Source: Burkholderiaceae bacterium (GTDB taxonomy: Bacteria; Pseudomonadota; Gammaproteobacteria; Burkholderiales; Burkholderiaceae_E). From it: 64,000 bases of DNA. The stretch covers positions 4,739-68,738 of the forward strand of contig JANJTK010000197.1 in assembly GCA_024711155.1 (NCBI GenBank). Reading direction: 5' to 3'. Within the stretch, counting starts at the first letter, position 1. Every line of letters begins with the position of its first letter. Shown here one piece after another: positions 1 through 64,000 of the stretch. A program made the translations under genes and the position numbers. The notes beneath the pieces are model-generated. The model did not search any database, was not told where the DNA came from, and saw only the letters and a list, made by a program, of their open reading frames with translations.

Positions 1-1
1 C

Positions 2-1513
2 GACCTGCTGCTGGCGATCGACTGGCAGAACATCAACCGCTTCGCCGACGAGATCCCGATGCGCCCCACCGGGGTGCTGGTCGGCGATTCCGACGAAGGC
101 GAGCCGCCGGCGGTGTTCCTGGCAGGCGGCGCGCGTTACTTCTCGGTGCCGCTGAAGAAGATCTCGAAAGCGGTCCCCGGCAGCTGGACCAACATGGTGG
201 CGCTCGGAGTCGCCGGCGCGCTTGCCGGGATTCCGGTCGAGGCGCTCGAGGAGGCGGTGCGCGCGTCGTGGAAGCGCGCGGAAACGGCGCTGCAGGCCAA
301 CCTGCAGGCACTGCACGCCGGCATCGAGGCGGCCGCCGGCATCGACGGCATGCCGCGCATCGCTGCCGGCCCGGCGCCGGCCGGCAAGCGCTGGCTGCTC
401 AGCGGCAACGAGGGCACCGGTTTCGGTGCGCTGCGCGGCGGCGTGCGCTTCGTCGCCGCTTATCCGATCACCCCGGCCACCGAGGTGCTCGAATGGATGG
501 CGCCGATGCTCAGCAAGGTCGGCGGCACATTGCTGCAGGCCGAGGACGAGCTGGCGTCGATCAACATGATCGTCGGCGCGTCGTACGGCGGCGTGCCGTC
601 GCTCACTGCGACGGCGGGGCCCGGACTCGCGCTCATGACCGAGGGCATCGGGCTCGCCGTCGGCGCCGAAGTGCCGGTCGTCGTCGTCGACGTCATGCGT
701 GGCGGCCCCTCGACCGGCATCCCCGCCAAGAGCGAACAGAGCGACCTGTCGTTCGCCGTGAGCGGCCTGCACGGCGACGCGCCGCGGCTGGTGGTCGCGC
801 CGACGTCGATCTCCGACTGCGTGGCCACCACGCAGTGGGCGGTCGAACTGGCCGAGACACTGCAGGCGCCCGCCATCGTGTTGTCGGATCAGTTCGTCGG
901 GCAGTCGCGCGCGATCGTCGATCGCCCCGCCGACCCCGGTTTCTCAGCGAAGCGGCTGGTGGCCGAGGCGAACGCGCCCGACTTCAAGCGCTACCGCAAC
1001 ACCGAATCCGGCGTTTCGCCGATGGCGGTCCCCGGCACGCCGGGCATCACCTACACGGCCGACGGCCTCGAGAAGAACGAGGCCGGCATCCCCAGCAGCC
1101 AGGCGCGCGACCACTACGCGCAGCTCGACAAGCGCGAGCGCAAGCTGCGGCTGCACGACTACGGCAAGTGGTGGGCCGACGTCGAGGGCGAAGGCGACTG
1201 CGCGGTCATCACCTTCGGGTCGGTGACCGACGTGGCGCGCGAGTCGATCGCGCGGCTCGCGGCGCAGGGCGTTGCGGTCAGGCTGGTCGCGCTGCGGCTG
1301 CTTGCGCCGGCGCAGCCCGAGAAGCTCGCCGAGGCGCTCGCGGGTGTCGCGCGAGTGCTCGTGGTCGAGCAGAACCACTCCGCGCAGCTGTTCCGCTACC
1401 TGCGCTCGATGTACGACCTGCCGGGCAAGCCGGCGAGCTTCCACCGACCCGGCCCGCTACCGATGCGCCCGGGCGAACTTGCGAAAGTGATCCTCGAATG
1501 GAAACAGCAATGA
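2..1513 (+). CDS. korA: 2-oxoacid:ferredoxin oxidoreductase, fused gamma/alpha subunit (KorA-like), 5' end cut by window edge
   Basis: The frame is open from nt 2 (DLLLAIDWQNINRFADEIP) into ORF 59..1513. OFOR gamma- then alpha-domain hallmarks are present (GNEGTGFGALRGGVRFVAAYPITPATE, LQAEDELASINMIVGASYGG, TATAGPGLALMTEG). The stop overlaps the next start (ATGA at 1510-1513). Confidence 0.85.
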   Translation, partial: DLLLAIDWQNINRFADEIPMRPTGVLVGDSDEGEPPAVFLAGGARYFSVPLKKISKAVPGSWTNMVALGVAGALAGIPVEALEEAVRASWKRAETALQANLQALHAGIEAAAGIDGMPRIAAGPAPAGKRWLLSGNEGTGFGALRGGVRFVAAYPITPATEVLEWMAPMLSKVGGTLLQAEDELASINMIVGASYGGVPSLTATAGPGLALMTEGIGLAVGAEVPVVVVDVMRGGPSTGIPAKSEQSDLSFAVSGLHGDAPRLVVAPTSISDCVATTQWAVELAETLQAPAIVLSDQFVGQSRAIVDRPADPGFSAKRLVAEANAPDFKRYRNTESGVSPMAVPGTPGITYTADGLEKNEAGIPSSQARDHYAQLDKRERKLRLHDYGKWWADVEGEGDCAVITFGSVTDVARESIARLAAQGVAVRLVALRLLAPAQPEKLAEALAGVARVLVVEQNHSAQLFRYLRSMYDLPGKPASFHRPGPLPMRPGELAKVILEWKQQ

Positions 1514-2349
1514 ACGAGACGGCGGCGCCCGCTGCTCCGCTCACGGCGGCCAGCTACAAGTCCGGGTACAAGCCGATCTGGTGCCCGGGCTGCGGCGACT
1601 ACTCGGTCCTCGGGTCGGTCACCAAGGCGCTGGCGATCCTGCAACTGCGCCCCGAGAACGTCGCGGTCGTCTCGGGCATCGGCTGCTCGTCGCGGATTCC
1701 CGCGTACACCTCATGCTACGGGTTCCACGGCGTGCACGGACGCTCGCTCGCGGCCGCGACCGGGCTGAAGGTCGCGCGACCCGACATGACGGTGCTGGTG
1801 GCCGGCGGCGACGGCGACGGCTACTCGATCGGCGGCAACCACTTCATGCACGCGTGCCGCCGCAACGTGGACCTCACCTACATCGTGATGGACAACCACG
1901 TCTACGGGATGACGAAAGGCCAGCCCTCGCCGACCACCGAGCCGGACTGGGATTCGAAGCTCTCGCCCGGCGGCACCGGCGTGCGCGCGTTCCACCCGCT
2001 GGTGATCGCGCTCGCATCGGGCGCCAATTTCGTCGCACGAGCGTTTTCCGGCGATCCCAACGGCACGGCGGAGATCCTCGCGCAGGCGGTCCGTCACCCG
2101 GGCTTCTCGTTCGTCGAGATCATGAGCCCGTGCGTGACCTTCCGGCCCGAACAGCGCACCTGGAAAGAGCAGGTGCGCCCTGCCCCGGTCGAGCACACCG
2201 ACGACCGGGCGCGGGCCGCGCGCCGCATCCTCACCGACGACGGATTCAACATCGGCGTGCTGTTCGCCGGCGACCGCGAACCGTATCCGCTCGGCCCGCG
2301 CGGAACACGGCGCAGCATCGCCGAAATCGAGGCGGAGTTCGAACTATGA
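1510..2349 (+). CDS. korB: 2-oxoacid:ferredoxin oxidoreductase beta (ThDP-binding) subunit
   Basis: Distal part of ORF 268..2349. ATG 1510 overlaps the korA stop. Motifs WCPGCGDY, GIGCSSR, GGDGDGYSIGGNH and MDNHVYGMTKGQ are present. There is an alternative in-frame ATG at 1498. Confidence 0.88.
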   Translation: MNETAAPAAPLTAASYKSGYKPIWCPGCGDYSVLGSVTKALAILQLRPENVAVVSGIGCSSRIPAYTSCYGFHGVHGRSLAAATGLKVARPDMTVLVAGGDGDGYSIGGNHFMHACRRNVDLTYIVMDNHVYGMTKGQPSPTTEPDWDSKLSPGGTGVRAFHPLVIALASGANFVARAFSGDPNGTAEILAQAVRHPGFSFVEIMSPCVTFRPEQRTWKEQVRPAPVEHTDDRARAARRILTDDGFNIGVLFAGDREPYPLGPRGTRRSIAEIEAEFEL

Positions 2350-2867
2350 ATGCAAACCGGGTCAAGGCGCCCCGCACCCTCGACGAGTTCATGGCGAAAG
2401 CCTACGAAATGGAGATCGAGGCCGCCCAGCGCTACGCGGAATTCGCCGACGCAATGGAAACGCACAACAATCGCGAAGTAGCGGACCTGTTTCGCAAGAT
2501 GTCGGTGATCGAGGGCAAGCACGCCCAGCAGATCCTGGCCGAGATGGGCTGGGAGTCGCCGCCGGCGCCCGGCGCCGCGGTCTGGGACACCCTCGAAGCG
2601 CCGGAAACGGTGCCGATGGACGAGGTGCACTACCTGATGCAGCCGTACCACGCGCTGACGCTGTCGCTCGCGAGCGAACAGCGCGCCGAACGCTTCTTCG
2701 CGCAGATTGCCGAAGCCGCCACCGTCGACTCGGTGCGCAAGGCGGCCATCGAGATGCGGGCCGAAGAGCGCGAGCACATCGAGCTGATCGAGGCGTGGCT
2801 GAACAAGGTCCCCAAGCCCGACAAGAACTGGGCCGACGACCCCGATCCGCCGCGCTACATCGACTGA
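2346..2867 (+). CDS. ferritin-like / rubrerythrin-family diiron protein (no rubredoxin domain)
   Basis: Distal part of ORF 1581..2867. ATG 2346 overlaps the korB stop (ATGA). The 173-aa product has two ExxH motifs (EGKH, EREH) plus partner Glu-containing helices (EIEAAQRY, SEQRAERFF). No CxxC pairs are present. Confidence 0.7.
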   Translation: MNANRVKAPRTLDEFMAKAYEMEIEAAQRYAEFADAMETHNNREVADLFRKMSVIEGKHAQQILAEMGWESPPAPGAAVWDTLEAPETVPMDEVHYLMQPYHALTLSLASEQRAERFFAQIAEAATVDSVRKAAIEMRAEEREHIELIEAWLNKVPKPDKNWADDPDPPRYID

Positions 2868-2941
2868 CGCCCGCCGAGCCGGGCACACGACGACATCCGG
2901 CCGCATCCGGCCGCCAACGACGACGAGCAAGGACGACACAC

Positions 2942-3337
2942 ATGCAGACACTGCTTCCGGAAGGCTGGGCACCCCCGATCGGCTACGCCAACGGCATCGC
3001 GGTCGACGCCGGCCGCATCGTGTTCGTCGCCGGCCAGGTCGGCTGGGACGCACAACAGAAGTTCCACTCGGAGGAGATCGCTCCGCAGTTCGAGCAGGCC
3101 CTGCTCAACATCCTCGCGGTGCTGGCCGCTGCCGGCGCCGAAGGGCGGCACATTTGCCGGATGACCGCGTACTGCTGCGACAAGCCTGCCTACATGGCGG
3201 CGCGCAGGGATCTCGGCCGGATCTGGCGCAAGCACCTCGGCACCCACTACCCGGCGATGAGCATGATCTTCGTGTCGGACCTGCTCGACAATCCGGGCAA
3301 GATCGAACTCGAGGCGACCGCGGTCGTGCCGAAGTGA
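2942..3337 (+). CDS. RidA/YjgF family protein (reactive intermediate deaminase-like)
   Basis: ATG 2942 lies inside ORF 2795..3337. The 131-aa product reads IGYANGIAVDAGRIVFVAGQVGWD ... IELEATAVV, a typical RidA fold signature. Confidence 0.8.
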   Translation: MQTLLPEGWAPPIGYANGIAVDAGRIVFVAGQVGWDAQQKFHSEEIAPQFEQALLNILAVLAAAGAEGRHICRMTAYCCDKPAYMAARRDLGRIWRKHLGTHYPAMSMIFVSDLLDNPGKIELEATAVVPK

Positions 3338-3389
3338 CGCCCGGGCCGGGTCGCGCTAGCGGCCCGGCGCAGCCCGCGGGCGGCGCGCC

Positions 3390-4019
3390 TCAGCGCGCCA
3401 CGCCCCAGTAGCCGTAGGTCAGCGGCCCGAGCGTGCGCGCGGACCACAGCGAGCCGTCGAGCAGGCCCTCGCTCCACTCGACCTCGAAACCCGCCGCGCG
3501 CAGGATCGTCGGCGGGTCGCGCGTGAGCCGGCAGCCACCGGCCAGCGGCGTCCACACCGGTTCGATCCGTCGCTGCCACCGCTGCGCGCCCGGCGAGCGC
3601 GCGGTGCCGTGCTCGGCGAACAGCAGTTCGCCGCCGCGTCGCAGCACGCGCCGCATCTCGCGCGCAGCCTGTTCGACGTCCGGGATCGTGCACATCGTGA
3701 ACGTGATCACGACCGTGTCGACCGACGCGTCGGCGAGCGGAATGGACTCGCCGGACGCCGGCACGAACTCGACCGGCACCGCGGCCGAGCGCGCCCGCTG
3801 CAGTGCGATCGCGCGCAGTCCGTCGGCAGGCTCGAGCGCGAGCACGCGCTGGACCTTGCCGGGATCGTAGAACGGCAGGTTCAGGCCCGAGCCGTAGCCG
3901 ACTTCGAGCACCCGGCCGCGCGCAAGCGGCACGACGCGCGCGCGCACGCGCGCCAGCGACGCGGAACCGCAGGCCGCGTCGACGAGCCGCGGCAGGATCA
4001 GGCGCTCGTAGACACCCAC
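3390..4019 (-). CDS. class I SAM-dependent methyltransferase
   Basis: From ORF 3390..4130. SAM motif VLEVGYGSGLN and RRVLRRGGELLF are present. I trimmed the start to GTG 4019 (VGVYERLILPRL) because the ATG at 4130 would overlap the divergent folA start. The start is uncertain. Confidence 0.65.
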   Translation of the reverse strand: MGVYERLILPRLVDAACGSASLARVRARVVPLARGRVLEVGYGSGLNLPFYDPGKVQRVLALEPADGLRAIALQRARSAAVPVEFVPASGESIPLADASVDTVVITFTMCTIPDVEQAAREMRRVLRRGGELLFAEHGTARSPGAQRWQRRIEPVWTPLAGGCRLTRDPPTILRAAGFEVEWSEGLLDGSLWSARTLGPLTYGYWGVAR

Positions 4020-4114
4020 GCCCGTCAGTCCTCCGCAGGATCCGGGCACGTCGCCGCTACAATCGAGGCAGGCCCGCGCGCGCCGGCGCAGGCTGCCGAA
4101 AGGGCAACGACACG

Positions 4115-4678
4115 ATGCAACATCCGTCACACGATACCAGCAGCAGCGGCCCGCGCGTGACGATCGTCGTCGCGCGCGCGCGCGGCGGGGTGATCGGCGC
4201 CGGCAACGCGCTGCCCTGGCACCTGCCCGAGGATCTGCGCCACTTCCGCGCGACCACCCTGGGGCGCGCGATCGTGATGGGCAGGAAGACCTTCGAGTCG
4301 ATCGGCAAGGCGCTTCCTGGCCGGCGCACGATCGTCGTCAGCCGCGATCCGGCGTGGTCGCACCCGGGCTGCGAGAGCGCCACCACGCTGCGCGACGCGA
4401 TCGCGCTCGCGGCGCAACCGGGCCCGGATCCGGCGATCGCCACCGACGAAGTGTTCGTCGTCGGCGGCGCCGAACTCTATCGCGAGGCCATCGGGCTGGC
4501 GCAGCGCGCGATCGTCACCGAGATCGAGCTCGACGTCGCCGGCGACGCGCACTTTCCTGAGTTCGACCCGGCGCAGTGGCGCGCGCTCTCGCGCAGCACG
4601 CACCTGGCGCAGAACGGCCTGCACTTCGAGATCGTCGACTACCGGCGGCGCGCGCCCAGCCCCGACGCGGCGGGCTGA
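4115..4678 (+). CDS. folA: dihydrofolate reductase
   Basis: ATG 4115 lies in ORF 3803..4678. DHFR motifs IGAGNALPWHLPEDLRHFRATTLG, IVMGRKTFESIG and VVGGAELY are present. Confidence 0.9.
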   Translation: MQHPSHDTSSSGPRVTIVVARARGGVIGAGNALPWHLPEDLRHFRATTLGRAIVMGRKTFESIGKALPGRRTIVVSRDPAWSHPGCESATTLRDAIALAAQPGPDPAIATDEVFVVGGAELYREAIGLAQRAIVTEIELDVAGDAHFPEFDPAQWRALSRSTHLAQNGLHFEIVDYRRRAPSPDAAG

Positions 4679-4684
4679 CGCTGC

Positions 4685-4715
4685 CAGTCCTTGCGCGCAC
4701 TCAGTCCTTGCGCGC
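4685..4715. repeat. 14-nt direct repeat CAGTCCTTGCGCGC x2 (period 17)
   Basis: Copies at 4685-4698 and 4702-4715 are identical. The second copy contains the stop codon (4701-4703, minus strand) of the CYTH-CHAD gene. The repeat sits in the 22-nt gap between convergent genes. Confidence 0.8.
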
Positions 4716-6338
4716 GAACGGATCGGCACAGGACAACGCCGCCAGCGCCCGTTGCGCGCGCTGCAGCGCGACCTCGCGTCGCGCCGCCAACCAGCCGGCG
4801 GCGAACCACCGGCGCGGTTCGTCGCCAGCCTCCTGGCCAGCGTAGAGCCGCCGCGCAAGATCCAGATCCGACAGTTCCCCGAGCGCTTCCTGCAGCGCCC
4901 CGAGCCGCTTCGCGAACCGCCGCGACGCCTTGCGCGCAAAGACCGGCGCGAGGAATCCGAGCGCGTAGCGCAGGCGCTTGGCGCGCAGGCGCACGACGTG
5001 GCGCGCCGCATCGTCGAGCGCCGCGAAGTCCTCGGCCCGGGCGAGCAACGACTGGCGCCAGCGGCGCAGCCGGGCCCGTGCCAGCGGCGCCAGCGGCGTG
5101 AGCGGCGTGTGGGCCGCAAGCGACCCGCGCGCGCCTGCAATTTCGGGTTCGGGCGCGCGCCCGGCGAGCGCGACACGCCACTCGAGCAGGTCGAGCAGGA
5201 AGCGCTGGGCGTCGTCGCCCGCGAGCAGATCGGCGGCCCTTCTCGCAGGCGCCCCGGCAGGCGTGTCCAGCGCCGCTTCACGACACACCTGCGACTGCCA
5301 TGGCGGGGCGCCGGCGCGCTCGAGCGCCGGTTCGATCGCCTGCGCAAGCACGTCGGCGTCGCGCAGCGCGCCGAGCCGCCGGAACAGTTCGCGCGCGCCG
5401 TCGGCCATCGACTCGGGCGCCGGCGCAACCCAGCCGCGAAACAGGCGCAACGCGCAGCGCAACCGCCGCAGCCCGACGCGCAACTGGTGCAACGCTTCGG
5501 CTTGCTGCGCCTTATCGGTCTGCCCCTGAAGTGGCCGCACTTCGGCTGCCCGCGCCTCGGCGGTCTGCGGACCGTGCCGCGGCCGGCCGCGCGGGGCGGG
5601 CACCGCGAGCGCCGACGCGTTGGCGAACACCTGCGCGATGCATTCGTCGAGCACTGCGCACCAGGCTTCGCCGACGCTCGCCTTGCGCGACAGCGCAACC
5701 GCGGCGGCGCCGCGCGGTGCCGCCTGCGCGCGCCCGTCGGCGAGCGCATCGCCTCGCTCGGCCTTGCTGCGTGCATCGAGCACCAGGCCGAAGCGCGCGC
5801 GCCAGCGGCGCGCCAGCGCGAACAGCGCGGCCGGATCGCCCGACACGAGTTCGCACTCGAGTTCGCACACCGCCAGCGCGCGAGGGCCGGCGACGATGCG
5901 CCCTTCGTCGAACGCGAGCTCGACCACCGCGCCGCGCGTGCGCACGCGCCGCAGCGTGCGCCGGATGTCGGTTCCGTAGCGTTCCCCGAGCGGCGCCTGA
6001 GCGTCGGCCAGCAGCGCCGCCAGCCGCTCGCCAGCCGCGGTGCCGGCGTGCACGGCCGGATCGAGCGACGCGTCGGGACGCGGCACCTCGTGCTCGAGAC
6101 GCACGGGAGAGCCCTGCGCGCCGCACTTCAGCGTCTGCACCCAGCGCCGGCCTTCGCGCCGCAGTCGCAGCGACATTCCCGCGCGCGCGAGGCGCCGGTC
6201 CGGCGTGTCGAAGTAGCGCGCGACGAGCCGCACGGTTGCGGCCGGCTCGCCGCGCGCGGCAAGCGCGGCGCGCACGCCTTCCCGGGCCGCGGCGGGCACG
6301 AGGAACTTCAGTTCAATTTCGACGCCAGGAGGGTTCAC
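4701..6338 (-). CDS. CYTH (triphosphate tunnel metalloenzyme) + CHAD domain protein
   Basis: 3' part of ORF 4701..7505. GTG 6338 has GGAG 8 nt upstream. The N-terminus has EIELKFLV (CYTH ExExK signature), followed by a long helical Arg/Ala/His-rich CHAD-like region. Length 545 aa. Confidence 0.72.
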   Translation of the reverse strand: MNPPGVEIELKFLVPAAAREGVRAALAARGEPAATVRLVARYFDTPDRRLARAGMSLRLRREGRRWVQTLKCGAQGSPVRLEHEVPRPDASLDPAVHAGTAAGERLAALLADAQAPLGERYGTDIRRTLRRVRTRGAVVELAFDEGRIVAGPRALAVCELECELVSGDPAALFALARRWRARFGLVLDARSKAERGDALADGRAQAAPRGAAAVALSRKASVGEAWCAVLDECIAQVFANASALAVPAPRGRPRHGPQTAEARAAEVRPLQGQTDKAQQAEALHQLRVGLRRLRCALRLFRGWVAPAPESMADGARELFRRLGALRDADVLAQAIEPALERAGAPPWQSQVCREAALDTPAGAPARRAADLLAGDDAQRFLLDLLEWRVALAGRAPEPEIAGARGSLAAHTPLTPLAPLARARLRRWRQSLLARAEDFAALDDAARHVVRLRAKRLRYALGFLAPVFARKASRRFAKRLGALQEALGELSDLDLARRLYAGQEAGDEPRRWFAAGWLAARREVALQRAQRALAALSCADPFARKD

Positions 6339-6542
6339 GCTGCGCTCCACGCCCCGCAGCCTGTCGCAGCTGCGCGCGAGCGACGCACCGCGCGCCGCGG
6401 CAAGGAACCTCGCGCAAGCGGCGAGCGAGCGCCAGTCGGGCCGTCGAGCATACCCGCATCCGGCCGGCCGCAGGTTACTGATCGGACGACTGAGCGGACC
6501 GCTAGAATCGCCGGTAATCCGATCGCCACGCGAGTCCCGCCG

Positions 6543-7430
6543 ATGCCCCTGCCCGCCGAACTCCCGACCGTCGCCTGCGAACTCGCCGACGGCATCGCGA
6601 CGATCACGCTGAACCGTCCCGACAAGCTCAACGCGTTCACCGCGCAGATGCTCGAGGACCTGCTCGCGGTCTTCGACGCCACCGACGCCGACGACGCGGT
6701 GCGCGTCGTCATCGTCACCGGCGCGGGCCGCGCGTTCTGCGCCGGCGCCGACCTGTCCGAGGGCGCCAGGACCTTCGACTACTCGGCGCGCGAGGACCTC
6801 GCGAACGCGACCGATCGCGTCGGCGGCGTCCAGCGCGACGGCGGCGGCATCGCGACGCTGCGGATCTTCCGCAGCCTCAAGCCGGTCATCGGCGCGATCA
6901 ACGGCCCGGCGGTCGGCATCGGTGCGACGATGCAGTTGCCGATGGACATCCGGATGGCGTCGACCGAAGCGCGCTTCGGCTTCGTGGTCGCGCGCCGCGG
7001 CATCACCCCCGAAGCGGCGTCGGGATGGTTCCTGCCGCGGCTCGTCGGCATGCAGACCGCGCTCGAGTGGTGCTTCACCGGCCGCGTGTTCCCGGCGCAG
7101 GAGGCGCACGAACGCGGGCTGGTGCGCTCGCTGCACGCGCCCGACCAACTGCTGCCGGCGGCGCGCGCGCTCGCGCGCGAGATCGCCGACAACACCGCGC
7201 CGGTCTCGATCGCGCTCACGCGCCACATGTTGTGGCGACTCGGCACGGCGGACCACCCGATGCACGCGCACCGCATCGACAGCCGCGCGATCCAGGCGCG
7301 CGGCCAGTCGGCCGACGCGCGCGAGGGCGTCAGCGCGTTCCTCGAGAAGCGCGCCGCGCGCTATCCGGACCGCGTCTCGCGCGACCTGCCCGACTTCTTC
7401 CCGTGGTGGGACGAGCCGCCGTTCGAGTAG
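6543..7430 (+). CDS. enoyl-CoA hydratase/isomerase (crotonase) family protein
   Basis: ATG 6543 lies in ORF 4752..7430. Crotonase motifs ITLNRPDKLNAF, VVIVTGAGRAFCAGADL and GAINGPAVGIGATM are present. Confidence 0.85.
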   Translation: MPLPAELPTVACELADGIATITLNRPDKLNAFTAQMLEDLLAVFDATDADDAVRVVIVTGAGRAFCAGADLSEGARTFDYSAREDLANATDRVGGVQRDGGGIATLRIFRSLKPVIGAINGPAVGIGATMQLPMDIRMASTEARFGFVVARRGITPEAASGWFLPRLVGMQTALEWCFTGRVFPAQEAHERGLVRSLHAPDQLLPAARALAREIADNTAPVSIALTRHMLWRLGTADHPMHAHRIDSRAIQARGQSADAREGVSAFLEKRAARYPDRVSRDLPDFFPWWDEPPFE

Positions 7431-7478
7431 CAACCTGCGGGAAGCGGGGCGGCCGCTTCGGTAGAATTGCGGCGAGCC

Positions 7479-7554
7479 GCCCCCGTAGCTCAGTGGATAG
7501 AGCATCCCCCTCCTAAGGGGAGGGTCGCACGTTCGATTCGTGCCGGGGGCGCCA
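7479..7554 (+). tRNA. tRNA-Arg (anticodon CCU), CCA encoded
   Basis: A full 76-nt cloverleaf folds by eye. Acceptor GCCCCCG/CGGGGGC, D arm GCTC-AGTGGATA-GAGC, anticodon arm TCCCC-CTCCTAA-GGGGA (anticodon CCT), T arm GCACG-TTCGATT-CGTGC, discriminator G, then CCA. Confidence 0.92.
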
Positions 7555-7628
7555 GAGAACGGCGGAGCGGCCCGCGAAGCATCCGGGTTCGGGGCTCGCT
7601 CATCGCGAGGCCCGCCGTCGAGTGCGGG

Positions 7629-8168
7629 TCAGCTTCCCGCGAGCGCCTTCTGATGGACCCAGTCGGCGTGGTGCGGCGCGCGCTTGGTCTTCTCCCAGTC
7701 GGCCTGCATCAGGTCGCGCACGCCCGCGAGCTTGCCGACCATCTCGGCGGTCGCGGTGCTCCATGCGAGTTCCAGCCGGTGCCCGTTGGGGTCGAAGAAA
7801 TAGATCGACTTGCAGATCGTGTGGTCGATCGGGCCGAGCACCTCGACACCGCAGGACTCGATGTGGCGCTTGCACTTGAGCAGCGTTTCCTCGTCCGCGA
7901 CGCGCAGGGCCAGATGCTGCACCCAGGGCGGGGTCGCCGTGTCGCGCCCCATCGGCGGAGACTCCGGCAGCTCGAAAAAGGCGACGAACGATCCATCGTC
8001 CATGCGGAAGAACAGATGAAAGTACGGGCTCTCTTCCTGCGTGCTCGGCACGCGATCCTCGGCGACCGCCATCGTGTATTCGAGCCCGAGCACCCTGGTG
8101 TAGAAATCCACCGTTTGCCGCGCGTCCTTGCAGCGGTACGCGACGTGATGCAACCCTTTGACGTCCAT
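7629..8168 (-). CDS. VOC (glyoxalase/bleomycin resistance/dioxygenase) family protein
   Basis: From ORF 7629..8276, trimmed to ATG 8168, which has GAGGAGG about 6 nt upstream. The product reads MDVKGLHHVAYRCKDARQTVDFYTRVLGL ... HLALRV ... IYFFDPNGHRLEL. Confidence 0.75.
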   Translation of the reverse strand: MDVKGLHHVAYRCKDARQTVDFYTRVLGLEYTMAVAEDRVPSTQEESPYFHLFFRMDDGSFVAFFELPESPPMGRDTATPPWVQHLALRVADEETLLKCKRHIESCGVEVLGPIDHTICKSIYFFDPNGHRLELAWSTATAEMVGKLAGVRDLMQADWEKTKRAPHHADWVHQKALAGS

Positions 8169-8696
8169 GCTGTGCCTCCTCGAAGATGCCGCCCGCGGAT
8201 GAAGCTGCTCGCCACCTCCGGGTTCAAGGTTGCAGGCCCCCTCGATGAGGCTACGCCGACGCGATCGGCCGCGCAACCGACTGCGACGCGGTGCTGCGGG
8301 TCGCGGGTGGGCCGACTGGGCACCGAACCTTGGCGCGTGACGGCTACCAGGCTCCCCAGAACCTCGGGTTTCTACGGATATTCAGGACTGTCCTGGTGCC
8401 TATACTTCCTTTTGTTCCATCCATTAATCAGCGTTCCTCTAATGAAACATTGCTTGCTGTCTGTCGGCCCTGCTGCCGCAGGCGGGTCGCACCGACTCGC
8501 CGGTCGCAGCGCCCTCGCGACCGGCGGGTCACAGGGCTTCGGGCGGGCCTTGGCGCGTCACCCGGGGCAAGCCCGCGCTGCGGTGGAGATCGAGGGCATT
8601 TGCCCCGAGGTGATCGAGTTCGCCGAGGGGACGCAGCACGCGGGCGGCTACTGCCGCTCAGTGCGAGCTTCGCAATTCAACTGAAAGGGGGCGATC

Positions 8697-9221
8697 GTGG
8701 CAGAGAAGCAGAAGCGTTCCTGGGACCAGCCCGAAGGCGCGAGCTTCCAGCAGTGGATGGATGCGCGCGTGGCGCGCCGGTCGACGCGAACCTACGACTG
8801 GAACGCGCTGAAGTTCCAGGCCGACCACGATCCGAAGTACGGCCGCGCCCAGATGCGCTACATCGGCACCGGCGGCACCGGCGTCGCGAGCGACAGCAAC
8901 ACGATTTCGGCCGAGCACTTCACGTTCTCGACGATGATTCTGCCGGCAGGCCACGAGGGTCCCCTCCATTTGCACACCGACGTCGAGGAGGTCTTCTTCG
9001 TGCTGCGCGGCAAGGTGAAGCTGATTGCCGAGAAGGACGGCGAGCGCTGGGAAGCGATCGTCGGCGAGCGCGACCTGATTTCCTGGCCGCCCGGGGTCTA
9101 TCGCGGTGAAGTCAACGTCGGGGACGAAGAGGCACTGATGTGCGTGATGCTGGGCTCGGCCCGGCCGATCACGCCGACCTATCCCCCGGATCATCCGCTG
9201 GCGAAGATCAAGCGCGGCTGA
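8697..9221 (+). CDS. cupin domain protein (metal-binding motif intact)
   Basis: ORF 8697..9221 with a GTG start preceded by AAAGGGGG. Cupin motif 1 reads GHEGPLHLHTDVEEVFFVLRG. Confidence 0.65.
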   Translation: MAEKQKRSWDQPEGASFQQWMDARVARRSTRTYDWNALKFQADHDPKYGRAQMRYIGTGGTGVASDSNTISAEHFTFSTMILPAGHEGPLHLHTDVEEVFFVLRGKVKLIAEKDGERWEAIVGERDLISWPPGVYRGEVNVGDEEALMCVMLGSARPITPTYPPDHPLAKIKRG

Positions 9222-9225
9222 ACCA

Positions 9226-10134
9226 ATGGCAAAGACCGTGCCGGCTCCCGAACTCGAGTCCGCGCTCGAGCGTCTCGAGCGCGAGTTTCCGCAGACACTC
9301 GTCAGTTTGCCGCACGGAGCGCGGGTGGCCGTGCGCGAGTGCGCGGCAAACGGCACCGGAGCGGCCTGCGTGCTGCTGCACGGCATCAGCTCCGGCGCTG
9401 CGTCCTGGTTCGGTTGCGCGCGTGCCCTCGCGGAACAGTCGGATTCGCCGGTCGCGCGTGTGCTGGCCTGGGATGCACCGGGTTACGGCGGATCGACCCC
9501 CCTTCCGGCCGAGGTCCCCACCGTCGACGACTATGCAGAACGCCTCGGGGAAGCACTGGATGCACTCGGCGTCTCCCGCTGCGTTCTGGTCGGCCATTCG
9601 ATGGGTGGGCTGATCGCTGCCGCCTACGCCCGGTGTCACGGCGCGGACCGCGTCGCGCGGCTGGTCCTGATCAGCCCAGCGGGGGGCTACGGGGCGGCCG
9701 GGCAGTCCGGGGAGCGTGAGCAGGCGCGCCGCAGCCGACTCGAGGAGTTGGCCGATCGGGGCGTGACAGGCGTGGCCGAACGCGCTGCCGCGCGGCTGCT
9801 CTCCGACGGCGCCGACACCGCGGCGAGGCAGTGGGTGCACTGGAATGCCGCCCGCCTCGATCCCGCCGGCTACCGGCAGGCGGTCGAGTTGCTGTGCAAT
9901 GCGGACCTGGCGCGAAGCCGCCCCCTGGCGATGCCGGTGTCCGTCTACTGTGGTGATGCCGACCGCGTGACCCCGCCCGCCGATTGCGCGGCGCGGGCCC
10001 GTCTGCTCGGCGCTTCCTTTTCGCTGATCGACCGTGCCGGGCACGCGAGCACGGTCGAGCAGGCGACGACAGTTGCCCAAGCGATCGCGCGCGAGGCGCG
10101 CCGATCGGCCGTCGCCGGGGGCGACCATGAATGA
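9226..10134 (+). CDS. alpha/beta-fold hydrolase
   Basis: ORF 9226..10134. LLHGISS (HG oxyanion region) and nucleophile elbow GHSMGG are present, with a C-terminal GHAS His. Confidence 0.8.
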   Translation: MAKTVPAPELESALERLEREFPQTLVSLPHGARVAVRECAANGTGAACVLLHGISSGAASWFGCARALAEQSDSPVARVLAWDAPGYGGSTPLPAEVPTVDDYAERLGEALDALGVSRCVLVGHSMGGLIAAAYARCHGADRVARLVLISPAGGYGAAGQSGEREQARRSRLEELADRGVTGVAERAAARLLSDGADTAARQWVHWNAARLDPAGYRQAVELLCNADLARSRPLAMPVSVYCGDADRVTPPADCAARARLLGASFSLIDRAGHASTVEQATTVAQAIAREARRSAVAGGDHE

Positions 10135-10951
10135 TCCGACCGCCGACGACGCCGGCGACAGATATCTCGTTCCCGCCCTGGAGCGCGGCCTGCGGCTGCT
10201 CGGCGAGTTCAGCCGCGACACCCGGAGCCTCAGCGCACCGGAACTCGGCCGCCGCCTGCGCCTGCCGCGTTCGACGACCTTTCGCCTGCTTGCAACGCTC
10301 GAGCGCCTGGGCTTCGTGGAACGCGCAGGCAACGACTACCGGCTCGGCATGGCCGTGCTCCGGCTCGGATTCGAATACCTCGCTTCGCTCGAATTGACGG
10401 AACTCGGGCAGCCATTGCTCGCGCACCTCTGCGACGAGATCCGCTATCCCTGCAACCTGGTGGTGCGTGACGGGCGATCCATTGTCTATGTCGCGAAAGT
10501 CACCCCGCCGATGCCGTTGTCGAGTTCGGTCCACGTGGGTACCCGGCTGCCCGCGCACGCCACGGTTCTGGGCCGCATCCTGCTCGGGGACATGAACCTG
10601 GACGAATTGCGCACCCTTTATCCCGAGGAGCGCCTGGAGGCGTTTTCAGGCAACACGCCGAACACCGTGCTCGATCTGTTCGAGCTGGTTCGCGCCGACC
10701 GCGAGCGCGGCTACGTGCTCGGCGAGGGTTTCTTCGAGGCGGGCATCTCGACCATCGCGGCGCCGGTGCGCGACCACACGGACCGCGTGGTGGCCGCGCT
10801 CGGCACCACGATCACGTCGGCGCGGATCGACCCGGCGCGCAGCCCGGATCTCGTGCGTGCGGTGCGTGCCTGCGCCGACGCGCTGTCGCAATTGCTCAAC
10901 CACCGTCCTGCAGCCGATCGGGCTGCGACGGCACCCCGGATCCGCTCATGA
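10127..10951 (+). CDS. IclR family transcriptional regulator
   Basis: ATG 10127 lies in ORF 10034..10951 and overlaps the hydrolase 3' end by 8 nt. There is a winged HTH (LSAPELGRRLRLPRSTTFRLLATLERLGFV) and an IclR effector domain (GTRLPAHATVLGRILL). Confidence 0.85.
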   Translation: MNDPTADDAGDRYLVPALERGLRLLGEFSRDTRSLSAPELGRRLRLPRSTTFRLLATLERLGFVERAGNDYRLGMAVLRLGFEYLASLELTELGQPLLAHLCDEIRYPCNLVVRDGRSIVYVAKVTPPMPLSSSVHVGTRLPAHATVLGRILLGDMNLDELRTLYPEERLEAFSGNTPNTVLDLFELVRADRERGYVLGEGFFEAGISTIAAPVRDHTDRVVAALGTTITSARIDPARSPDLVRAVRACADALSQLLNHRPAADRAATAPRIRS

Positions 10952-11760
10952 ATGCGCGACTGACCCGCTGCATCGATCTGCGCGAGCGCGTAGCCGTGGT
11001 GACCGGCGGTTCATCCGGCATCGGTCTGGCGACGGTTGAGCTGCTGCTGGCGGCCGGCGCCTCGGTCGCCCTGTGCGGCCGCGACGAAGACCGTCTGCGC
11101 AACGCCGAGGCGGTGCTGCGCCGCGAATTTTCCGGGGCACGGCTGTACGCGGCGAGTTGCGACGTGCTGAACGCCGAATCCGTGGCCCGCTTTGCGCGCG
11201 ACAGCGAAGCTGCCATCGGGCCGGCGTCGATCCTGGTCAACAACGCGGGTCAGGGCCGGCAGTCGACTTTCGCGGACACGACCGACAGCGCGTGGACCGA
11301 AGAACTGCACCTGAAGTTCTTCTCGGTCATCCATCCGACCCGCGCCTTCCTGCCCCAACTCGAGCGCCACCCGGAGGCGGCGATCGTCTGCGTCAATTCG
11401 TTGCTCGCTGCGCAGCCCGAGCCGCATATGGTGGCCACGTCGGCGGCGCGTGCCGGTGTCAGGAACCTCGTGCGCTCGCTTGCCACCGAACTCGCGCCCA
11501 GGGGCATCCGCGTCAACGGCATCCTGTTGGGGCTGGTCGAGTCCGGTCAGTGGCGCCGTCGCTTCGAAGCGCGCGAAGACCGCTCGACGAACTGGGCCGA
11601 GTGGAGCGCCCAGCTCGCGCAGCGCAAGAAGATCCCGCTTGGTCGCCTCGGCCGACCGGAAGAGGCGGCGCACGCAGTCGTCTACCTGGCCTCACCCTTG
11701 TCGTCGTACACGACGGGCAGCCACATCGACGTGTCCGGAGGTCTTTCCCACCATGCGTGA
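10948..11760 (+). CDS. SDR family protein with non-canonical active-site positions
   Basis: ORF 10948..11760 with an ATGA overlap onto the IclR stop. TGGSSGIG and NNAG are present. At the canonical spacing from Ser151, the YxxxK positions read Thr164 and Arg168 (ATSAARAG). Confidence 0.8.
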   Translation: MNARLTRCIDLRERVAVVTGGSSGIGLATVELLLAAGASVALCGRDEDRLRNAEAVLRREFSGARLYAASCDVLNAESVARFARDSEAAIGPASILVNNAGQGRQSTFADTTDSAWTEELHLKFFSVIHPTRAFLPQLERHPEAAIVCVNSLLAAQPEPHMVATSAARAGVRNLVRSLATELAPRGIRVNGILLGLVESGQWRRRFEAREDRSTNWAEWSAQLAQRKKIPLGRLGRPEEAAHAVVYLASPLSSYTTGSHIDVSGGLSHHA

Positions 11761-13456
11761 CACCGTCACCGTCGGCGCAGTCGTCTCGGCATTCCTCGAG
11801 CAGTGCGGCGTCGAGGCCGCCTTTGGCGTCATCTCGATCCACAACATGCCGATCCTGGACGCCTTCGCGCAGCGCGGCCGGATCCGCTTCGTGATGGCCC
11901 GGGGCGAGGCCGGCGCCGGCAACATGGCCGACGCGTTCGCGCGCTCGACCGCCCGTCTCGGCGTGTGCATCACGAGCACCGGTCCGGCCGCCGGCAACAT
12001 CGCGGGCAGCCTGGTGGAGGCCTGTACCGCGGGCACGCCGCTGCTGCACATCACCGGCCAGATCGAGACCCCGTACCTCGACAAGCGCCTTTCGTACATC
12101 CACGAGGCGCCGGACCAGCTGGCGATGCTCGATGCCGTGTCGAAGGCCGCGTTCCGTGTGCGCAGCGCCGAGACCGCGCTGTCGACACTCAAGCAGGCGG
12201 TGCAGGTCGCGATGACAGCGCCGACCGGGCCGGTGAGCGTGGAAATCCCGATCGATATCCAGCAGACGCTGATCCCGATGCCGCGGGATCTGGCGCCACT
12301 GCCGGTCGCCGTCCCGATGCCCGGCGCCGAGGCACTGGACGCACTCGCGCAACGCCTGAGCGCCACCCGGCGTCCGCTACTGTGGCTGGGCGGCGGCGCG
12401 CGGCATGCCGGTGCCGCGGTGAAACGCCTGAAGGCCCTCGGCTTCGGCATCGTGACGACCGTGCAAGGTCGCGGTATCGTCGCCGAGGACGATCCGGCCT
12501 CACTCGGCGCCTACAACCTCCACCAGCCGGTCGAGGCGTTCTATCAGCGCTGCGACGCCATGCTGGTGGTCGGTTCGCGCCTGCGCAGCAACGAGACTCT
12601 GAAGTACGAACTGAAACTGCCGCGCCCGCTGCTGCGGATCGACGCGGATGCAGCCCAGCAGGGACGATGCTATGCCGACGACGGCTTCGTCTGTGGCGAC
12701 GCAGCGCTGGTGCTGGCGGGCCTGGCCGAGCGACTCGAGGCGCACGGCTGGCGGGCCGACCCGGAATTGCTGCTCGATCTGCGCCGCACCCACGACGAGG
12801 CAGTGCGCACGCTGCACGACGGCCTGGGCCCCTATGCCGAACTGGTGCAGCAGTTGCAGAAGGCGGCCGGCCGCCGGTTCAACTGGGTGCGCGACGTCAC
12901 CGTCTCGAACAGCACCTGGGGCAACCGCGAACTGCGCATCTTCGAGGCCGACGCGGGGATCCACGCCACCGGCGGAGGCATTGGCCAGGGCATGCCGATG
13001 GCGATCGGCGCGGCGGTGGGCGCACAGGTCACAGCGTCGGGCCGCAAGACGTTGTGCCTGGCCGGTGACGGCGGCTTCGTCCTGAACCTGGGCGAACTCG
13101 CGACGCTGGTTCAGGAAGCGTGCGACTGCCTGATCGTGCTGATGAACGACCGGGGCTACGGCGTGATCAGGAACATCCAGGACGCGCAATACGGCCGCCG
13201 CCGCTGCTACGTGGATCTGCACACGCCCGACTACGCCCAGTTGTGCGCCTCGCTGGCGCTGCCGCACGATCGGGTCGGCAACCTGGCCGAGTTGCCCGCG
13301 AAGCTCGACGCTGCGCTCGGCAGCAGCGGCCCGTTCGTGCTGGAGATCGACATGTTGTCGATCGGCAGCTTCAAGACCGCGTTCGCGGGCCCGCCGGTGA
13401 ACCGGACCGATCAGGTGCCGCCGCCGGATACCGCGGTCGGGTCGAGCGCTGCCTGA
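11753..13456 (+). CDS. thiamine diphosphate-dependent enzyme (acetolactate synthase/benzoylformate decarboxylase superfamily)
   Basis: ATG 11753 lies in ORF 11450..13456 and overlaps the SDR 3' end by 8 nt. The N-terminal Pyr domain has GEAGAGNMADAFAR. The ThDP motif is GDGGFVLNLGELATLVQEACDCLIVLMND. Confidence 0.85.
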   Translation: MRDTVTVGAVVSAFLEQCGVEAAFGVISIHNMPILDAFAQRGRIRFVMARGEAGAGNMADAFARSTARLGVCITSTGPAAGNIAGSLVEACTAGTPLLHITGQIETPYLDKRLSYIHEAPDQLAMLDAVSKAAFRVRSAETALSTLKQAVQVAMTAPTGPVSVEIPIDIQQTLIPMPRDLAPLPVAVPMPGAEALDALAQRLSATRRPLLWLGGGARHAGAAVKRLKALGFGIVTTVQGRGIVAEDDPASLGAYNLHQPVEAFYQRCDAMLVVGSRLRSNETLKYELKLPRPLLRIDADAAQQGRCYADDGFVCGDAALVLAGLAERLEAHGWRADPELLLDLRRTHDEAVRTLHDGLGPYAELVQQLQKAAGRRFNWVRDVTVSNSTWGNRELRIFEADAGIHATGGGIGQGMPMAIGAAVGAQVTASGRKTLCLAGDGGFVLNLGELATLVQEACDCLIVLMNDRGYGVIRNIQDAQYGRRRCYVDLHTPDYAQLCASLALPHDRVGNLAELPAKLDAALGSSGPFVLEIDMLSIGSFKTAFAGPPVNRTDQVPPPDTAVGSSAA

Positions 13457-13469
13457 GGACGCCATCGTC

Positions 13470-14258
13470 ATGCGTATCGCGCTGGTCGGTTGCGGTGCCA
13501 TCGGGTCCGCGCTGCTGGAGCTGGTGAAGGACGATCCCGGCTTCGTGGTCGCGGCCATCGTCATGCGGGCCAGCACGGCCAGAGCGGTGAGCGGGCGTCT
13601 TGCGAGCGGTGCGCAGGTCGTGACGACGGTGCCGCTGCAGGGCATCGACCTCGTCGTCGAGGCCGCGGGCCATGCCGCCATCGAGCAGCACGTGTTGCCG
13701 GCCCTGCAACGGGGGGTGCCGTGCATCGTGGCTTCGGTGGGGGCGCTTTCCGCCCGGGGGCTGCCGGAGCGGCTCGAAGCCGCCGCGCGCGCAGGCGGCA
13801 CCCGACTGCAACTGATTGCCGGCGCCATCGGCGCGATCGACGCGCTGGCGGCCGCCCGCATCGGCGGATTGGAGAAGGTGCGCTACACCGGCCGCAAGCC
13901 GCCGCGCGCCTGGACTGGCACCGCCGCCGAGCGGGGCCGCAACCTGGGTGCACTTCTTGCGGAGACGGTGATATTCGAGGGGTCGGCCCGCGAAGCCGCC
14001 ACCCTCTATCCGAAGAACGCCAACGTGGCCGCGACGGTGTCGCTCGCCGGCCTGGGCCTCGACCGCACCATGGTGCGCTTGATCGCCGATCCGTCCCTGG
14101 ACGAAAACGTGCACGAAGTCGAAGCCGCGGGTGCCTTCGGAAGCTTCGCGCTGACCATGCGCAACAAGCCTCTGCCGGCGAATCCCGGGACTTCGGCGCT
14201 GACCGTCTACAGCGCGGTGCGCGCACTGCGCAATCGTGTCTCGGCGCTGTACATCTGA
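13470..14258 (+). CDS. aspartate dehydrogenase (NadX) family protein
   Basis: ORF 13470..14258. Rossmann motif IALVGCGAIGS is followed by YPKNANVAATVSLAGLG and NPGTSALTVYS, typical of the AspDH family. Confidence 0.78.
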   Translation: MRIALVGCGAIGSALLELVKDDPGFVVAAIVMRASTARAVSGRLASGAQVVTTVPLQGIDLVVEAAGHAAIEQHVLPALQRGVPCIVASVGALSARGLPERLEAAARAGGTRLQLIAGAIGAIDALAAARIGGLEKVRYTGRKPPRAWTGTAAERGRNLGALLAETVIFEGSAREAATLYPKNANVAATVSLAGLGLDRTMVRLIADPSLDENVHEVEAAGAFGSFALTMRNKPLPANPGTSALTVYSAVRALRNRVSALYI

Positions 14259-14266
14259 GTCCCGAC

Positions 14267-15745
14267 ATGAAGGCCCGCCTCGAACTTCTCCCGATCGACG
14301 TGGCAGGCGAATGGCGCCCGGGTAACGGCGAAGAATACGAAAGCCTCTACCCCGCCACCGGGGAACCCGTTGCCCGCCTGCGAGCGGCCAGTCCGGGCGA
14401 CGTGGACGAAGCCATCAACCGCGCCGACCGCACCTTCCGCAACAGCGGCTGGGCACAGATGCTGCCGCACGCGCGTGCCGCGGTGCTGCACCGCGTCGCG
14501 GCCCTGATCCGCGAGCGCTCCGAAGACCTCGCGCAGCGGCAGCGTCTGGACAACGGCAAGCCGATCAGCGAGACCCGGGCGCTGGTGGCGAGCGCCGCCG
14601 GCACGTTCCAGTATTTTGCCGCTGCGCTCGAGACGCTGGAGGAGGCCATCACCCCATCGCGCGGCGCCTGGGTGACGATGAGCGTGCACGAACCGATGGG
14701 CGTCGTGGCCGCGATCACGCCGTGGAACTCGCCGATCGCCAGCGAGGCGCAGAAGCTCGCGCCGGCGCGCGCAGCCGGCAACGCGGTGGTCGTGAAGCCG
14801 GCCGAGGTCACGCCGCTCATGGCGCTGGAGCTGGCGAGTATCTGCGAGGAAGCCGGTGTGCCCAGGGGCATGGTGAGCGTGCTGCCCGGCAAGGGCTCGG
14901 TCATCGGCGACGTCATCACCCGGCATCCGCTGGTCAGGCGAGTTTCGTTCACCGGCGGCACGGCCACCGGCAAGCACATCGCCCGCATTGCGGCCGACAA
15001 GATGATGCCGGTGTCGCTGGAGCTGGGCGGAAAGTCGCCCACCATGGTGCTCGAGGACGCGGATCTCGACCACGCGCTGGCCGGTGTGCTCTACGGCATC
15101 TTCAGCAGCTCGGGCGAATCGTGCATCGCAGGCTCGCGCCTGTTCGTCGCGCGTCGCATCTACGACGAGTTCGTCACCCGCCTGGCCCGGGCCGCCGGGT
15201 CGCTGCGCGTGGGCGATCCGTCCAGCGAGCGCACGCAAATGGGTCCGCTGATCACTGCCGGGCACCGCGAGAGCATCGAGCGCTACGTGGCGCTGGGCGT
15301 GAGCGAGGGCGGCCGCATCCGCAGCGGCGGCGTACGCCCGAGCGGCGCCGGCTTCGACCGGGGCTACTTCTACACCCCGACCATCCTCGAGGGCCTGGCC
15401 AACACGGCACGCGTCAGCCGGGAGGAGATCTTCGGCCCGGTGCTGGTAGCGATGCCCTTCGACACCGAGGACGACCTCATCGCCCAAGCCAACGACAGCG
15501 TCTACGCGCTTGCCGCCGGCGTGTGGAGCCGCGACTTCAAGCGCGCCTGGGCGCTCGGCCGCGCGGTGCAGGCCGGCACCGTGTGGATCAATACCTACAA
15601 GCAGTTCTCCGTTTCCACCCCATTCGGCGGCTGGCGCGACTCCGGCCTCGGCCGCGAGAAGGGCCGCGAAGGCATCTTCCAGTACATGCAGCAGAAGAGC
15701 CTGTACTGGGGCATCAACGAGGAGCCGCTCGCATGGGCGCGCTGA
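14267..15745 (+). CDS. NAD(P)-dependent aldehyde dehydrogenase
   Basis: ATG 14267 lies in ORF 13490..15745. Motifs ITPWNSP, ELGGKSP (catalytic Glu), GESCIAGSR (catalytic Cys) and EEIFGPV are present. Confidence 0.9.
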   Translation: MKARLELLPIDVAGEWRPGNGEEYESLYPATGEPVARLRAASPGDVDEAINRADRTFRNSGWAQMLPHARAAVLHRVAALIRERSEDLAQRQRLDNGKPISETRALVASAAGTFQYFAAALETLEEAITPSRGAWVTMSVHEPMGVVAAITPWNSPIASEAQKLAPARAAGNAVVVKPAEVTPLMALELASICEEAGVPRGMVSVLPGKGSVIGDVITRHPLVRRVSFTGGTATGKHIARIAADKMMPVSLELGGKSPTMVLEDADLDHALAGVLYGIFSSSGESCIAGSRLFVARRIYDEFVTRLARAAGSLRVGDPSSERTQMGPLITAGHRESIERYVALGVSEGGRIRSGGVRPSGAGFDRGYFYTPTILEGLANTARVSREEIFGPVLVAMPFDTEDDLIAQANDSVYALAAGVWSRDFKRAWALGRAVQAGTVWINTYKQFSVSTPFGGWRDSGLGREKGREGIFQYMQQKSLYWGINEEPLAWAR

Positions 15746-15800
15746 CGCCGGTGACCGCCGGCCCGGACTACCCGATCGAGCCCGCAAGGATGAGCGCGCC

Positions 15801-16772
15801 ATGAGCATTCTCGGCATCGACCAGATCACCTACGGCGCGGACGAACTCGCCACCAGCCGTCGGTTCTTTATCGACTGGGGCCTGACGCTGGCGCAGGAGC
15901 GCGCCGACGAACTCGTCTTCGAATGCCTCAACGGCTGCCGCGTGGTCGTGGCCGCGTCGACGAAAGCCGACCTGCCGCCACCAATCGAGAGCGGCCCGAC
16001 ACTGCGCGAGGTCGTCTGGGGCGTCGAGAGCGAACAGGACCTTCAACGGTACGCCGACGCGATCCGGGGCAATCCGGATTTCGTCGACGCCGTGGTCGAT
16101 GGTGCCCGGCGCATCGGCTGCACCGATCCGAATGGTCTTGCGGTGCGCCTGCAAGTCAGTCGCAAGCGCCCGGTCGAGGTGGCGTGTGCGGCCATGAACA
16201 CCTGGTCTGCCAGGCCGCGCGTCGACCGGCGCAGCCCGGTCTACGAGCGCGCCACACCCATCGAAGTGGGCCATGTGGTGTTTTTCGTTGTTGACATCGA
16301 GGCGACGGAACGCTTCTACGCCAGCCGGCTCGGCTTCGTCGCGTCCGACCGTTACCCGGGCCGCGGCGCGTTCATGCGCTGCGCACCCTCAGGCGGCCAC
16401 CACGACCTGTTCCTGCTGCAGCTGCCGTCGGGGCAGCGTGGACTCAACCACGTAGCGTTCACAGTGCGCGACATCCACGAGGTGTTCGGCGGCGGCCTGC
16501 ACGTTTCGCGCTGCGGCTGGGAGACCCAACTCGGGCCGGGGCGGCACCCGATCTCGTCGGCCTACTTCTGGTACTTCAGGAACCCGGCCGGTGGCCTGAT
16601 CGAGTACTACGCCGACGAGGACGAGCTCACCGGCAACTGGCAGGCGCGCGACTTCGAACCTGGGCCCACGGTTTTCGCCGAATGGGCTATCGACGGCGGC
16701 ATCGACGGTCACACACGTCGCCAGAGGGACGTCACTCCCCCCGGCGGCAGGTTCCTCACTGAGAAGACCTGA
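15801..16772 (+). CDS. two-domain VOC family protein, possible ring-cleavage dioxygenase
   Basis: ATG 15801 lies in ORF 15510..16772. The 323-aa product has two VOC repeats (GIDQITYGADELATSRRFFIDWGL, and VGHVVFFVVDIEATERFYASRLGF ... LNHVAFTV). Substrate is unknown. Confidence 0.65.
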   Translation: MSILGIDQITYGADELATSRRFFIDWGLTLAQERADELVFECLNGCRVVVAASTKADLPPPIESGPTLREVVWGVESEQDLQRYADAIRGNPDFVDAVVDGARRIGCTDPNGLAVRLQVSRKRPVEVACAAMNTWSARPRVDRRSPVYERATPIEVGHVVFFVVDIEATERFYASRLGFVASDRYPGRGAFMRCAPSGGHHDLFLLQLPSGQRGLNHVAFTVRDIHEVFGGGLHVSRCGWETQLGPGRHPISSAYFWYFRNPAGGLIEYYADEDELTGNWQARDFEPGPTVFAEWAIDGGIDGHTRRQRDVTPPGGRFLTEKT

Positions 16773-16866
16773 TGGCTGACCGGCCCACGACCTCGAGCCG
16801 CGGCGACACCCGCGCGCGTAACAGGGCGAGGCCTCCCACCGTTCTCTGCGCTCGAAAGGAGGCGAC

Positions 16867-18006
16867 ATGAACATCGGCATCGCAGGCGCTGGCATCGGCG
16901 GCCTGGCCGCGGCGATCGCGCTGCGCAACATGGGGCACGAAGTGGTGCTGTTCGAACAGGCGCCGCGCTTTTCGCGCGTCGGCGCCGACATCAATCTCAC
17001 GCCGAACGCGGTCCGGGCGCTCGACGGCCTGGGTGTCGGCGACGCCCTGCGTGAGACCGCAGCGCGACCCACCCACCGCATCAGCCGAACCTGGGACACC
17101 GGCGAAGAGACCTCGCGTCTCGAAATGGCCGATGCGGCGCAGGCCCGGTATGGTGCACCGCAATTGACCCTGCACCGCGCCGACCTGATGGGCGCGCTCG
17201 AGGCGGCGGTGCCGGCCGGGATCGTTCGCTTCGGCAAGCGCATCGCCGGTGTCGAGCGCACGCCCGACGGCTCGAGCACGTTGAAGTTTGCCGATGGCAC
17301 CAGCGAAACGGTCTACCTGCTGGTCGGCGCGGACGGCATTCACTCGGTGGTTCGAGAAGCGATGTTCGGCCCGGAGAGCCCGAGGTTCACCGGCGTCGTC
17401 GCGTACCGGGCGGTGGTGCCGGCCAGCCGCCTGCAGGGCGTCTCGAACCTCGGCGCGTTCACGAAGTGGTGGGGACCGGACCCGGCGATCCAGATCGTGA
17501 CGTTTCCGCTGAATCGCGGACGGGACATCTTCATCTTCGCCACCGAGCCGCAGCACAGCTGGCGTCACGAATCGTGGACGATGCCCGGCGATGTGAAGGA
17601 ACTGCGCGCCTCCTACGCGAATTTTCATCCCGAGGCGCGCGCGTTGCTCGATGCCTGCGACGAGGTCCTGAAGTCGGCGTTGTACGTACGTGATCCGCTG
17701 CCGGTCTGGTCCGTCGGTCGCCAGACCCTGCTTGGTGACGCCTGCCATCCGATGACGCCGTTCATGGCGCAGGGCGCCGGCATGGCAATCGAGGACGCGA
17801 TCGTGCTGGCGCGCTGCCTGAACGACGATTCGCTGCCCGATCCCGCTGCACGGCTGGTCCGCTACCAGCAGTTGCGCCTGCCGCGCACGAGCCGGGTCCA
17901 GATCGGGTCGCGCGGCAACGAGTGGCTCAAGGAGGGCGGCAACGCGGATTGGGTTTACGGCTACGACGCCTGGGCGATTCCGCTGACGCCCGAGCCAGCC
18001 GGATGA
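16867..18006 (+). CDS. group A FAD-dependent monooxygenase (salicylate hydroxylase / 6-hydroxynicotinate 3-monooxygenase-like)
   Basis: ORF 16867..18006. Motifs IGIAGAGIGGLAAA (GxGxxG), GADGIHSVVR, LLGDACHPMTPFMAQGAGMAIEDA and a C-terminal WVYGYD are present. Confidence 0.85.
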   Translation: MNIGIAGAGIGGLAAAIALRNMGHEVVLFEQAPRFSRVGADINLTPNAVRALDGLGVGDALRETAARPTHRISRTWDTGEETSRLEMADAAQARYGAPQLTLHRADLMGALEAAVPAGIVRFGKRIAGVERTPDGSSTLKFADGTSETVYLLVGADGIHSVVREAMFGPESPRFTGVVAYRAVVPASRLQGVSNLGAFTKWWGPDPAIQIVTFPLNRGRDIFIFATEPQHSWRHESWTMPGDVKELRASYANFHPEARALLDACDEVLKSALYVRDPLPVWSVGRQTLLGDACHPMTPFMAQGAGMAIEDAIVLARCLNDDSLPDPAARLVRYQQLRLPRTSRVQIGSRGNEWLKEGGNADWVYGYDAWAIPLTPEPAG

Positions 18007-18127
18007 CGCAGATGCCAGCCGTTGCCGGCCCGGCCGCGGTCGTCGTGAGCCGAGACCGCCGGTGGCGGCGCAGTTCGCGATCCGGGTCGTTGACGTCCGC
18101 AGGGCTACGCTGTACGATTGCCATAAA

Positions 18128-18152
18128 TGAACAGCGTGTTCATTTATGAACA
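18128..18152 (+). promoter_or_regulatory. candidate operator: TGAACA-N3-TGTTCA-N4-TGAACA (inside the 11-3-11 palindrome ATAAATGAACA gcg TGTTCATTTAT, 18123-18147)
   Basis: Read directly from an AT-rich island in GC-rich DNA. It ends 44 nt upstream of the ATG of the molybdenum-enzyme large subunit. The same architecture recurs at 25791-25815 on the minus strand. Confidence 0.55.
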
Positions 18153-18196
18153 TCGCACCGGACGCCGACGACGCTCACCGACGGAGACCTGCTCGC

Positions 18197-20494
18197 ATGA
18201 CGCAGTCCAACGAATACGCGGTGATCGGAAAACCGACCCCGAAGAAGGAAGCGCAGGCAAAGGTCACCGGCGGCGCGCGCTTCGCCACCGACGTCTACCT
18301 GCGCGACATGCTGTGGGCCCGGGTCCTGCGCAGCCCCCTGCCCCACGCCCGCATCGTCTCCATCGACACCACGAAGGCGAAGCGCCTGCCCGGGGTGATG
18401 GCGGTGCTCACTGCGGACGACGTGCCGGAGGCGCGCTACGGCGCGCTGGTGCTCGACATGGGGATGTTCGCGCGCGGCAAGGTCAGGTACGTCGGTGAGG
18501 CCATCGCCGCGGTCGCTGCCGTCGACGAGGAAACCGCGGCGCGGGCGGTCCGCTTGATCGAGGTCGAATACGAGGAACTCCCGGCCGTGTTCGACCCGCT
18601 CGAGGCGATGCGCCCGGACGCGCCGCTCGTTCACGAGAACCTGCCGGGCTACAAGACACTCTTCGACCGCACCCGGCGCGCGATGACCGGCAACGTCAAC
18701 TACCAGGCCGACATCGAGTCGGGGAACGTCGACGAGGGCTTCGCGCAGTCCGACTTCGTCTACGAGGACACCTACGAGGTCCAGAAGCAGCATCCGTCCT
18801 ACATGGAACCGAACTCCACGGTCGCGCACCTGGACGAGGACGGCCGGCTCATCGTCTACAACACCACTCAGCGGCCTCACATCAACCAGGCGATCCTCTC
18901 GTCGCTGCTGGGGATCCCGATCTCGCGCATCCGCGTCATCCCTTGCCACGTCGGCGGCGGATTCGGCGGGAAGAACCGGACCCTGTCCGAACCAACGGCG
19001 GCCGCGCTCGCGTTGAAGACGAAGCGCCCGGTGCGCCTCACCTTCTCGCACGAGGAGGAGTTCACGTCGGCGACCACCCGGCACTCCGCGATCATCCGGA
19101 TGAAGACGGGGGTCAGGAAGGACGGCACCCTCGTCGCCACGCAGGTCAGCCTGTACTACGAATGCGGCGCCTACGCGCCGACCCCGAACGCGGTGTGGCT
19201 CGGCGCGATCTCGTCCTCCGGACCGTACCGGATTCCGAACGCCAGGACCGAGGCGTTCTCGGTGTACACGAACAAGATGATGGGTGGCGCCTTTCGCGGA
19301 TACGGCGCGCCGCAGTCGAATTTCGCGCGCGAATCGCAGATGGACCGGATCGCCCGCGACCTGAACATCGATCCGATCGAGCTGCGGCTGAAGAACTGCC
19401 TGGTCCCGGGCGACTCGCTGCACACCGGCCAGCCGCTGCACAGCGTGCGCATCAAGGAGGCGCTGCTCAGGGCGCGGGACATGGCGCAGTGGAACACGCG
19501 CAGGCACGACGGCAACCGCGCGCTCGGCGTCGCCTGCGGCATCTTCGCCTGCGGGGGCTTCGCGACCTCGGCCGTCGTCAAGCTGCACATGGACGGCACC
19601 GCGTTCGTCGCGACCGGCGCGATGGACATGGGCCAGGGCTTGCGCACCGTGATGGCGCAGATTGCCGCCGAGGAACTCGGCATGTCCGCCGACGACGTGA
19701 CGGTGGCGATCGGCGACACCGACCTGACGCCCTTCGACGTGGGAATCTTCGGCGACCGGGGAACGCACACCACCGGGTTGGCGGTCCAGATGGCTGCCGC
19801 CGACGCCAGGCAGCAACTGGTGGCCGCGGCCGCCGATGCGATGGGCGCGAAGGCCACCAACCTGGAGTTGCGGGACCGCACAGTGATCGATCGAAGCACT
19901 CCCGGGAAGATGCTCCATTTCCGCGACGTCCTGGGAGGCGGCCAGTACAAGAAGGGCGGACCGATCATCGGGAAGGCGTCGATCAACCCGTCCGACACGC
20001 CGTTCGATCCGAAGATCGTCCAGGGCGCGGCCTCGAGGATGTTCTCGACCTACACCTTCGCCGTGCACATCGCGGAGGTCGAGGTGGAGCGCGCGACGGG
20101 GATCACGCGCGTGCCGAAGGTCTACGCGGTTCACGACTGCGGCACCGTCATCAACCCCGCGGGTCTCGAGGGGCAGATCATCGGCGGCCTGGCCACCGGT
20201 CTCGGATACGCGCTGTACGAGGAGGTCCTGATCCAGAACGGCCAGGTCCAGAACCCGAGCTTTCTCGAATGCCGTCCGCCCACTGCCGTCGACATGCCCG
20301 CGATCGAGTGGGACGTGGTCGAGGAATTCGATCGCAAGGGGCCCTTCGGCGCCAAGGGCGTCGGAAACGTCTCGGTCATCAACATGGCGCCGGCCATCGC
20401 GAACGCGGTAGAGACGATCACCGGCGTCCGCGTGAAGTCGCTCCCGATCACCGCCGCGAAGATCGTCGGCGGCGCGACGGCCGAGGAGCAATGA
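18197..20494 (+). CDS. xanthine-oxidase-family molybdopterin (large) subunit, set 1 (4-hydroxybenzoyl-CoA reductase alpha-like)
   Basis: ATG 18197 lies in ORF 18146..20494 (765 aa). Motifs GKVRYVGEAIAAVAA, HVGGGFGGK, GGAFRGYGAPQ, AMDMGQG and GPFGAKGVGN are present. Confidence 0.85.
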   Translation: MTQSNEYAVIGKPTPKKEAQAKVTGGARFATDVYLRDMLWARVLRSPLPHARIVSIDTTKAKRLPGVMAVLTADDVPEARYGALVLDMGMFARGKVRYVGEAIAAVAAVDEETAARAVRLIEVEYEELPAVFDPLEAMRPDAPLVHENLPGYKTLFDRTRRAMTGNVNYQADIESGNVDEGFAQSDFVYEDTYEVQKQHPSYMEPNSTVAHLDEDGRLIVYNTTQRPHINQAILSSLLGIPISRIRVIPCHVGGGFGGKNRTLSEPTAAALALKTKRPVRLTFSHEEEFTSATTRHSAIIRMKTGVRKDGTLVATQVSLYYECGAYAPTPNAVWLGAISSSGPYRIPNARTEAFSVYTNKMMGGAFRGYGAPQSNFARESQMDRIARDLNIDPIELRLKNCLVPGDSLHTGQPLHSVRIKEALLRARDMAQWNTRRHDGNRALGVACGIFACGGFATSAVVKLHMDGTAFVATGAMDMGQGLRTVMAQIAAEELGMSADDVTVAIGDTDLTPFDVGIFGDRGTHTTGLAVQMAAADARQQLVAAAADAMGAKATNLELRDRTVIDRSTPGKMLHFRDVLGGGQYKKGGPIIGKASINPSDTPFDPKIVQGAASRMFSTYTFAVHIAEVEVERATGITRVPKVYAVHDCGTVINPAGLEGQIIGGLATGLGYALYEEVLIQNGQVQNPSFLECRPPTAVDMPAIEWDVVEEFDRKGPFGAKGVGNVSVINMAPAIANAVETITGVRVKSLPITAAKIVGGATAEEQ

Positions 20495-20495
20495 C

Positions 20496-21518
20496 ATGCA
20501 GGCCCTTCCGGAATTCGAATATTTCGAGCCCGCATCGCTGGAGCAGGCGGCGCAGTTGCTGCGCGACGTCGGCGAGCAGTGCATGGTGCTCGGCGGCGGG
20601 ACCGACCTCGTCCCGTCGATGCGGCAAGGCCTGTTCCGGCCGAAGTACCTGCTGTCGCTGCAGGCGATCGACGCGCTGCGCGACATCCGCTGGGACGATC
20701 GAACCGGACTGGACATCGGCGCACTCGCGACGCTGCGCAGCGTCGAGTCGCACCCCGACGTGCTGCGGCGCTTCCCGCTCGCCGCGCGTGGCGCTTTCGA
20801 GGTCGCGTCGCCGTCGCTCAAGCAAATGGCGACCGTCGGCGGCAACCTCTGCCTGGACACGCGCTGCTACTACTACAACCAGTCCGAGCAGTGGCGGGAG
20901 TGCAGCACCGCGTGCCTGAAGATGGGCGGCGAATTCTGCAAGGCGTCGCCGGGCGGGCGGGCGCGCAAGTGCTTCGCGGCGTTCTCGGGCGACCTGGCGA
21001 CGACGCTCGTCGCGCTCGACGCGCAAGTGACGCTGCTGTCGGGGCGAGGCGAGCGGACGCTCGCGCTGCGCGACTTCTACACCGGCGACGGCGCGAAGCC
21101 CAACGTCAGGCAACCCGACGAGATCCTCACCCGCGTGCTGATTCCGGCTGCCAGCAGCGGCCGCATCGGCTCGTACCGGAAGTACCGCATCCGCGGTTCG
21201 ATCGACTACCCGATTGCCAGTGTCGCGTTGACGGCGCGGCCGACGGCGAACCCGGACGTGTTCGAGGATCCGCGCCTCGTCGTCAGCGCCGTGACGACGC
21301 GGCCTGTGGTCGTCAAGGGCGTCGAGGAGCTCGTGGCCGGGAAGCCGCTGGACGAGGCGCTGATCGAGGCAGCCGCGCAGCTCGCCCGCCGCGCCGCCAT
21401 TCCGGTGGCGAACACCGCGGGGGTGCGCACTCACCGCAAGCACGTCGTCCACGAGTTCGCGCGGGAAGCGTTCGCCGACCTCGTCCAGCAGGCGCGAAGA
21501 GCGCCGCTGCCATCCTGA
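20496..21518 (+). CDS. FAD-binding (medium) subunit, set 1, with Cys-rich insertion (putative extra [4Fe-4S] site)
   Basis: ORF 20496..21518 starts 1 nt after the large-subunit stop. It has a CoxM/XdhB-like fold (VLGGGTDLV, VGGNL). A roughly 37-aa insert reads CLDTRCYYYNQSEQWRECSTACLKMGGEFCKASPGGRARKC. Confidence 0.85.
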   Translation: MQALPEFEYFEPASLEQAAQLLRDVGEQCMVLGGGTDLVPSMRQGLFRPKYLLSLQAIDALRDIRWDDRTGLDIGALATLRSVESHPDVLRRFPLAARGAFEVASPSLKQMATVGGNLCLDTRCYYYNQSEQWRECSTACLKMGGEFCKASPGGRARKCFAAFSGDLATTLVALDAQVTLLSGRGERTLALRDFYTGDGAKPNVRQPDEILTRVLIPAASSGRIGSYRKYRIRGSIDYPIASVALTARPTANPDVFEDPRLVVSAVTTRPVVVKGVEELVAGKPLDEALIEAAAQLARRAAIPVANTAGVRTHRKHVVHEFAREAFADLVQQARRAPLPS

Positions 21519-21532
21519 ACGGGGTCACGAAC

Positions 21533-22069
21533 ATGAAACAGGCGCTGACGCTGCAGATCAACGGCCGATCGCACGAGTTGCTCGTCGAGCCCCGCCGGAC
21601 GCTGCTCCAGGTGCTGCGCGAGGACCTCGCGCTGACGGGAACCAAGGAGGTCTGCCTGCTGGGATCCTGCGGCGCGTGCACCGTGCTCGTCGACGGCAAG
21701 CCGGCGCTCTCCTGCCTCGTGCTGGCAGTGTCGTGCCGCAACCGGCAGGTCACCACGATCGAGGGACTCGCGCGCGACGGCGAACTGCACCCGCTGCAGC
21801 AGGCGTTCATCGACAAGGGCGCAGTGCAGTGCGGCTACTGCACGCCCGGCATGATCATGGCCGGGAAGGCGCTGCTCGACGAGCACCCGGCACCGACCGC
21901 CGCGCAGGCGCGCCAGGCGATCGCGGGGAACCTGTGCCGCTGCACAGGATACGCGCAGATCGTCGACGCAATCGTGAGTGCAGGCGGCGCGTCGGGACCT
22001 TGCTGCGGCGGCGTGCCGGCGCAGCCCGCCCTTGCGGCCCCGTACCTGATGCCGGAGACCGGCGAGTAG
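21533..22069 (+). CDS. [2Fe-2S]-binding (small) subunit, set 1
   Basis: ATG 21533 lies in ORF 20579..22069. Cluster motifs [20 protein letters not shown] and CRCTGY are present. Confidence 0.88.
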
Positions 22070-22082
22070 GCGGTCCACCGAC

Positions 22083-23036
22083 ATGGACACCGCGTTCTCC
22101 GACGCGCCCGACATCAGGATCTCGGTACGCCAGGTCTTCGGATTCGACTCGGACCTTCAGGTTCCGGCGTTCAGCGAAGCGAGCGAGCACGTGCCCGATC
22201 TCGACGAAGCGTACTGCTTCGACCTCGAGACCACGATGGCGATCCTGGTCGCGTTCGCCCACAACCGTCGCCTGCTGATCCAGGGTCGCCACGGCAGCGG
22301 CAAGTCGTCGCACATCGAGCAGGTCGCAGCGCGCCTGAACTGGCCGACGGTGCGCGTCAACCTGGACGGCCAGATCACGCGCACCGACCTGATCGGCCGC
22401 GACGCCATCGTGTTGCGCGAAGGCAAGCAGGTCACGGAATTCCGTGAAGGCATCCTGCCGTGGGCCTTCCAGCATCCGGTCGCGCTCGTCTTCGACGAGT
22501 ACGACGCGGGCCGCCCGGACGTCATGTTCGCGATCCAGCGGGTGCTCGAACTCGAGGGCCGCCTGACCTTGCTCGACGGCAACCGCGTCCTGCGCCCCCA
22601 CCCCGGGTTCAGGCTCTTCTCGACGGCGAACACGGTCGGGCTCGGCGACGCCACGGGCCTGTACCACGGCACGCAGCTGCTGAACCACGCGCAACTCGAC
22701 CGCTGGAACCTGGTCGCACGACTCGACTACCTCAGGCCCGACGACGAGATCGGGATCGTCCTGGCGAAGACACGCGGATACGACGATGACGAAGGCCGCA
22801 AGGCCGTCGCGTCGATGGTCGCGATGGCGAACCTGACGCGTTCCGGTTTTGCCGCCGGGGACGTCTCCGCCGTGATGTCGCCGCGGACAGTCATCACCTG
22901 GGCCGAGAATGCGCGCCTCTTCGGCGACGTTCGACTGGCGTTCCGCCTGACCTACCTGAACCGCTGCGACGACTTCGAGCGACCGATCGTTGCCGAGTAC
23001 TACCAGCGCTGCTTCGACGACGACCTCGGCGCGTAG
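22083..23036 (+). CDS. cobS: CobS-like AAA+ (MoxR-class) ATPase
   Basis: ORF 22083..23036 starts 13 nt after the small-subunit stop. Walker A is [13 protein letters not shown] and Walker B is LVFDEYD. There is strong by-eye resemblance to aerobic cobaltochelatase CobS ([57 protein letters not shown]). Confidence 0.8.
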
Positions 23037-23061
23037 CGCAGCGACGCGCGAAGATCATCGA

Positions 23062-24948
23062 ATGTCCGAGTCCGATCCGGCGCACGATCCGCTCGCGCGA
23101 CTCTGCGCCGTGACCGCGGCGACGATGCGCGCGCTGGCGGGCCGCGCGGACATTCCGCTCCCGTTCGCCCCGGACCCCGTCGGCCCGGGGATCCCGGACG
23201 CCCGCACGGCAGAGCCGGACGCAGCTCTCGCCGGCGATGCCCTCGCCCGCTTTCGCGGCGACGCCGACGCAGTTGCGTTGCGCCTGCGCCTGCACGACCC
23301 CGCCCTTCACGCGCGCCTCGCGCCCGCCGGCGGCGACGCCCGCGCCGCCTTCGACGCCCTGGAGCAGTTGCGCGTCGAAGCGCTCGGCGCGATCCACATG
23401 CGTGGCGTGGCCGCGAACCTTCGCGCCGCCGCGCAGGCGCGATGGCATACGCGCTGGCTCGACGCCGCGCACGGTCGCGATACAGCGCACCGTGGCGACA
23501 CCGCACCCGTCGCCGACCTCCTGGCGCTGCTCGCACGCGAGCGGCTCACTGGCGACCGCTGCTGGCCGCGTGCGGCCGATGGCGTCATCGACCGCTGGCG
23601 CACCCGGCTCGATGCCAGCGTCGAGCGTCGACTCGATAGACTCGTCGACGCCGTCGCCGACCAGGACCGCTTCGGCGAGCAGGTGCGTCTCCTTCTTTCC
23701 GAGGCCGAGCTCGACGACGCATGCCCGCCGAAGATCGAGTCTTCCGGGGGAGCACCCGAACCCGACTGCGACCGTCCCGACGACACGCCTCGCGACGAGC
23801 GCGCGATCGACGCCGCCAGCGTGGAGCCCGACGCCGCGCCCACGCGTGCACTCGAGTCGAGTGCCCCGCTGGCCGGCCGCGACGAAGAGCACGGCACCGA
23901 GGCCGCCCCGCAGGGGCCGGCGCCCGCTGCCGTGCAATCGGCGCCGGCGGCGGCCTGCGCGCCGCCCTCTCGCTATCGGCCATTTACCACTGCGCACGAC
24001 GAGGTCGTCACGCCGGGCGACCTGCGCGATCGCGGCGAGTTGCTGCGGCTTCGCGCGCTTCTCGACGCCCTGATCGCGGCGAGCGGTCGCGCGACCTCCC
24101 GCGACGCCGCCCGCCTGCAGCGCCAGCTGCTCGCCAGCACCCCCCGGGGCTGGGACTTCGAGCTCGAGGCAGGCCTGCTCGACACCGCGCGCCTGGTGCG
24201 CACGATCGTTGCCCCCGACAACGCACGCATCTACAAGAGCGAGCGCGAGGAGCGCGTCCCCGAGACGACCGTCACGCTGCTGGTCGACAACTCGGGATCG
24301 ATGCGCGGGCGACCGATCGCGCTCGCAGCGATGACCGCCGACATCGTCGCGCGCACGCTCGAGCGCTGCGGCATCGGCACCGAGATCCTGGGCTTCACGA
24401 CCCGCGCATGGAAGGGTGGCCGTTCACGCAAGGACTGGGTCGCCCAGGGCAGGCCGCCGGCCCCGGGCCGTCTCACGGACCTGCGGCACGTCGTCTACAA
24501 GTCGGCCGGCACGCCGTGGCGGCGCGCCCGCGTCGGCCTTGCGCTGATGCTCGACGAGGGCCTGCTGAAGGAGAACGTCGACGGCGAGGCACTCCTCTGG
24601 GCGCACGCGCGGCTGCTCGCGCGCCCCGAGCGACGGCGGATCCTGATGGTGGTCTCCGACGGCGCCCCGCTGGACGACTCTACGACTTGTACGAACGCAC
24701 CCGACTACCTCGAACGGCACCTGAGAGAGGTCATCGCGTGGATCGAGCGCCTGTCCCTCGTCGAGTTGACGGCCATCGGCATCTGCCACGACGTCTCGCG
24801 CCATTACCGTCGGGCCCTGACCCTCGACGATGCGGAGCAGCTGGGCAGCGCGGTGATCCGGGAACTGGGTGCGCTCTTCTCGCCATCCCGGAGCTCGGGC
24901 AACCGGGGGTCGGAGCTGTCAGGCCGCCCTCGTCATGGACCCAGGTAG
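23062..24948 (+). CDS. cobT: CobT-like von Willebrand factor A (VWA) protein
   Basis: ATG 23062 lies in ORF 22990..24948 (628 aa). The C-terminal VWA domain has the MIDAS motif [14 protein letters not shown]. CobT-like blocks follow ([60 protein letters not shown]). Confidence 0.8.
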
Positions 24949-24970
24949 GCTCGACGCGCGCGATCGTCGT

Positions 24971-25765
24971 TCAGCTGTTGCCGCCCGAACTGCGGCGCAC
25001 CCGCACGAGTTGCGAGACGATCCCGACGGCAATCTCGGCGGGTGTGTTGTTGCCGACCTTCTCGCCGACGGGACAGACGATCCGGTCCACGAAGGCGGGG
25101 TCCAGCCCTTCCCGGGCCAGCTCGCGCCTGAGCGCCTGCCCCTTCGACTTGCTGCCGATGACCCCGAGATAGGGAAGCGGCAACGCGGCCGCGGCGATCG
25201 CCTTCAGCACCGGAACGTCGGTGGCGTGCCCCATCGTCATGACGAGCACCATCGATTGCGGGCGGACGCGCCGCACGCCCTCCTCGAACTCCGGCACCTG
25301 CACCGCTTCGAGCGCCTCCGCACGCGGCAGGCGGTCGAGCCAGTCAGCGCGGACGTCGATGCAGGTGACGCGGCAATCCAGTTCGACGAGGAAGCGGCAC
25401 AGCTTCTGCGCCACGTGCCCGGCGCCGAAGATGACGATGTCCCAGTCGAGATCGGGACGCTGCACTTCGAAGAAGACCGCGGCCTCGCCGGCACACGTCA
25501 TGCCCAGGTCCTTCATCAGATTGAACCGCGCGAAACGCGTACCCGCGCCGGCCTCGCCGGCAAGCATCTCCAGCGCGATCTCCCGGCATCGGCTCTCGAG
25601 CCGCCCGCCCCCGACCGTTCCGAAGAAGAGCCCGTCGCGGGTGAACAGCGCGCGCGCCCCCACGACCTGCGGAATGCTGCCGCGGGCATCGACGAGGGTG
25701 GCGACGCAAAACGCGGCTCGCGCGCTCAGCAGCGCCTCGATCTGCCTCAACAGGATCGCGTTCAA
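24971..25765 (-). CDS. xdhC: XdhC/CoxI family molybdenum-cofactor insertion chaperone
   Basis: ORF 24971..25765 with a TTG start and GGAGA 7 nt upstream. The N-domain reads ATLVDARGSIPQVVGARALF. The Rossmann-like C-domain reads IVIFGAGHVAQ. Confidence 0.8.
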   Translation of the reverse strand: MNAILLRQIEALLSARAAFCVATLVDARGSIPQVVGARALFTRDGLFFGTVGGGRLESRCREIALEMLAGEAGAGTRFARFNLMKDLGMTCAGEAAVFFEVQRPDLDWDIVIFGAGHVAQKLCRFLVELDCRVTCIDVRADWLDRLPRAEALEAVQVPEFEEGVRRVRPQSMVLVMTMGHATDVPVLKAIAAAALPLPYLGVIGSKSKGQALRRELAREGLDPAFVDRIVCPVGEKVGNNTPAEIAVGIVSQLVRVRRSSGGNS

Positions 25766-25790
25766 CCGGATCTCCGTGCCGCGGCCTCAG

Positions 25791-25815
25791 TGTTCAGACA
25801 TGAACATAATGTTCA
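25791..25815 (-). promoter_or_regulatory. candidate operator, second copy: minus strand reads TGAACA-N3-TGTTCA-N4-TGAACA
   Basis: The plus strand reads TGTTCA gaca TGAACA taa TGTTCA. It ends 25 nt upstream of the xdhC TTG start, in the same orientation relative to its gene as the site at 18128-18152. It includes the 8-1-8 palindrome ATGAACAT a ATGTTCAT (25800-25816). Confidence 0.55.
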
Positions 25816-25878
25816 TAAAAGTACAATCTGGCAGCCGAACCGTCAACCTCAGGAAGCGACCTGACAGGCCGCTGGCGG

Positions 25879-26703
25879 TCACGCGTCGTCCCGGTACCCG
25901 AACAACTGCGAGAGCACGCGCGCCGCTCCGGTCACCGCGCTCTCGACCCGGGCCGAGACCTGCGGGTCGAAGCGCGAGTCCGGTCCGGCCACGCTGATCG
26001 CCGCAATGACGCCGCCGAGACGGTCCCGGACCGCGGCGGCGCATGCGTCGACGCCGCGCTCGAAGCCCGACCGGCTCCACGCGCATCCGCGCGCCTGGTC
26101 CTCGGCAATCCGCCGGTCGAGCGCGGCGTGAGAGGCCGGCGTCTTCCCGGGCATGGAGGCGAGCGGCCCCTTTCCGAGAAGTTCGCGGCGACGCGCCGAA
26201 GGCAATCCTGCAAGCAGGATTCGCCCCGGGGCCGTGACGTGCGCAGGCACCCGGCTGCCGACGCGAATGTTGCTGACCAGCAGCGTGTTGGGTAACTCCT
26301 GCAGCAGGTACACCATCTCGTCGCCCGACAGGACTGCGAGATGCGCCGAGAACTGCGTCTCGGCGGCGAGTCGTGCGAGGATCGGCTGCGCCAGGCGCAA
26401 CAGGTCCCGGTCGCCGAGTGCGGCCGCCGCCATCGCGAGGAAGCGCGCTCCGACGCGGTATCCGGCTGCGCCCGGCGCGCGCTCGACGATTCGCTCGTGC
26501 TCGAGCGTGTCGAGCAGCCGGGCGAGCGTGACCCGATTGATGTCGAGTTGTCGCGCCAGGTGACTCAGTGGAATCGTTACTCCGCCGGCCGCTATGTAAT
26601 CGAGCAGCCGCATTGCGCGCTGCACCGGGGAGATCAGGTAGACCCCCTGGGCATGCTCCGGACCGGACGATTCGTCCGCCGGGCCGGACTTGCCGAGTGC
26701 CAT
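25879..26703 (-). CDS. IclR family transcriptional regulator
   Basis: From ORF 25879..26898, trimmed to ATG 26703 (GGGAGG 9 nt upstream). The product (MALGKSG...) has an HTH (LSHLARQLDINRVTLARLLDTLEHERIV) and an effector domain (GSRVPAHVTAPGRILLA). Confidence 0.8.
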   Translation of the reverse strand: MALGKSGPADESSGPEHAQGVYLISPVQRAMRLLDYIAAGGVTIPLSHLARQLDINRVTLARLLDTLEHERIVERAPGAAGYRVGARFLAMAAAALGDRDLLRLAQPILARLAAETQFSAHLAVLSGDEMVYLLQELPNTLLVSNIRVGSRVPAHVTAPGRILLAGLPSARRRELLGKGPLASMPGKTPASHAALDRRIAEDQARGCAWSRSGFERGVDACAAAVRDRLGGVIAAISVAGPDSRFDPQVSARVESAVTGAARVLSQLFGYRDDA

Positions 26704-26966
26704 TGTTCGCATCCTCCCGAAGACCGCGGCGCCGCCGACGGGCCGGCCCGGGCGGTCGCTGCTGCATCGCCGCAAACGTGCGGAACAGGCTCCGATTCTA
26801 GCCCGCTCGGCATCCTGCCCCGACTCATTCCAGAATCTCGTTCCTTTTTTGACTTCGGTCAATGACGCGTCGCGCCGGCAGGGAATAGCGTGAGGCACAC
26901 AACAAGACCACGCACTGTGAGCGCCCCACTGCGCCGCGGCCGAGTCGCGAATCGGAGACCCGCATC

Positions 26967-27539
26967 ATGCTGATCGAGGGCCAGTTCCCGGTCGCCGCTG
27001 CGCCGGAGAGCCTGCTCGGCTGCCTCTTCGACGCGAAGTTGATGGCCTCCTGCCTGCCAGGCTGCGAGACCCTCGAGGCGATCGACGCGGATCGTTATCG
27101 GGCCGTGGTCGTCGTGGGAATGGCCGGCATCAAGGCCCGCTTCGATCTCGAGGTGGAAATTACCCGGCGCGACGCGTTCGACATCTGGACGGTTACCAAG
27201 GGCGCCGAGGGCGGACAGGCGAGCACGCTGCGCGCCGAGAGCCAGGTGAGCCTGCACCCGATCCCGGAAGGCACCCTCGTGAGCTACCGCTCCGATGTGT
27301 CGCTGACCGGTCGGCTCGGGCGGTTCGCACTGGGCATGATGAAGAAGAAGGCGCAGAGCATGGGCGACGAGTTCGCCGCGAACCTGCGCCAGAAGCTGGA
27401 ACAGGTCGGGACCGGCGCCGCGACGCCGCCTGCCGAGGCCGTCCCGGCGCAGCCGGCGCCGCCGCCCGCGTCGCGATCCTGGTGGCGCCGGCTCCTCGCG
27501 TGGCTGCGCGGCGAGCGCGCGGTGCAGAAAGCGGACTGA
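26967..27539 (+). CDS. CoxG-like SRPBCC family protein
   Basis: ORF 26967..27539 with GGAGA upstream. The product reads MLIEGQFPVAAAPESLLGCLFDAKLMASCLPGCE ... GRLGRFALGMMKKKA, with a Pro/Ala-rich tail ending in an amphipathic segment. Confidence 0.75.
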   Translation: MLIEGQFPVAAAPESLLGCLFDAKLMASCLPGCETLEAIDADRYRAVVVVGMAGIKARFDLEVEITRRDAFDIWTVTKGAEGGQASTLRAESQVSLHPIPEGTLVSYRSDVSLTGRLGRFALGMMKKKAQSMGDEFAANLRQKLEQVGTGAATPPAEAVPAQPAPPPASRSWWRRLLAWLRGERAVQKAD

Positions 27540-27556
27540 CTGCGAAGGAATCGGGC

Positions 27557-28408
27557 ATGAGCGCACTGCAAGGACTGTATCGCCCCACCACGGTGGACGA
27601 AGCCACTGCCCTTCTTCGACAGGATCCGGACGCCAAGCCGATGTCGGGCGGGGCGACGCTCGTCGCCATGCTCAACGCCGGAGTGATCGAGCCCGCTGCG
27701 CTGGTCTGCCTGGATCGGATCGAAGAGCTCAAGGGCATCTCGGTATCCGGCGACGGCGGCGTGCGCATCGGAGCCTTCACCCGGCACCGGGAGACGGCGC
27801 AATGCCGGCTCGAGCTGGGTGAACTCGGCGTCGTGCGTCACGCCGCCTCGCAGATTGCAAACGCGACGGTGCGCAACATGGGGACGATCGGAGGGTCGAT
27901 CTCCTTCGCGGACCCGGGCCTCGACTACCCGCCCGCGCTCGTCGCAGCCGGCGCCGCGATCGAGATCGCCTCCGTCGACGGCCGCCGCAGCGTGGCCGCG
28001 CAGGAGTTCTTCGTCGACTGGTACACGACCGCGCTCGAGCCGGGCGAGATCGTCACGGCCGTCATCCTGCCGCCGCCCGAGGGAGGCCAGGGGCTTTACC
28101 TCAAGCACTGCCGCGTCTCGGGCGACTATGCGACGGTCTCGGTGGCGGTGAGCGCGACCGATTCCGGTCGCCTGCGGGTCGCGATCGGCGGGTGCGGTCC
28201 CGTCCCGATTCGCGACGACGAAGCCGACACGATTCTCTCCGCGGACCGCAGCGATGCGGCCTGCGCGCGCGCGGGAGCCCTGCTGCAGGACAGAGCCGAC
28301 CCGCTCGACGACGTACGCGGCAGCGCGGACTACCGCCGCAGACTCATTCCTCGCATGCTCGCCAGTGCCCTTCGCGAGCTCGCGTCCATCAAGGGAGGTG
28401 CCGCGTGA
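27557..28408 (+). CDS. FAD-binding (medium) subunit, set 2 (CoxM-like, no Cys insertion)
   Basis: ATG 27557 lies in ORF 27482..28408. Motifs MSGGATLV, NMGTIGGSISFADPGLDYPPAL and a C-terminal GSADYRRRL are present. Confidence 0.85.
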   Translation: MSALQGLYRPTTVDEATALLRQDPDAKPMSGGATLVAMLNAGVIEPAALVCLDRIEELKGISVSGDGGVRIGAFTRHRETAQCRLELGELGVVRHAASQIANATVRNMGTIGGSISFADPGLDYPPALVAAGAAIEIASVDGRRSVAAQEFFVDWYTTALEPGEIVTAVILPPPEGGQGLYLKHCRVSGDYATVSVAVSATDSGRLRVAIGGCGPVPIRDDEADTILSADRSDAACARAGALLQDRADPLDDVRGSADYRRRLIPRMLASALRELASIKGGAA

Positions 28409-28914
28409 ATCTGCCTTCGTCCACGGCCGAGGCGACCATCCTCACCCTGCGCATCAATGGCGAGCAGGTGCAGGTGCGCGCCGGCCTGCGCGACACGCTG
28501 TTGACCGTGTTGCGTGACCAGCTGCAGCTGACCGCGGCCAAGCGGGGCTGCAACCAGGGCGTCTGCGGCGCCTGCACCATCGAGATCGACGGCAGGCCGG
28601 CACGCGCGTGCCTGACGCTGGCGCGCGCCTGCGAGGGCGCCGACGTGCGCACGCTGGAGGGCATGAGCGACAGTCCCGCAATGAAGGCGCTGCAAGACGC
28701 CTTCGCCAGCCACCAGGCGTTCCAGTGCGGGTTCTGCACCCCCGGAATGCTGGTCAGCGCCCGCTCGCTCCTCGAAGGGAATCCTGCGCCGGACGAGGCC
28801 GCAATCCGGGTCGCGATGTCGGGCAACCTGTGCCGGTGCACCGGCTATGTCAGCATCATCGCCGCCGTCGACGCGGCGGCCTCGACACTCGGCGATCACG
28901 GAGCGAGCTCATGA
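28405..28914 (+). CDS. [2Fe-2S]-binding (small) subunit, set 2
   Basis: GTG 28405 (GTGA overlap, RBS AAGGGAGG) lies in ORF 28192..28914. Motifs CNQGVCGACT, CGFCTPGM and CRCTGY are present. Confidence 0.85.
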   Translation: MNLPSSTAEATILTLRINGEQVQVRAGLRDTLLTVLRDQLQLTAAKRGCNQGVCGACTIEIDGRPARACLTLARACEGADVRTLEGMSDSPAMKALQDAFASHQAFQCGFCTPGMLVSARSLLEGNPAPDEAAIRVAMSGNLCRCTGYVSIIAAVDAAASTLGDHGASS

Positions 28915-31286
28915 GCACCGCAACCCGCGACGGTCTCGACCGGCCCGTGCCCGGCGATCGGCAGGCGGTCGGGCGTCCGATCCAGCAGATCGAGGCCGCC
29001 GAGAAGTTGAGCGGATCGGCGCAATACATCGCCGATCTGTACCGACCCGGCATGCTGTACGGGGCGATCGTCCAGAGCACGCACGCGCACGCGCGCATCC
29101 GCGGTTACGACCTGTCGGACGCCCTGGCACTTGCAGGCGTGCGCGCGATCGTCACCGGCGACGATCTCGACGAACACCACCGGATGGGCGCGTTCATCAA
29201 GGACGAGCCGGGCTTTGCGAAGGGGAAAGTGCGCTACGTGGGCGAGATCGTCGCCGGCGTCGCGGCCGACACTGAAGAGATCGCGCGCGCGGCGGCGCGC
29301 CTCGTCAAGGTCGACTACGAAGTGCTGTCCCCGGTCCTGGATCCCGCCGACGCGCTCGGATCCGACGCAGCGCGCGTGCATGAACGAGCCGAATCGTACG
29401 AAAAGGTCTTCGATTCCGGGACGGCCGGCAACGTCTGCTCGCGGACCGCATTCCGGCAGGGCGAACCCGACGGTGCGTGGGCCGACTGCGACATCGTCGT
29501 CGAGGGGGAGTACCAGACCCAGGCGCAGGCGCACCTGTCGATCGAGCCGTGCGGCGCGCTGGCGGAGGTCGACGCCGCTGGCCGGGTGACGCTGTGGTCG
29601 GCGAACCAGTCCGTGTTCAGGGTCCAGGCCAGCGTTTGCGAGTCGCTGGGACTGCCGATGACGAAACTGCGCTGCGTGACGCCGCGCATCGGCGCGGGGT
29701 TCGGGAACAAGATGGAAGCGCACGTCCAGCCGCTGGTCGTGCTGCTCGCCCTGAAGGCCCGGCGTCCGGTCAAGCTGATCCTGAGCCGAGAGGAGGACTT
29801 CGAAACGGTGCGCGCCCGGCATCCGTTCAGGATCCGCATGAAGACGGGGGCGCGCAAGGACGGAACCCTGGTGGCGCGCGAGACCGAATTGCTGCTCGAC
29901 GGCGGTGCCTACGGCGACGACAGTCCCGGCGTTCTCGGATACGCGCTGCTCATGAACTGCGGCCCCTACCGCATCCCGAACGTGCACGCGCACGGCCAGG
30001 TCGTCTACACCAACAAGATGCGCTTCGGCGCCATGCGCGGCTTCGGCGTGCCGCAGGTCACCTTTGCGTCGGAACAGCAGCTCGACGAGATCGCTCGCAG
30101 GCTCGACATGGATCCGCTCGCACTGCGGCGCAGGAACATGCTGTCGCCGGGCGATCCCTGGTTCGGCTACCAGGAAGTGCGCTCGAACGGCCTGGCGCAG
30201 TGCGTCGACATCGTCGAGCGCGAGTCCGGCATGGCGGCGCGCCGTACGCGGGGCTGCCACGACGACGAACGTCCCGGGCGTCGACGCGGATTCGGCGTCG
30301 CGCTGACCGCCCACATCAGCGGGCTGCTCTCGTCCGGCGCCATCGTGCGGATGCTCGAGGACGGAAGCGTGCTGCTGAATACCGGTGCAGTCGACATCGG
30401 GCAGGGCTCGAACACGGTGCTGACGCAGATCTGCGCGGAGTCGCTGAAGCTGCCGGTGGAGCGTGTGGCCATCGCCAGCCCCGACACCGACGGTTCTCCG
30501 TACAACTGGGGCACGACGGCCAGCCGCGTCACCTACGTCACCGGGCGCTCGGTCGCCAAGGCCGCTGCCGAGGTCGAGCGCAAGCTCAAGGAGCACGCGA
30601 GCGAAATGCTCGAGTGCGGCATCGACGATCTCGAACTGCTGCCGGGCGGGAAGGTCGCGATCAAGGGCGTCGGGCAACGCTCGGTCAGTTTCGCCGCGAT
30701 TTCCGGGCGCGCCCACTGGGCTGCGGGCGGTCCGATCATCGGCACCGACAGCTGGGTCTTCGACCAGAAGACCTTCGACCCCAAGCGCTGCACCACGCTC
30801 GGGCTCCCGTTCCCGCAGATCGGAATCTTCAGCTTCGGGGCCCTCGTGACCGAGGTCGAGATCGACGACGCGACCGGCCGCGTTCGCGTGCTGGGCGCGT
30901 GGTCGGCCTGCGACCTCGGCTACGCGATCAATCCCGCCATGGCGAGGGGACAGGTCGAGGGCGCGTTCGTGCAGGGCATGGGCTACGCGCTGACGGAGGA
31001 ACTGGTCTGGGACGGCGGCCGTCTCGCCAATCCCACGCTGATGGACTACAAGATCCCGACGGTCGCGGAACTGCCCGCCACGCTGCGCGCCTACCTGGTC
31101 GAGTCGGAGGAGCCGAGCGGGCCGTTCGGAGCGAAGAGCGTCGGCGAACTCGGGATCAACGGTGTCGCGGCAGCCATCGCGAACGCCATTGCCGATGCCA
31201 CCGGCGTGCGCCTGCACAGGCTTCCGATGACACCGGAACGTGTCCTCGACGGGTTGCTGGCGGACAGCGCCGGTGCGGGGCATTGA
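28911..31286 (+). CDS. xanthine-oxidase-family molybdopterin (large) subunit, set 2
   Basis: ATG 28911 (ATGA overlap) lies in ORF 28608..31286 (791 aa). Motifs GKVRYVGEIVAGVAA, RIGAGFGNK, GAMRGFGVPQ, VDIGQG and GPFGAKSVGE are present. There is no CODH-type AYxCSFR loop. Confidence 0.85.
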   Translation: MSTATRDGLDRPVPGDRQAVGRPIQQIEAAEKLSGSAQYIADLYRPGMLYGAIVQSTHAHARIRGYDLSDALALAGVRAIVTGDDLDEHHRMGAFIKDEPGFAKGKVRYVGEIVAGVAADTEEIARAAARLVKVDYEVLSPVLDPADALGSDAARVHERAESYEKVFDSGTAGNVCSRTAFRQGEPDGAWADCDIVVEGEYQTQAQAHLSIEPCGALAEVDAAGRVTLWSANQSVFRVQASVCESLGLPMTKLRCVTPRIGAGFGNKMEAHVQPLVVLLALKARRPVKLILSREEDFETVRARHPFRIRMKTGARKDGTLVARETELLLDGGAYGDDSPGVLGYALLMNCGPYRIPNVHAHGQVVYTNKMRFGAMRGFGVPQVTFASEQQLDEIARRLDMDPLALRRRNMLSPGDPWFGYQEVRSNGLAQCVDIVERESGMAARRTRGCHDDERPGRRRGFGVALTAHISGLLSSGAIVRMLEDGSVLLNTGAVDIGQGSNTVLTQICAESLKLPVERVAIASPDTDGSPYNWGTTASRVTYVTGRSVAKAAAEVERKLKEHASEMLECGIDDLELLPGGKVAIKGVGQRSVSFAAISGRAHWAAGGPIIGTDSWVFDQKTFDPKRCTTLGLPFPQIGIFSFGALVTEVEIDDATGRVRVLGAWSACDLGYAINPAMARGQVEGAFVQGMGYALTEELVWDGGRLANPTLMDYKIPTVAELPATLRAYLVESEEPSGPFGAKSVGELGINGVAAAIANAIADATGVRLHRLPMTPERVLDGLLADSAGAGH

Positions 31287-31393
31287 CGGGTGCAGGACTT
31301 CGGCGTAAGGATCGTGCGCATCGCATCGACAGCGGCGTCATCCGCGGCGGAGCGAAGAAGCACGCAACAGCAACGATCACCAGGAGACAACCC

Positions 31394-32599
31394 ATGAAGA
31401 CTCTCTCGAAGCGGCGTGCCGTACTGGCCGCAACGGTCGGCGCGGTCGCGGCCGCCGCCGGATTCGCCGCTGCGCCCGCCTGGGCGCAGGCCGACAAGCC
31501 GTTGCGGATCGGATTCTCGATGGCGCGCACCGGACCGCTCGCCAATGCCACCGTCTCGCAGGCGAACACCTACGAACTGTGGCGCGAGCAGATCAATGCG
31601 CGCGGCGGCATGAATGTCGGCGGCACGAAGCGCAAGGTCGAGTTCGTCAGCTACGACGACCAGTCGAAGCCCGACCAGGCCGTGCGCGTCTACGAGAAGC
31701 TCATCACCGACGACAAGGTCGATCTGCTGATCGCGCCCTGGGGCACGCCGTTCCATATCGCGATCGCTCCGGTGCTCGAGAAATACCGCTTCCCGATGGT
31801 CGGCAACACCGCTGCGTCGGTCAGCCTGCGCCAGGTCAAGCCGGGTTACATCTGGTTCCCGACCTCGGCGATTCCAGACCGCATCGGCGACGAACTGGCG
31901 GCCCTCCTCGTGGAGAACAAGGTCAAGTCGGTGGCCATCATCGCCAACGTCCTGCCGTTCACCAAGGAGATCCGCAACTTCACCGAACCGGCGGTCAAGA
32001 AGGCGGGCATCGAGGTCAAGCTCATCGCCGAGTATCCGCCTGACATCAAGGACATGACCTCGGTCCTGACGCAGATCAAGCAGGCGAACGTCGACGCCGT
32101 CCTGGCGCTGTCCTACCCGGGCGACTCGGTGCTCTACGCGCGGCAGGCCAAGGAGCTGAACCTGACCAATCCGTTCCAGTTCGTCGCCGTCGGTCCGAGC
32201 GACGCGTTCTTTCCGAAGGCCGTCGGCGCCTCGTCGGCCGAGGGTGTGGTGACGATTGCGCACTGGTCGCCGCGCCCCGACTGGAAGGGATCGCAGGAGT
32301 TCCTCGACTCGTACGTGAAGAAGTTCAAGGACGAGCCCGACTACCTGAACTCGGCGCTCGCGTGGGTTTCGCTCGAGATTCTCGAAGCGGCGGTGGCCAA
32401 GGGCGGACTCGACAAGGAGAAGATCCGCGAGATCGTCCGGACCGGGACCTTCGACACGATCAACGGCAAGGTGAAGTTCGACGGCGTGCAGAACACCATC
32501 ACGCCGACGGCGTTCGTCCAGATGCAGCAAGGCAAGCTGAAGCTCATCTGGCCGAAGTCGATCGCCAGCGGCCAGTACACGCCCAAGAAGGGCTGGTAA
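31394..32599 (+). CDS. ABC transporter substrate-binding protein (LivK/branched-chain amino acid-type, family also used for aromatic acids)
   Basis: ATG 31394 (AGGAGA upstream) lies in ORF 29477..32599. The signal peptide ends AAPAWAQA. The mature protein has the type I periplasmic binding fold. Confidence 0.82.
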   Translation: MKTLSKRRAVLAATVGAVAAAAGFAAAPAWAQADKPLRIGFSMARTGPLANATVSQANTYELWREQINARGGMNVGGTKRKVEFVSYDDQSKPDQAVRVYEKLITDDKVDLLIAPWGTPFHIAIAPVLEKYRFPMVGNTAASVSLRQVKPGYIWFPTSAIPDRIGDELAALLVENKVKSVAIIANVLPFTKEIRNFTEPAVKKAGIEVKLIAEYPPDIKDMTSVLTQIKQANVDAVLALSYPGDSVLYARQAKELNLTNPFQFVAVGPSDAFFPKAVGASSAEGVVTIAHWSPRPDWKGSQEFLDSYVKKFKDEPDYLNSALAWVSLEILEAAVAKGGLDKEKIREIVRTGTFDTINGKVKFDGVQNTITPTAFVQMQQGKLKLIWPKSIASGQYTPKKGW

Positions 32600-32621
32600 G
32601 CCGCACCGGACGCGACACGCC

Positions 32622-33521
32622 TTGCCGGTTCTCGATGTCCTCCTGTCGGGGCAGCTGCTGTTCGCTGCCCTGGTGACGGGCGCCCTGTACGCCCTGGTCG
32701 CGCTCGGCCTGAACCTTGTCTACGGCACCATGCGCGTCCTGAACGTCGCGCATGGCGACCTGGTGATGCTGGGCGCCTACGGGGCGTTCTACGGGTGGAC
32801 CCTGGCGGGCGTGTCGCCTCTGGCGGCCGTCCCGCTGGTTGCCGCGGTCGGCGGACTCGCCGGCTATGGCATCTACCGCGGCGTGTTCCGGCGCCTGCTG
32901 GCGGCGGGTGCACTCAACGCCGCCCGGCTCGAAGGCAATTCACTGCTGCTGTTCTTCGGCATCTCGATCATCCTGCAGAACGTTGCTGCCCTGCTGTTCA
33001 CGCCGAACCTGCAGGGCTACCAGTACCTGTCCGACGTCGTCCGGATCGGCAACGTCTCGATGACCATGAACCGGATCGCCGCGCTGCTGATCGCCGGGAC
33101 GGCCTGCATCGGCGTCGCCGTCTTCCTGGGCCGCAGCATCACCGGGCTGGCGATGCGCGCGGTGATCGAGAAGCGCGAAGCGGCCTACGTCGTCGGCGTC
33201 AACGTCGACAGCGTGCAGGCCTTCAGCTTCGTGATCGGATTCGGCACCGCCGCGCTCGGCGGAGTGTTGATCTCGATGCTCGAGCAGTTCTCGCCCTTCT
33301 CCGGGTTCCCGTTCACGATCGCGGGTTTCATCGTGATCATTCTCGGCGGTCTCGGAAACCTCACGGCCGGTTTGGTGGCCGCGCTGTTACTGGGCGTCAT
33401 CGAAACCTACGGCGTGGCGCTGACCTCGGCCAACCTGCGCTCGGTGCTTCTCTACGGGGCGTTCGTCGGCGCTCTGCTGCTGTTCCCGCGCGGCGTGTTC
33501 ACGCGGGCCACCCGGCTCTGA
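32622..33521 (+). CDS. ABC transporter permease (LivH-like)
   Basis: ORF 32622..33521 with a TTG start. The product is a multi-pass hydrophobic protein with ALVALGLNLVYGTMRVLNVAHGD. Confidence 0.8.
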   Translation: MPVLDVLLSGQLLFAALVTGALYALVALGLNLVYGTMRVLNVAHGDLVMLGAYGAFYGWTLAGVSPLAAVPLVAAVGGLAGYGIYRGVFRRLLAAGALNAARLEGNSLLLFFGISIILQNVAALLFTPNLQGYQYLSDVVRIGNVSMTMNRIAALLIAGTACIGVAVFLGRSITGLAMRAVIEKREAAYVVGVNVDSVQAFSFVIGFGTAALGGVLISMLEQFSPFSGFPFTIAGFIVIILGGLGNLTAGLVAALLLGVIETYGVALTSANLRSVLLYGAFVGALLLFPRGVFTRATRL

Positions 33522-33522
33522 C

Positions 33523-34467
33523 ATGCTCGGTTCCTCCCGTCGCTACCCGCTCGCAGCCGGCGCGGCCATCGCGCTGGCGCTGGTCGCCGTCCCGTTCGTC
33601 GCCAATGCTTACGTCGTCGGGATCGGCCTGACGCTGCTGATGTGGATCGCGCTCACGCAGAGCTGGTGCGTGCTGTCCCAGATGACCGGCTACGTTTCAC
33701 TTGGGCACGTCGTGTTCTACGGCATCGGCGCGTACTTCGCCGTCGTGACCTGGCAGCAGGTTCCGCTGCCGGTCGTGATTCCGGTCGCCGGGCTGATCGC
33801 CGCCGCCTTCGCCGCGCTGGTGGGACTGCCGGTGCTGCGGGTGCGGGGGCCCTACTTCGTGATTCTCACCTTCGGCCTCGCCGAACTCGTCAAGTACAGC
33901 ATCATGGCGTACGAGTCGGCCAGCGGCATGGCGAGCCGCATCCTGTTCGGCACACCCGACCTGGTCGTCGTCTACTTCCTGATGTTCGGACTCGCCATCG
34001 CGGCCGTCATCCTGCTCGAGTGGGTCAGCAGCTCACGCTTCGGCCACGGCCTGCGGTCGCTGCGCGAGAACGAGGAAGCCGCGGAAACCCTGGGCGTTCC
34101 GATCGTCCGGTTCAAGCTCATCGCATTCGTCCTGTCAGCCGCCATCCCAGGGATGGTGGGCGCCGTCATGGCGCTCCGATCGACCTATTTCGTCGTTGGG
34201 CAGGTTTTCGACCCGATGATCTCGATCACCGTCATTGCAATGGCAGTGCTCGGAGGAGGCGACAACTCGCGCGGGCCGCTGCTCGGCGTCATCTTCCTTT
34301 CGATCCTCTCCGAAGCGCTGTGGGCGCACGCACCGCTGCTCTACATGATCGTCCTCGGCGCCATCCTGATCGTCTTCGTGCTGCTGATCCCCGGCGGTCT
34401 CGTCGGGATGTGGGAGGCGCGCACCGCGAAGCGGGCAGCCACCTCGAACCCGTTGCCGGTGCGCTAA
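33523..34467 (+). CDS. ABC transporter permease (LivM-like)
   Basis: ORF 33523..34467. Motifs GYVSLGHVVFYGIGAY and LRENEEAAETLG are present. Confidence 0.8.
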   Translation: MLGSSRRYPLAAGAAIALALVAVPFVANAYVVGIGLTLLMWIALTQSWCVLSQMTGYVSLGHVVFYGIGAYFAVVTWQQVPLPVVIPVAGLIAAAFAALVGLPVLRVRGPYFVILTFGLAELVKYSIMAYESASGMASRILFGTPDLVVVYFLMFGLAIAAVILLEWVSSSRFGHGLRSLRENEEAAETLGVPIVRFKLIAFVLSAAIPGMVGAVMALRSTYFVVGQVFDPMISITVIAMAVLGGGDNSRGPLLGVIFLSILSEALWAHAPLLYMIVLGAILIVFVLLIPGGLVGMWEARTAKRAATSNPLPVR

Positions 34468-35201
34468 TGAGCGCGTTGCTGTCGATCAAGGGCCTGGGCA
34501 AGCGCTTCGGAGGGCTCACGGCGCTCGAAGACGTCTCGTTCGAGGTCGATGCGGGCCGAATCGTCGGCATCATGGGCGCCAACGGGGCGGGCAAGACGAC
34601 GATGTTCAGCCTGATCGCCGGCAACGTGCGCCCGAGCATGGGCGACATTCGATTCCGCGGTGATTCACTGGTTGGGCGGCGGCCCGACCAGATCTGCCGG
34701 ATGGGCATCGCGCGCACGTTCCAGATCGTCAAGCCGTTTCCGGCGCTTTCGGTACTCGGGAACCTTCGCACCGCAGGGATGTTCGGGAAGGCGCAGCACC
34801 GCAGCGCCGCTCAGGCCGACGAAGCGTCGATGCAGGTGCTGCGCGATCTCGGCCTCGACGACGTCGCCGACCGGCCAGCATCGACGCTCACGCTGGCAGG
34901 CCAGAAGCGGCTCGAAGTGGCGCGCGCCATCGCAACGGGGGCAGAACTCATCCTGCTCGACGAGGTCATGGCGGGACTCACGCCGGTCGAGGTTGCCGCG
35001 ATGCTGGACACCTTGCGACGGGTGCAGGCCGAGCGAGGACTCACGCTCCTCGTGATCGAGCATGTCATGCGCGCGTTGATGGACCTGTGCAGCCACCTGA
35101 TCGTGCTTCACCACGGAAGGCTCATCGCCGAGGGGGACCCGCAGAGCATCGGGCGCAACGAGAAGGTGCTGTCGGTTTACTTCGGGGTGTCGAGTGAGTG
35201 A
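34467..35201 (+). CDS. ABC transporter ATP-binding protein (LivG-like)
   Basis: ATG 34467 (TAATG overlap) lies in ORF 33642..35201. Walker A is GANGAGKTT and Walker B is LILLDEV. Confidence 0.85.
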   Translation: MSALLSIKGLGKRFGGLTALEDVSFEVDAGRIVGIMGANGAGKTTMFSLIAGNVRPSMGDIRFRGDSLVGRRPDQICRMGIARTFQIVKPFPALSVLGNLRTAGMFGKAQHRSAAQADEASMQVLRDLGLDDVADRPASTLTLAGQKRLEVARAIATGAELILLDEVMAGLTPVEVAAMLDTLRRVQAERGLTLLVIEHVMRALMDLCSHLIVLHHGRLIAEGDPQSIGRNEKVLSVYFGVSSE

Positions 35202-35913
35202 CGCGTCCGTGCTGGAGATCGACGACCTCGTCGCCGGCTATGGCGCCACCATGGTGATCCACGGGCTGTCGCTGCGGGTCGCTGCGCGCGGCGTCACGGT
35301 GATGCTCGGCGCCAACGGCGCCGGCAAGACCACGCTGATGAAGACGCTCGCCGGCCTCGTCGCGCCGGTTCGCGGCCGCCTTCGCCTGATGGGCGAGGAC
35401 ATCACCCGCGTCAGCAGCGACCGCCGCGTCAGGGCCGGCATGGTGCTGGTGCCCGAGGGCAGGATGGTGTTTCCCAGCCTGAGCGTGCGCGAGAACCTGC
35501 GCCTTGGGGCCATCAATGCCCGCGCGCTGCCCGAATGGCGTCGTACCCTCGACCACGTCTACCACGTCTTTCCACGCCTGCTCGAACGCGAACGGCAGCA
35601 GGCGGTCACGCTGTCGGGTGGCGAACAGCAGATGCTCGCGATCGGCCGCGGCCTGATGGCCAAGCCGACGCTGATGTTGCTCGACGAGCCGTCGCTGGGA
35701 CTCGCGCCGGTGATGTCGGTCCAGATCTTCGACCTGGTCCGACGAATGTCCTCGGAAGGCCTGACCCTGCTGCTCGCCGAGCAGGACGTCCACAAGTCGC
35801 TCGCCGTGGCCACGCAGGCCTACGTGGTGGAGAACGGCCGCATCACTGCCGAAGGGCCCGCCGAGTCGATTGCGGGCGACGCCCGCATCCGGCAGGCCTA
35901 TCTGGGGCTCTGA
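35194..35913 (+). CDS. ABC transporter ATP-binding protein (LivF-like)
   Basis: ORF 35194..35913. Motifs GANGAGKTT, LSGGEQQML and LLDEPSLGLAP are present. Confidence 0.85.
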   Translation: MSDASVLEIDDLVAGYGATMVIHGLSLRVAARGVTVMLGANGAGKTTLMKTLAGLVAPVRGRLRLMGEDITRVSSDRRVRAGMVLVPEGRMVFPSLSVRENLRLGAINARALPEWRRTLDHVYHVFPRLLERERQQAVTLSGGEQQMLAIGRGLMAKPTLMLLDEPSLGLAPVMSVQIFDLVRRMSSEGLTLLLAEQDVHKSLAVATQAYVVENGRITAEGPAESIAGDARIRQAYLGL

Positions 35914-35921
35914 GCCGCCTC

Positions 35922-35982
35922 CCCCGGACTCGCGTCTCCCCGGCTCGCGTCTCCCCGGCTCGCGTTTCCCCGGCTCGCGTTT
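35922..35982. repeat. tandem repeat, 4 copies of a 15-nt unit CCCCGGCTCGCGTCT (first copy 16 nt)
   Basis: Read directly as ccccggactcgcgtct / ccccggctcgcgtct / ccccggctcgcgttt / ccccggctcgcgttt. It lies between the convergent stops of the LivF-like gene (35913) and ubiX (35997). Confidence 0.85.
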
Positions 35983-35996
35983 TCGCCGCGGGCTGC

Positions 35997-36572
35997 TCAG
36001 CCGGGAGGGGCCGGTTCCTTCCAGCGCTTCATCAGCGAGTGGCAAATGCCGAACTGGTCGAGCGCCTTGCCGACCGTGTGGTTGACGATGTCGTCGAGGG
36101 TCTTCGGCCGGTTGTAGAACGCCGGCATCGGAGGCATCATCACCGCCCCGTAACGGGCGGCTCGCGTCATCAGCTCCAGGTGGCCCAGGTGAAGCGGCGC
36201 CTCCCGAACGACGAGAACGAGCGGGCGTCGCTCCTTCAGGCAGACGTCGGCCGCCCGCGTCAGCAGGTTGTCGTTGTGCGAGTTGGCAATCTCGGACAGG
36301 GTCTTGATCGAGCACGGCGCCACGATCATTCCGGCCGTGAGATACGACCCGCTCGAAATCGCAGCCCCGATGTCTGCGTGCGGATGAACGACGTCCGCGA
36401 GCGCCTCGACGGCTGACGCCTTCCAGTCCGTCTCGTCGGCGATCGTGCGGCGCGCCGAGGGCGACATCACCAGATGCGTTTCGACGTCAGGAACGTTGCT
36501 GAGCGCCTCCAGCGCCCGGATGCCGTAGATGGCACCCGACGCGCCGGAAATCCCGATGATCAGCCGCTTCAT
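35997..36572 (-). CDS. ubiX: UbiX-family flavin prenyltransferase (prFMN synthase)
   Basis: From ORF 35997..36578, trimmed to ATG 36572 (GAGGAG 5 nt upstream). Motifs GISGASGAIYG, MIVAPCSIKTL and LVVREAPL are present. Confidence 0.88.
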   Translation of the reverse strand: MKRLIIGISGASGAIYGIRALEALSNVPDVETHLVMSPSARRTIADETDWKASAVEALADVVHPHADIGAAISSGSYLTAGMIVAPCSIKTLSEIANSHNDNLLTRAADVCLKERRPLVLVVREAPLHLGHLELMTRAARYGAVMMPPMPAFYNRPKTLDDIVNHTVGKALDQFGICHSLMKRWKEPAPPG

Positions 36573-36608
36573 TGCCACTCCTCGATGATCGCCGTTCGCG
36601 CCTGCGCC

Positions 36609-38156
36609 CTATCGCGCCGTCGCGTGCCCGTCGCGAAGCGCCTTCTTGTCCACCTTGCCCACGGTGGTCCGCGGAATCGCATCGACGAATTCGACGGCCG
36701 CCGGCACCTTGTACCGGGCCAGGTTCGCACGGCAGTGCTCGAGCACGTCCTCGGCATCGAGTTTCGCACCGGCGCGACGAACCACGTAGGCCCGGATCAC
36801 CTCGCCACGGTAAGGATCGGGCACGCCGACCGCGGCCGCCTCGGCGATCCCGGGATGCGCGTGAAGCACCTCGTCGACTTCCCGCGGGTAGACGTTGTAG
36901 CCGCCGACGATGGCCATGTCCTTCTTGCGATCGCGGATGAACAGGTTGCCGTCGGGGTCGAGTTCGCCCATGTCGCCCGTGTAGAGCCAGCCGTCGCGCA
37001 AGGCCTCGGCGGTCTCCTGCGGTCGGTTCCGGTAGCCGGCCATCACCTGCGGCCCCCGCGCCCGGACCTCGCCGATGCTCCCCACCGGCAGCACGGTGGT
37101 CCCGTTCTCGACGTCGACGATCTGGATCTCGGTTCCCGGAAGCGCGGGCCCCGACGATCCAGGCTCGAGCGCAGTACCCTCGCGAACGTAGGTGAGGACC
37201 GGCCCCGCCTCGGTCTGCCCGAAGCCCTCCAGGATCGGCGTCCCGGTCCGCTCGTACCAGCGCTTCATCGTCTCCTCAGGCAACGGAGCCGACCCGGAGT
37301 AACAGGTCCTCAGGCTCGAGAAGTCCGCTTGCGCGAAGCCCTCGAAACCCATCAGGCCGATGAAGATCGTCGGACCGGCTGGAAGCCGGGTGATCCGCTC
37401 CCTGCGGATCACGTCGAGGAGCCAGTCGGGGCGGTACCTGGGCATGATGACCAGCTTGCCTCGGCAATAGCAGGCCAGATGCAGGCACATCGCCACCGCA
37501 AAGACGTGGAACAACGGCATCACGCACACGATGTTCTCGTCGCCGGGTCGCGTCGGCAGGGCCGCTTCGCGCTGGCTCACGTTCACCGCCATCTGGCCGT
37601 GCGTGATGTTGACGCCCTTCGGAAGACCGGTGGTTCCGCCCGTGTACTGCAGCGTCGCGAGATCCCCCGGGCCCGGGAGCGGCTCGGGCAATCCCGCGCC
37701 AGGGTCGTCTCGCCAGCCGTCCAGAAGGCGCCCCCCTTCCCCCAGCCGGATCGAGTGCGGAACGCCGAGCGCCGCCAGCAGCGGTTCGACCGTCGCAGCG
37801 CTCTCGCCGTCGTACAGCAGCACCGCCGGCTCGGCGTCGCGGATGATGTGCGTCAGTTCCCGAGCGGTGTAGATCGGGTTGATCGGTGTGGCCTGCGCGC
37901 CGGCAGCGTGCGCGGCGAACATGGCCACCGCCATCTCGAGGGAGTTTCCGCACACCAGCGCAACGCGCGACCCTCGCGCACCGAGCGAGACGAGTTCGCT
38001 GGCGAAGCCCCCGACGCAGCGGAGGTATTCCGCATACGTCAGGGACCGCTCGCCGCACACCAGCGCCACCGCATCGGGCGACTGCGTGGCGGCATCCGAC
38101 AGCATGTGCACCACCGTCGGATGCACGCGCGGCAAGCCCGAAAGGTCCGGCATCAT
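36609..38156 (-). CDS. AMP-forming acyl/aryl-CoA ligase (ANL superfamily)
   Basis: From ORF 36609..38492, trimmed to ATG 38156 (AAGAGGG 6 nt upstream; 515 aa). Motifs LQYTGGTTGLPKGV, GFGQTEAG, YTGDMG and RTTVGKVDKK are present. Confidence 0.85.
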   Translation of the reverse strand: MMPDLSGLPRVHPTVVHMLSDAATQSPDAVALVCGERSLTYAEYLRCVGGFASELVSLGARGSRVALVCGNSLEMAVAMFAAHAAGAQATPINPIYTARELTHIIRDAEPAVLLYDGESAATVEPLLAALGVPHSIRLGEGGRLLDGWRDDPGAGLPEPLPGPGDLATLQYTGGTTGLPKGVNITHGQMAVNVSQREAALPTRPGDENIVCVMPLFHVFAVAMCLHLACYCRGKLVIMPRYRPDWLLDVIRRERITRLPAGPTIFIGLMGFEGFAQADFSSLRTCYSGSAPLPEETMKRWYERTGTPILEGFGQTEAGPVLTYVREGTALEPGSSGPALPGTEIQIVDVENGTTVLPVGSIGEVRARGPQVMAGYRNRPQETAEALRDGWLYTGDMGELDPDGNLFIRDRKKDMAIVGGYNVYPREVDEVLHAHPGIAEAAAVGVPDPYRGEVIRAYVVRRAGAKLDAEDVLEHCRANLARYKVPAAVEFVDAIPRTTVGKVDKKALRDGHATAR

Positions 38157-38239
38157 CGGCAACCCTCTTCTTCCCCTGCTGCCCGGTGCGGCAGCTCGAA
38201 CTGCGACGGGGCCGGATCGCCGGCCCCGGGTTGCCGCTC

Positions 38240-40186
38240 CTACCAGCCGGCGGGCCGCGAGATCGTGATGTGCGGCTTGACCTCTTCCTCCGTCGGCACC
38301 CATCCCGGAAGGATGTGCTTGCCCAGCGGGTGCAGCTGGTAGGGCGCCGTGCCCTCCGCGAACCCGGTCTTGCGCATGTTGGCGCGCAAGCTCGCGGTGG
38401 CTTTCTCGTCGATCCGGAAGTCGCAGGCCTCGGCGTCGACCTCGTCGATCACGACCCCGTAGAAGTCGCGCGCTGCGGCGACGCTGAGCCACTCGTCCTT
38501 GACGTCTTCGAGCACCAGCTCGGGTTCGCGGTCCAGCGGATTGCCGAAGCCGCCGCCGCCGCTGGACGAATAATAGATCTTGTCGCCCTTCTTCAACTCG
38601 ACGCCGGTGGCGTACATTCCGGCGTTGAACTCGCGGTCGGTGCCCTTGTTGACGATCAGCATGCTGCCGCCGCCGTTGAGGCCGCCGGAGAGGCCGAAGG
38701 GGCCGAACTTCTCACGGTCGCCGTGAATCGTCATGGTGACGTCGGTCTGCACTTCCAGCTCGCGCACCAGCGCAAAGCCGCCGCGCCGCATGCCGTGGCC
38801 GCACGAATCGACGCGCGCCTCGTAGGCCGTGTACACGACCGGGAACCAGCGCTCCTCGAGCTCCTGCGGAATCGTCCTCGCGTTGCAGAAGCGCATGAAG
38901 ATCAGCGACTTGCCGTCCTTGAACGTGCGCGCATTCTCGCCGCCCACGGCGTAGGTGTACTGGACGAACTCCTTCTTCGTGCGCGGGTTGAAGCCGCCCA
39001 TGCAGAGGTTGGTCAGGCTGACCGCCGCCGGATAGACGCGCCACGGCTGCACCTTGCCCAACGGCCCTCCGAGGCACGCAATGGTCACGGCCTCGATCTT
39101 GTCGAAAGCGCCCGAGCAGTATCCGGTCGTGGGCGCAGGGAAGTCGACGTCGACGCAGGTGCCCCGCTTCGAGATGATCTCGAGGTTGCGGACGATCCCG
39201 TGGTTGAGCGGAAACAGCGACGGGAAGCAGATCATGAAGCCGAGATAGGTGCCGCCGATCAGCGTGGCCCGCGTGCCGCCCCAGGAGGCCCGCGGCTGCT
39301 TGTCCGAGTCGGTCCAGTCGAAGGTGAGCTTGGTGCCCTTCTTCGTCATCACGCAGTGCACGCGGATCGGCGGCTTGCCGGGCGACATCACGTCCTGGTC
39401 GCCGAAGTCCTCGAATTGCCAGGTGCCGTCGGGCAGCGCGGCCAGCTCGGCCAGCATCATGCGCTCGGTGTAGTTGAACTGTTCCTCGTAGGCCTGGAAC
39501 AGCGTCTCGACCCCGTAGCGCTCGCACAGCTCGACCACCCGCCGGTCGATCAGGCTCGAGGCCTCGAACTGCGCCTGCAGGTCGGCCCGGCGCTCGATCG
39601 AGCCGCGGATGTTGATGGCGATCAGGCTGAACAGCTCCTCGTCGAGCTTGTTCTCCTTGAACAACCGGATCGGCGGGATGCGGATGCCCTCCGCATAGCA
39701 GCTGGTCGCCTCGGGGTTGAAAGTGCCGGGCAGCGGCCCTCCCATGTCGGCCCAGTGGATCACCGTGCACGCGAACGCGACGATCTGGCCGCGGAAGAAG
39801 ATCGGCCGGATCATCCGCGTGTCGTTGACGTGCGAACCGGTGCGATACGGGTCGCTGAACAGGAAGGTGTCCCCTGGCTTCATGCTCTCGCGGGAGATGT
39901 CCTTCAGCAGTTCCTGCACCGACGGCTCGAACGACGCATAGTGCGCCGCCGCATCGGTATGTCCGTGCGCGACCAGCCGCGCATCGGGCGTGAGGATCGC
40001 GTTGGAGCGGTCACGCCCCATCCCGATCACCGGATGGTAGGCGATGCGCTCGATGGTCGTCGACGCCTCGTAGCAGGCGGCAACGAACGCGTTGCGCATC
40101 ACCTCGAAGGTGATCAGGTCCATGCCGAGGCCCGCATCCTCGATCTTCTCTTTGACGGCTGTGGCTGTGCTCGATTTCTGCGACAT
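38240..40186 (-). CDS. hydantoinase B/oxoprolinase family subunit (HyuB-like)
   Basis: From ORF 38240..40573, trimmed to ATG 40186 (GAAGGA 7 nt upstream, 13 nt after the hyuA stop; 648 aa). The product reads DLITFEVMRNAFVAACYEASTTIERIAYHPVI, with SSSGGGGFGNPLDREPELVLEDV. Confidence 0.85.
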   Translation of the reverse strand: MSQKSSTATAVKEKIEDAGLGMDLITFEVMRNAFVAACYEASTTIERIAYHPVIGMGRDRSNAILTPDARLVAHGHTDAAAHYASFEPSVQELLKDISRESMKPGDTFLFSDPYRTGSHVNDTRMIRPIFFRGQIVAFACTVIHWADMGGPLPGTFNPEATSCYAEGIRIPPIRLFKENKLDEELFSLIAINIRGSIERRADLQAQFEASSLIDRRVVELCERYGVETLFQAYEEQFNYTERMMLAELAALPDGTWQFEDFGDQDVMSPGKPPIRVHCVMTKKGTKLTFDWTDSDKQPRASWGGTRATLIGGTYLGFMICFPSLFPLNHGIVRNLEIISKRGTCVDVDFPAPTTGYCSGAFDKIEAVTIACLGGPLGKVQPWRVYPAAVSLTNLCMGGFNPRTKKEFVQYTYAVGGENARTFKDGKSLIFMRFCNARTIPQELEERWFPVVYTAYEARVDSCGHGMRRGGFALVRELEVQTDVTMTIHGDREKFGPFGLSGGLNGGGSMLIVNKGTDREFNAGMYATGVELKKGDKIYYSSSGGGGFGNPLDREPELVLEDVKDEWLSVAAARDFYGVVIDEVDAEACDFRIDEKATASLRANMRKTGFAEGTAPYQLHPLGKHILPGWVPTEEEVKPHITISRPAGW

Positions 40187-40199
40187 GATTTCGTCCTTC

Positions 40200-42257
40200 T
40201 CAGCGCTCGACCTGGATGATGAGATTGCCATAGTTGTCGACCCGGCAGTGGGTCCGCGGCGGCATGACCACCGTCGTGTCGGCCTGCTCCACGATCGCGG
40301 GGCCGTCGAAGGTGGCTCCAGCCGGCAGCAACTCGCGCTGATAGATGTCCGTCTGCACGAATCCCGCGTCCTGGAACCAGACCATCCGGTTGCACTTGTG
40401 CGCATCGCGCAAGGTGCTGGTGCGTTCGATCGGCTGCAGGTCGGGCTTCTCGATCCGGCCCCTGACCACGACCCGCAGGTTGACGATCTCCACCGGCGCG
40501 TAGCCGGGCGGCAGCGTATAGCCGTAGGCCTCGCGCATCGCCCCCATGAAGGTGGTGGTGATTCCGTCGACATTGTCGATGCGGCCCGGCTCGACGGCCA
40601 CCGTGAAGAACCTGCTCTGGCTGAAGTACTTCACGTCGGCCAGCCGCTCCACGACGATGTCCGTTTCGGCGATGCCCTCGCTCTTCAGGATGCCGACCGC
40701 GCGCTTGACCAGCGCGTCGAACTCGTCGTTGAGCCAGCCGAAGTCGATCTCTTCCTCGACCTTGTGGATCGGCGTGGTGAATTCCTGCTTCATGTCGACG
40801 CGGATCGCGCCGAACGCCGAGGCGTAGCCGGGCAGCGGCGGCACCACGACGGTCGGGGAGCCGATCTCGCGCGCCAGGTCGCACGCATAGAGCGAGCCTC
40901 CGCCGCCATACGGAACGATCGCGAAGTCGCGCGGATCCCACCCACGCGCGACCGTCTGGATGCGCATCGCCATCATCAGGTTCGCCATGGCCACGCGGTA
41001 CATGTTGGCGGCCGATTCCTCGGCGGTCCAGCCGTAGTGCGATCCGATCTTCTCCGAGAGCGCCTTGCGCGACAGATTGCCGTCGACCTTCAGCTCGCCG
41101 CCGAGGTAGTACTCGGGATCGATCCGGCCGAGCACGATCTGGCAGTCAGTGTTGGTGGGCTCCTCGCCCCCCTGCCCGTAGCACGCCGGCCCCGGGACCG
41201 CGCCCATGCTCTGCGGCCCGACGTTCAGGATCTTGCCCTTGTCGACCCAGCCGATCGAACCTCCGCCCGAACCGATGTACACGGTGTCGACCGAGGGCAG
41301 GCAGCACGGCACGTTCCAGAGGATCTTCCACTCGTGCGTGATCGCCGGCGAACCGCGATAGATCATCGAGACGTTGTTGGTCGTGCCGCCCGTCTCGAAC
41401 GCGATCACGTTCTCGAAGCCGGCCAGCGACCCGATGTAGCCTGCCATCCCCACCGCGCCCGACACCGGCGAGGAATGGAAGGTCTTGGCGGGCATCTTCG
41501 CCGCCTCGTCCATGCCGATCACGCCGCCGCCCGAGGTGGTCACGAGGATCGGGCCGTTGAAGTTCCAGTCCTTCTTGAGCCGGCTCGACAGGCCGCTCAG
41601 GTAGTTCTTGAGGATCGGCGCGATGTACGCGTTCAGGACGGTCGTGCAGGTGCGCTCGAACTCGAGCATCTGCGGCAGCACCTCGTGCGACAGCGTGACG
41701 TCGACGCCCGGAAGCTCCCGCTGCAGGATCTCGCGCGTGCGCACTTCATGCGCGGGATTCATGAACGAGTCCATGTAGACGACCGCGACGGACTCGACAC
41801 CGCGCTTGCGGCACTTGCGCGCGGCCGTAACCACGTCTTCCTCGCTCAGCGGCGTGAGGATCTCCCCGTACGGGCTGACGCGCTCGCGCACGGTCAGCAC
41901 GTCGCGGCGCGGGATGATCAGCTCGGGCGGATCCCAGTCCAGCTCAAACGCGGAGATGCGTTCCGCGCGCCCGCCGCCGAGCACGTCCCGGAAGCCGACC
42001 GTCGTGATGAGCGCCGTCTTCACCCCCTTGCGCTCGAGGATCGCGTTGGTCGACACCGTGGCGCCGTGCCGGAACGATGCAACGTCTTCGCCCCGCAGGC
42101 CGGCCCGCTTGAGCCCGTTGATCACGCCGTCGAAGAAGGTCGGGGGAGTCGAGGGCACCTTGCCGATGCGCTGCTCGCCCGTCTCTAGATTCACGCCGAT
42201 CACGTCGGTGAAGGTTCCACCGATGTCCGTGCCGACGACCCATTTCCCCTTGCCCAT
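40200..42257 (-). CDS. hydantoinase A/oxoprolinase family subunit (HyuA-like, ATP-binding actin-like fold)
   Basis: From ORF 40200..42299, trimmed to ATG 42257 (GGAGG 4-5 nt upstream; 685 aa). Motifs VGTDIGGTFTDVI, VSTNAILERKG and FETGGTT are present. Confidence 0.85.
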   Translation of the reverse strand: MGKGKWVVGTDIGGTFTDVIGVNLETGEQRIGKVPSTPPTFFDGVINGLKRAGLRGEDVASFRHGATVSTNAILERKGVKTALITTVGFRDVLGGGRAERISAFELDWDPPELIIPRRDVLTVRERVSPYGEILTPLSEEDVVTAARKCRKRGVESVAVVYMDSFMNPAHEVRTREILQRELPGVDVTLSHEVLPQMLEFERTCTTVLNAYIAPILKNYLSGLSSRLKKDWNFNGPILVTTSGGGVIGMDEAAKMPAKTFHSSPVSGAVGMAGYIGSLAGFENVIAFETGGTTNNVSMIYRGSPAITHEWKILWNVPCCLPSVDTVYIGSGGGSIGWVDKGKILNVGPQSMGAVPGPACYGQGGEEPTNTDCQIVLGRIDPEYYLGGELKVDGNLSRKALSEKIGSHYGWTAEESAANMYRVAMANLMMAMRIQTVARGWDPRDFAIVPYGGGGSLYACDLAREIGSPTVVVPPLPGYASAFGAIRVDMKQEFTTPIHKVEEEIDFGWLNDEFDALVKRAVGILKSEGIAETDIVVERLADVKYFSQSRFFTVAVEPGRIDNVDGITTTFMGAMREAYGYTLPPGYAPVEIVNLRVVVRGRIEKPDLQPIERTSTLRDAHKCNRMVWFQDAGFVQTDIYQRELLPAGATFDGPAIVEQADTTVVMPPRTHCRVDNYGNLIIQVER

Positions 42258-42414
42258 TTCACCTCCGTTTCGTCGCGCGCCAACGCGGTCGCGCGACATC
42301 GTGTTCGGGATTCGCGAAGACGATGCCGACCCCCGTCTGCATCGCTCTTTAAGGAACGGTATTCATTTTTCGGCTGTCAGTCAAGAGCCGCGCCCGGCAT
42401 CGCTCGTCCTCCGC

Positions 42415-43206
42415 TCAGACGGTCTCGAGGCTGCGTCCGGGCATGTAGTGGAGGACCGCACGTTCCGCCGCCACAACCGCGGCGTAAGCAAGGATTCCGA
42501 TCACCGTGAGCACCACGATCGTGACGAACACCATCGCCGTGTTCGCCTGCCCCTCGCCGAACACCAGCAGGTACCCGAGCCCCGAGTTGCCGCCGACCAT
42601 CTCGCCGACCAGGACACCGATGACGGCCAGCGTCGAGGCGATTCGCAGGCCCGAGAACAGCGGCGGCATCGACGCCGGGAACTCGAGTTTCCAGAACAAT
42701 TGCAGGCGCGTCGCGCTGAACGAACGAACGAGGTTGATCATGTCGCGATCGAGCGTGTGCATTGCCCCGAGGACGTTCACCATCACCGGGAAGAACACGA
42801 TCAGCACCGCGACCAGGATCTTCGGGTAGATCGTGTAGCCGAACCACATGACGAACAGCGGCGCGAACGCGACCTTCGGGGCGATCTGCATCGCAAGGAT
42901 GTAGGGCGACAGCACCATCTCGGCTGTGGGCGAGACTCCCAGGCCATAGCCGACGATCATGCCGAGAAGGCTGCCGAGGATGAACCCGATCACCACCTCC
43001 GCCAGCGTCACTCCCGTGTGGAAGAGCAGCTTCTCGACCCGGACCATGCGCCCGGCCTCGACGATCACGTCGGAGAGCGGCGGGATGATGAATTCGGGGA
43101 TGCCCGTCAACCCGGGCAGCCATTGCCATGCGGCGGCGAAGGCCGCCAGCAGGGCAAGGCTGCCCGACAGGGCAGACCGCCCCGAGCCTCGAGGCGCGGC
43201 GGCCAT
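42415..43206 (-). CDS. ABC transporter permease (NitT/TauT nitrate/sulfonate/taurine-type)
   Basis: ORF 42415..43206. It is a BPD-type inner-membrane component (LVRSFSATRLQLFWKLEFPASMP). Confidence 0.8.
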   Translation of the reverse strand: MAAAPRGSGRSALSGSLALLAAFAAAWQWLPGLTGIPEFIIPPLSDVIVEAGRMVRVEKLLFHTGVTLAEVVIGFILGSLLGMIVGYGLGVSPTAEMVLSPYILAMQIAPKVAFAPLFVMWFGYTIYPKILVAVLIVFFPVMVNVLGAMHTLDRDMINLVRSFSATRLQLFWKLEFPASMPPLFSGLRIASTLAVIGVLVGEMVGGNSGLGYLLVFGEGQANTAMVFVTIVVLTVIGILAYAAVVAAERAVLHYMPGRSLETV

Positions 43207-43209
43207 GGC

Positions 43210-44199
43210 CTAGCGGACGAACTGGTTGGTGTAGAGGTCGGCGATCGGCGTCTTCGTGCGCACGATCCCCTGCGACACGTAGAAGTCCTGCAGCTTGACG
43301 AGCCGCGCCTCGTCCATTTCCCCGAGCACTGCCTGTCCCGGATAGACGCGCTCGGCGTAATAGCCGAGGATCTTCGCCATCGCAGCCTCCTTGCCGGCGT
43401 GCTGGGGCACCGCAGCAACATACGCCTGCGCCGCCGCCTTCGGATCCTTCATCACTTCCGCCACCGCCCTGAGGGTCGCGCGCACGAAGCCGCGCACCGC
43501 CTGCGGCTTCTTCGCGATCGTGGCGTCGGATGCGATGATCGCCTGCGCCATGCCGGGGAAGTACTGATCGACCGAAATCCAGTTGAGCCGGATTCCCGCA
43601 TCCTCGACCGCGGCGCCCCACTCCGGAACGGCCGCTGCCGCGACGGCATCCCCGCTGATCATCAGCTTCGAGACTCCGGCGGGCCCGACGGCCTGGGCAT
43701 TGACGTCGTTCTTGCCCAGGTTGAAGGCCGCCAGGGCGCCGAGAAGCGCGTAATACGTCGTGTCCTGGTAGGCCATGACCGCAATGGTCTTGCCCTTCAG
43801 GTCAGCCGGGCTGCGGATTCCGGAATCCGCCCTCGAGATCAGTTGCGTCAGCGCGCGCCCCCCGAGCACCGCCACCGTCTTCACCGGCACGCCGTTGGGT
43901 CGCACGATCACCGAGGTGTCGCCGATGCCGCCGCCCATGTCGGCGTTGCCGGCGCCCACCTGCTTGGCGACGTCGGCGCCCCCCTTGCCGACGACGAACT
44001 CGACCTCGACGCCCTCCGCCGCGTAGTACCCCTTCGCCTGCGCGAGCATGAACGGCGCAAAGGCGGGCAGCACGGCCGGCGCCGGGAACAGGTAGGTGAT
44101 CTTCTCCGCCGCGCTGGCAGCTCCTGCCGGCAGGAGCGCAGCCGCGAGACCCAGGGCCAGCGTGAGCTGGCGCAATGCAGCAAACGTCTTCCTCAACAT
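43210..44199 (-). CDS. ABC transporter substrate-binding protein (NMT1/THI5-like, NitT/TauT family)
   Basis: From ORF 43210..44634, trimmed to ATG 44199 (GAGGAG 8 nt upstream; 329 aa). The signal peptide ends PAGAASAAE. Confidence 0.75.
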   Translation of the reverse strand: MLRKTFAALRQLTLALGLAAALLPAGAASAAEKITYLFPAPAVLPAFAPFMLAQAKGYYAAEGVEVEFVVGKGGADVAKQVGAGNADMGGGIGDTSVIVRPNGVPVKTVAVLGGRALTQLISRADSGIRSPADLKGKTIAVMAYQDTTYYALLGALAAFNLGKNDVNAQAVGPAGVSKLMISGDAVAAAAVPEWGAAVEDAGIRLNWISVDQYFPGMAQAIIASDATIAKKPQAVRGFVRATLRAVAEVMKDPKAAAQAYVAAVPQHAGKEAAMAKILGYYAERVYPGQAVLGEMDEARLVKLQDFYVSQGIVRTKTPIADLYTNQFVR

Positions 44200-44225
44200 G
44201 ACCTGTCTCCTCGTGTCAGTGGCGA

Positions 44226-45020
44226 TCAGTGATCGCCTTCGTTGATGTGCAACAGTGCCATCAGTTCGCGAACGTACTCGGTCATCCGGGTGCTCTGGCG
44301 GCGGGCGAACGGATTCGCTCGATCCGGAATGTCGACCACGATTTCCCGCACGATGGTGCCGGGCCGCTGGCTCATCACCAGGACGCGATCCGACAGCGCC
44401 ACCGCCTCGGCGAGATCGTGAGTGATGAACAGGGCGGTCCTGCGCTCCTGCGCAAACGCGCGGCTGAAATCGCTCTGGAGAACCATCTTGGTCTGCGCAT
44501 CGACTGCCGAGAACGGCTCGTCGAGCAGAATCACGTCCGGATCGACGGCAAGCGTGCGCGCGAGCGCCGCGCGCTGGCGCATGCCACCGGAAAGCTGGTG
44601 CGGGTAGTGATGACCGAACTTGCCCAGGCGGCATCGTTCGAGGTGGTCGGCGGCCCGGGCCCGGCGAGTCTCGCGGGGTTCTCCGCGGATCTCGAGGCCG
44701 AGTTCGATGTTCCCGAGGATCGTCCGCCAGGGCATCAGCAGGTCCTTCTGGAGCATGAAGGCCACCTGGCGATTCGGTCCTTCCACGCGATGCCCGTCGA
44801 CGAAGACCTCGCCGGCGTTGGGCCGGTCGAGACCGGCGGCCATCGTCAGCAGCGTGCTCTTGCCGCAGCCGCTGGGACCGATCAGCGAAACGACTTCGCC
44901 GTCACCGATGGCAAGACTGACATCGGTGACGGCGACCACCGGCTCGGCCACGCCGCCCCCCCGGCCCTTCACGTTGAAGCACCGGGTCACCTTCCGGAAT
45001 TCCAGGCGCGGCGCGGCCAT
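44226..45020 (-). CDS. ABC transporter ATP-binding protein (NitT/TauT family)
   Basis: From ORF 44226..45074, trimmed to ATG 45020 (GGGAGG upstream, 20 nt after the UbiD stop). Motifs GPSGCGKST, LSGGMRQR and ILLDEPFSAVD are present. Confidence 0.85.
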   Translation of the reverse strand: MAAPRLEFRKVTRCFNVKGRGGGVAEPVVAVTDVSLAIGDGEVVSLIGPSGCGKSTLLTMAAGLDRPNAGEVFVDGHRVEGPNRQVAFMLQKDLLMPWRTILGNIELGLEIRGEPRETRRARAADHLERCRLGKFGHHYPHQLSGGMRQRAALARTLAVDPDVILLDEPFSAVDAQTKMVLQSDFSRAFAQERRTALFITHDLAEAVALSDRVLVMSQRPGTIVREIVVDIPDRANPFARRQSTRMTEYVRELMALLHINEGDH

Positions 45021-45040
45021 GGCCTCCCCCGGGGACCGAG

Positions 45041-46453
45041 TCAGCGCTTGCGCCAGGTGAGCTTGCTGCCCCATTTCGCAAGCGTCCGATCGACGATCTG
45101 GGGATCATCGACGGTCCTCGGCGCCTTCTCGCCCCAGAACTCGTACTCCTCGGTGCACATCGTGGCGTCGATGCCGAGTCCGGTCTGCCAGCCCTTCTCG
45201 CGCAGGCTGACCGCCGGGTCGAGCCACTGCCCGGCGCGTCGCGGGAGGATGTTGACGTCGCGGTCCGCCCGCACCCGCGTCGACAATGCCCAGTGCACGC
45301 TGTCGTAGTCCCAGATGTCGATGTCCTTGTCGACGACGATGACGTGCTTGTAGCGCGCATAGGTCGCGCCCCAGACGGCATCCATGACCTGCTGCGCATG
45401 CCCCGGAAAGAGCTTGTCGATCTTGACGATGGCCTCGTAGGTGACGTCGCAGCGCAGGTCGAGCACCCCGGGAACCAGGGCCTTGATGGTCTGGTACGCA
45501 ACCGCCTGCGAGGATTTCCCGACCGCGAATGCGCTCTCCGACGGATACCACTGTTCGCGCGCCCCGAGATAGATCGGGTTCTTGCGCATCGTCACGCGGG
45601 TCACTTCGAACACCGGATTCGAGCGGGCCTCGCCGTAATAGCCGGTGTACTCGCCGAATCCGCCTTCGATCTCGCGATGCGCGGGCCGAACGAAACCCTC
45701 GAAGACGAACTCGCAGGTCGCCGGAACGAAGATATCGACGCTCTGGCACTTGACCATGTCGAGCGGTTCGCCGCGCAACCCCCCGGCGATCTCGAATTCA
45801 TCGACGTTGGGAGGCGTCCGCGTGCTCGCGACGATGAACACGGTCGGGTCGTAACCGGTGACGACGGCCATCGGCATCGGTTCGCCGTGGCGCTCGTACT
45901 GGATGTAGTGCTGGCGACCGTGGGTGTATTCCGGGGCGCCCCATCCGAGCTTGTTCTTGCCGAGGGTGCCCATCCGGTAGATGCCCGCGTTGTGCACGCC
46001 CGTTTCCCGGTCCTTGGTGATCGACACGCTGAGGGTTCCGGGGAAGCGCCCACCATCGTACTGATGCCAGATCGTGTTGCAGATCCGGTCCAGGTCGATC
46101 TCGTCACCCTCGAGCACGACCTCCTGGCAGGGCGCCGACGACACGATCCGGGGCTTGACCGGAACCGCCGTGCGGCGACACCACTCGTCGTTGAAGGTGG
46201 ACCAATGCTCCATGCCGAGGGCCGCGAGGAAGCGCCGGTCGGTGCCGAGGAGATTGGTGACCATCGGGTAGTCGCACCCCTTGATCCGGTCGAACTGGAT
46301 CGCCGGCCCGTGCTCCTGCAAGCCGATCCGGGTGATGCCGTTGATCTCCCAGTCGGGATCCACCTCGTCGCCAATCCGGTGCAAGTCGCCCTTCTTGTCG
46401 AGGTACTCGAGAAACTCCCGCATGTCGTACCAGTTCGCCTTCGCCTTGCTCAT
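45041..46453 (-). CDS. UbiD-family prFMN-dependent (de)carboxylase
   Basis: ORF 45041..46453 (470 aa). The product reads MREFLEYLDKKGDLHRIGDEVDPDWEI. Motifs HNAGIYRM, EFEIAGGLRGEPLDMVKC and EGGFGEYTGYYG (catalytic Glu region) are present. Confidence 0.88.
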   Translation of the reverse strand: MSKAKANWYDMREFLEYLDKKGDLHRIGDEVDPDWEINGITRIGLQEHGPAIQFDRIKGCDYPMVTNLLGTDRRFLAALGMEHWSTFNDEWCRRTAVPVKPRIVSSAPCQEVVLEGDEIDLDRICNTIWHQYDGGRFPGTLSVSITKDRETGVHNAGIYRMGTLGKNKLGWGAPEYTHGRQHYIQYERHGEPMPMAVVTGYDPTVFIVASTRTPPNVDEFEIAGGLRGEPLDMVKCQSVDIFVPATCEFVFEGFVRPAHREIEGGFGEYTGYYGEARSNPVFEVTRVTMRKNPIYLGAREQWYPSESAFAVGKSSQAVAYQTIKALVPGVLDLRCDVTYEAIVKIDKLFPGHAQQVMDAVWGATYARYKHVIVVDKDIDIWDYDSVHWALSTRVRADRDVNILPRRAGQWLDPAVSLREKGWQTGLGIDATMCTEEYEFWGEKAPRTVDDPQIVDRTLAKWGSKLTWRKR

Positions 46454-46913
46454 GGTCGTTGCCGCTCCTGTGTTCGGTGTCGCCTACGCCGTCGTTGCCG
46501 TGCACTTCGTGATCGCAATCGCCTCGCCGAATCGCCACGCCAGAGTCCGAACTGCACGAACCTGCCGGCGCCGTCAGGATGCGCGCCAGCATTCCGGGAA
46601 GTGGGGTCGGTGGTTCGTCAGAAACCGGGACGGGACAGCCTTCCCCGAATCCGGTGCGTCTCCTCAAAAACGTATCGTGTTCTTTTATGGATCCAATTTA
46701 GTCCCAATCCGGCCGGGCTGTCAATTGGCCTGGACATCGGGGGTTTCCCGCGTCCGGATCGGCCCCGGGCGCGGCCGCCGGGACGCGATTCCGGCACGCC
46801 GGGCAGGTGGCGCGAGGATCGACTTGCTATCATCCGCGCGCATTACCAGCGCATACGCACGCGAACGCCTCCGCAACGAGGTGGCCGCGAGCCGCAGCCC
46901 CCGGCAAGCATCC

Positions 46914-47585
46914 ATGGCACAGATCAAGAAGAAGGCAGTTCGTGAAGCGATCCTCGCCGCGGCGAAGGATCTCTTCACGGCGAAGGGCTACTCGGGCACG
47001 ACACTGTCGGACATCGCGAGCGAATCCCGCGTCACGATGTCCAACATCTACAACTACTTTCCGTCGAAGCTCGGGATTCTCTACGCGCTCTACGAGCCCT
47101 GGCTCGATCACCGGCTCGACCTGCTGGGCGCCGAAGTGGCGCGCATCAGGGATCCCCGCAGGCGTCTGCGCAAGATCCTCGTCAGCGTTCTGCGGGACAT
47201 CCCGAGCGCCAACAACTGCTTCGCCAACAACATCCTTCAGGCGCTGTCGACCTTGTCCGTCGACGAACCCTACTCGCGCGAGTTGCTCCTGCGCTCGGAG
47301 CGCAAGGTTGCGTCGATGATTCGCGAAGCGCTGTCCGACTGCCCCGACATGGACGTTCCCGAGCAGGCGCTGGCGCATCTGCTGTTCATGGCGTTCGACG
47401 GCTTCGCGGTCAACTTCAGGGTCACCGGCATCACGAAGCAGGCCGACGACGTGGTGGACATGCTCTGCGACCTGATGATCGGCAAGTCGACGTCACCTGC
47501 CGTGTCGCAGGCGACGAAGGCGACCCCGACCGCGAAGCGCGCGAGCCCGGCGGCGGCCGGCCGGCGCAAGGCAGCCGCCGCCTGA
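46914..47585 (+). CDS. TetR family transcriptional regulator
   Basis: ATG 46914 lies in ORF 46281..47585. The HTH reads GTTLSDIASESRVTMSNIYNYFPSK. The gene is divergent from the UbiD operon. Confidence 0.85.
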   Translation: MAQIKKKAVREAILAAAKDLFTAKGYSGTTLSDIASESRVTMSNIYNYFPSKLGILYALYEPWLDHRLDLLGAEVARIRDPRRRLRKILVSVLRDIPSANNCFANNILQALSTLSVDEPYSRELLLRSERKVASMIREALSDCPDMDVPEQALAHLLFMAFDGFAVNFRVTGITKQADDVVDMLCDLMIGKSTSPAVSQATKATPTAKRASPAAAGRRKAAAA

Positions 47586-47602
47586 GGAGGCGCCGCCCCT
47601 CG

Positions 47603-48532
47603 TCACCGGGCATGTGTGCGCGCGCGCTCCCGCCCGAACAGCTTCAGCACCCGTTCCCGCAGCCAGCCCTGCGCCGCGTCGGCATCACTCGCGGCGTGCC
47701 AGACCATTCGCACCTCGTACGGCGGCATCTTCAGCGGCAGCGGCCACATCGCCAGGCGCCGGGAGCGCTGGCAAGCCATGCGCGCGAACATGCTCGGCAC
47801 GATCGCCGCCAGCCGGCGCTCGACCACCAGATCCGGCACCGACGCGTAGTGGCGCGCGCGCACCGCGACGCGATCCGCCAGCCCGTGACGCTCCAGCGCG
47901 TCGGCAACGCCGCGATGGTAGGTCGCGGCCGGCGATGCCAGCACCAGGCGCGCGTCGCCGAACCCCCTGCGCGTGCGCCAGGCCGGCGGCGCGTCCTGGC
48001 TCCCCAGCACGACGTAGTGCTCGCTGAAGAGCAGCTTCGATCGCACGCCTGCCTGCCCGGGGTCCATCATGCCGATCGCGAGCCCGACTTCGCGCCGCGC
48101 GAGCGCGTCGGCGACGCGCTCGGCCGGCACGCCGACGTTGACGAAGCGCGTGTGCGGCGCCTCGCGCAGCACGGCTTCGACGATGCGCGGCAGGAAGACG
48201 GCCTCGCCGAGGTCCGACAGCGACAGCCGCCACTCGACGACGCTCTCGGACGGGTCGAAGACCTCGGCACCGGTCAGCGCCGCCTCGAGCGCTTCGAGGT
48301 GACGCGCCGCTGCCGGCACGATGCGCTCGGCGAGCGCCGTCGGCGTCAGTCCGCCCGCGCCGCGGACGAACAGCGGATCGCCGAACGCCTCGCGCAGCCG
48401 CGCCAGCGCGTTGCTGGTCGCGGGCTGGCTGAGCGCGAGCCGGCGCCCGGCGTCGGTGACCGAGCGAGCGCGGTCGATCTCCAGCAGCACGCGCAGCAGG
48501 TTCAGGTCGAGGCGGTCGAAGCGCAGCGTCAT
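47603..48532 (-). CDS. LysR family transcriptional regulator
   Basis: ORF 47603..48532. The HTH reads RSVTDAGRRLALSQPATSNALARLRE. The gene is divergent from the iorAB-like genes. Confidence 0.85.
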   Translation of the reverse strand: MTLRFDRLDLNLLRVLLEIDRARSVTDAGRRLALSQPATSNALARLREAFGDPLFVRGAGGLTPTALAERIVPAAARHLEALEAALTGAEVFDPSESVVEWRLSLSDLGEAVFLPRIVEAVLREAPHTRFVNVGVPAERVADALARREVGLAIGMMDPGQAGVRSKLLFSEHYVVLGSQDAPPAWRTRRGFGDARLVLASPAATYHRGVADALERHGLADRVAVRARHYASVPDLVVERRLAAIVPSMFARMACQRSRRLAMWPLPLKMPPYEVRMVWHAASDADAAQGWLRERVLKLFGRERARTHAR

Positions 48533-48686
48533 TGATTTCCTGAATGTCGTTGATTGCGTGAATCCATTTGACGGATATCGAGCCTACGACTAAGGTCCGA
48601 TCCGATCAAGCCCCGGAGCGCTGCCGAGGCCGCGCCCTAGCGCTGCCCCGCAACGAACCCGCAACCTCCTGTCGCGCAGTCGGTCC

Positions 48687-50834
48687 TTGGAACGTTCGTT
48701 CTCCGAAGAGATCCGCTCGCTGGCCCTCGGCGCCGGCGAGACCTTCCATGGCGAAGGCATCCTCGCCGTCACCAAGGCGCTGCTGCAGTCGGGGGTCAGC
48801 TACGTCGGCGGCTACCAGGGCGCCCCGGTGTCGCACCTGCTCGACGTGATGGTGCAGGCGCGCGAGACGATGGACGAACTCGGCGTGCACGTCGAGGCCT
48901 GCGCGAACGAGGCGTCGGCGGCCGCGATGCTGGGCGCCTCGATCATGTATCCGGTGCGCGGCGCGGTGACCTGGAAGTCGGTCGTCGGCACCAACGTCGC
49001 CTCCGACGCGCTATCCAACCTGGCGTCGCCCGGCGTGATCGGCGGGGCGATGATCGTCGTCGGCGAGGACTACGGCGAGGGTGCGAGCGTGATCCAGGAG
49101 CGCACGCACGCGTTCGCGATGAAGTCCGGCCTGTGGCTGCTCGATCCGCGGCCGAACCTGCCGACCATCGTGCGCATGGTCGAGCGTGGCTTCGAGCTGT
49201 CGGAGGCGTCGAGCACGCCGGTGATTCTCGAGCTGCGCATCCGCGCCTGCCACGTGCGCGGCAGCTTCGTCGCGAGCGACAACGTGCGGCCGAAGATCTC
49301 CACCCGTGAACTGCAGTCCGAGCCGGCCGCCTTCGACTACGACCGCCTCGCGCACCCGCCGGCCACCTTCGATCACGAGCGAGCCAAGTACGAGCTGCGG
49401 ATGCCGGCCGCGCGACGCTACATCGTCGATGCGGGCCTGAACGAGCGCTTCGACGGCGATCTCGGCGAGCTCGGCATCGTGGTGCAGGGCGGCCTCTACA
49501 ACAACCTCGTCCGCGCGCTGCAGACGCTGGGGCTGGCGGACGCCCGCGGCCGCTCGCGCATCCCGATCCTCAATCTCAACGTCGTCTACCCGCTGGTGCC
49601 GGAGCAGCTTTCGGAATTCTGCGCCGGCAAGCGCGCCGTGCTGATCCTCGAGGAAGGCCAGCCCGAGTTCATCGAACAGGAGATCAGCTCGATCCTGCGC
49701 CGCGCCGCCGTGGCCACGCCGCTGCACGGCAAGGACCTGCTGCCGATGGCGGGCGAGTACACCGCCGAGGTGATCCTGTCCGGGCTCGCGCGCTACCTGC
49801 AGCAGCACGCGCCCGAGCTGCCGCGCGAAGCCGGCGAGCGCGCGCTGCGCGAGATCGGCGAACTGCGCGCGCGCGCCGCCGACCTGCTCGGGGGGCAGGT
49901 TCCGGCGCGTCCCCCGGGCTTTTGCACCGGCTGCCCAGAACGCCCGGTGTTCGCAGCACTCAAGCTCGTCGAACAGGACCTCGGCCGGCTGCACGTGTCG
50001 GCCGACATCGGATGCCACTCGTTCGCGACCTTCGCGCCGTTCTCGTTCGGCCAGTCGATCCTCGGCTACGGGATGAGCCTCGCAAGCAGCGCGGGCGTGC
50101 GCAACTTCTCGGCCAAGCGACCGATCGCGATCATGGGCGACGGCGGCTTCTGGCACAACGGACTGCTCTCGGGCGTGACCTCGGCGCTGCTGAACCAGGC
50201 CGACGGCGTGCTCGTGATCATGAAGAACGGCTACACCTCGGCCACCGGCACGCAGGAAACGATCTCGACACCGAGCTCCGAATCGCGGCGCGTGGCCGAA
50301 GGCACCAGCGCGACCGGCAACGAGACCACCATCGAGAGCACGCTCAAGGGCCTCGGCGTGAAATGGCTGCGCACGGTCGACAACTACCGCGTCGATGACG
50401 TGCGCAAGACCCTGCACGAGGCGCTCACGTCGTCGTTCGACGGCCTGAAGGTCGTGATCGCCGACGGGGAATGCCAGCTCGAGCGCCAGCGGCGGCTCAA
50501 GCCGCTGCGCGCGCGGGCGCTGAAGGAAGGCCGGCGCGTCGTGCGCACGCGCTTCGGCGTCGACGAGGACACCTGCACCGGCGACCACTCGTGCATCCGG
50601 CTGTCGGGGTGCCCGACGCTGACGGTGAAGACGCCGGCCGATCCGCTGAAGGTCGACCCGGTCGCGCACGTCACCAACGACTGCGTCGGCTGCGGCCTGT
50701 GCGGCGAGGTCGCGCACGCCGCGGTGCTGTGCCCGTCGTTCTGGCGCGCCGAGATCGTCACCCATCCGACTCGCTGGGAGCGGCTGCGGGCGCGCGTGCG
50801 CGCCGCCCTCTTCCGCGCGCTGCAGCCGGCCTGA
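48687..50834 (+). CDS. iorA: indolepyruvate/arylpyruvate:ferredoxin oxidoreductase alpha subunit-like (IorA family)
   Basis: ORF 48687..50834 with a TTG start and no clear RBS, so the start is uncertain. The product has GEGILAVTKALLQSGVSYVGGYQGAPVSH, ThDP motif GDGGFWHNG, and C-terminal ferredoxin-type Cys (CTGDHSC, CVGCGLCGE). Confidence 0.82.
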   Translation: MERSFSEEIRSLALGAGETFHGEGILAVTKALLQSGVSYVGGYQGAPVSHLLDVMVQARETMDELGVHVEACANEASAAAMLGASIMYPVRGAVTWKSVVGTNVASDALSNLASPGVIGGAMIVVGEDYGEGASVIQERTHAFAMKSGLWLLDPRPNLPTIVRMVERGFELSEASSTPVILELRIRACHVRGSFVASDNVRPKISTRELQSEPAAFDYDRLAHPPATFDHERAKYELRMPAARRYIVDAGLNERFDGDLGELGIVVQGGLYNNLVRALQTLGLADARGRSRIPILNLNVVYPLVPEQLSEFCAGKRAVLILEEGQPEFIEQEISSILRRAAVATPLHGKDLLPMAGEYTAEVILSGLARYLQQHAPELPREAGERALREIGELRARAADLLGGQVPARPPGFCTGCPERPVFAALKLVEQDLGRLHVSADIGCHSFATFAPFSFGQSILGYGMSLASSAGVRNFSAKRPIAIMGDGGFWHNGLLSGVTSALLNQADGVLVIMKNGYTSATGTQETISTPSSESRRVAEGTSATGNETTIESTLKGLGVKWLRTVDNYRVDDVRKTLHEALTSSFDGLKVVIADGECQLERQRRLKPLRARALKEGRRVVRTRFGVDEDTCTGDHSCIRLSGCPTLTVKTPADPLKVDPVAHVTNDCVGCGLCGEVAHAAVLCPSFWRAEIVTHPTRWERLRARVRAALFRALQPA

Positions 50835-50835
50835 C

Positions 50836-52452
50836 ATGAGCGCAGCCCGACCCTTCTCGATCCTGATCGCGGCGCTCGGCGGCGAGGGCGGCGGCGTGCT
50901 CAACGACTGGATCGTCCAGTGCGCGCTCGCGAGCGGCCTGCCGGTGCAGACCACCTCGGTGCCGGGGGTCGCGCAGCGCACCGGCTCCACCAGCTACTAC
51001 GTGGAGCTGATGCGTGAGCCGCTGGGCGACGACGCGCAACCGGTGTTCGCGCTCAGTCCGATGCCCGGCGCGGTCGACGTCGTGCTTGCCAGCGAACTGG
51101 TCGAGGCCGGCCGCATGGTCGAGCGCGGTTTCGTGAACCCGCAGCGCACGACGCTGATCGCCGCCTCGCATCGGGTCTACACGACCCGGGAGAAGATGCA
51201 GATGGGCGACGGTCGCAGCGACGACGCCACCATCCACGCCGCCGCGCGGGCGCTCGCCGCGCGCTACGTCAGCCTCGACATGGCGTCGATCGCCGCCGCG
51301 CACGGCACCGTGATCAGCGCGGTGATGTTCGGCGCACTGGCCGGTGCGGGCGCCCTGCCATGGCCCCGCGAGACCTGCGAGCGAGTGATCCGCGACGGCG
51401 GCATCGGCGTGCAGTCGAGCCTCGCCGGCTTCTCGGCGGCGTTCGACGCGGCCGCCACCGGCGCGGCGCGCGAGGCGCTCGCGGCTGCCGGGGTCGAGCG
51501 CGCCGCCCGCGCCTCTCCGGAGATGTGGGCGCCGCTGCTCGCAACCCTGCCGGCTCCGATGCGCGAACACGCCGCCCACGGGGTGGCGCGCCTGATCGAC
51601 TACCAGGATGGCGCCTACGCGCGCCTGTACGTCGAGCGCCTGCGGCGCCTCGCCGACGCCAGCGGCGCTGCCGGCACGAGCGGCGGCGCCGACCGGGCAT
51701 CGGCCTCGACCGGCGCGGCGCTCGCCGACGCCGCGCGTCACCTGGCACTGTGGATGAGCTACGAGGACGTGATCCGGGTCGCCGACCTGAAGTCCCGCCG
51801 CAGCCGCGTCGAACGCATCCGCGCGGAAGCCCGCGTGCGCCAAGACGAACTGCTCGACGTCGTCGACTACCTGCGCCCCGGTCTCGACGAGGTGGCGGCG
51901 ATCCTGCCGCGCGCGCTCGGGATGCGGCTGCGCTCGCGCGCGCAGCGTCGCGGCACGCTCGACCAGCCCGGGCCGGGGCTGCACCTGCCGGCCACGCGAC
52001 TGCACGGCCTGCTGATGCTGCGGCTGCTGGCGTGGCTGCGACCGCTGCGCCGCCGCTCGCTGCGCTTTCACGAGGAGCAGCAGGCGATCGAGCGCTGGCT
52101 CGCCGCGCTCGTGCGCAGCCTCGCCGCCGCCCCCCAGTTCGCCGCTGCGCTGGCCGGGCTGCCGCGCGTGCTCAAGGGCTACGGCGATACCCAGCGGCGC
52201 GGCCGCGCGAGCTTCGCGCGGATCTTCGACACGCTCGTCGAGCGCTCGCTCGGGAACGCCGACGCGCCGACGCCGAGCGACGCCACCGAGCTGCGCCAGG
52301 CCATCGAAGCGGCGCTCGCCGAGCCGGCCGGACGCGAACTCGAACGCGCGCTCGAGCGCGCCGGCGTTACCCCGTTGCCGCCGGCCGAGAAGCCGATCGT
52401 GTGGAGCAGAAAGCCACGCAATGCGCCTTCAACTGTAGTAACTTCGCGCTGA
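50836..52452 (+). CDS. iorB: indolepyruvate oxidoreductase beta subunit-like (IorB family with long C-terminal helical domain)
   Basis: ORF 50836..52452 starts 1 nt after the iorA stop. The product has LIAALGGEGGGVLNDWIV, PGVAQRTGST and a DUF-like C-terminal half. Confidence 0.8.
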   Translation: MSAARPFSILIAALGGEGGGVLNDWIVQCALASGLPVQTTSVPGVAQRTGSTSYYVELMREPLGDDAQPVFALSPMPGAVDVVLASELVEAGRMVERGFVNPQRTTLIAASHRVYTTREKMQMGDGRSDDATIHAAARALAARYVSLDMASIAAAHGTVISAVMFGALAGAGALPWPRETCERVIRDGGIGVQSSLAGFSAAFDAAATGAAREALAAAGVERAARASPEMWAPLLATLPAPMREHAAHGVARLIDYQDGAYARLYVERLRRLADASGAAGTSGGADRASASTGAALADAARHLALWMSYEDVIRVADLKSRRSRVERIRAEARVRQDELLDVVDYLRPGLDEVAAILPRALGMRLRSRAQRRGTLDQPGPGLHLPATRLHGLLMLRLLAWLRPLRRRSLRFHEEQQAIERWLAALVRSLAAAPQFAAALAGLPRVLKGYGDTQRRGRASFARIFDTLVERSLGNADAPTPSDATELRQAIEAALAEPAGRELERALERAGVTPLPPAEKPIVWSRKPRNAPSTVVTSR

Positions 52453-52509
52453 CCCGGGAGCCCGGCCCGGACGAGAATCCAGAACACTGTTCGAACGAGG
52501 AGACCATCG

Positions 52510-53547
52510 ATGAAAGCCCGCAGGATTCCGCTCGCCGCCGCCGTCGCCGCGGCCGCCGCCACGATCGCGCTCGCCGCGCCTCCGGCCGCCGCGCAGGACA
52601 AGCCGGTCGAGATGCGCTTCGCGCACTGGCTGCCGCCGACGCATCCGCTCGCGAAGCTCGGTTTCGAGCCGTGAGCGAAGTCGGTCGAGGCGGCGTCGAA
52701 GGGCTCGATCAAGGTGATGCTCTTCCCGGCGCAGCAGCTCGGCAAGGCCGCCGACCACTACGACATGGCGCGCGACGGCATCGCCGACATGACCTGGGTC
52801 AACCCCGGCTACCAGGCCGGCCGCTTCCCGGTCTTCGCGGCCGGCGAGCTGCCAATGCTGATGAGCAGCGCCGCGCGCGGCTCGACGGCGCTCGACGCGT
52901 GGTACCGCCCGCATGCCGCCAGGGAGATGGGCGACGTGCGGCTGTGCTTCGCGCACGTGCACACGGGCACGCTGCACTCGAAGCGCGCGATCGCCGACCC
53001 GGGACAGATCAAGGGCATGAAGATCCGCCCGTCCAACGGCACGATGGCGGCCTACATGTCGCTGCTCGGCGCGACCAACGTCCAGGTGTCGGCGCCCGAG
53101 TCGCGCGACGCGCTCGAGAAGGGCGTGGCCGATGCGATCGTCTTCCCGTGGCACTCGATCATCACCTTCGGCATCGACAAGGTGGTGAAGTTCCACAACG
53201 ACCACAAGCTCTACGCGACGACCTTCGCGTGGACGATGAACAAGGGCTGGTACGACAAGCTGTCGGCCGGGCAGAAGAAGGTCGTCGACGACCACTGCAC
53301 CAACGAGTGGGCGGGCAAGGTCGGCGCCGCGTGGGGCGACGACGAGGACTCCGGCCAGGGCAAGATGGAGAAGATGGCCGGCCACACCATCGTCAAGCTC
53401 ACCCCCGAGCAGAAGAAGGCCTGGCGCGACGCCGCCGAGCCGCTCTACACGCAGTGGGTGGCGGCGGCCAACAAGGCAGGCCACGACGGCAAGACCGTGC
53501 TCGACGCCCTGCGCAACGAGCTGAAGAAGCGCGACGCCGCTTATTGA
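52510..53547 (+). pseudogene. dctP: TRAP transporter substrate-binding protein (DctP family) interrupted by in-frame TGA at 52672-52674
   Basis: ATG 52510 (AGGAGA upstream) encodes a signal peptide and then ...THPLAKLGFEP-TGA-AKSVEAASKGSIKVMLFPAQQLGKAADHYDM. This continues in the same frame into ORF 52714..53547. The stop sits where this family normally has Trp (..W..V...S.G). Confidence 0.7.
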
Positions 53548-53652
53548 ACCGCGGCGCCCGCCGCCGGACGAGCGCGCCGGGCAGCACGCCCGGCGCCGCT
53601 TCGTTTCCGCGCGGCGCCTGCCGGCGCCCGCCCACCCCCACGGCGCAACGCG

Positions 53653-54153
53653 ATGAACCGCCTGCTGTCCGCCACCGAGAACGTGGCTGCGGTGTTCCTG
53701 CTGGCGATCGCCCTGCTGACGGCCGGCAACGTCGTCCTGCGCGACATCTTCAGCCTCCAGATTCCCGACTGGTTCGACGGCTCGAAGCAGCTGCAGGCGA
53801 TCGCGCTGTTCTGGGGCATCGCCATCGCCACCTACCGCGGCGGACACATCTGCGTCGACATTCTCTGGGAACACCTCGGTGACCGCGGTCGGCGCTGGCT
53901 CGACCTGTTCGCGACGCTCGTGACGCTGGGTTTCCTCGCCCCGCTCGCGTGGATGGTGTGGGTGAAGGTGAGCGGCACCGGCACGCAGGCGAGCAGCGAC
54001 CTGCGGCTGCCGCTGGTCTGGTTCTACGCGCTCGGCGCCGTCGGCGCGACGGTCGCAGCACTGCTCGGTGCGCTGCGCGCGATCGAACTGGCACGCGGGC
54101 GGGCGAGCGACGGCGGGCACGCCCCGCAGCCGGAGGCCGGTCATGGATCGTGA
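53653..54153 (+). CDS. dctQ: TRAP transporter small permease (DctQ family)
   Basis: ORF 53653..54153. The product has four hydrophobic segments and lies between the dctP-like and dctM-like genes. Confidence 0.78.
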   Translation: MNRLLSATENVAAVFLLAIALLTAGNVVLRDIFSLQIPDWFDGSKQLQAIALFWGIAIATYRGGHICVDILWEHLGDRGRRWLDLFATLVTLGFLAPLAWMVWVKVSGTGTQASSDLRLPLVWFYALGAVGATVAALLGALRAIELARGRASDGGHAPQPEAGHGS

Positions 54154-55444
54154 CCTCGTCGCCCTGTTCGGCTTCGTCGGCATGTTCGTGCTGATGGCGC
54201 TGCGCGTGCCGATCGGCATCGCGATGGGCATCGCCGGCGTGGCCGGCTTCGCGGCGCTCACGAACCTCAAGACCGGCCTGAACCTGCTAGCCAACGTGCC
54301 GCTGTCGGTGCTGACCGACTACAACCTCAGCGTGATCCCGATGTTCATCCTGATGGGCGCCTTCGCGTCGCACTCGGGGATGAGCCGCGAACTGTTCGCC
54401 GCCGGACGCGCGTGGCTCGGGCATCGCCGCGGCGGGCTCGCGCTCGCGTCGGTGGCCGCCTGCGGAGGGTTCTCCGCCATCAACGGATCGTCGGTCGCGA
54501 CGGCGGCGACGATGACCCAGGTGGCGCTGCCAGAGATGCGGCGCGCCGGCTACGCGCCGGGCTTCTCGGCCGGCGTGATCGCGGCCGGCGGCACGCTCGG
54601 CATCATGATCCCGCCGTCGGTCATCTTCGTGCTCTACGGGATCATGACCGAAACCGACATCACGAAGCTGTTCGCGGCCGGCGTGCTGCCGGGGCTGATG
54701 GCGGTCGGCTTCTACTTCCTCGTGATCCAGGCGATCGGCTGGCGCTCGCCGCAGAGCATGCCCAGGGGAGAACAGCACACGTGGCCAGAACGGGTCGCGT
54801 CGCTGAAGGACCTGTGGGCGATCCTGCTGCTATTCCTGTTCGTGCTCGGAGGAATCTACGGCGGCCTGTTCACCGTGCAGGAGGCGGCCGGGATCGGCGC
54901 GTCCGGCACGCTGCTGATCGGTGTCGTGCGCGGCCGGCTGCGCCCGCCGCAGATCCGCGCGGCGCTGGTCGACGCCCTGCGGGTGTCGTCGGCGATCATG
55001 GCGATCGAGCTGGGCGCCTACCTGTTCGGCTACTTCCTGACCAACACGCAGGTCACGCAGAAGGCGGTCGAGCTGCTCGTGAACCTGCCGGTCGGCCCCT
55101 ACGGCGTGCTCGCGCTGGTGATGCTCGGCTACTTCGTGCTCGGCGCGGTGATGGACGAGCTCGCGATGATCCTGCTCACCGTCCCGATCGTGTTTCCGGC
55201 GATGATGCAGCTCGGCTTCGATCCGGTCTGGTTCGGCGTGATCATCGTGATGGCAGTCACCTTCGGCATGGTCTGCCCGCCCGTCGGGATCAACGTGTTC
55301 GTGATCAACTCGATCGCTCGCGACGTGCCGCTCGGCGCGATCTATCGGGGAACGATGCCGTTCATCGCGGTCGACATCGTGCGACTCGTGATCCTGTGCG
55401 CGTTTCCGGCGATCTCGCTGTGGCTGCCCTCGACGATGGGCTGA
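54143..55444 (+). CDS. dctM: TRAP transporter large permease (DctM family)
   Basis: ATG 54143 lies in ORF 54068..55444 and overlaps the dctQ 3' end by 11 nt. Motifs GGFSAINGSSVATAATM and GTLGIMIPPS are present. Confidence 0.85.
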   Translation: MDRDLVALFGFVGMFVLMALRVPIGIAMGIAGVAGFAALTNLKTGLNLLANVPLSVLTDYNLSVIPMFILMGAFASHSGMSRELFAAGRAWLGHRRGGLALASVAACGGFSAINGSSVATAATMTQVALPEMRRAGYAPGFSAGVIAAGGTLGIMIPPSVIFVLYGIMTETDITKLFAAGVLPGLMAVGFYFLVIQAIGWRSPQSMPRGEQHTWPERVASLKDLWAILLLFLFVLGGIYGGLFTVQEAAGIGASGTLLIGVVRGRLRPPQIRAALVDALRVSSAIMAIELGAYLFGYFLTNTQVTQKAVELLVNLPVGPYGVLALVMLGYFVLGAVMDELAMILLTVPIVFPAMMQLGFDPVWFGVIIVMAVTFGMVCPPVGINVFVINSIARDVPLGAIYRGTMPFIAVDIVRLVILCAFPAISLWLPSTMG

Positions 55445-55453
55445 CCGCAGCGC

Positions 55454-56908
55454 TCAGATCGGCAACCTGAGCACTGCGGCGGCGCCGAACAGGGCCAGCA
55501 GCAGGCCCAGCAGCCAGCGGCTGCCGCGGTCGCGCAGCGCGTAGACCAGCGGGTCGTCGTGCATGCGGCCGCGCGCGGTGTCCAGCCAAAGGCGACCGAT
55601 CCAGACCAGCAGGCCGAACAGCACGGGCCACAGCATCTGCGGCGACGCATAGCGGCGCATCACGTCGGGATCGTTGACGTAGAGCGCCAGCACGACGAGC
55701 GCTGCGCACGATGTCGCGATGCCGAGCGACTGCAGCACCGCCAGGTCGCTGACCGCGTAGCCGCGGCCCTTGCCGGTCTCCTCGTCGCGTTCGAGCTGCG
55801 CGACGAGTTCCCCGCAGCGCTTGAGCAGCGCCAGGCTGAAGAACAGGAACACCGAGAAGGCGAGCAGCCAGAACGACACCGCGATCCCGGTGGCGGCGCC
55901 GCCGGCCAGCACGCGCAGCGTGTACAGGCCGGCGAGCATCGCGACGTCGACGAGCGCGATGCGCTTGGCGAGCGCCGAGTAGAACCCGGTCATCGCCAGG
56001 TAAGCGAGCACCGCCGCCGTGAAGCGTTCGCCGACCGCCCAGGCGATCGCGAGCGACGCCGCCAGCAGCAGCGCCGCGCCGGCGAAGCCGCTGCGCACCG
56101 ACAGCCGGCCGGCCGCGAAGGCGCGTTCGCGCTTGCGCGGGTGGCGCCGGTCGGCGGCGAGGTCGAGCAGGTCGTTGAGCACATAGCCGCCCGAGGCCGC
56201 GAGGCTGAACGACAGGAACGCGAGCAGCGCATCGACCAGCAGTTCGCCCTCGTCGATGCGGAACGCCGTGAGCAGCGGCACCAGCACCAGCACGTTCTTG
56301 AGCCACTGGTGCGGCCGCACGGCGCCGGCCCACGAACGCAGGCGCTGCGCGCGCGTCGGCTTCGGATCGAACACGGCCGCCACGTCCGCGCGCCGCCGCG
56401 CCTCGCGCAGCACGCGCTCGGGCGCGCCCACGACGATCGCCCGGCGCGCCTGCGCGAAGATCTCGACGTCCTCCGGCCCGTTGCCGCAGTAATCGAACGG
56501 CGCCCCGCCCGCGTCGGCGCGAATCGCCTCGAGCTTGTTGCGCCCCTTCAGGTTGTGCCGCCCGTCGCTCGCCAGGACGGCGTCGAACAGGCCGGCGCGG
56601 GCCGCCACGGACTCGGCGAGCGACCGGTCGGCGGCCGTTGCCAGCACGATCCGCCGGCCCAGCGCCCGCTGCTCGCGCAGCCACGCCAGCAGCGACTCGT
56701 GCAGCGGCAGCGATCCGACCTCGGGCGCCCCCAGCTCCGCCAGGCGCTGCTTCAGCGCGGCCCGTCCGGTCGCCAGCGTGCGCAGCGCGGCCAGTGCGGC
56801 CAGCGGATCGACCCTGAGCGCGCTCGCGAACGACTCCCACAGCGTGTCGGTCCTGACCACGCTGCCGTCGAGATCGACGTACAAGGGAACCTGGTTTTCG
56901 GCAAGCAT
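55454..56908 (-). CDS. HAD-like phosphatase fused to UbiA-family prenyltransferase (decaprenyl-phosphate phosphoribosyltransferase-like)
   Basis: ORF 55454..56908. The N-terminal HAD motif I reads LYVDLDGSVV. From about residue 195 the UbiA domain begins, with the Asp-rich motif NDLLDLAADRRHPRKRERAFA and multiple TM segments. Confidence 0.75.
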   Translation of the reverse strand: MLAENQVPLYVDLDGSVVRTDTLWESFASALRVDPLAALAALRTLATGRAALKQRLAELGAPEVGSLPLHESLLAWLREQRALGRRIVLATAADRSLAESVAARAGLFDAVLASDGRHNLKGRNKLEAIRADAGGAPFDYCGNGPEDVEIFAQARRAIVVGAPERVLREARRRADVAAVFDPKPTRAQRLRSWAGAVRPHQWLKNVLVLVPLLTAFRIDEGELLVDALLAFLSFSLAASGGYVLNDLLDLAADRRHPRKRERAFAAGRLSVRSGFAGAALLLAASLAIAWAVGERFTAAVLAYLAMTGFYSALAKRIALVDVAMLAGLYTLRVLAGGAATGIAVSFWLLAFSVFLFFSLALLKRCGELVAQLERDEETGKGRGYAVSDLAVLQSLGIATSCAALVVLALYVNDPDVMRRYASPQMLWPVLFGLLVWIGRLWLDTARGRMHDDPLVYALRDRGSRWLLGLLLALFGAAAVLRLPI

Positions 56909-56917
56909 GCGCGGTCC

Positions 56918-56925
56918 ATTATAGT
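56918..56925. promoter_or_regulatory. overlapping face-to-face -10-like boxes (TATAAT on minus, TATAGT on plus) in a 23-nt divergent gap
   Basis: The plus strand reads cATTATAGTg. TATAGT (56920-56925) is 6 nt before ATG 56932. TATAAT (minus strand, 56923-56918) is 9 nt before ATG 56908. Neither start has a Shine-Dalgarno sequence. Confidence 0.4.
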
Positions 56926-56931
56926 GGCGCG

Positions 56932-57534
56932 ATGCTCTCGCAGATCCGCTCCGGCTCGGCCGCGCCGCTGCCCGTGCCCGGCCCGAACGTGCCGCGCCGG
57001 GACTACGGGTTGCTGGGCCGCCTCGGCCTGGCCTGGATGCGCTGGCGCGGCTGGCGCATCGAGGGCGAGATCCCGGACCTGGCGCGCGCCGTGGTGGCGG
57101 TGGCCCCGCACTCGTCGAATTGGGACTTCGTCCACGCGATCGCAGCGGTCTTCGTGCTGCGCCTGCGGGTGTCGTTCGTCGGCAAGCACACGCTCTTCCG
57201 CGGGCCGCTCGGGCGCTTCATGACGTGGCTGGGCGGAATTCCGGTCGACCGCGGGCGCCCCAACGGACTGGCCGAGACCCTGCAGGCCCGCTTCGCCGAG
57301 GCCAGGGCGCTGTGGGTCGGCGTGGCGCCCGAGGGCACCCGGCGTCAGGGGGCGCCGTTCAGGTCGGGCTTCTACCGGATCGCGCAGGCTGCGCAGGTGC
57401 CGATCGTTCCCGTCTTTCTCGACTACGAGCGGCAGGTGATCGGCGTGCTGCCGCCCCGGCAGCCGCTGCTGCCGGTCGACGAGGGGGTGGCCGCCATCCG
57501 CGACCTGTTGCTCGAACACGGCCGGCGTCGATAG
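56932..57534 (+). CDS. lysophospholipid (PlsC-like) acyltransferase family protein
   Basis: ORF 56932..57534. The HX4D motif is PHSSNWD, and VAPEGTR is present. Confidence 0.75.
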   Translation: MLSQIRSGSAAPLPVPGPNVPRRDYGLLGRLGLAWMRWRGWRIEGEIPDLARAVVAVAPHSSNWDFVHAIAAVFVLRLRVSFVGKHTLFRGPLGRFMTWLGGIPVDRGRPNGLAETLQARFAEARALWVGVAPEGTRRQGAPFRSGFYRIAQAAQVPIVPVFLDYERQVIGVLPPRQPLLPVDEGVAAIRDLLLEHGRRR

Positions 57535-57574
57535 CCCGCGCCGACGCAGGCCCATTCCGTCCCTGGAACCGAAC

Positions 57575-58069
57575 ATGTCCCACGCCCCGCACCCGCATCC
57601 GCCCCGCCCCGCCGAGGACCAGCAGCGCTTCGAGCAGATGATGCGCGAAGTGTTCGAGCAGTTGATCGCCTTCAACAAGGTCATCGGTTTCACCATCGAG
57701 TCGTTCGACCCGGCCGAGCCGCGCGTGCGCTTCGACATGAAGCCGGAACTGGTCGGGCACTTCATGTACGGCCGCCTGCACGGCGGCGTGATTTCAGCGG
57801 TGCTCGACGCCACGGCCGGTTTCGCGCTGATGTGCGCGATCGCCGACAAGCACCGCAACGAACCGGCCGAACAGGTCGTGCAGCGTTTCGTCCGCATCGG
57901 GACGATCGACCTGCGGATCGACTTCCTGCAGCAGGGCATCGGAAAGTGCTTCCACGCGGCCGCACGCATCACGCGGCTGGGCGGCCGGATCGGCTCGGCG
58001 CAGATGACGCTGGTCAACGACGCCGGCGCGCTGATCGCCACCGGATCGTCGGCCTACGTGATCAGCTGA
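57575..58069 (+). CDS. PaaI/YigI-like hotdog-fold thioesterase
   Basis: ORF 57575..58069. Motifs GRLHGGVISAVLDATAGFAL and TIDLRIDFL are present. Confidence 0.75.
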   Translation: MSHAPHPHPPRPAEDQQRFEQMMREVFEQLIAFNKVIGFTIESFDPAEPRVRFDMKPELVGHFMYGRLHGGVISAVLDATAGFALMCAIADKHRNEPAEQVVQRFVRIGTIDLRIDFLQQGIGKCFHAAARITRLGGRIGSAQMTLVNDAGALIATGSSAYVIS

Positions 58070-58190
58070 TTACGGGTTTACCCCCGCCATCAAGGGGAAT
58101 CGCTCCGTACTAACATCCGGGTCGGGGAGCGCTGCAAGGCCCGGAACCCTGCCTGCGACGCAGCCCGGCGCACCCCGAGGAGACACGCCC

Positions 58191-59066
58191 TTGCAGGTCC
58201 TGCAGGTACTGGTGAGCGGAATCGCTCAAGGCTGCATCTACGGACTGATCGCGCTCGGCTTCGTCCTGATCTACAAGGCGACCGAGACGGTCAGCTTCGC
58301 GCAGGGCGAGCTGATGATGGTCGGGGCGTTCCTCGGGCTGGCGCTGATGGCCGCACTCGGGTTCCCGTTCTGGCTCTCGGTGCTGTCGACCATCGCTGCG
58401 ATGGGCGTGTTCGGGATCCTGCTCGAGCGGGTCGTGATCCGCCCGATCCTCGGCCAGCCCGCGTTCTCGATCGTCATGCTGACGATCGGCATCGGCTACG
58501 TCGCGCGCGGCGCGATCACCATGATCCCGAACGTCGGCACCGACACGCACACGCTGCCCGTGCCCTACCGCAACGAGGCGATCCAGCTGGGCGGCGTCGT
58601 GTTCGCGCTCGAACAGCTCGCCGTCATTGCCGTCACGGCCATCCTGTGCCTGGCGCTGTACCTGCTGTTCCGCTACAGCAAGGTCGGCATCGCGATGCAG
58701 GCCTCGTCGCAGAACCAGCTCGCCGCCTGGTACATGGGCATCCCGGTCAAGCGCCTCAACGGCCTGGTCTGGGGCCTCGCCGCGGCAGTGGCGGCCGTCG
58801 CCGGGCTGCTGCTCGCGCCGATCACGTTCATCCACGCCAACATGGGCTTCATCGGGCTGAAGGCGTTTCCGGCAGCGGTCGTCGGCGGCTTCGGCAGCCT
58901 GCCCGGTGCGATCGTTGGCGGGCTCATCATCGGGATCGTCGAGTCGATGTCGGGCTTCTTCCTGCCGGAGGGCTTCAAGGACGTCGCCGCCTACGTCGTG
59001 GTGCTGGCCATGCTGATGATCAGGCCCAATGGCCTGTTCGGCGAGAGCCTGCGCAAGAAGGTCTGA
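58191..59066 (+). CDS. ABC transporter permease (LivH-like)
   Basis: ORF 58191..59066 with a TTG start and GAGGAGA 7 nt upstream. The product has GCIYGLIALGFVLIYKATETVSFAQGE. Confidence 0.82.
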   Translation: MQVLQVLVSGIAQGCIYGLIALGFVLIYKATETVSFAQGELMMVGAFLGLALMAALGFPFWLSVLSTIAAMGVFGILLERVVIRPILGQPAFSIVMLTIGIGYVARGAITMIPNVGTDTHTLPVPYRNEAIQLGGVVFALEQLAVIAVTAILCLALYLLFRYSKVGIAMQASSQNQLAAWYMGIPVKRLNGLVWGLAAAVAAVAGLLLAPITFIHANMGFIGLKAFPAAVVGGFGSLPGAIVGGLIIGIVESMSGFFLPEGFKDVAAYVVVLAMLMIRPNGLFGESLRKKV

Positions 59067-59074
59067 GGACGACC

Positions 59075-60151
59075 ATGCGGTTTCTCTTCCGGACCCGCTA
59101 CGACGAGGACATCGACCTCGCGCGCCACGGCGGCGACCGGTTCTGGTACACGCTGCTGCTGGCCTGCCTGCTCGTGGCGCCGTGGGCGCTGCCCGAGTAC
59201 TGGCTCGCCCAGCTGACCTTCGTGCTGATCTACAGCGTCGTCGGCCTCGGGCTGATGCTGCTGGCGGGATTCACGGGGCTGTTCTCGCTGGGGCACGCGG
59301 CGTTCCTCGGCGTCGGGGCCTATACCGAAACCGTGCTCGCCGCACACGGCTGGCCGTTCCCGCTGTCGCTCGCCGTCGCGATGGGTTTGTCGGCCGCCGT
59401 GGGCGCGATCGTCGGCCTGCCGGCGCTGCGCGTGAAGGGCATCTACCTCGGAATCGCCACGCTCGCGTTCGGCTTCATCGTCGAAGAGGTGCTGGCCCGC
59501 TGGGAGAGCGTCACCGGCGGCAACGCCGGCAAGATCGTGCCGGCCATCGACGTCTTCGGCTGGAAGGCCGACACCGCGCCTTCGTTCTACCTGGTCTGCT
59601 TCGCCATCACGGTGGCCTGCACGCTGCTGGTGCTGAACCTGCTGCGCTCGCCGACCGGCCGTGCCTTCGTCGCGATCCGCGACTCCGAGATCTCGGCGCA
59701 GAGCATGGGGATCCACCTCGCGCGCTACAAGACGCTGTCGTTCATGCTCTCGGCCGCGCTCGCCGGCGTCGGCGGCGCGCTCTACGCGCACCAGATCCGG
59801 TTCCTGTCGCCCGACCAGTTCGGCATCGTGCACTCGATCGACCTGCTGCTGATGGTGGTCATCGGCGGCCTGGGCTCGATTCACGGCGTGTTCCTCGGCG
59901 CGATCTTCCTGATCACGATGCCGCAGGTCATCGCGCTCGGCAAGGACCTGCTGCCCCCGGCGATCGGCCAGGCGGTGGGGCTGCAGGCGGTCGTCTACGG
60001 CGTCGTGCTGATCGCGTTCGTGCTGTTCGAGCCGATGGGCCTGTACGGCCGCTGGCTCAAGGTGCGCGCCTGGTTCCAGCTGTTCCCGTTCTACCGCCGC
60101 GGCATGTTCCGGCGGCAGAAGGCGTTCCAGAAGTCGGACCGGCTCAGATGA
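59075..60151 (+). CDS. ABC transporter permease (LivM-like)
   Basis: ATG 59075 lies in ORF 58646..60151. Motifs GLFSLGHAAFLGVGAY and IRDSEISAQSMG are present. Confidence 0.82.
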   Translation: MRFLFRTRYDEDIDLARHGGDRFWYTLLLACLLVAPWALPEYWLAQLTFVLIYSVVGLGLMLLAGFTGLFSLGHAAFLGVGAYTETVLAAHGWPFPLSLAVAMGLSAAVGAIVGLPALRVKGIYLGIATLAFGFIVEEVLARWESVTGGNAGKIVPAIDVFGWKADTAPSFYLVCFAITVACTLLVLNLLRSPTGRAFVAIRDSEISAQSMGIHLARYKTLSFMLSAALAGVGGALYAHQIRFLSPDQFGIVHSIDLLLMVVIGGLGSIHGVFLGAIFLITMPQVIALGKDLLPPAIGQAVGLQAVVYGVVLIAFVLFEPMGLYGRWLKVRAWFQLFPFYRRGMFRRQKAFQKSDRLR

Positions 60152-60948
60152 GCGGGATGCTGCTCAGCGCGCGCGACCTCGGCGTCCGCTTCGGCGGCGT
60201 GCTCGCGGTCAACGGCGTCAGCTTCGACGTGAAACCGGGCGAGGTATTCACGCTGATCGGGCCCAACGGCGCCGGCAAGACCACCGTGTTCAACCTGATC
60301 AGCCGGATCTACGACCCGACGGCCGGGTCGATCGAATTCGAGGGCCGCCCGCTCACGGCGGTCGCCCCGCACCGGATCGCCGAGCTCGGGATCGCGCGCA
60401 CCTTCCAGAACATCGAGCTCTTCGAGCACGCCACGGTGCTGCAGAACCTGCTGATCGGCCGCCACGTTCACCGGCGCAGCAACCTGTGGCGCGAACTCGT
60501 GTTCGCGCCACAGGTGCGCGCGGCCGAGCGCGAAACGCGGCGCCGCGTCGAGGAGATCATCGAGTTCCTCGACCTGCAGCACTACCGCGACACGATGGTG
60601 GCGGGTCTGCCCTATGGCGTGCGCAAGGTGGTCGAGCTGGCGCGCGCGCTCGCCACCGAGCCGAAGCTGCTGCTGCTCGACGAACCCTCCTCGGGTCTGA
60701 ACCCCGAGGAGACCAACGACATGGCGTTCTGGATCCAGGACATCCGCACCGACCTCGGCATCACGGTGCTGATGGTCGAGCACGACATGTCGCTGGTGTC
60801 GCGGGTGTCGGACCGGGTGCTGGCGATGAACCAGGGCGAGGTGCTGGCGACCGGCTCGCCCGCCGAGGTCCAGGCGCATCCGGGCGTCGTCGAGGCCTAT
60901 CTCGGCGCGGCCGATGATGCCAGCTCGCTGCGGAGGCGCGAGCCGTGA
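60148..60948 (+). CDS. ABC transporter ATP-binding protein (LivG-like)
   Basis: ATG 60148 (ATGA overlap) lies in ORF 59029..60948. Motifs GPNGAGKTT and LLLLDEPSSGLNP are present. Confidence 0.85.
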   Translation: MSGMLLSARDLGVRFGGVLAVNGVSFDVKPGEVFTLIGPNGAGKTTVFNLISRIYDPTAGSIEFEGRPLTAVAPHRIAELGIARTFQNIELFEHATVLQNLLIGRHVHRRSNLWRELVFAPQVRAAERETRRRVEEIIEFLDLQHYRDTMVAGLPYGVRKVVELARALATEPKLLLLDEPSSGLNPEETNDMAFWIQDIRTDLGITVLMVEHDMSLVSRVSDRVLAMNQGEVLATGSPAEVQAHPGVVEAYLGAADDASSLRRREP

Positions 60949-61718
60949 ACGACGCGATCCTCGAGCTGCTCAACGTCGAGAGCGCCTACGGCCCGATCAA
61001 GGCGATCCGCGGCGTCAGCCTCGAGGTGCGCGAGGGGCAGATCGCGACCGTGCTCGGCGCCAACGGCGCCGGCAAGACCACGATCCTGAAGACGATCTCC
61101 GGGATCATCGATCCGCGCAAGGGGTCGATCCGTCTCCACGGCGAGGACATCACGGCGCGCGACCCCGCGTGGATCGTTCGGCGCGGCGTCTCGCACGTTC
61201 CCGAGGGGCGCGAAGTCTTTCCGCTGCTGTCGGTGCGCGACAACCTGATGATGGGCGCGTACACGCGCGCTGACCGCGACGGCGTCGCGCGCGACCTCGA
61301 ATCGGTGTTCGACTACTTCCCGATCCTGCGCGAGCGCGCCGCGCAGGACGCGGGATTGCTGTCGGGCGGACAGCAACAGATGCTGGCGATCTCGCGCGCG
61401 ATCATGGCCGCGCCGCGCCTGATCCTGCTCGACGAGCCGAGCCTCGGACTCTCGCCGAAGCTCACGCGCGAGATCTTCGAGATCGTCGTGCGCATCAACC
61501 GCGAGCGCGGCACGACGATGCTGCTGGTCGAACAGAACGCGAACATGGCGCTCGAGGCCGCCGACTACGGCTACGTGCTCGAGAACGGCCGCATCGTCAT
61601 GGAGGACACCTGCGCGGCATTGCGCGAGAAGGAAGACATCCGCGAGTTCTATCTCGGGATGCGAGAGACCGGCGCCCGCGGCGAGCGGCGCTGGAAGAAG
61701 AAGAAGACCTGGCGGTGA
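60945..61718 (+). CDS. ABC transporter ATP-binding protein (LivF-like)
   Basis: ORF 60945..61718 with a GTGA-type 4-nt overlap. Motifs GANGAGKTT, LSGGQQQML and LLDEPSLGLSP are present. Confidence 0.85.
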   Translation: MNDAILELLNVESAYGPIKAIRGVSLEVREGQIATVLGANGAGKTTILKTISGIIDPRKGSIRLHGEDITARDPAWIVRRGVSHVPEGREVFPLLSVRDNLMMGAYTRADRDGVARDLESVFDYFPILRERAAQDAGLLSGGQQQMLAISRAIMAAPRLILLDEPSLGLSPKLTREIFEIVVRINRERGTTMLLVEQNANMALEAADYGYVLENGRIVMEDTCAALREKEDIREFYLGMRETGARGERRWKKKKTWR

Positions 61719-61722
61719 GCGC

Positions 61723-63585
61723 ATGAGCGGCATCTGGGATCTCGGCTACATCCGGCCGATTCACGACGTCGTGGTGCCGGGCGAGACGTTGCCGGTGCTG
61801 TTCCGAAACGCAGTGCGGGCGCGCGGCGAAGCCGTCTTCATGCGCGAGAAGGAGCTCGGCCTGTGGCGCAGCTGGTCGTGGAACGAGACCGGACGCGCTG
61901 TGCGCGAAGTGGCAATGGGACTCGTCGCGCTCGAGGTCGCGCCCCGCGAGTGCGTGTCGGTCCTGTCGAACACGACCGTCGAGTGGGTCATCGCCGACCT
62001 CGGCATCCTGTGCGCTGCCGGCATCTCGAACGGCATCTACCCGACCGATTCGGCGAGCCAGGTCCGCTACCTGTGCGAGGACTCGCGCACCGTCGTCGCC
62101 TTCGTCGAGAACGACGAGCAGCTCGACAAGCTGCTCGAGGTGCGCGACGAGTTGCCGCTGCTGCGCAAGATCGTCGTTTTCGACATGGAAGGGCTGCGCC
62201 ACTTCCACGATCCAATGGTGATGGGGCTCGACGCGCTGCGCGAACTCGGCGCGCGTCACGACGCCGCGAACCCGGGCGCCTTCGACGCCCTGGTCGAACT
62301 CCCGCAGCCGGACGAACTGGCGATCCTGATCTACACGTCGGGAACGACCGGCAGGCCCAAGGGCGCCATGCACAACCACCGCGGCATCGTCTACACGGTC
62401 CGCGGCCTGAACACCCTGATCGGCCAGGACGACACCGACGAGCGGATGTGCTTCCTGCCGCTTTGCCACGTCGCCGAGCGCATCGGCGGCGCTTACTTCG
62501 CGCTCTACACGGGATCGCGGCTGAACTTCGTCGAGAACCCGGACACGGTGCCCGAGAACGTGCGCGAGATCGCGCCGACGGTCTTCTTCGGGGTACCGCG
62601 AGTGTGGGAGAAGTTCTACTCGGCCGTCACCATCGCGATCTCCGAGTCGACGCGGCTGCAGCAGCTCGCCTACCGCTGGGCGCTCGGCGTGGGCCGGCGC
62701 GTGGCCGACCGGGTGCTCGAAGGCCAGCCGGTGCCGTCGCTGCTCAAGGCCGGGTTTCGCGTCGCGCGCTTCCTGGTGCTCGACAACGTGCGCAAGATGA
62801 TCGGCATCCACCGCGCGCGCTTCCTCGTCACCGGCGCCGCGCCGATCTCGCCCGACCTGGTCAAGTGGTACCTGTCGCTCGGCGTGCCGATCCTCGAGGT
62901 GTGGGGCCAGACCGAATCGTGCGGCGCCTCCACCGGGATGCCGGCAGCCCGGATCGTCCCGGGCTCGATCGGCACCGCCGCCTCGTACAACGAGGTGCGG
63001 GTCGATCCGGCCACCGGCGAGTTGCTCGTGCGCGGGCCCAACGTGTTCATGGGCTACCTGAACCAGCCGGACAAGACGGCCGAGACCGTCGACGCCGACG
63101 GCTGGCTGCACACCGGCGACGTCGGGACCGTCGACGAGAACGGCTACTTCCGCATCACCGACCGGATGAAGGACATCATCATCACCGCCGGCGGCAAGAA
63201 CGTCACGCCGAGCGAGATCGAGAACGAGCTGAAGTTCTCGCCCTACATCACCGATGCGGTGGTCATCGGCGATCGCAGGCCGTACCTGGCCGCGCTGGTC
63301 ATGATCGACCAGGAAAACGTCGAGAAGTTCGCGCAGGACCACGACGTGCCGTTCTCGAACTATGCCAGCCTGACCCGCGCGAAGGAGGTCCAGGCGCTGA
63401 TCCAGGGCGAGGTCGACCGTGTGAACCGCAAGTTCGCGCGCGTCGAGCAGATCAAGGCGTTCCGGCTGCTCGAAACGCAGCTCGGCGCCGAGGACGAGGA
63501 ACTGACGCCGACGATGAAACTCAAGCGCAAGTTCGTCGAGGCGAAGTACGCAGGACTGATCGAGTCGATGTACAAGGGAGGCTGA
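61723..63585 (+). CDS. AMP-forming long-chain/aryl acyl-CoA synthetase (FadD-like, ANL superfamily)
   Basis: ORF 61723..63585 (620 aa). Motifs IYTSGTTGRPKGA, WGQTES, HTGDVG and TPTMKLKR are present. The gene is embedded between the ABC ATPase genes and a binding-protein gene. Confidence 0.85.
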   Translation: MSGIWDLGYIRPIHDVVVPGETLPVLFRNAVRARGEAVFMREKELGLWRSWSWNETGRAVREVAMGLVALEVAPRECVSVLSNTTVEWVIADLGILCAAGISNGIYPTDSASQVRYLCEDSRTVVAFVENDEQLDKLLEVRDELPLLRKIVVFDMEGLRHFHDPMVMGLDALRELGARHDAANPGAFDALVELPQPDELAILIYTSGTTGRPKGAMHNHRGIVYTVRGLNTLIGQDDTDERMCFLPLCHVAERIGGAYFALYTGSRLNFVENPDTVPENVREIAPTVFFGVPRVWEKFYSAVTIAISESTRLQQLAYRWALGVGRRVADRVLEGQPVPSLLKAGFRVARFLVLDNVRKMIGIHRARFLVTGAAPISPDLVKWYLSLGVPILEVWGQTESCGASTGMPAARIVPGSIGTAASYNEVRVDPATGELLVRGPNVFMGYLNQPDKTAETVDADGWLHTGDVGTVDENGYFRITDRMKDIIITAGGKNVTPSEIENELKFSPYITDAVVIGDRRPYLAALVMIDQENVEKFAQDHDVPFSNYASLTRAKEVQALIQGEVDRVNRKFARVEQIKAFRLLETQLGAEDEELTPTMKLKRKFVEAKYAGLIESMYKGG

Positions 63586-63631
63586 GGCCCCCGGGGGCCG
63601 ACGTCGTGGACATCTGGAGGGAGACAGGACC

Positions 63632-64000
63632 ATGAAACGGGCAATCGTTGCACTCGCAGTACTGGCGTCGGCCCCTGGCGCGCTGGCGCAGTCGCAGGGC
63701 GTCACGAAGGACGAGATCCTGGTCGGCTCGATTCTCGACCAGTCGGGACCGCTCGCCGGCTTCGGCAAGCAGACCCGGCTCGGCATGATGCTGAGGATCG
63801 ACGAGGTCAACGAGCAGGGCGGCGTGAACGGCCGCAAGCTGCGACTGATCGTCGAGGACGACGGCTACGATCCCCGGCGCGCTGTGCTGGGAGCGCAGAA
63901 ACTCGTCAACCAGGACAAGGTGTTCGCCGTCATCGGCCACATCGGCACCGCGCACAACATGGCCGCGATGCCGATCCAGTTCGAGAAGAACGTCTTCAAC
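63632..64000 (+). CDS. ABC transporter substrate-binding protein (LivK-like), 3' end cut by window edge
   Basis: ATG 63632 (GGAGGGAGA upstream) is open to the window end (123 codons). The signal peptide ends APGALAQS, followed by ILVGSILDQSGPLAGFGK. It is not in the ORF track because there is no stop. Confidence 0.75.
   Translation, partial: MKRAIVALAVLASAPGALAQSQGVTKDEILVGSILDQSGPLAGFGKQTRLGMMLRIDEVNEQGGVNGRKLRLIVEDDGYDPRRAVLGAQKLVNQDKVFAVIGHIGTAHNMAAMPIQFEKNVFN

Follow-up and report, generated by a model that had tools for sequence, protein, structure and literature searches.

The DNA analysed here, a 64,000-nt stretch of a Burkholderiaceae genome (the window), carries the same arrangement of hexamers, TGAACA-N3-TGTTCA-N4-TGAACA, in front of a molybdenum (Mo)-hydroxylase operon and in front of xdhC. 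Are these two sites the operators of one regulator and, if so, which protein binds them and with what effect on transcription?

Two three-box sites in one genome

A first-pass annotation of the window had described both sites with an identical 6-3-6-4-6 layout, and the description proved correct letter for letter (Table 1). At each site the boxes alternate in direction (TGAACA >, TGTTCA <, TGAACA >), boxes 1 and 2 converging and boxes 2 and 3 diverging. The box centres are 9 and 10 bp apart at both sites, which places the boxes on one helix face. Boxes 1 and 2 of site 1 fall within a perfect 11-3-11 palindrome, ATAAATGAACA-GCG-TGTTCATTTAT (18123-18147), and 44 nt separate the end of the site from the ATG of the large-subunit gene (18197). 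Site 2 starts 63 nt past the stop codon (25879-25881) of an IclR-family gene, IclR1, and its end is 25 nt short of the xdhC TTG (25765). The xdhC gene is convergent with the Mo-hydroxylase operon (18197-24948).

Table 1. Positions of the predicted sites, promoters and neighbouring genes in the window.
Feature	Position	Strand	Details
Second IclR gene, IclR2	10127-10951		heads SDR / ThDP-enzyme / aspartate-dehydrogenase-like cassette
FAD monooxygenase	16867-18006	+	salicylate/3-hydroxybenzoate/6-hydroxynicotinate hydroxylase class
Predicted sigma-70-type promoter, Mo-hydroxylase operon	18090-18118	+	-35 TTGACG 18090-18095, 17-nt spacer, -10 TACGAT 18113-18118
Three-box operator site 1 (predicted)	18128-18152	+	TGAACAgcgTGTTCAtttaTGAACA
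Site 1 boxes	18128-18133; 18137-18142; 18147-18152	+	TGAACA; TGTTCA; TGAACA
Mo-hydroxylase large subunit	18197-20494	+	Pfam, NCBIfam
FAD subunit	20496-21518	+	Pfam, NCBIfam
2Fe-2S subunit	21515-22069	+	Pfam, NCBIfam
CobS-like AAA+ protein	22083-23036	+	Pfam, NCBIfam
CobT-like protein	about 23040-24948	+	Pfam, NCBIfam
xdhC (Moco-insertion chaperone)	24971-25765	-	downstream of site 2; Pfam XdhC_CoxI and XdhC_C
Three-box operator site 2 (predicted)	25791-25815	-	TGAACAttaTGTTCAtgtcTGAACA
Site 2 boxes	25815-25810; 25806-25801; 25796-25791	-	box 1; box 2; box 3
Predicted xdhC promoter	25846-25818	-	-35 TTGACG 25846-25841, 17-nt spacer, -10 TACTTT 25823-25818
IclR-family regulator, IclR1	25879-26712	-	Pfam HTH_IclR and IclR_C; start ATG 26712 or 26703
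coxG, then second Mo-hydroxylase set	from 26967	+	divergent

The pattern is rare. Its two exact matches in the window are also the only two in the whole assembly (2.95 Mb, 300 contigs, 71% GC, ~90% complete), which holds no third site at up to three mismatches. About 1e-6 sites per genome would be expected by chance (arithmetic from base composition), and 100 dinucleotide shuffles of the window gave no match, even at up to three mismatches. With one mismatch allowed, the pattern occurred in 2/101 Paraburkholderia genomes and in none of 60 relatives or 400 other genomes of the same order. This rarity in the assembly and in other genomes rules out a dispersed repeat. Spacers and flanks differ between the sites, which share boxes and spacing, so a simple duplication is ruled out as well. 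The claim that the pair does not arise by chance thus held up, and the genome-wide search that the first-pass annotation had proposed returned exactly two sites.

We found no other site in the iclR-coxG gap, upstream of the monooxygenase gene or in the ubiD-tetR gap (pairs at up to two mismatches, triples at up to five). A partial copy earlier noted at 46678-46693, in the ubiD-tetR gap, was read with the right letters but has 4/12 mismatches, a level of match reached at 73 places in the window; we rejected it as an operator and regard it as noise. No three-box site lies upstream of IclR1 in this genome, and the gene is probably expressed constitutively.

The LexA SOS (Cheo) box has the form GAAC-N4-GTTC. 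Its GAAC/GTTC half-sites are common to the window site, but the resemblance is superficial: the spacing here is GAAC-N5-GTTC, a third box is present, the genes downstream are not SOS genes, and the neighbour is an IclR gene. We therefore discarded this candidate.

The sites follow predicted promoters

A predicted promoter precedes each site (Table 1). The one before the Mo-hydroxylase operon came from a consensus scan (1 found versus 0.4 expected); the one before xdhC was read from the sequence and by regular expression and is below the threshold of that scan (8/12 matches). The two sites are oriented alike, with box 1 beside the -10 hexamer and box 3 on the side of the gene, and the gap from the predicted -10 to box 1 is 9 nt at site 1 and 2 nt at site 2.

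Three mud-metagenome runs labelled RNA-Seq yielded short contigs, 95-99% identical to the window, that cover 18.5-24.5 kb and hardly cover 15.8-18.3 kb or xdhC. These contigs are without usable 5' ends, and their coverage is weakly compatible with a promoter at ~18.1 kb. DNA nearly identical to window positions 15000-27500 (up to 100% of sampled words) is also present in sediment and aquaculture metagenomes.

The site accompanies IclR1 orthologues

When species-representative genomes were searched with IclR1, one relative was found, in Paraburkholderia sp. J63 (49% identity). About 1.2 kb before this iclR gene we read cTTGACG-17-TATTCT-tttta-TGAACAttaTGTTCAttttTGAACA, an exact site with an FAD monooxygenase gene next to it and iclR after that; the monooxygenase is 73% identical to that of the window (16867-18006). 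A second Paraburkholderia genome has the same site-monooxygenase-iclR module. Only one genome of the same genus (G030) encodes an IclR1 orthologue (70% identity), and there iclR is followed by TTGACT-18-TACCAT-tta-TGAACAcatAGTTCAtctaTGTGCA and then by xdhC (65% identity). The G030 site has three mismatches and a decayed third box, and keeps the layout of site 2.

Monooxygenase orthologues 61-72% identical to that of the window adjoin IclR genes on large plasmids or chromids of five organisms: Caballeronia sp. M1242, Cupriavidus campinensis, Cupriavidus sp. EM10, Vibrio nigripulchritudo and Nitratireductor sp. OM-1. A three-box site with 1-4 mismatches stands directly upstream of each, and Nitratireductor sp. 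OM-1 has three sites, before three operons. Two monooxygenase paralogues, one in Rhizobium beside a LysR gene (48% identity) and one in a nicotinate-type cluster of Paraburkholderia (43% identity), have no site at up to four mismatches. The site was thus present wherever IclR1 orthologues turned up by protein homology alone, and it accompanies them across alpha-, beta- and gammaproteobacteria.

Position is conserved along with presence. The orthologous sites are preceded by TTGACx-17/18-TAnnnT, their orientation and position are constant, and a start codon follows 9-76 nt past box 3. By a simple pattern search, TTG(A/C)nn-16..19-TAnnnT ends 1-9 nt before box 1 in 13/22 sites. The proposal that one regulator serves both the Mo-enzyme/CobST operon and xdhC gains support from this comparison, as does the reading of the site as an IclR-type operator: it goes with orthologues of the adjacent IclR, at the same place in the promoter.

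An exact-pattern scan of metagenome contigs gave at least 119 loci, most of them on low-GC contigs or in tandem repeats, with no IclR gene within the stretch examined. Among the matches listed, about 10 loci with homologues were used further. One (L072) encodes an IclR of 77% and an XdhC of 70% identity, with the site between both genes; another (L102) has an IclR of 71% identity beside the site, two (L058, L109) an IclR of ~40%, and two (L053, L094) a monooxygenase of 63-73%. The order IclR, site, xdhC is syntenic in L072 and L129.

At other metagenome loci the hexamers form longer tandem arrays (TGAACAcacTGTTCAtcccTGAACAcac...) with no IclR gene nearby. Five such loci come from one metagenome with a GC content of ~0.65 (L011, L017, L045, L050, L126), and L030, L060 and L083 look the same. 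These arrays are a repeat distinct from the operator.

The third box is the best conserved part

We measured box conservation on the nine sites found by protein homology only; metagenome loci were left out because the exact pattern had selected them. Matches to the window hexamers were 47/54 for box 1, 46/54 for box 2 and 52/54 for box 3, so that the third box is the best conserved part. In the same nine sites the first spacer carries ~0.3 bit per position and the second is merely T-rich. The refined consensus is tTtta-TGAAC(A/T)-N3-nGTTCA-TnTT-TGAACA.

These data bear on whether the inverted repeat might work as RNA, as a 5'-UTR hairpin acting through stability, attenuation or translation. 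Transcripts from the predicted promoters, if these are right, would include the palindrome, which at site 1 forms a 12-bp hairpin. However, the folding energies are ordinary (z = -1.7 and -0.9), and Rfam gave no match at E <= 1 in 17800-26100, the Moco riboswitch included. The most conserved element is the unpaired third box, and 5/11 sites lack the pair between box 1 position 6 and box 2 position 1 and show no compensating change. We give this explanation almost no credence.

A putative fourth box, 4 nt upstream, overlaps the -10 hexamer. It matches at a mean of 2.45/6 positions, versus ~1.5 at neighbouring offsets, and at site 2 a weak version, TGTACT (25825-25820), overlaps the -10; downstream of box 3 there is no additional box. 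Because the third box is the most conserved and the -10 occupies the fourth-box position, we tentatively suggest that the IclR clade with the (I/V)NR(V/T)T helix may bind as a tetramer, with three subunits on the boxes and the fourth parked non-specifically on the -10, although we regard this as somewhat doubtful. If true, the promoter would have a built-in occlusion geometry, and the clade would offer a test case for the 'alternative dimerisation' hypothesis of IclR proteins.

The adjacent IclR is the likely regulator

Two IclR proteins had been named as candidates in the first-pass annotation, the adjacent IclR1 and the distal IclR2. The comparison upheld the first and spoke against the second, whose recognition helix is different. 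That of IclR1 reads ...LDINRVTLARLL... and has the form (I/V)NR(V/T)T(L/V)xRL, and an IclR with such a helix is encoded at 12/14 site-bearing loci. The helix of IclR2 is LPRSTTFRLL, and IclR2 and its orthologues share (P/T)R(S/T)(T/S)....

Could the distal IclR or another paralogue bind the sites, the adjacency of IclR1 being a coincidence? In Cupriavidus and Caballeronia, these neighbourhoods do contain orthologues of the distal protein as well, and two site-bearing loci have only an IclR from outside clade A. Against this, seven of the 12 loci with the IclR1-type helix have no other IclR within the stretch examined, and at none of the site-bearing loci examined does a regulator of the IclR2 type stand alone with the site. 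The distal type, moreover, apparently has a GTTCC/GGAAC-type palindrome of its own upstream of its cassette (n = 2 sequences). Binding by a regulator other than IclR1 is therefore very improbable.

The helix signature is not an exclusive determinant, and other IclR paralogues may cross-recognise the site, since in Nitratireductor (L131) and at one metagenome locus (L124) the site is present and the only IclR has the helix TRSAAFRTVYTL. Either more than one type of helix confers TGAACA specificity, or these loci have another regulator beyond the stretch examined.

Taken together, co-occurrence, conservation and position point to IclR1 as the protein that binds and to repression as the outcome. 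We consider it very probable that both sites are operators of the adjacent IclR1, acting as a repressor over the transcription start.

The palindrome seen upstream of IclR2-type cassettes differs from the three-box site. In the window it reads cGTTCC-N6-GAAACA (spacer tctaat) at 8423-8440, upstream of a cupin gene, the first gene of the 8697-18006 cluster. The second of the two sequences, in Caballeronia (L130:5679-5696), is a perfect TGTTCC-gcataa-GGAACA in an intergenic region next to an operon that ends in an IclR2 orthologue (53% identity). IclR2 thus apparently has its own TGTTCC/GGAACA-type site.

Comparison with known IclR operators

Three-box IclR operators are established for PcaU and PobR of Acinetobacter baylyi and for HmgR of Pseudomonas putida, IclR-family tetramers are likewise established, and three-box motifs with alternating direction have been predicted for 32 IclR orthologous groups (Suvorova & Gelfand 2021, PMC8222616). 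PcaU needs the third repeat in order to bind (Popp et al. 2002, as cited in PMC8222616). The window sites have the features of this class: alternating boxes about one helical turn apart, and an adjacent IclR gene whose orthologues co-occur with the site. The resemblance to PcaU/PobR drawn in the first-pass annotation is apt, both being experimentally known three-box IclR operators (PMC8222616). With PcaU, PobR and HmgR the window system shares an IclR regulator of aromatic catabolism and a palindrome to which a half-site is added externally, at a distance of about one helical turn. The boxes themselves are different in sequence (GTTCGAT/ATCGAAC versus TGAACA/TGTTCA), and the palindrome is a diverging GTTC...GAAC pair in PcaU and a converging pair in the window. 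The sign may differ as well: PcaU and PobR are activators or dual regulators, whereas the position of the window sites suggests repression.

IclR proteins can activate or act dually, so the sign of regulation rests on position. IclR1 might therefore bind these operators as an activator or in a dual role, like PcaU/PobR. By sequence the closest curated subfamily is indeed PcaR/PcaU/PobR (TIGR02431), whose proteins activate or act dually and have three-box sites (PMC8222616). This best match reaches 129.6 bits for IclR1 and 133.4 for the Paraburkholderia orthologue, far under the cutoff of 284.75, and by that NCBI cutoff IclR1 is outside the subfamily. In all loci examined, moreover, the site lies next to the -10 on its downstream side, a position from which bound protein normally occludes polymerase, and the promoters have good -35 TTGACx hexamers, which are untypical of activator-dependent promoters. 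We judge activation or dual control unlikely and keep to repression by IclR1.

The published prediction nearest to our sites is that for the Reut_B3600 group, which comprises Reut_B3600, RALTA_B0586, H16_B0749 and Bcep18194_B0480 in the entry of Supplementary Table 1 (PMC8222616). According to the entry, a palindrome (ATGAACAT-N-TAGTTCAT) is predicted 27-50 nt before the start codon of the neighbouring gene. To judge from this entry, the palindromic core ATGAACA-N3-(T/A)GTTCAT is common to the group and the window. The Reut_B3600 HTH (...RRIDVNRVTVMRLLATLEHE...), so far as the group's available sequences go, is nearly identical to the orthologues of Paraburkholderia, C. campinensis and Cupriavidus sp. 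EM10, and these sequences share the (I/V)NR(V/T)T helix with IclR1. The Suvorova & Gelfand motif and the near-identical HTH indicate, within the limits of that entry, that the palindromic core of the operator had already been predicted for close relatives.

The same entry lists the 17-bp palindrome alone, under 'group 2' and seemingly not as a three-box site, whereas the window site has a third box 4 nt downstream, its best conserved part. IclR1 is 49-53% identical to the Reut_B3600-type proteins of Burkholderiaceae. Its predicted targets are the Mo-hydroxylase operon and xdhC; that of the Reut_B3600-type proteins is a monooxygenase gene. We found no mention of the group's locus tags in the main texts of the literature searched, and a full-text search for the hexamers together with IclR returned primer sequences only.

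Set against the generic three-box motifs (PMC8222616), one window pair resembles group 2 (TGRAACA-N1-2-TGTTYCA) and the overlapping pair resembles group 1 (TGTYCRY-W3-RYGRACA). The spacing of the window site is about one base off per pair (AACA-N3-TGTT versus N1-2, and TGT-10-ACA versus TGT-11-ACA), with the same total span. In the table entry, the authors filed the N3-spaced Reut_B3600 motif under group 2 despite its N1-2 consensus (PMC8222616).

A model for regulation by IclR1

We propose that IclR1, probably a tetramer like other IclR proteins, recognises the three GAAC/GTTC-type boxes. On each site it would cover the transcription start and the early transcribed region. Because the site spans the predicted start, bound protein would repress both promoters, and RNA polymerase would be blocked at those of the Mo-hydroxylase/CobS/CobT operon and of xdhC. 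IclR1 would then be released by an effector, for which the best candidate is the substrate or a hydroxylated intermediate of the local (hetero)aromatic-acid pathway; we infer this induction step by analogy with IclR regulators of aromatic catabolism. The regulon assembled in this way, with the Mo-hydroxylase genes, the CobS/CobT-like pair and XdhC, is a coherent set of an enzyme and its maturation factors.

In Paraburkholderia and Cupriavidus, iclR is inside the regulated operon and is autoregulated. The window monooxygenase gene, whose product is the 73% identical orthologue of the Paraburkholderia enzyme, lies 8 kb from IclR1 as the last gene of the IclR2-headed cluster, with no site in front. 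To judge by these gene orders, the module appears to have been rewired here from a monooxygenase gene to the Mo-hydroxylase/CobS-CobT/XdhC set. With this rewiring, the effector of IclR1 would reveal the substrate of the orphan enzyme.

Three-box IclR sites are already known, and the window pair is a well-supported but ordinary example of a bacterial switch. Slightly beyond the literature go the conserved third box for this IclR clade, the constant placement of the site against the -10 and the putative addition to the regulon of an orphan Mo-hydroxylase/CobST/XdhC set. The analysis extends a published in-silico palindrome to a three-box site and assigns a regulator-operator pair to an orphan catabolic island, in which an unusual xanthine-dehydrogenase-family enzyme is combined with a CobS/CobT-like pair and XdhC. 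It also provides a natural variant set for testing how IclR tetramers read three boxes, and the repressor-operator pair is compact enough for use as a biosensor part. Otherwise this is routine bacterial gene regulation.

Other genes at site-bearing loci

The window monooxygenase is 43% identical to that of the nicotinate-type cluster on a Paraburkholderia largidicola plasmid (L137). That cluster also encodes a maleate isomerase, an isochorismatase-family protein, a hydrolase, a Mo-oxidoreductase and a cytochrome c subunit. Such a likeness fits a decarboxylating hydroxylase whose substrate is a hydroxylated (hetero)aromatic acid.

In V. nigripulchritudo plasmid pVNTG1 (L132:5980-7061) and in Cupriavidus sp. 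EM10 (L138:5001-6061) the monooxygenase orthologues are unannotated and spread over 2-3 frames (tblastn). Frameshifts in pseudogenes, or errors in sequencing, are the probable cause; the operators before these genes are intact.

The SDR / ThDP-enzyme / aspartate-dehydrogenase-like / aldehyde-dehydrogenase cassette of the window (10127-16772) recurs by the monooxygenase-IclR module on the conjugative Vibrio plasmid pVNTG1 (L132:1-4714), and in C. campinensis an IclR2 orthologue (68% identity) is encoded 5 kb from that module. A single conserved and uncharacterised pathway seems to comprise both units under IclR control.

Sulfatase genes flank the site-bearing module in Paraburkholderia sp. J63 (L003:2130-3947 and 12152-13987) and in a low-GC metagenome family (L090:10875-12446). 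They may hint at aryl-sulfate-derived substrates, or be a coincidence.

A small 'recombinase-like HTH' protein (Pfam HTH_62) heads operons for Rieske/VanA-type oxygenases (L130:2612-3862; L131:1706-5692; L090:8766-10762). These operons also encode an SDR and a hydrolase in Nitratireductor and on the low-GC contigs, and instead RidA and a VanB-type reductase in Caballeronia. Those of Nitratireductor, and of a large low-GC contig family of marine or freshwater origin, begin directly behind a three-box site.

Follow-up and report, generated by a model that had tools for sequence, protein, structure and literature searches.

A conserved mosaic gene island from a sediment Burkholderiaceae bacterium that may serve the breakdown of N-heteroaromatic acids

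Two described routes are precedents for the pathway logic proposed here. In the Hmf/Trudgill route of furoate degradation, the work of a CoA ligase is followed by molybdenum-dependent hydroxylation of the CoA ester, a lactone tautomer, and hydrolysis, with UbiD and UbiX feeding in (PMC3223595). The lumazine route combines a molybdenum dehydrogenase, amide opening, and a UbiD enzyme that is inactive on FDCA (PMC12391406). Criteria that separate the hydrolase branch of the HyuAB family from the carboxylases are available, and enzymes of this family phosphorylate carbonyl/enol groups (PMC5214803). We analyzed a 64,000-nucleotide stretch of DNA (the window) from an uncultured sediment bacterium of the Burkholderiaceae. 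Its gene set was not found as a described pathway in the literature searched, and none of the enzymes of the island passed a curated equivalog cut-off in the NCBIfam profile search. A preliminary description had read the region as a parallel to anaerobic phenol metabolism built from non-orthologous parts. All of its modules were recovered at or near the positions it gave by gene calls, Pfam, and NCBIfam, including UbiD plus UbiX, an AMP-forming CoA ligase, a molybdenum enzyme with a Cys-rich insertion, a 2-oxoacid:acceptor oxidoreductase alpha/beta pair (KorAB, 2-2349; OAFO_sf, 486 bits versus a cut-off of 483), and a two-subunit IOR-family enzyme (IorAB, 48687-52452). As a whole, that interpretation was partly borne out, as the modules do co-occur across genomes, but the evidence speaks against a phenol-type mechanism.

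The HyuAB, UbiD, UbiX, and ligase genes, previously assigned to separate operons, form one minus-strand operon (46453-35997) in the order UbiD, ABC importer, HyuA, HyuB, CoA ligase, and UbiX, all co-directional and with gaps of 13 to 157 nt (Table 1). A scan of positions 35500 to 47700 detected no minus-strand terminators inside this array, and TTGACA-18-TAAATT was the sole promoter-like match. UbiX scored above its NCBIfam family cut-off (272.8 versus 188 bits), and the binding protein scored below that of SsuA_fam; its membership in the NMT1/THI5 family is a hint of an N-heterocycle. The ATG codons at 43206 and 27557 are the likely starts of g38 and g26, the latter giving 283 aa. The plus strand encodes two XDH-family molybdenum enzymes, here called Mo1 (g18-20, 18197-22069) and the four-part Mo2 (g25-28). 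The chaperone encoded between them may serve either enzyme, and the role of the IclR-family regulator is suggested by its position only. Mo2 (26967-31286) and its attached LIV-type importer lie within the span of the preliminary description, which did not name them.

Table 1. Features of the gene island, with positions in the window
Feature	Position	Strand	Basis
Mo1 molybdopterin large subunit (g18)	18197..20494	+	Pfam
Mo1 FAD subunit, 340 aa, HcrB-type four-Cys insertion (g19)	20496..21518	+	PDB 1rm6_B, 6.6e-50
Mo1 [2Fe-2S] subunit (g20)	21533..22069	+	Pfam Fer2_2/Fer2
XdhC-type Mo-cofactor insertion chaperone, between Mo1 and Mo2 (g23)	24971..25765	-	Pfam XdhC_CoxI/XdhC_C
IclR-family regulator, divergent from coxG (g24)	25879..26703	-	Pfam HTH_IclR/IclR_C
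Mo2 CoxG/SRPBCC subunit (g25)	26967..27539	+	Pfam COXG
Mo2 FAD subunit, without Cys insertion (g26)	27557..28408	+	Pfam FAD_binding_5/CO_deh_flav_C, alignment
Mo2 [2Fe-2S] subunit (g27)	28405..28914	+	Pfam Fer2_2/Fer2
Mo2 molybdopterin large subunit (g28)	28911..31286	+	Pfam Ald_Xan_dh_C/MoCoBD_1/2
LIV-type ABC importer, Mo2 operon (g29-33)	31394..35913	+	Pfam Peripla_BP_6, BPD_transp_2 x2, ABC_tran x2
UbiX flavin prenyltransferase, last operon gene (g34)	35997..36572	-	Pfam Flavoprotein
AMP-forming acyl-CoA ligase, FadD/MatB-like (g35)	36609..38156	-	Pfam AMP-binding
HyuB, catalytic partner subunit (g36)	38240..40186	-	Pfam Hydantoinase_B
HyuA, predicted ATP-binding subunit, ATP-dependent lactam/cyclic-amide hydrolase (g37)	40200..42257	-	Pfam Hydant_A_N/Hydantoinase_A/Hydant_A_C
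ABC permease (g38)	42415..43206	-	Pfam BPD_transp_1
NMT1/THI5-SsuA-type periplasmic binding protein (g39)	43210..44175	-	Pfam NMT1, synteny
ABC transporter ATPase (g40)	44226..45020	-	Pfam ABC_tran
UbiD-family prFMN (de)carboxylase, first operon gene (g41)	45041..46453	-	Pfam UbiD_N/UbiD/UbiD_C
Sigma70-like promoter TTGACA-18-TAAATT, tetR-ubiD divergent region	46695..46724	-	Consensus match only
TetR-family regulator, divergent from ubiD (g42)	46914..47585	+	Pfam TetR_N

The comparative set comprised 42 HyuB-anchored loci and about 17 Mo1-anchored loci, the latter a small sample that includes near-duplicate organisms; counts out of 25 refer to HyuB loci with at least 7 kb of flank on each side. 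The HyuB loci come from Alpha-, Beta-, and Deltaproteobacteria, Acidobacteria, and Dehalococcoidia, and a set of HyuAB, CoA ligase, TetR, XDH-family molybdenum enzymes, UbiD, and variable importers travels through Proteobacteria, Desulfobacterota-type MAGs, Acidobacteria, Bacillota, and Dehalococcoidia. Among the 25 full-flank loci, hyuA is present in all, a CoA ligase in 24 (with an orthologue of g35 adjoining hyuB in 21), the tetR orthologue in 20, an XDH-family large subunit in 16, and UbiD in 8, while 17 hold HyuAB and ligase without UbiD. In 7 of the 25, hyuAB-ligase is accompanied by only a CUT2-type ABC importer and TetR; neither UbiD nor a molybdenum enzyme lies within 10 kb there, which suggests that HyuAB and the ligase can act as a stand-alone lactam module. 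UbiD and Mo2 also occur without HyuAB (L048-50, L053), and the g40 ATPase accompanies UbiD in six loci (L004, L005, L010, L020, L033, and L042). The arrangements Mo2-hyuA-hyuB and hyuA-hyuB-ubiD-Mo2 are adjacent and co-directional in many loci, and Mo2-hyuA-hyuB or hyuB-ubiD-Mo2 is contiguous in 12 or more loci, which belong to different classes. In two Burkholderiales MAGs, Mo1 follows the ligase at a distance of 4 nt and precedes UbiX; L054 and L056 carry ligase, Mo1 L/M/S, and UbiX as one array with this 4-nt gap, and a g35 orthologue is directly upstream of Mo1 there and in L063 and L066. Four further contexts place Mo1 beside hyuAB or UbiD: it adjoins tetR-hyuAB in L058; a TRAP transporter, Fer4, and hyuA in L059; and UbiD in L055 and L057. 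Elsewhere, NicX adjoins the ligase (L039), an Acidobacteria locus has an NCS1 nucleobase-type permease, and certain genomes also encode a thiolase-like protein, a B12-type mutase, and an epimerase-like protein. The co-occurrence expected across genomes held for HyuAB, UbiD/UbiX, the CoA ligase, and the molybdenum enzyme with the Cys insertion but failed for KorAB and IorAB, which were linked to none of the 42 HyuB loci.

HyuAB had been described as a relative of the acetone and acetophenone carboxylases, which is correct at the family level, but by sequence it belongs to a different branch, that of the ATP-dependent lactam hydrolases. PDB matches of HyuA ranked N-methylhydantoinase (8e-126) ahead of Apc gamma (2e-92), caprolactamase (2e-90), and Acx (4e-57), and those of HyuB ranked N-methylhydantoinase (3e-63) and caprolactamase beta (4e-58) ahead of Apc (3e-37) and Acx (4e-15). 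HyuA is mostly 75 to 89% identical to its counterparts in related loci (69 to 71% in L034, L015, and L052), and HyuB orthologues (68 to 90% identity) were found in 43 loci that span at least five phyla. Given this ranking, the absence of a gamma subunit, and the many loci in which HyuAB is linked to the ligase without UbiD, it is unlikely that HyuAB replaces phenylphosphate synthase, as had been proposed. UbiD matched only the generic UbiD model of NCBIfam, and its closest structure is PtHmfF (6h6x/6h6v; 1.7e-68, 37.9% identity), HmfF being a furandicarboxylate (heteroaromatic-acid) decarboxylase. This single gene scored 162 and 188 bits with the phenylphosphate carboxylase alpha and beta models, far below the cut-offs of 565 and 469, and a phenylphosphate-type carboxylase is therefore unlikely. 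Its orthologues form a discrete family (54 to 91% identity), one of which bears a JGI name mentioning 2,5-furandicarboxylate decarboxylase, and UbiD-CoxG fusion proteins exist (P0177, P0181, and P0183). The best PDB matches of the ligase were malonyl-CoA and feruloyl-CoA synthetases, and its top 60 included no benzoate-CoA ligase. It is of the FadD type in most Proteobacteria and of the PaaK type in anaerobe lineages, and such non-orthologous displacement implies a need for the ligase activity as such.

HcrA and HcrB are the top PDB and NCBIfam matches of Mo1, with g18 matching HcrA at 4e-108 and reaching 578 bits with 4hydrxCoA_A, below the cut-off of 994.55. The insertion in g19 (~40 residues, nt 20850-20972) carries C124, C140, C148, and C159, which match in the alignment the four cysteines that ligate the [4Fe-4S] cluster in the beta subunit of 4-hydroxybenzoyl-CoA reductase (1rm6_B) and are invariant throughout the aligned Mo1-family M subunits. 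Although the insertion had been taken as reductase type, it is not diagnostic, as the medium subunit of an aldehyde oxidase (5y6q_B) also has a Cys-bearing insertion at the matching place. Mo1 orthologues form a discrete family (51 to 88% identity), some in strict anaerobes, and the HcrB-type cluster together with Fer4 proteins nearby in anaerobes means that Mo1 could be a reductase. Its genetic coupling to the ligase suggests a CoA thioester as its probable substrate. The insertion-free Mo2 is the most frequent molybdenum partner of HyuAB, with large-subunit orthologues (at least 50% identity) in 11 of the 25 loci, often co-directional with hyuAB. CoxG orthologues adjoin Mo2 or UbiD in many loci, and a LIV-type importer is present in 12 of the 25 and also in Variovorax. 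In Variovorax sp. PBL-E5, a Mo2 large-subunit orthologue (79% identity) adjoins a NicX-family dioxygenase in a locus that also holds two alpha/beta-hydrolases and an amidase, with no hyuAB, ligase, or UbiD within 10 kb.

Under the phenol-type route, HyuAB would phosphorylate an enolisable or lactim hydroxyl (e.g., of a pyridone), UbiD/UbiX would carboxylate the product, the ligase would make the CoA ester, and Mo1 would dehydroxylate it with ferredoxin from KorAB/IorAB. Each step has its matching module, the ligase-Mo1 adjacency resembles a ligase plus reductase, and the Hcr-like features of Mo1, its anaerobic hosts with Fer4 proteins, and the known carbonyl/enol phosphorylation by HyuAB-family enzymes all fit; moreover, conversion of 3-hydroxypyridine by the molybdenum enzyme HpdA depends on PEP-utilising helper proteins (10.1101/2020.01.08.898148). 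However, the placements of HyuAB and UbiD, the absent Kor and Ior linkage, the aldehyde oxidase insertion, and the commoner partnership with an insertion-free hydroxylase all count against this route, and no dearomatising reductase for its product is in sight. That HyuAB and UbiD are found apart further argues against an obligate activation-carboxylation couple. We consider this route unlikely, and the gene set is probably not a variant of the anaerobic phenol pathway. A furan-type, Hmf-like route (2,5-furandicarboxylate to furoate to furoyl-CoA, then hydroxylation, with HyuAB unrelated) would account for the nearest structure of UbiD, the JGI name, and the adjacency of ligase and molybdenum enzyme, which is like that of hmfD-hmfABC (PMC3223595). 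It is nevertheless very improbable, as the identity to PtHmfF is low, the operons lack an HmfE-type hydrolase or HmfH oxidase, and the NicX, NCS1, and NMT1 associations favor N-heterocycles; a lactone would need no amide hydrolase, yet no other member is as conserved or as constant as HyuAB.

The separability of the modules would also suit two pathways that are independent of each other but frequently lie on the same island, namely, a lactam/cyclic-imide module (importer, HyuAB, ligase, thiolase-like protein, and TetR) and an N-heteroaromatic module (UbiD, CoxG-Mo2, and Mo1), with the product of the latter cleaved elsewhere, e.g., by NicX. Free shuffling of modules, the loci with just hyuAB-ligase, importer, and TetR, and the Variovorax and UbiD-CoxG fusion loci, which have Mo2 with or without UbiD and no hyuAB within 10 kb, are in line with this division. 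We nonetheless find it doubtful, since UbiD and HyuAB share one operon in the window, Mo2, hyuAB, and ubiD are contiguous and co-directional across classes, the ligase is found at both hyuB and Mo1 positions, and the combination is kept in Acidobacteria and Bacillota despite a different ligase type. Chance co-location of unrelated genes might be suspected in a gene-dense region that, by the Pfam survey, is rich in diverse genes for catabolism and transport and where Mo1 lies on the other strand, 14 kb from the hyu operon. It is the least probable explanation, as the synteny census, in which the same orthologues recur together across phyla in differing gene orders, largely refutes it, and the fusion proteins also count against it; identities of 45 to 90% and the varied orders speak against a single recently transferred element.

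The reading that we favor is the breakdown of an N-heteroaromatic acid, for which the NicX, NCS1, and NMT1 associations point to an N-heterocycle as substrate. In the order that gene adjacency suggests, the NMT1-type or LIV-type ABC system would import a carboxylated precursor, which UbiD, with its prFMN cofactor supplied through UbiX, would decarboxylate. The XDH-family enzymes would then add water-derived oxygen beside the ring heteroatom, with Mo2 probably acting on the free heterocycle and Mo1, with its extra [4Fe-4S] cluster, probably on the CoA thioester. The hydroxylated ring may tautomerise to a lactam or cyclic imide, whose amide carbonyl HyuAB would phosphorylate with ATP before hydrolysis opens the ring. 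The ligase would supply or take over the acyl-CoA for downstream metabolism, and the TetR repressor would control the operon. Points against this scheme are that the operons hold no enoyl-CoA hydratase or thioesterase to complete a Trudgill-type route, that Mo1 could be a reductase, and that the modules also occur apart, as in the 7 loci with HyuAB and ligase alone and in the Variovorax locus. An undescribed route for a pyridone-like or other enolisable ring compound, as first suggested, is compatible with this scheme, although its phenol-like mechanism is not favored. We put at about even the chances that these modules constitute one conserved mosaic catabolic network that degrades a small heteroaromatic carboxylic acid, likeliest a pyridine- or pyrrole-type N-heterocycle, whose committed steps would be independent of O2.

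Genes in the window were called with a codon-usage model, and all 57 (g1 to g57) were annotated by Pfam and NCBIfam. These calls and annotations located every module listed in the preliminary description, which had proposed a route resembling anaerobic phenol metabolism, with activation by HyuAB, carboxylation by UbiD, a CoA ligase, reduction by a molybdenum enzyme (Mo1), and ferredoxin supplied by KorAB and IorAB. The same span holds a second XDH-family enzyme (Mo2), which that description does not mention. UbiD, HyuA, HyuB, the ligase, and UbiX had been assigned to separate operons; instead, with an NMT1/SsuA-type ABC importer between UbiD and HyuA, they form one co-directional minus-strand array in that order, with gaps of 13 to 157 nt. 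The sole sigma70-like promoter match for this array lies in the divergent tetR-ubiD spacer, and no terminator was found on the minus strand inside the UbiD-to-UbiX array. Mo2 is joined to a LIV-type importer by overlapping stop and start codons. The G+C content is ~70% over the whole window; between 26967 and 46453 it is 0.665 to 0.678, versus ~0.70 in the flanks, a difference that would fit acquisition of this stretch as an island. No member of the gene set passed a curated equivalog cutoff. The organism is uncultured. Metagenomes containing the window sequence came from sediment, aquaculture, soil, and wetland, and in a survey of sequencing runs the locus was present in metagenomic DNA runs only, with RNA-labeled runs sharing at most 11% of its words.

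Positions of the principal features in the window
Feature	Genes	Positions
2-Oxoacid:acceptor oxidoreductase pair		2-2349
Mo1, three-subunit XDH-family Mo enzyme (large, FAD, and [2Fe-2S] subunits)	g18-g20	18197-22069
Mo2, XDH-family enzyme with its own CoxG/SRPBCC subunit and an insertion-free FAD subunit	g25-g28	26967-31286
LIV-type importer		31394-35913
UbiX	g34	35997-36572
AMP-forming CoA ligase	g35	36609-38156
HyuB	g36	38240-40186
HyuA	g37	40200-42257
UbiD	g41	45041-46453
IOR-family enzyme, two subunits		48687-52452

Other genes in the window are described here for their own sake. The [2Fe-2S] gene of Mo1 is followed, with gaps of 13 and 25 nt, by cobS and cobT (g21 and g22, 22083 to 24948), an adjacency retained in the closest relative (locus L060, 13956 onward). 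CobS scores 519 against an equivalog cutoff of 558.55, falling slightly short; the pair may be co-transcribed ordinary B12 chelatase subunits or AAA+/VWA maturation factors analogous to CoxD/CoxE, and related islands elsewhere carry a B12-type mutase. Genes g12 to g14 (10948 to 14258) encode an SDR, a TPP-binding protein, and an aspartate-dehydrogenase-like protein that pass the PRK07062, PRK07064, and PRK13303.1-2 cutoffs. This conserved trio is followed by genes for an aldehyde dehydrogenase, a two-domain extradiol-type dioxygenase, and an FAD monooxygenase, and together they look like a separate aerobic catabolic operon. We rejected a tie between the g11-to-g17 operon and Mo1, as the arrangement is not kept in L060, and a NicC-like identity for g17 failed at the equivalog level. 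A rubrerythrin gene (g3, 2346 to 2867) comes immediately after the 2-oxoacid oxidoreductase genes, g7 (4701 to 6350) encodes a triphosphate tunnel metalloenzyme that also bears a polyphosphate-associated domain (CYTH-CHAD), and g49 (55454 to 56908) encodes a 484-residue protein with an N-terminal HAD-like hydrolase domain and a UbiA-family prenyltransferase domain.

A HyuB scan of species-representative genomes recovered 43 loci, all from MAGs, in Alpha-, Beta-, and Deltaproteobacteria (Desulfomonilaceae and Desulfobacteraceae), Acidobacteria, and Dehalococcoidia, with HyuB 68 to 90% identical across them. Window proteins and recurrent nonwindow families were placed on these loci by tblastn with flanks of ±10 kb, and the main census was restricted to the 25 loci with at least 7 kb of flank on each side. 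Among these, hyuA was universal (25/25) and a CoA ligase nearly so (24/25), followed by tetR (20/25), an XDH-family large subunit (16/25, with Mo2 orthologues at ≥50% identity in 11/25), the LIV importer (12/25), a CUT2-type ABC importer (11/25), UbiD (8/25; 14/42 overall), and a thiolase-like gene adjoining the ligase (8/25). In many HyuB loci, Mo2-hyuA-hyuB or hyuA-hyuB-ubiD-(coxG)-Mo2 is contiguous and co-directional. The ligase is a FadD/MatB-like g35 orthologue in most Proteobacteria and of the PaaK type in Deltaproteobacteria, Acidobacteria, Dehalococcoidia, and Bacillota, and this nonorthologous displacement argues that CoA activation is intrinsic to the role of HyuAB. Related loci come from metagenomes of soil, sediment, groundwater, and aquaculture, and we found no paper on this gene combination in the open-access literature searched.

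Three further features of the related loci were observed. HyuA and HyuB are 75 to 90% identical between Proteobacteria, Acidobacteria, and Desulfobacterota-type MAGs (68 to 72% in Dehalococcoidia and Bacillota), far above the cross-phylum identity of adjoining genes (L004 to L046), which implies either very strong constraint or recent interphylum transfer of this pair alone. Three UbiD orthologues (P0177, P0181, and P0183, 71 to 72% identical to g41) have a fused N-terminal CoxG/SRPBCC domain and are encoded (L048 to L050, 10001 to 11917) divergently from an Mo2-type FAD-FeS-Mo operon; the fusion is a Rosetta-stone link between the decarboxylase and the accessory subunit of the Mo enzyme. Two loci (L007, 13095 to 17167, and L054, 14462 to 22289) resemble the anaerobic indoleacetate cluster in ways that the window does not: besides a second TetR and a PaaK-type ligase (paaK2), they encode a protein of the methylmalonyl-CoA-mutase family and a small epimerase-like protein with a glyoxalase fold.

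In our first HyuB-anchored view at ±10 kb, Mo1 fell outside the unit, a flank-length artifact that was overturned by anchoring on its large-subunit gene, g18. The large-subunit search delimited a discrete orthologue family (51 to 88% identity, with the next drop to 45%). In the Burkholderiales MAG STL-PRO94 (JAXMFT01), one co-directional array contains, in this order, UbiD', UbiD, Mo2, NMT1 fragments, the ligase, the three Mo1 genes, and UbiX, and the contig has hyuAB immediately upstream of it (L036 and L054). The ligase-Mo1 order recurs in MAG SJ14 (JADLAV01) with a gap of 4 nt; both MAGs hold the complete set of modules. A ligase adjoins Mo1 in the relatives L054, L056, L063, and L066, whereas in this window the two are apart. 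Elsewhere Mo1 adjoins UbiD (L055), a UbiD-like gene and an AMP-ligase (L057), a CUT2 importer, tetR, and hyuAB (L058), or a second Mo large subunit, a TRAP transporter, a Fer4 protein, and hyuA (L059). A metagenome scan added more ligase-Mo1-UbiX copies, probably from close relatives of STL-PRO94, and the Mo1-anchored sample is small and partly redundant. On two anaerobe-type contigs (L055, 13965 to 16280, and L059, 13963 to 16290), a second XDH-family large subunit of 771 to 775 residues without FAD or FeS genes of its own comes straight after the Mo1 genes, an arrangement that suggests two catalytic subunits using one electron-transfer module. Across HyuB- and Mo1-anchored loci with flanks of up to 10 kb, the co-occurrence of HyuAB, UbiD/UbiX, the ligase, and the Cys-insertion Mo enzyme was borne out. 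The proposed ferredoxin supply was not: korAB and iorAB homologues were absent from all HyuB-anchored loci (0/42) and from every locus anchored on Mo1.

The FAD subunit of Mo1 (g19, 340 residues) has an insertion of ~40 residues in which C124, C140, C148, and C159 align with the [4Fe-4S] ligand cysteines of the 4-hydroxybenzoyl-CoA reductase beta subunit (HcrB). These four cysteines are invariant among all Mo1-family FAD subunits, and a Desulfomonilaceae MAG has them in its hyuAB-linked FAD subunit as well. The medium subunit of an aldehyde oxidase (5y6q_B) carries an insertion with cysteines at that site too, so what the insertion indicates is an extra cluster rather than a catalytic direction. 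HcrA is the best PDB match of both Mo large subunits with near-equal scores (E = 4e-108 and 3e-109), so this likeness does not single out Mo1. All three Mo1 subunits missed the NCBIfam Hcr equivalog cutoffs (578 versus 994.55 for g18, 252 versus 404.55 for g19, and 180.6 versus 257.8 for g20), and the Mo2 large subunit was also far under the Hcr large-subunit cutoff.

The HyuAB enzyme is predicted to be a Hyd-type hydrolase and not a ketone carboxylase, by published criteria that include the presence of two genes, hydA-hydB, without a gamma-subunit gene (PMC5214803). The PDB matches of HyuA rank N-methylhydantoinase (8e-126) above Apc gamma (2e-92), caprolactamase (2e-90), and Acx (4e-57), and those of HyuB rank N-methylhydantoinase (3e-63) above CapB (4e-58), Apc (3e-37), and Acx (4e-15). 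The hyuA-hyuB gap is 13 nt, and a gamma gene would not fit into the gaps on either side of the pair, which measure 157 and 83 nt. The HyuB alignment with N-methylhydantoinase reaches residue 603 of 648, with no extra domain. A reading of hyuAB-ligase-thiolase as a ketone carboxylase was rejected given the missing gamma subunit, the weak similarity to Acx, and this end-to-end HyuB alignment. In its two-subunit, gamma-less form and its best sequence matches, HyuAB resembles N-methylhydantoinase, the caprolactamase CapAB, and the 5-oxoprolinase OplAB, lactam hydrolases from whose family it would be expected to phosphorylate the amide carbonyl and then catalyze hydrolysis (PMC5214803, PMC8453981). 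It differs from CapAB in scoring 463 and 253 bits against an equivalog cutoff of 1,000, and from known lactam hydrolases in forming its own tight, ligase-paired clade.

These placements bear on the phenol-like scheme of the preliminary description. The gene set shares with the phenol pathway of Thauera and Aromatoleum (pps, ppcABCD, hcl, hcrABC, and korAB) a UbiD-family enzyme with UbiX, a CoA ligase, and an XDH-family FAD subunit with the four-Cys [4Fe-4S] insertion of HcrB, HcrA and HcrB being the best PDB matches. However, no phenylphosphate synthase (PEP-utilizing/PPDK-like) domain was found among the 57 called genes, and the ATP-dependent enzyme present is HyuAB, of the hydrolase branch, accompanied by a second hydroxylase. 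UbiD is a single gene, with an ABC ATPase gene 20 nt downstream, rather than paired alpha and beta genes plus small subunits, and it is far under the phenylphosphate carboxylase cutoffs (161.9 bits versus 564.6 for phenyl_P_alpha and 187.5 versus 468.95 for phenyl_P_beta). Its closest solved structure is PtHmfF (6H6V; PMC8988006), a 2,5-furandicarboxylate decarboxylase. The ligase is nearest malonyl-CoA and feruloyl-CoA synthetases in the PDB, with no benzoate-CoA ligase among its top 60 matches. The modules are also separable, HyuAB-ligase occurring without UbiD in 17/25 full-flank loci and UbiD-Mo2 without HyuAB in L048 to L050 and L053. Such separability suits successive catabolic steps with alternative entries and not an obligate activation-carboxylation couple, making a phenol-like model less likely.

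We therefore regard a phenol-like reductive or activation variant as improbable, even though the Hcr-type cluster in Mo1, the Fer4 genes in anaerobes, and the dependence of the 3-hydroxypyridine dehydrogenase HpdA on PEP-utilizing helpers (10.1101/2020.01.08.898148) speak in its favor; no ferredoxin-regenerating enzyme is linked to the gene set. Its aza-analogue, in which HyuAB in place of a PEP-utilizing synthase would phosphorylate the lactim oxygen of a pyridone or hydroxypyridine, UbiD would carboxylate the ring so activated, the ligase would make a heteroaryl-CoA, and Mo1 would reductively dehydroxylate it with ferredoxin, all without O2, seems to us equally doubtful. If true, this would add a novel, ATP-dependent chemistry of activation to those serving UbiD carboxylases and would extend Hcr-type reductases to a new class of substrates.

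We favor instead the O2-independent breakdown of an N-heteroaromatic acid, in which the gene network looks like a nitrogen counterpart of the furoate route. In the Hmf/Trudgill route, a ligase is followed by Mo-dependent hydroxylation of the CoA ester, a lactone tautomer, and hydrolysis, with UbiD/UbiX supplying the acid from a dicarboxylate (PMC3223595). Here, hydroxylation beside a ring nitrogen would yield a stable lactam, and the ATP-driven lactamase HyuAB would for that reason take the place of simple lactone hydrolysis. The ligase-Mo1 adjacency suggests that Mo1 acts on the CoA ester, and the Variovorax context, in which no ligase lies within 10 kb, points to a free heterocycle as the substrate of Mo2. 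UbiD with its own importer would be an optional feeder module. Every step would be oxygen independent, which fits the occurrence of the genes in sulfate-reducer-type and other anaerobe MAGs. We infer which substrate is used, in what order the steps run, and in which direction Mo1 works.

Among characterized systems, hmfABCDE and hmfFG of Cupriavidus basilensis (PMC3223595) share a UbiD/UbiX pair (here a putative decarboxylase) supplying a mono-acid, genetic coupling of an AMP-forming CoA ligase to a three-subunit XDH-family Mo enzyme (seen here in relatives), and hydroxylation and tautomerization (proposed here) that give a cyclic ester or amide whose ring is then opened by hydrolysis, and among solved structures HmfF is the closest to the window UbiD. 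Yet the identity to PtHmfF is only 37.9%, and the window operons are without an HmfE hydrolase or HmfH oxidase; no HmfE-type crotonase/ECH gene lies in the three operons, the nearest (g8, 6543 to 7430) being unlinked. The window set adds the ATP-dependent HyuAB lactamase, the CoxG-containing Mo2, and the [4Fe-4S] insertion in the Mo1 FAD subunit, and this type of gene set also occurs in strict anaerobes. Anaerobic indoleacetate degradation (iaa) in Aromatoleum/Azoarcus also couples a CoA ligase and a Mo hydroxylase with an ATP-dependent gamma-lactamase of the HyuAB type that would act on an oxo-heterocycle, there as a predicted 2-oxoindoleacetyl-CoA lactamase (PMC5214803); the lactamase of the window is likewise a prediction. 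A PaaK-type ligase with a B12-type acyl-CoA mutase was seen in L007 and L054 only; among the 57 window genes, Pfam identified none for a mutase, a CoA-transferase, or beta-oxidation. UbiD/UbiX is not known to be part of the iaa pathway.

Like the route proposed here, lumazine cluster I of Cupriavidus sp. LA-1 pairs an XDH-family Mo dehydrogenase with a UbiD/UbiX decarboxylase that uses prFMN, opens an N-heterocycle at an amide bond, and is spread over several phyla (PMC12391406), but there an Amidohydro_2 isomerase (of 6,7-dihydroxylumazine) opens the ring, in a cluster that also has a GTP-binding helper and an XC decarboxylase but neither ligase nor HyuAB. An unannotated chromid stretch of Cupriavidus sp. 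EM10 (L071; p352-1, NZ_CP076061.1, 1124177 to 1140414) encodes, in this order, a UbiD-like protein, an FAD subunit, an FeS subunit, a Mo large subunit, and UbiX, a content that agrees with this cluster. The window was rejected as a lumazine cluster: its UbiD and Mo large subunit are 29% and 38% identical to those of L071, and it has no Amidohydro_2 isomerase gene.

The substrate class is hinted at by the gene neighborhoods. A Mo2 orthologue (79% identical) in the cultured Variovorax sp. PBL-E5 (L047) has the same four-subunit architecture as g25 to g28 and lies in the order TetR, NicX, CoxG, FAD, FeS, Mo, alpha/beta-hydrolase, LIV importer, alpha/beta-hydrolase, with an amidase ~2 kb beyond. 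Its NicX belongs to the 2,5-dihydroxypyridine-dioxygenase family, and by gene content this is a predicted pyridine-ring, maleamate-type context. Variovorax sp. YR216 likewise has the Mo2 orthologue together with NicX. A NicX homologue also adjoins the ligase in L039, an Acidobacteria locus carries an NCS1 nucleobase-type permease, and the window encodes a binding protein of the NMT1/THI5 type. These links, together with the need of HyuAB for an amide bond, favor an N-heterocyclic substrate.

Mo2 further resembles HpdA, the four-component 3-hydroxypyridine dehydrogenase of Ensifer adhaerens HP1, in its separate SRPBCC/CoxG, FAD, [2Fe-2S], and Mo subunits and in the linkage of its Variovorax orthologue to a NicX-family dioxygenase. 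HpdA requires an ATP/PEP-type helper enzyme (10.1101/2020.01.08.898148), whereas the ATP enzyme near Mo2 is HyuAB, with no PEP-utilizing genes in the window. Mo2 was rejected as an HpdA orthologue, as plasmid homologues, including those of E. adhaerens, are at most 38% identical. Plasmid searches with HyuB, Mo1, Mo2, and UbiD gave no close relatives (all ≤39% identity). On plasmid pDP3 of Alicycliphilus denitrificans (L072; NZ_CP051297.1, 21028 to 37223), two XDH-family enzymes stand on either side of a LIV-type importer and adjoin the tricarballylate genes tcuAB and a LysR gene. The isonicotinate/citrazinate route ends in tricarballylate, and L072, only 39% identical to Mo1, may be an isonicotinate-type plasmid cluster.

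If our reading is true, oxygenase-free mineralization of N-heteroaromatic acids would be widespread, in at least five phyla, with no description found in the open-access literature searched. One scheme would join prFMN decarboxylases, water-dependent Mo hydroxylases, and ATP-driven lactamases, enzymes of biocatalytic interest for reversible heteroaromatic carboxylation and regioselective hydroxylation. It would define a function for a tightly conserved HyuAB clade (~75 to 90% identity across phyla) and for two XDH-type orthologue families, one with a rare Hcr-type [4Fe-4S] cluster, and would provide a concrete case of ATP overcoming lactam stability where the furan analogue needs lactone hydrolysis only.

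Follow-up and report, generated by a model that had tools for sequence, protein, structure and literature searches.

The question raised by this locus is what a Cys-rich insertion in the FAD subunit of a molybdenum enzyme says about the reaction which that enzyme catalyzes. The initial annotation regarded the insertion as a hallmark of reductase-type members of the family, such as 4-hydroxybenzoyl-CoA reductase (Hcr). The window, which is the whole 64-kb stretch of DNA that was analysed, contains two molybdenum enzymes. The one with the insertion, set 1, is a three-subunit MCD-type member of the xanthine oxidase/CO dehydrogenase family. Its Pfam matches (E 1e-11 to 1e-79) include the hammerhead and two MoCo-binding domains, FAD_binding_5/CO_deh_flav_C and Fer2/Fer2_2, with XdhC nearby. 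The features of set 1 and of the second enzyme, set 2, are as follows.

18197..20494, + strand: molybdopterin-binding large subunit of set 1, 765 aa, assigned to the 'N-clade' described below (Pfam, motifs, clade boundary, tree); an alternative upstream start lies at 18146
19754-19756, + strand: codon of Asp520 of the large subunit, in place of the canonical Ser (motif GDR)
20366-20368, + strand: codon of Asn724 of the large subunit, in place of the catalytic Glu (motif GAKGVGN)
20496..21518, + strand: FAD-binding medium subunit of set 1, 340 aa, HcrB-like (Pfam FAD_binding_5 and CO_deh_flav_C; best PDB match 1rm6_B, 6.6e-50; AF2 pLDDT 88.5; Foldseek top match 1rm6_B)
20850..20972, + strand: Cys119-Cys159 of the FAD subunit, core of a 40-residue insertion (about residues 121-160, 20856-20975; codons, alignments, homologue conservation)
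20865, 20913, 20937 and 20970, + strand: Cys124, Cys140, Cys148 and Cys159 of the FAD subunit, predicted [4Fe-4S] ligands (HcrB alignment, conservation)
21533..22069, + strand: 2x[2Fe-2S] small subunit of set 1, 178 aa, without a twin-arginine leader (Pfam Fer2_2 and Fer2; gene call in locus L001; sequence)
26967..31286, + strand: set 2, whole (layout as in L179/L180)
26967-27539, + strand: CoxG-like protein of set 2
27554-28408, + strand: FAD subunit of set 2, loop-less
about 28405-28914, + strand: 2Fe-2S subunit of set 2
about 28950-31286, + strand: large subunit of set 2, with canonical GAKSVGE

Six of the seven Cys of the set 1 FAD subunit fall within 41 residues. They are encoded by TGC codons at 20850, 20865, 20901, 20913, 20937 and 20970, which correspond to Cys119, 124, 136, 140, 148 and 159 exactly as first annotated. 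The set 2 sequence quoted for comparison, NMGTIGGSISFADPGLDYPPALVAAGA, is also present in the window, and BLASTP against the set 2 FAD subunit confirms the insertion with adjacent gaps of 29 and 11 residues (40 in total). Among 56 homologues with identities down to 40%, Cys124, 140, 148 and 159 are each conserved in 56/56, while Cys119 (53/56) and Cys136 (31/56) vary. The same four Cys are invariant in every N-clade partner FAD subunit examined.

The best phmmer match of the FAD subunit is HcrB of Thauera aromatica (1rm6_B, 6.6e-50), and the loop alone matches HcrB at 5.5e-21. The alignment places query Cys124/140/148/159 on HcrB Cys122/138/146/155, so the Cys spacing, which the initial annotation gave as close to that of the enzyme, is confirmed, and the proposed check of Cys conservation against HcrB and in orthologues came out in its favor. 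HcrB has an insertion of about 40 residues with its four Cys in the same positions as the query, and the loop is more conserved than the remaining subunit. The AlphaFold model of the FAD subunit also has 1rm6_B as its best structural match (TM 0.87/0.91, Foldseek). The four aligned HcrB residues are reportedly the cluster ligands (Unciuleac et al. 2004). These alignments establish the insertion as a homologue of the HcrB [4Fe-4S] loop, and the predicted function, a [4Fe-4S] electron port next to the FAD, is very likely. In HcrB itself the loop binds a [4Fe-4S] cluster (PMC11760930). A genome scan found more than 600 stretches matching the loop among species-representative genomes, mostly in Acidobacteriota HcrB-like genes; the loop is evidently a known and widespread device.

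A homologous loop does not, however, identify a reductase. In two solved aldehyde oxidases, those of Methylobacillus (5y6q_B) and E. coli (PaoB, 5g5g_B), the FAD subunit has a homologous loop, rich in Cys, at the equivalent position, and both loops reportedly hold a [4Fe-4S] cluster. The opposite case is the urolithin C 9-dehydroxylase of Enterocloster (Ucd/Ucdh), which belongs to the xanthine-oxidase family like set 1 and is described as the second proven reductive dehydroxylase of the family, after 4-HBCR (PMC12771579). Its FAD subunit lacks the [4Fe-4S] loop that set 1 has, and NADH enhances its activity (PMC11760930, PMC12658268). Since Ucd reduces its substrate without a loop, the loop is dispensable for reduction. 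The view of the loop as a hallmark of reductase-type members is therefore not tenable; automatic naming as 'HcrB' is unsafe, and the loop is unusable as a marker of reductive chemistry. Identity of set 1 with the PaoABC type can also be rejected. The invariant set of the query family is that of HcrB and includes Cys148, while PaoB and 5y6q_B have no equivalent of Cys148 and instead have a Cys aligning at or near query Cys136, which is found in only 31/56 homologues. The PaoC model gives 299.5 against 1180 and the PaoA model 151.8 against 322, the latter match starting from profile position 52. The set 1 small subunit lacks an export leader, whereas the periplasmic PaoABC type has an exported small subunit. 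Finally, PaoABC and the KY4400 aldehyde oxidase (5y6q) retain the canonical Glu that is Asn in the set 1 large subunit.

The large subunit has two substitutions at the molybdenum site. The catalytic Glu (bovine E1261), located as the residue four past the Lys of G-x-K, is Asn724 in the motif GAKGVGN. Asn is found at this position in all 67 homologues with at least 51% identity, which make up the clade, and Glu in all 51 at or below 46% that have a recognisable motif. The canonical Ser of GSR is Asp520 (GDR), with Asp in 100% of the clade and Ser in 92% outside it; query position 520 corresponds to bovine 1080 in the alignment with 1fo4_A (8-530 to 571-1090). The swap from E724/S520 to N724/D520 is perfectly coupled. 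Further clade-specific residues are K197, R226, H228, N230, N331, W334 and C401. The FRG(F/Y)G and Gln motifs are kept, as AFRGYGAPQ and TTQ225RPH (HcrA alignment); the Gln of the latter we take, by motif, to be bovine Q767, which contacts Mo=O. These comparisons put the large subunit in a sharply bounded, undescribed clade, the N-clade. The Asn724/Asp520 pair may mean that the carboxylate has moved within a rebuilt Mo pocket. The Glu is held essential for catalysis in the xanthine-oxidase family, and we know of no hydroxylase of the family that works without it. The clade keeps the whole electron wire yet replaces the catalytic glutamate of the family. If the change from Ser to Asp relocates the base, the clade is a natural experiment on the mechanism of the family; if not, a new reaction type is likely. 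The change from Glu to Asn is no signature of reduction in itself, because HcrA retains the Glu. Set 2 has the Glu as well.

The clade is found in Burkholderiales, in Rhodospirillaceae and in strictly anaerobic lineages. Besides Burkholderiales, the MAGs with clade members carry the names Syntrophorhabdales, Desulfatiglandales and Deltaproteobacteria. No characterised member was found, and the sources give clade members generic family names only. A metagenome scan with the clade C-terminus alignment returned at least 80 loci; among the matches listed, all were Glu-type with at most 53% identity and none was a clade member. The genome scan for the loop contained a single clade locus, L006, amid the Acidobacteriota HcrB-like genes. 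In a tblastn search of plasmids the best match was 39% identical, with no clade member and no annotated relative, and loci L174 and L175 from this search were set aside.

The other genes of the window bear on the substrate. Those with relatives beside N-clade operons, or with a related role, are listed here.

24971..25765, - strand: XdhC-type molybdenum-cofactor insertion chaperone (Pfam; 55-63%-identical orthologues adjoin N-clade operons in L086, L006 and L088)
25879..26898, - strand: IclR-family regulator, start uncertain (Pfam; arrangement repeated in L177)
35997..36578, - strand: UbiX-type flavin prenyltransferase (Pfam Flavoprotein)
36609..38156, - strand: acyl/aryl-CoA ligase, start inferred (71%-identical orthologue directly upstream of the N-clade operon in L089)
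38240..42299, - strand: hydantoinase B (38240-40186) and hydantoinase A (40200-42299), an ATP-dependent hydrolase/carboxylase pair (66-85%-identical orthologues adjoin N-clade operons in L087, L171/L172 and L173)
45041..46453, - strand: UbiD-family (de)carboxylase (75%-identical orthologue in L087)

Orthologues of the ligase (71%), HyuA/B (66-85%), UbiD (75%) and XdhC (55-63%) thus adjoin N-clade operons in other organisms, and a gene cluster with set 1 regularly includes a canonical enzyme of the Glu type as well. The nearest PDB relative of HyuA is N-methylhydantoinase, a cyclic-amide hydrolase. For UbiD the nearest entries are 6h6x/6h6v, which we take to be HmfF. Since the conserved neighbours comprise hydantoinase A/B, UbiD/UbiX, a CoA ligase, a second, ordinary Mo hydroxylase, and transporters and regulators of the aromatic-acid type, the gene context suggests that the substrate is an aromatic or heteroaromatic carboxylate in the form of its CoA thioester. 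This fits the earlier proposal that the enzyme may be a paralogue whose substrate is another aryl-CoA or a heteroaryl compound. The recurring combination of a CoA ligase, an ATP-dependent cyclic-amide hydrolase/carboxylase and UbiD/UbiX outlines an undescribed catabolic route for (hetero)aromatic acids, and a literature search found no paper describing an anaerobic route with this gene set. The pathway logic matches that of the furoate genes of Cupriavidus basilensis, in which HmfABC acts on a heteroaryl-CoA together with HmfD (ligase) and HmfFG (UbiD/UbiX). The order of HmfABC is large-FAD-FeS, as in set 1; the furoate route has no counterpart of hydantoinase A/B. HmfA of C. basilensis is 1015 aa (PMC8091172) and the set 1 large subunit 765 aa, a comparison of lengths only. 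No source gives an Hmf name to a clade member. The indoleacetate (iaa), acetophenone-carboxylase, furoate and isonicotinate/citrazinate routes each share some elements with the gene set, but none of them is put forward here as the pathway.

It is very improbable that set 1 is a true HcrABC/HbaBCD orthologue in which reduced ferredoxin strips the para-hydroxyl of 4-hydroxybenzoyl-CoA. In favor of it, no solved structure is closer to the large and FAD subunits than HcrA and HcrB, conservation extends to the four Cys of the loop, JGI labels many FAD-subunit homologues '4-hydroxybenzoyl-CoA reductase subunit beta', and the clade is associated with a CoA ligase and UbiD/UbiX, genes that occur in the anaerobic phenol route as well. 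However, none of the three subunits comes near its NCBIfam equivalog cut-off: 578.2 against 994.55 for the large subunit (TIGR03194, HcrA), 252.2 against 404.55 for the FAD subunit (TIGR03195) and 180.6 against 257.8 for the small subunit (TIGR03193), whose best NCBIfam model is one other than Hcr gamma. The loop-less set 2 large subunit reaches 559 on the HcrA model, which is almost equal to the set 1 score. In a rough neighbour-joining tree with 50 bootstraps, HcrA forms one clade (100/100) with those large subunits, from Acidobacteriota and others, whose FAD partner has the loop, and the N-clade (100/100) is on the other side, among Glu-type enzymes including set 2. The suggested phylogeny against HcrA thus puts the query outside the HcrA clade. 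At the Mo site, HcrA has GAKEASEG (Glu) and YSSR (Ser) where the query has GAKGVGN and FGDR, so that it has Asn in place of Glu and Asp in place of Ser. HcrCAB (1rm6/1sb3) is a three-subunit MCD enzyme with adjacent large and FAD genes, as in set 1. The Hcr order is hcrCAB, while set 1 has the order L-F-S followed by CobS/CobT. The initial annotation had set both this order and the CobS/CobT and xdhC neighbours against hcrCAB, and it holds for L-F-S followed by CobS/CobT. Judging from scores, tree and motifs, the set 1 enzyme is not HcrABC; it joins a medium subunit of the HcrB kind to a catalytic subunit from a distinct clade that is uncharacterised. A loop with no redox centre at all, whether a structural Zn site, a knob held by disulfides or what is left of an ancestral cluster site after decay, is just as improbable. 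The loop has a pLDDT of 62-80, lower than the remaining subunit, and a cluster is not visible from sequence. A low pLDDT is, however, what a loop that depends on a cofactor should show when the model leaves the cofactor out. The four HcrB-aligned Cys are retained throughout the homologues while the two extra Cys drift, and decay would not spare exactly the ligand set.

A more serious contender, though still an unlikely one, is an ordinary oxidative hydroxylase/dehydrogenase like PaoABC or the Methylobacillus oxidase. Set 1 would act second in a pathway for N- or O-heterocycles that has two consecutive Mo hydroxylases; its [4Fe-4S] would only send electrons out, to ferredoxin or another acceptor, and Asp520 would stand in for the absent Glu. 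Loop-bearing oxidases exist, and the perfect coupling of the two substitutions is in line with such a replacement. Because many pathways use two Mo hydroxylases one after the other, set 1 may be no more than a second hydroxylase; its regular pairing with a Glu-type enzyme agrees with this, and a HyuA related to N-methylhydantoinase would open the lactam made by hydroxylation. Upstream of set 1 are a FAD monooxygenase and an extradiol dioxygenase, both O2-dependent, and an aerobic setting would also suit a hydroxylase. These two genes are ruled out as part of the operon, as they are not conserved beside clade members elsewhere. Against this explanation, the invariant Cys set is that of HcrB with Cys148 and not that of PaoB or 5y6q_B, the family has to our knowledge no hydroxylase without the Glu, and why only one of two co-operonic hydroxylases needs a ferredoxin port is unexplained.

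The explanation that we prefer, and consider probable from the sequence comparisons, is an HcrB-type [4Fe-4S]-binding loop in the FAD subunit of an MCD iron-sulfur flavoprotein of an uncharacterised, non-Hcr catalytic clade, with the cluster as a carrier port. Cys124, 140, 148 and 159 would hold a cubane cluster by the FAD, and through this cluster electrons would pass one at a time between the enzyme and an external ferredoxin-type carrier of low potential. The path would be carrier <-> [4Fe-4S] <-> FAD <-> 2x[2Fe-2S] <-> Mo. Two loci resembling 2-oxoacid:ferredoxin oxidoreductases in the window are a possible ferredoxin supply; a scan of the window for the ferredoxin motif CxxCxxCxxxCP gave no match. 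The direction of flow is the least certain step. Inward, reductive flow driven by ferredoxin as in Hcr has somewhat less than an even chance, an oxidative hydroxylase unloading its electrons via the cluster a lower but still considerable one, and the small remainder falls to some other reaction.

The set 1 operon continues beyond the structural genes with two genes of the cobaltochelatase type.

22083..23036, + strand: CobS-type AAA+ ATPase, 14 bp past the small-subunit gene (Pfam CobS_N and AAA_5; TIGR01650 519 against a cut-off of 558.55; position shared with L086, L170/L178 and L176/L177)
23062..24948, + strand: CobT-type von Willebrand A protein (Pfam CobT and CobT_C; TIGR01651 596 against a cut-off of 759.05; conserved synteny)

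Both proteins are below the NCBIfam equivalog cut-offs, and the 64-kb window has no coding-like ORF of CobN size. The CobS-type protein is 70-75% identical to proteins named CobS by their sources in cultured Alphaproteobacteria. The order L-FAD-2Fe2S-CobS-CobT recurs in four distinct arrangements besides that of the window; GCA_964267925.1 and GCA_021166835.1 are MAGs with this operon. [quoted passage not shown] The aerobic CO dehydrogenase similarly has an AAA+ ATPase and a VWA protein, CoxD/CoxE, directly after its structural genes. The set 1 pair differs from CoxD/CoxE in being of the CobS/CobT cobaltochelatase type, and the Cys loop of the CODH type is absent. The presence of CobS/CobT in this operon would mean a new function for a motor of the cobaltochelatase type. 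A bolder and rather improbable suggestion is that the Asn724/Asp520 clade is a new catalytic class that would use ferredoxin to drive a reduction of a (hetero)aryl-CoA, for instance by dehydroxylation, deamination or ring reduction. In the Burkholderiales-like subgroup the rebuilt Mo site would then be matured by the co-opted CobS/CobT pair, which may insert a second metal in the manner of CoxD/E with CO dehydrogenase.

The molybdenum enzyme under study (set 1) lies in a window with a G+C content of about 69%. Its genes are in the order large, FAD, 2Fe-2S, CobS-type and CobT-type, followed by XdhC and IclR on the opposite strand:
18197-20494, + strand, large subunit (765 aa)
20496-21518, + strand, FAD subunit (340 aa; FAD_binding_5 and CO_deh_flav_C; medium subunit of xanthine-oxidase-family enzymes)
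21533-22069, + strand, 2Fe-2S subunit
22083-23036, + strand, CobS-type AAA+ protein
23062-24948, + strand, CobT-type VWA protein
24971-25765, - strand, XdhC
25879-26898, - strand, IclR

The FAD subunit contains a 40-residue insertion in a pairwise comparison with the FAD subunit (27554-28408) of the second molybdenum enzyme of the window (set 2). TGC codons at 20850, 20865, 20901, 20913, 20937 and 20970 encode Cys119, 124, 136, 140, 148 and 159, as the initial annotation had described; Cys29 is the only other Cys. The best solved sequence match of the whole subunit is HcrB (1rm6_B), the FAD subunit of 4-hydroxybenzoyl-CoA reductase, at 6.6e-50, and the loop region as sole query finds it at 5.5e-21. 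The proposed correspondence to the HcrB Fe-S loop is borne out by the alignment, in which Cys124/140/148/159 match HcrB Cys122/138/146/155 (alignment numbering) and are invariant in 56 homologues with identity down to 40%. Cys119 pairs with HcrB Cys117 and is kept in 53 of the 56; Cys136 has no HcrB partner and is kept in 31. Ten more partner FAD subunits from fetched loci have the same pattern. An AlphaFold2 model built on the 56 homologues has a mean pLDDT of 88.5 and 1rm6_B as its top structural match (TM 0.87/0.91, rmsd 2.4 A); the loop scores 62-80, which is expected since it was modelled without cofactor. Unciuleac et al. in 2004 are said to have assigned the four Cys of the HcrB loop as cluster ligands. 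PMC11760930 states that the loop of HcrB holds a [4Fe-4S] cluster. Given the loop homology and Cys conservation, the set 1 FAD subunit almost certainly binds a predicted [4Fe-4S] cluster beside FAD, and judged from the alignments the invariant Cys set of its family is that of HcrB.

The loop itself is a further example of a known device that is common among genomes. A pattern scan of species-representative genomes, in which either GN[LI]CLDTRC or the generic GGTD[LM][VIL]PS[ML][RK] counted, gave more than 600 matching stretches, mostly in Terriglobia MAGs with large subunits like HcrA, the catalytic subunit of the reductase. Most of the 80 kept loci (L007-L085) are Terriglobia/Acidobacteriota MAGs with an HcrB-like FAD subunit and, upstream, a large subunit with the HcrA-like motif GAKE[AC][SG]EG; therefore, an Hcr-like enzyme is very common in Acidobacteriota, which are usually regarded as aerobic.

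The loop had also been called a hallmark of reductase-type members, which does not hold. A homologous Cys-rich insertion is found in the same place in two other solved proteins, the Methylobacillus aldehyde oxidase medium subunit 5y6q_B (E = 2.4e-12 for the loop as sole query) and PaoB of E. coli (5g5g_B, E = 3.1e-07), both of which belong to aldehyde oxidases. Unlike the set 1 family, both lack a Cys at query position 148; 5y6q_B has a Cys aligned with query 136, whereas that of PaoB is a few residues upstream. Urolithin dehydroxylase Ucd, described as the family's second reductive dehydroxylase (PMC12771579), has no loop, and NADH enhances its activity (PMC11760930, PMC12658268). Since aldehyde oxidases have the loop and Ucd lacks it, the loop is not required for reductive chemistry and does not by itself imply it.

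The three set 1 subunits score 578 (cut-off 995), 252 (405) and 181 (258) on the NCBIfam Hcr equivalog models. On the HcrA model the loop-less set 2 large subunit also reaches 559, which makes the set 1 match there generic. In a large-subunit tree made by neighbour-joining, a rough method, HcrA joins (100/100) the large subunits encoded before FAD genes with the loop in MAGs of Acidobacteriota and others, and set 1 falls outside, in another clade (100/100) that lies towards the Glu-type enzymes, set 2 among them. With all three scores below the cut-offs and the large subunit outside the HcrA clade, HcrABC was rejected as the identity of set 1. Thus the loop homology and Cys set of the HcrB-like reading stand, and the reductase hallmark and HcrABC membership fall. 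HmfABC does not match by size, as HmfA has 1015 aa (PMC8091172) against 765 aa. Since its FAD subunit is HcrB-like and its large subunit lies apart from HcrA, set 1 looks like a mosaic of an HcrB-like medium subunit and a non-Hcr catalytic subunit. The holoenzyme is a new variation, in which an HcrB-like electron port is joined to a catalytic subunit from an Asn/Asp clade that is uncharacterised.

The weight of the findings is mainly on this clade and its CobS/CobT linkage. The large subunit contains the motif GPFGAKGVGN(724)VSVIN, in which Asn724, four residues past the Lys, is at the catalytic Glu position, which we take to be bovine E1261, the catalytic Glu of the family. Set 2 reads GAKSVGE here, HcrA GAKEASE and acidobacterial Hcr-like enzymes GAKE[AC][SG]E. 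Among the best 120 database homologues the clade boundary is sharp, with Asn in 67/67 at >=51% identity and Glu in all with <=46% identity and a recognisable motif. Residues fixed in the clade and missing from sequences beyond it include K197, R226, H228, N230, N331, W334, L335, C401 and D520. R226, H228 and N230 are directly past the Gln of TTQ, and N331/W334/L335 lie in what is presumably the loop of bovine R880 and CODH Cys388. D520 occurs in GIFGDRGT, where 92% of sequences outside the clade have Ser, and aligns with bovine residue 1080 (full-length XDH alignment, query 8-530 to 571-1090), which we take to adjoin Ala1079 of the Mo pocket. Because the Glu/Ser to Asn/Asp change is perfectly coupled, the residue pattern suggests a relocated carboxylate in the clade active site. 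Clade members bear only generic family names in the sources; MAG labels include Burkholderiales, Rhodospirillaceae, Syntrophorhabdales, Desulfatiglandales and Deltaproteobacteria, among others, and none was found in the PLSDB plasmids searched.

A Gammaproteobacteria MAG (L075, ~7530-9815) reads GAKEAGQGPLLP, with Gln at the catalytic Glu position and a loop-bearing paired FAD subunit. A metagenome contig (L144, near 9252) reads GPYGAKEAGMSIAMSAA, with Met there. In L171/L172, an extra 775-aa large-subunit gene (13963-16290) without its own FAD/FeS genes comes after the clade large-FAD-2Fe2S genes and is followed by TRAP transporter genes, a 338-aa Fer4 protein and hydantoinase A.

In one lineage the clade enzyme is fused in an operon with the CobS/CobT pair. 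The five-gene order also occurs in L086, L170 and L178, and in L176 and L177, both reached by a search from CobS, which gives four distinct arrangements besides that of the window (two via the CobS search). The large subunits of L170, L176, L177 and L178 contain GAKGVGN and GIFGDR, and that of L086 contains GAKGVGN. The pair is directly after the 2Fe-2S gene:
window, 22083-24948
L086, 8110-10949
L170, 8273-11130
L176, 8001-10840
L177, 7909-10748
L178, 8001-10860
The window CobS is 70-75% identical to named CobS proteins of cultured Alphaproteobacteria; therefore, sequence alone cannot separate two possibilities for the pair, the housekeeping motor of cobaltochelatase and a co-opted copy. The arrangement resembles that of CoxD/CoxE beside CO dehydrogenase genes. 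In L176 and L177, a URO-D-family (uroporphyrinogen decarboxylase-like) gene (2680-3948 and 2588-3856), an enoyl-CoA hydratase and an SDR are directly upstream of the operon.

Clade neighbourhoods vary between loci, but some parts recur: a second, loop-less Glu-type enzyme (order FAD-FeS-large), hydantoinase A and B, an aryl-CoA-type ligase, UbiD/UbiX, amidohydrolase_2, ABC, TRAP or TTT transporters, and MarR, IclR or GntR regulators. The same parts are in the window, 6-25 kb downstream. Window orthologues occur beside clade operons elsewhere (HyuA 70-85%, HyuB 66-81%, UbiD 75%, XdhC 55-63% identity), and a ligase orthologue (71%) is directly upstream of the clade operon in L089. The nearest Glu-type relative, P0209, is 45-46% identical to both window enzymes, and its neighbourhood, HyuA-HyuB-UbiD-ligase-CoxG-FAD(no loop)-FeS-large-ABC transporter, mirrors the set 2 side. 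The closest solved relatives are N-methylhydantoinase for HyuA, malonyl- and feruloyl-CoA synthetases for the ligase, and 6h6x/6h6v, presumably furandicarboxylate decarboxylase HmfF, for UbiD. In the neighbourhood comparison, the upstream FAD monooxygenase, extradiol dioxygenase and aldehyde dehydrogenase were not conserved beside clade members.

All cofactor-binding subunits are present in set 1, along with the HcrB-type four-Cys loop. The wire would join an external one-electron carrier, [4Fe-4S], FAD, two [2Fe-2S] and Mo, and set 1 probably acts on the CoA thioester of an aromatic or heteroaromatic acid. Inward, reductive electron flow has slightly under an even chance; it is favoured by a ligand set of the HcrB type, by the presence of the clade in strict anaerobes and by the contrast to the Glu-type enzyme without a loop in the same gene clusters, and also by two 2-oxoacid:ferredoxin oxidoreductase-like loci that could be a source of reduced ferredoxin:
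59-1513, POR/POR_N protein at the window start
48687-52452, indolepyruvate-oxidoreductase-like pair (TPP_enzyme_C, then POR with DUF6537)
No ferredoxin gene was found in the window, which counts towards outward, oxidative flow, a reading with a real but clearly smaller-than-even chance. Also in its favour are the precedents of PaoB and the aldehyde oxidase, the aerobic genes nearby, the frequent occurrence of two-hydroxylase pathways and the cyclic-amide hydrolase, which would fit a lactam product.

The window ORF at 4752-7430 (892 aa) has a C-terminal enoyl-CoA hydratase (residues 612-873) as its only domain and no Pfam match in the N-terminal 600 residues; it may be an over-extended call in high-GC DNA. 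In P0221 (1128 aa), a large subunit of the Glu type with 43% identity to the query is fused to Oxidored_FMN (old yellow enzyme), a hint that hydroxylation and ene-reduction may be coupled in related pathways. In L179/L180 the transporter genes are followed by a separate OYE/Fer4_20/Pyr_redox_2 gene. On Alicycliphilus denitrificans plasmid pDP3 (L175, NZ_CP051297.1 22028-36223), the genes for tricarballylate, tcuA and tcuB, adjoin an M-L-S operon of the xanthine-dehydrogenase family that comes with a branched-chain-type ABC transporter. The isonicotinate/citrazinate route, in which two Mo hydroxylases take part together with a CoA ligase and a reductase, ends in tricarballylate.
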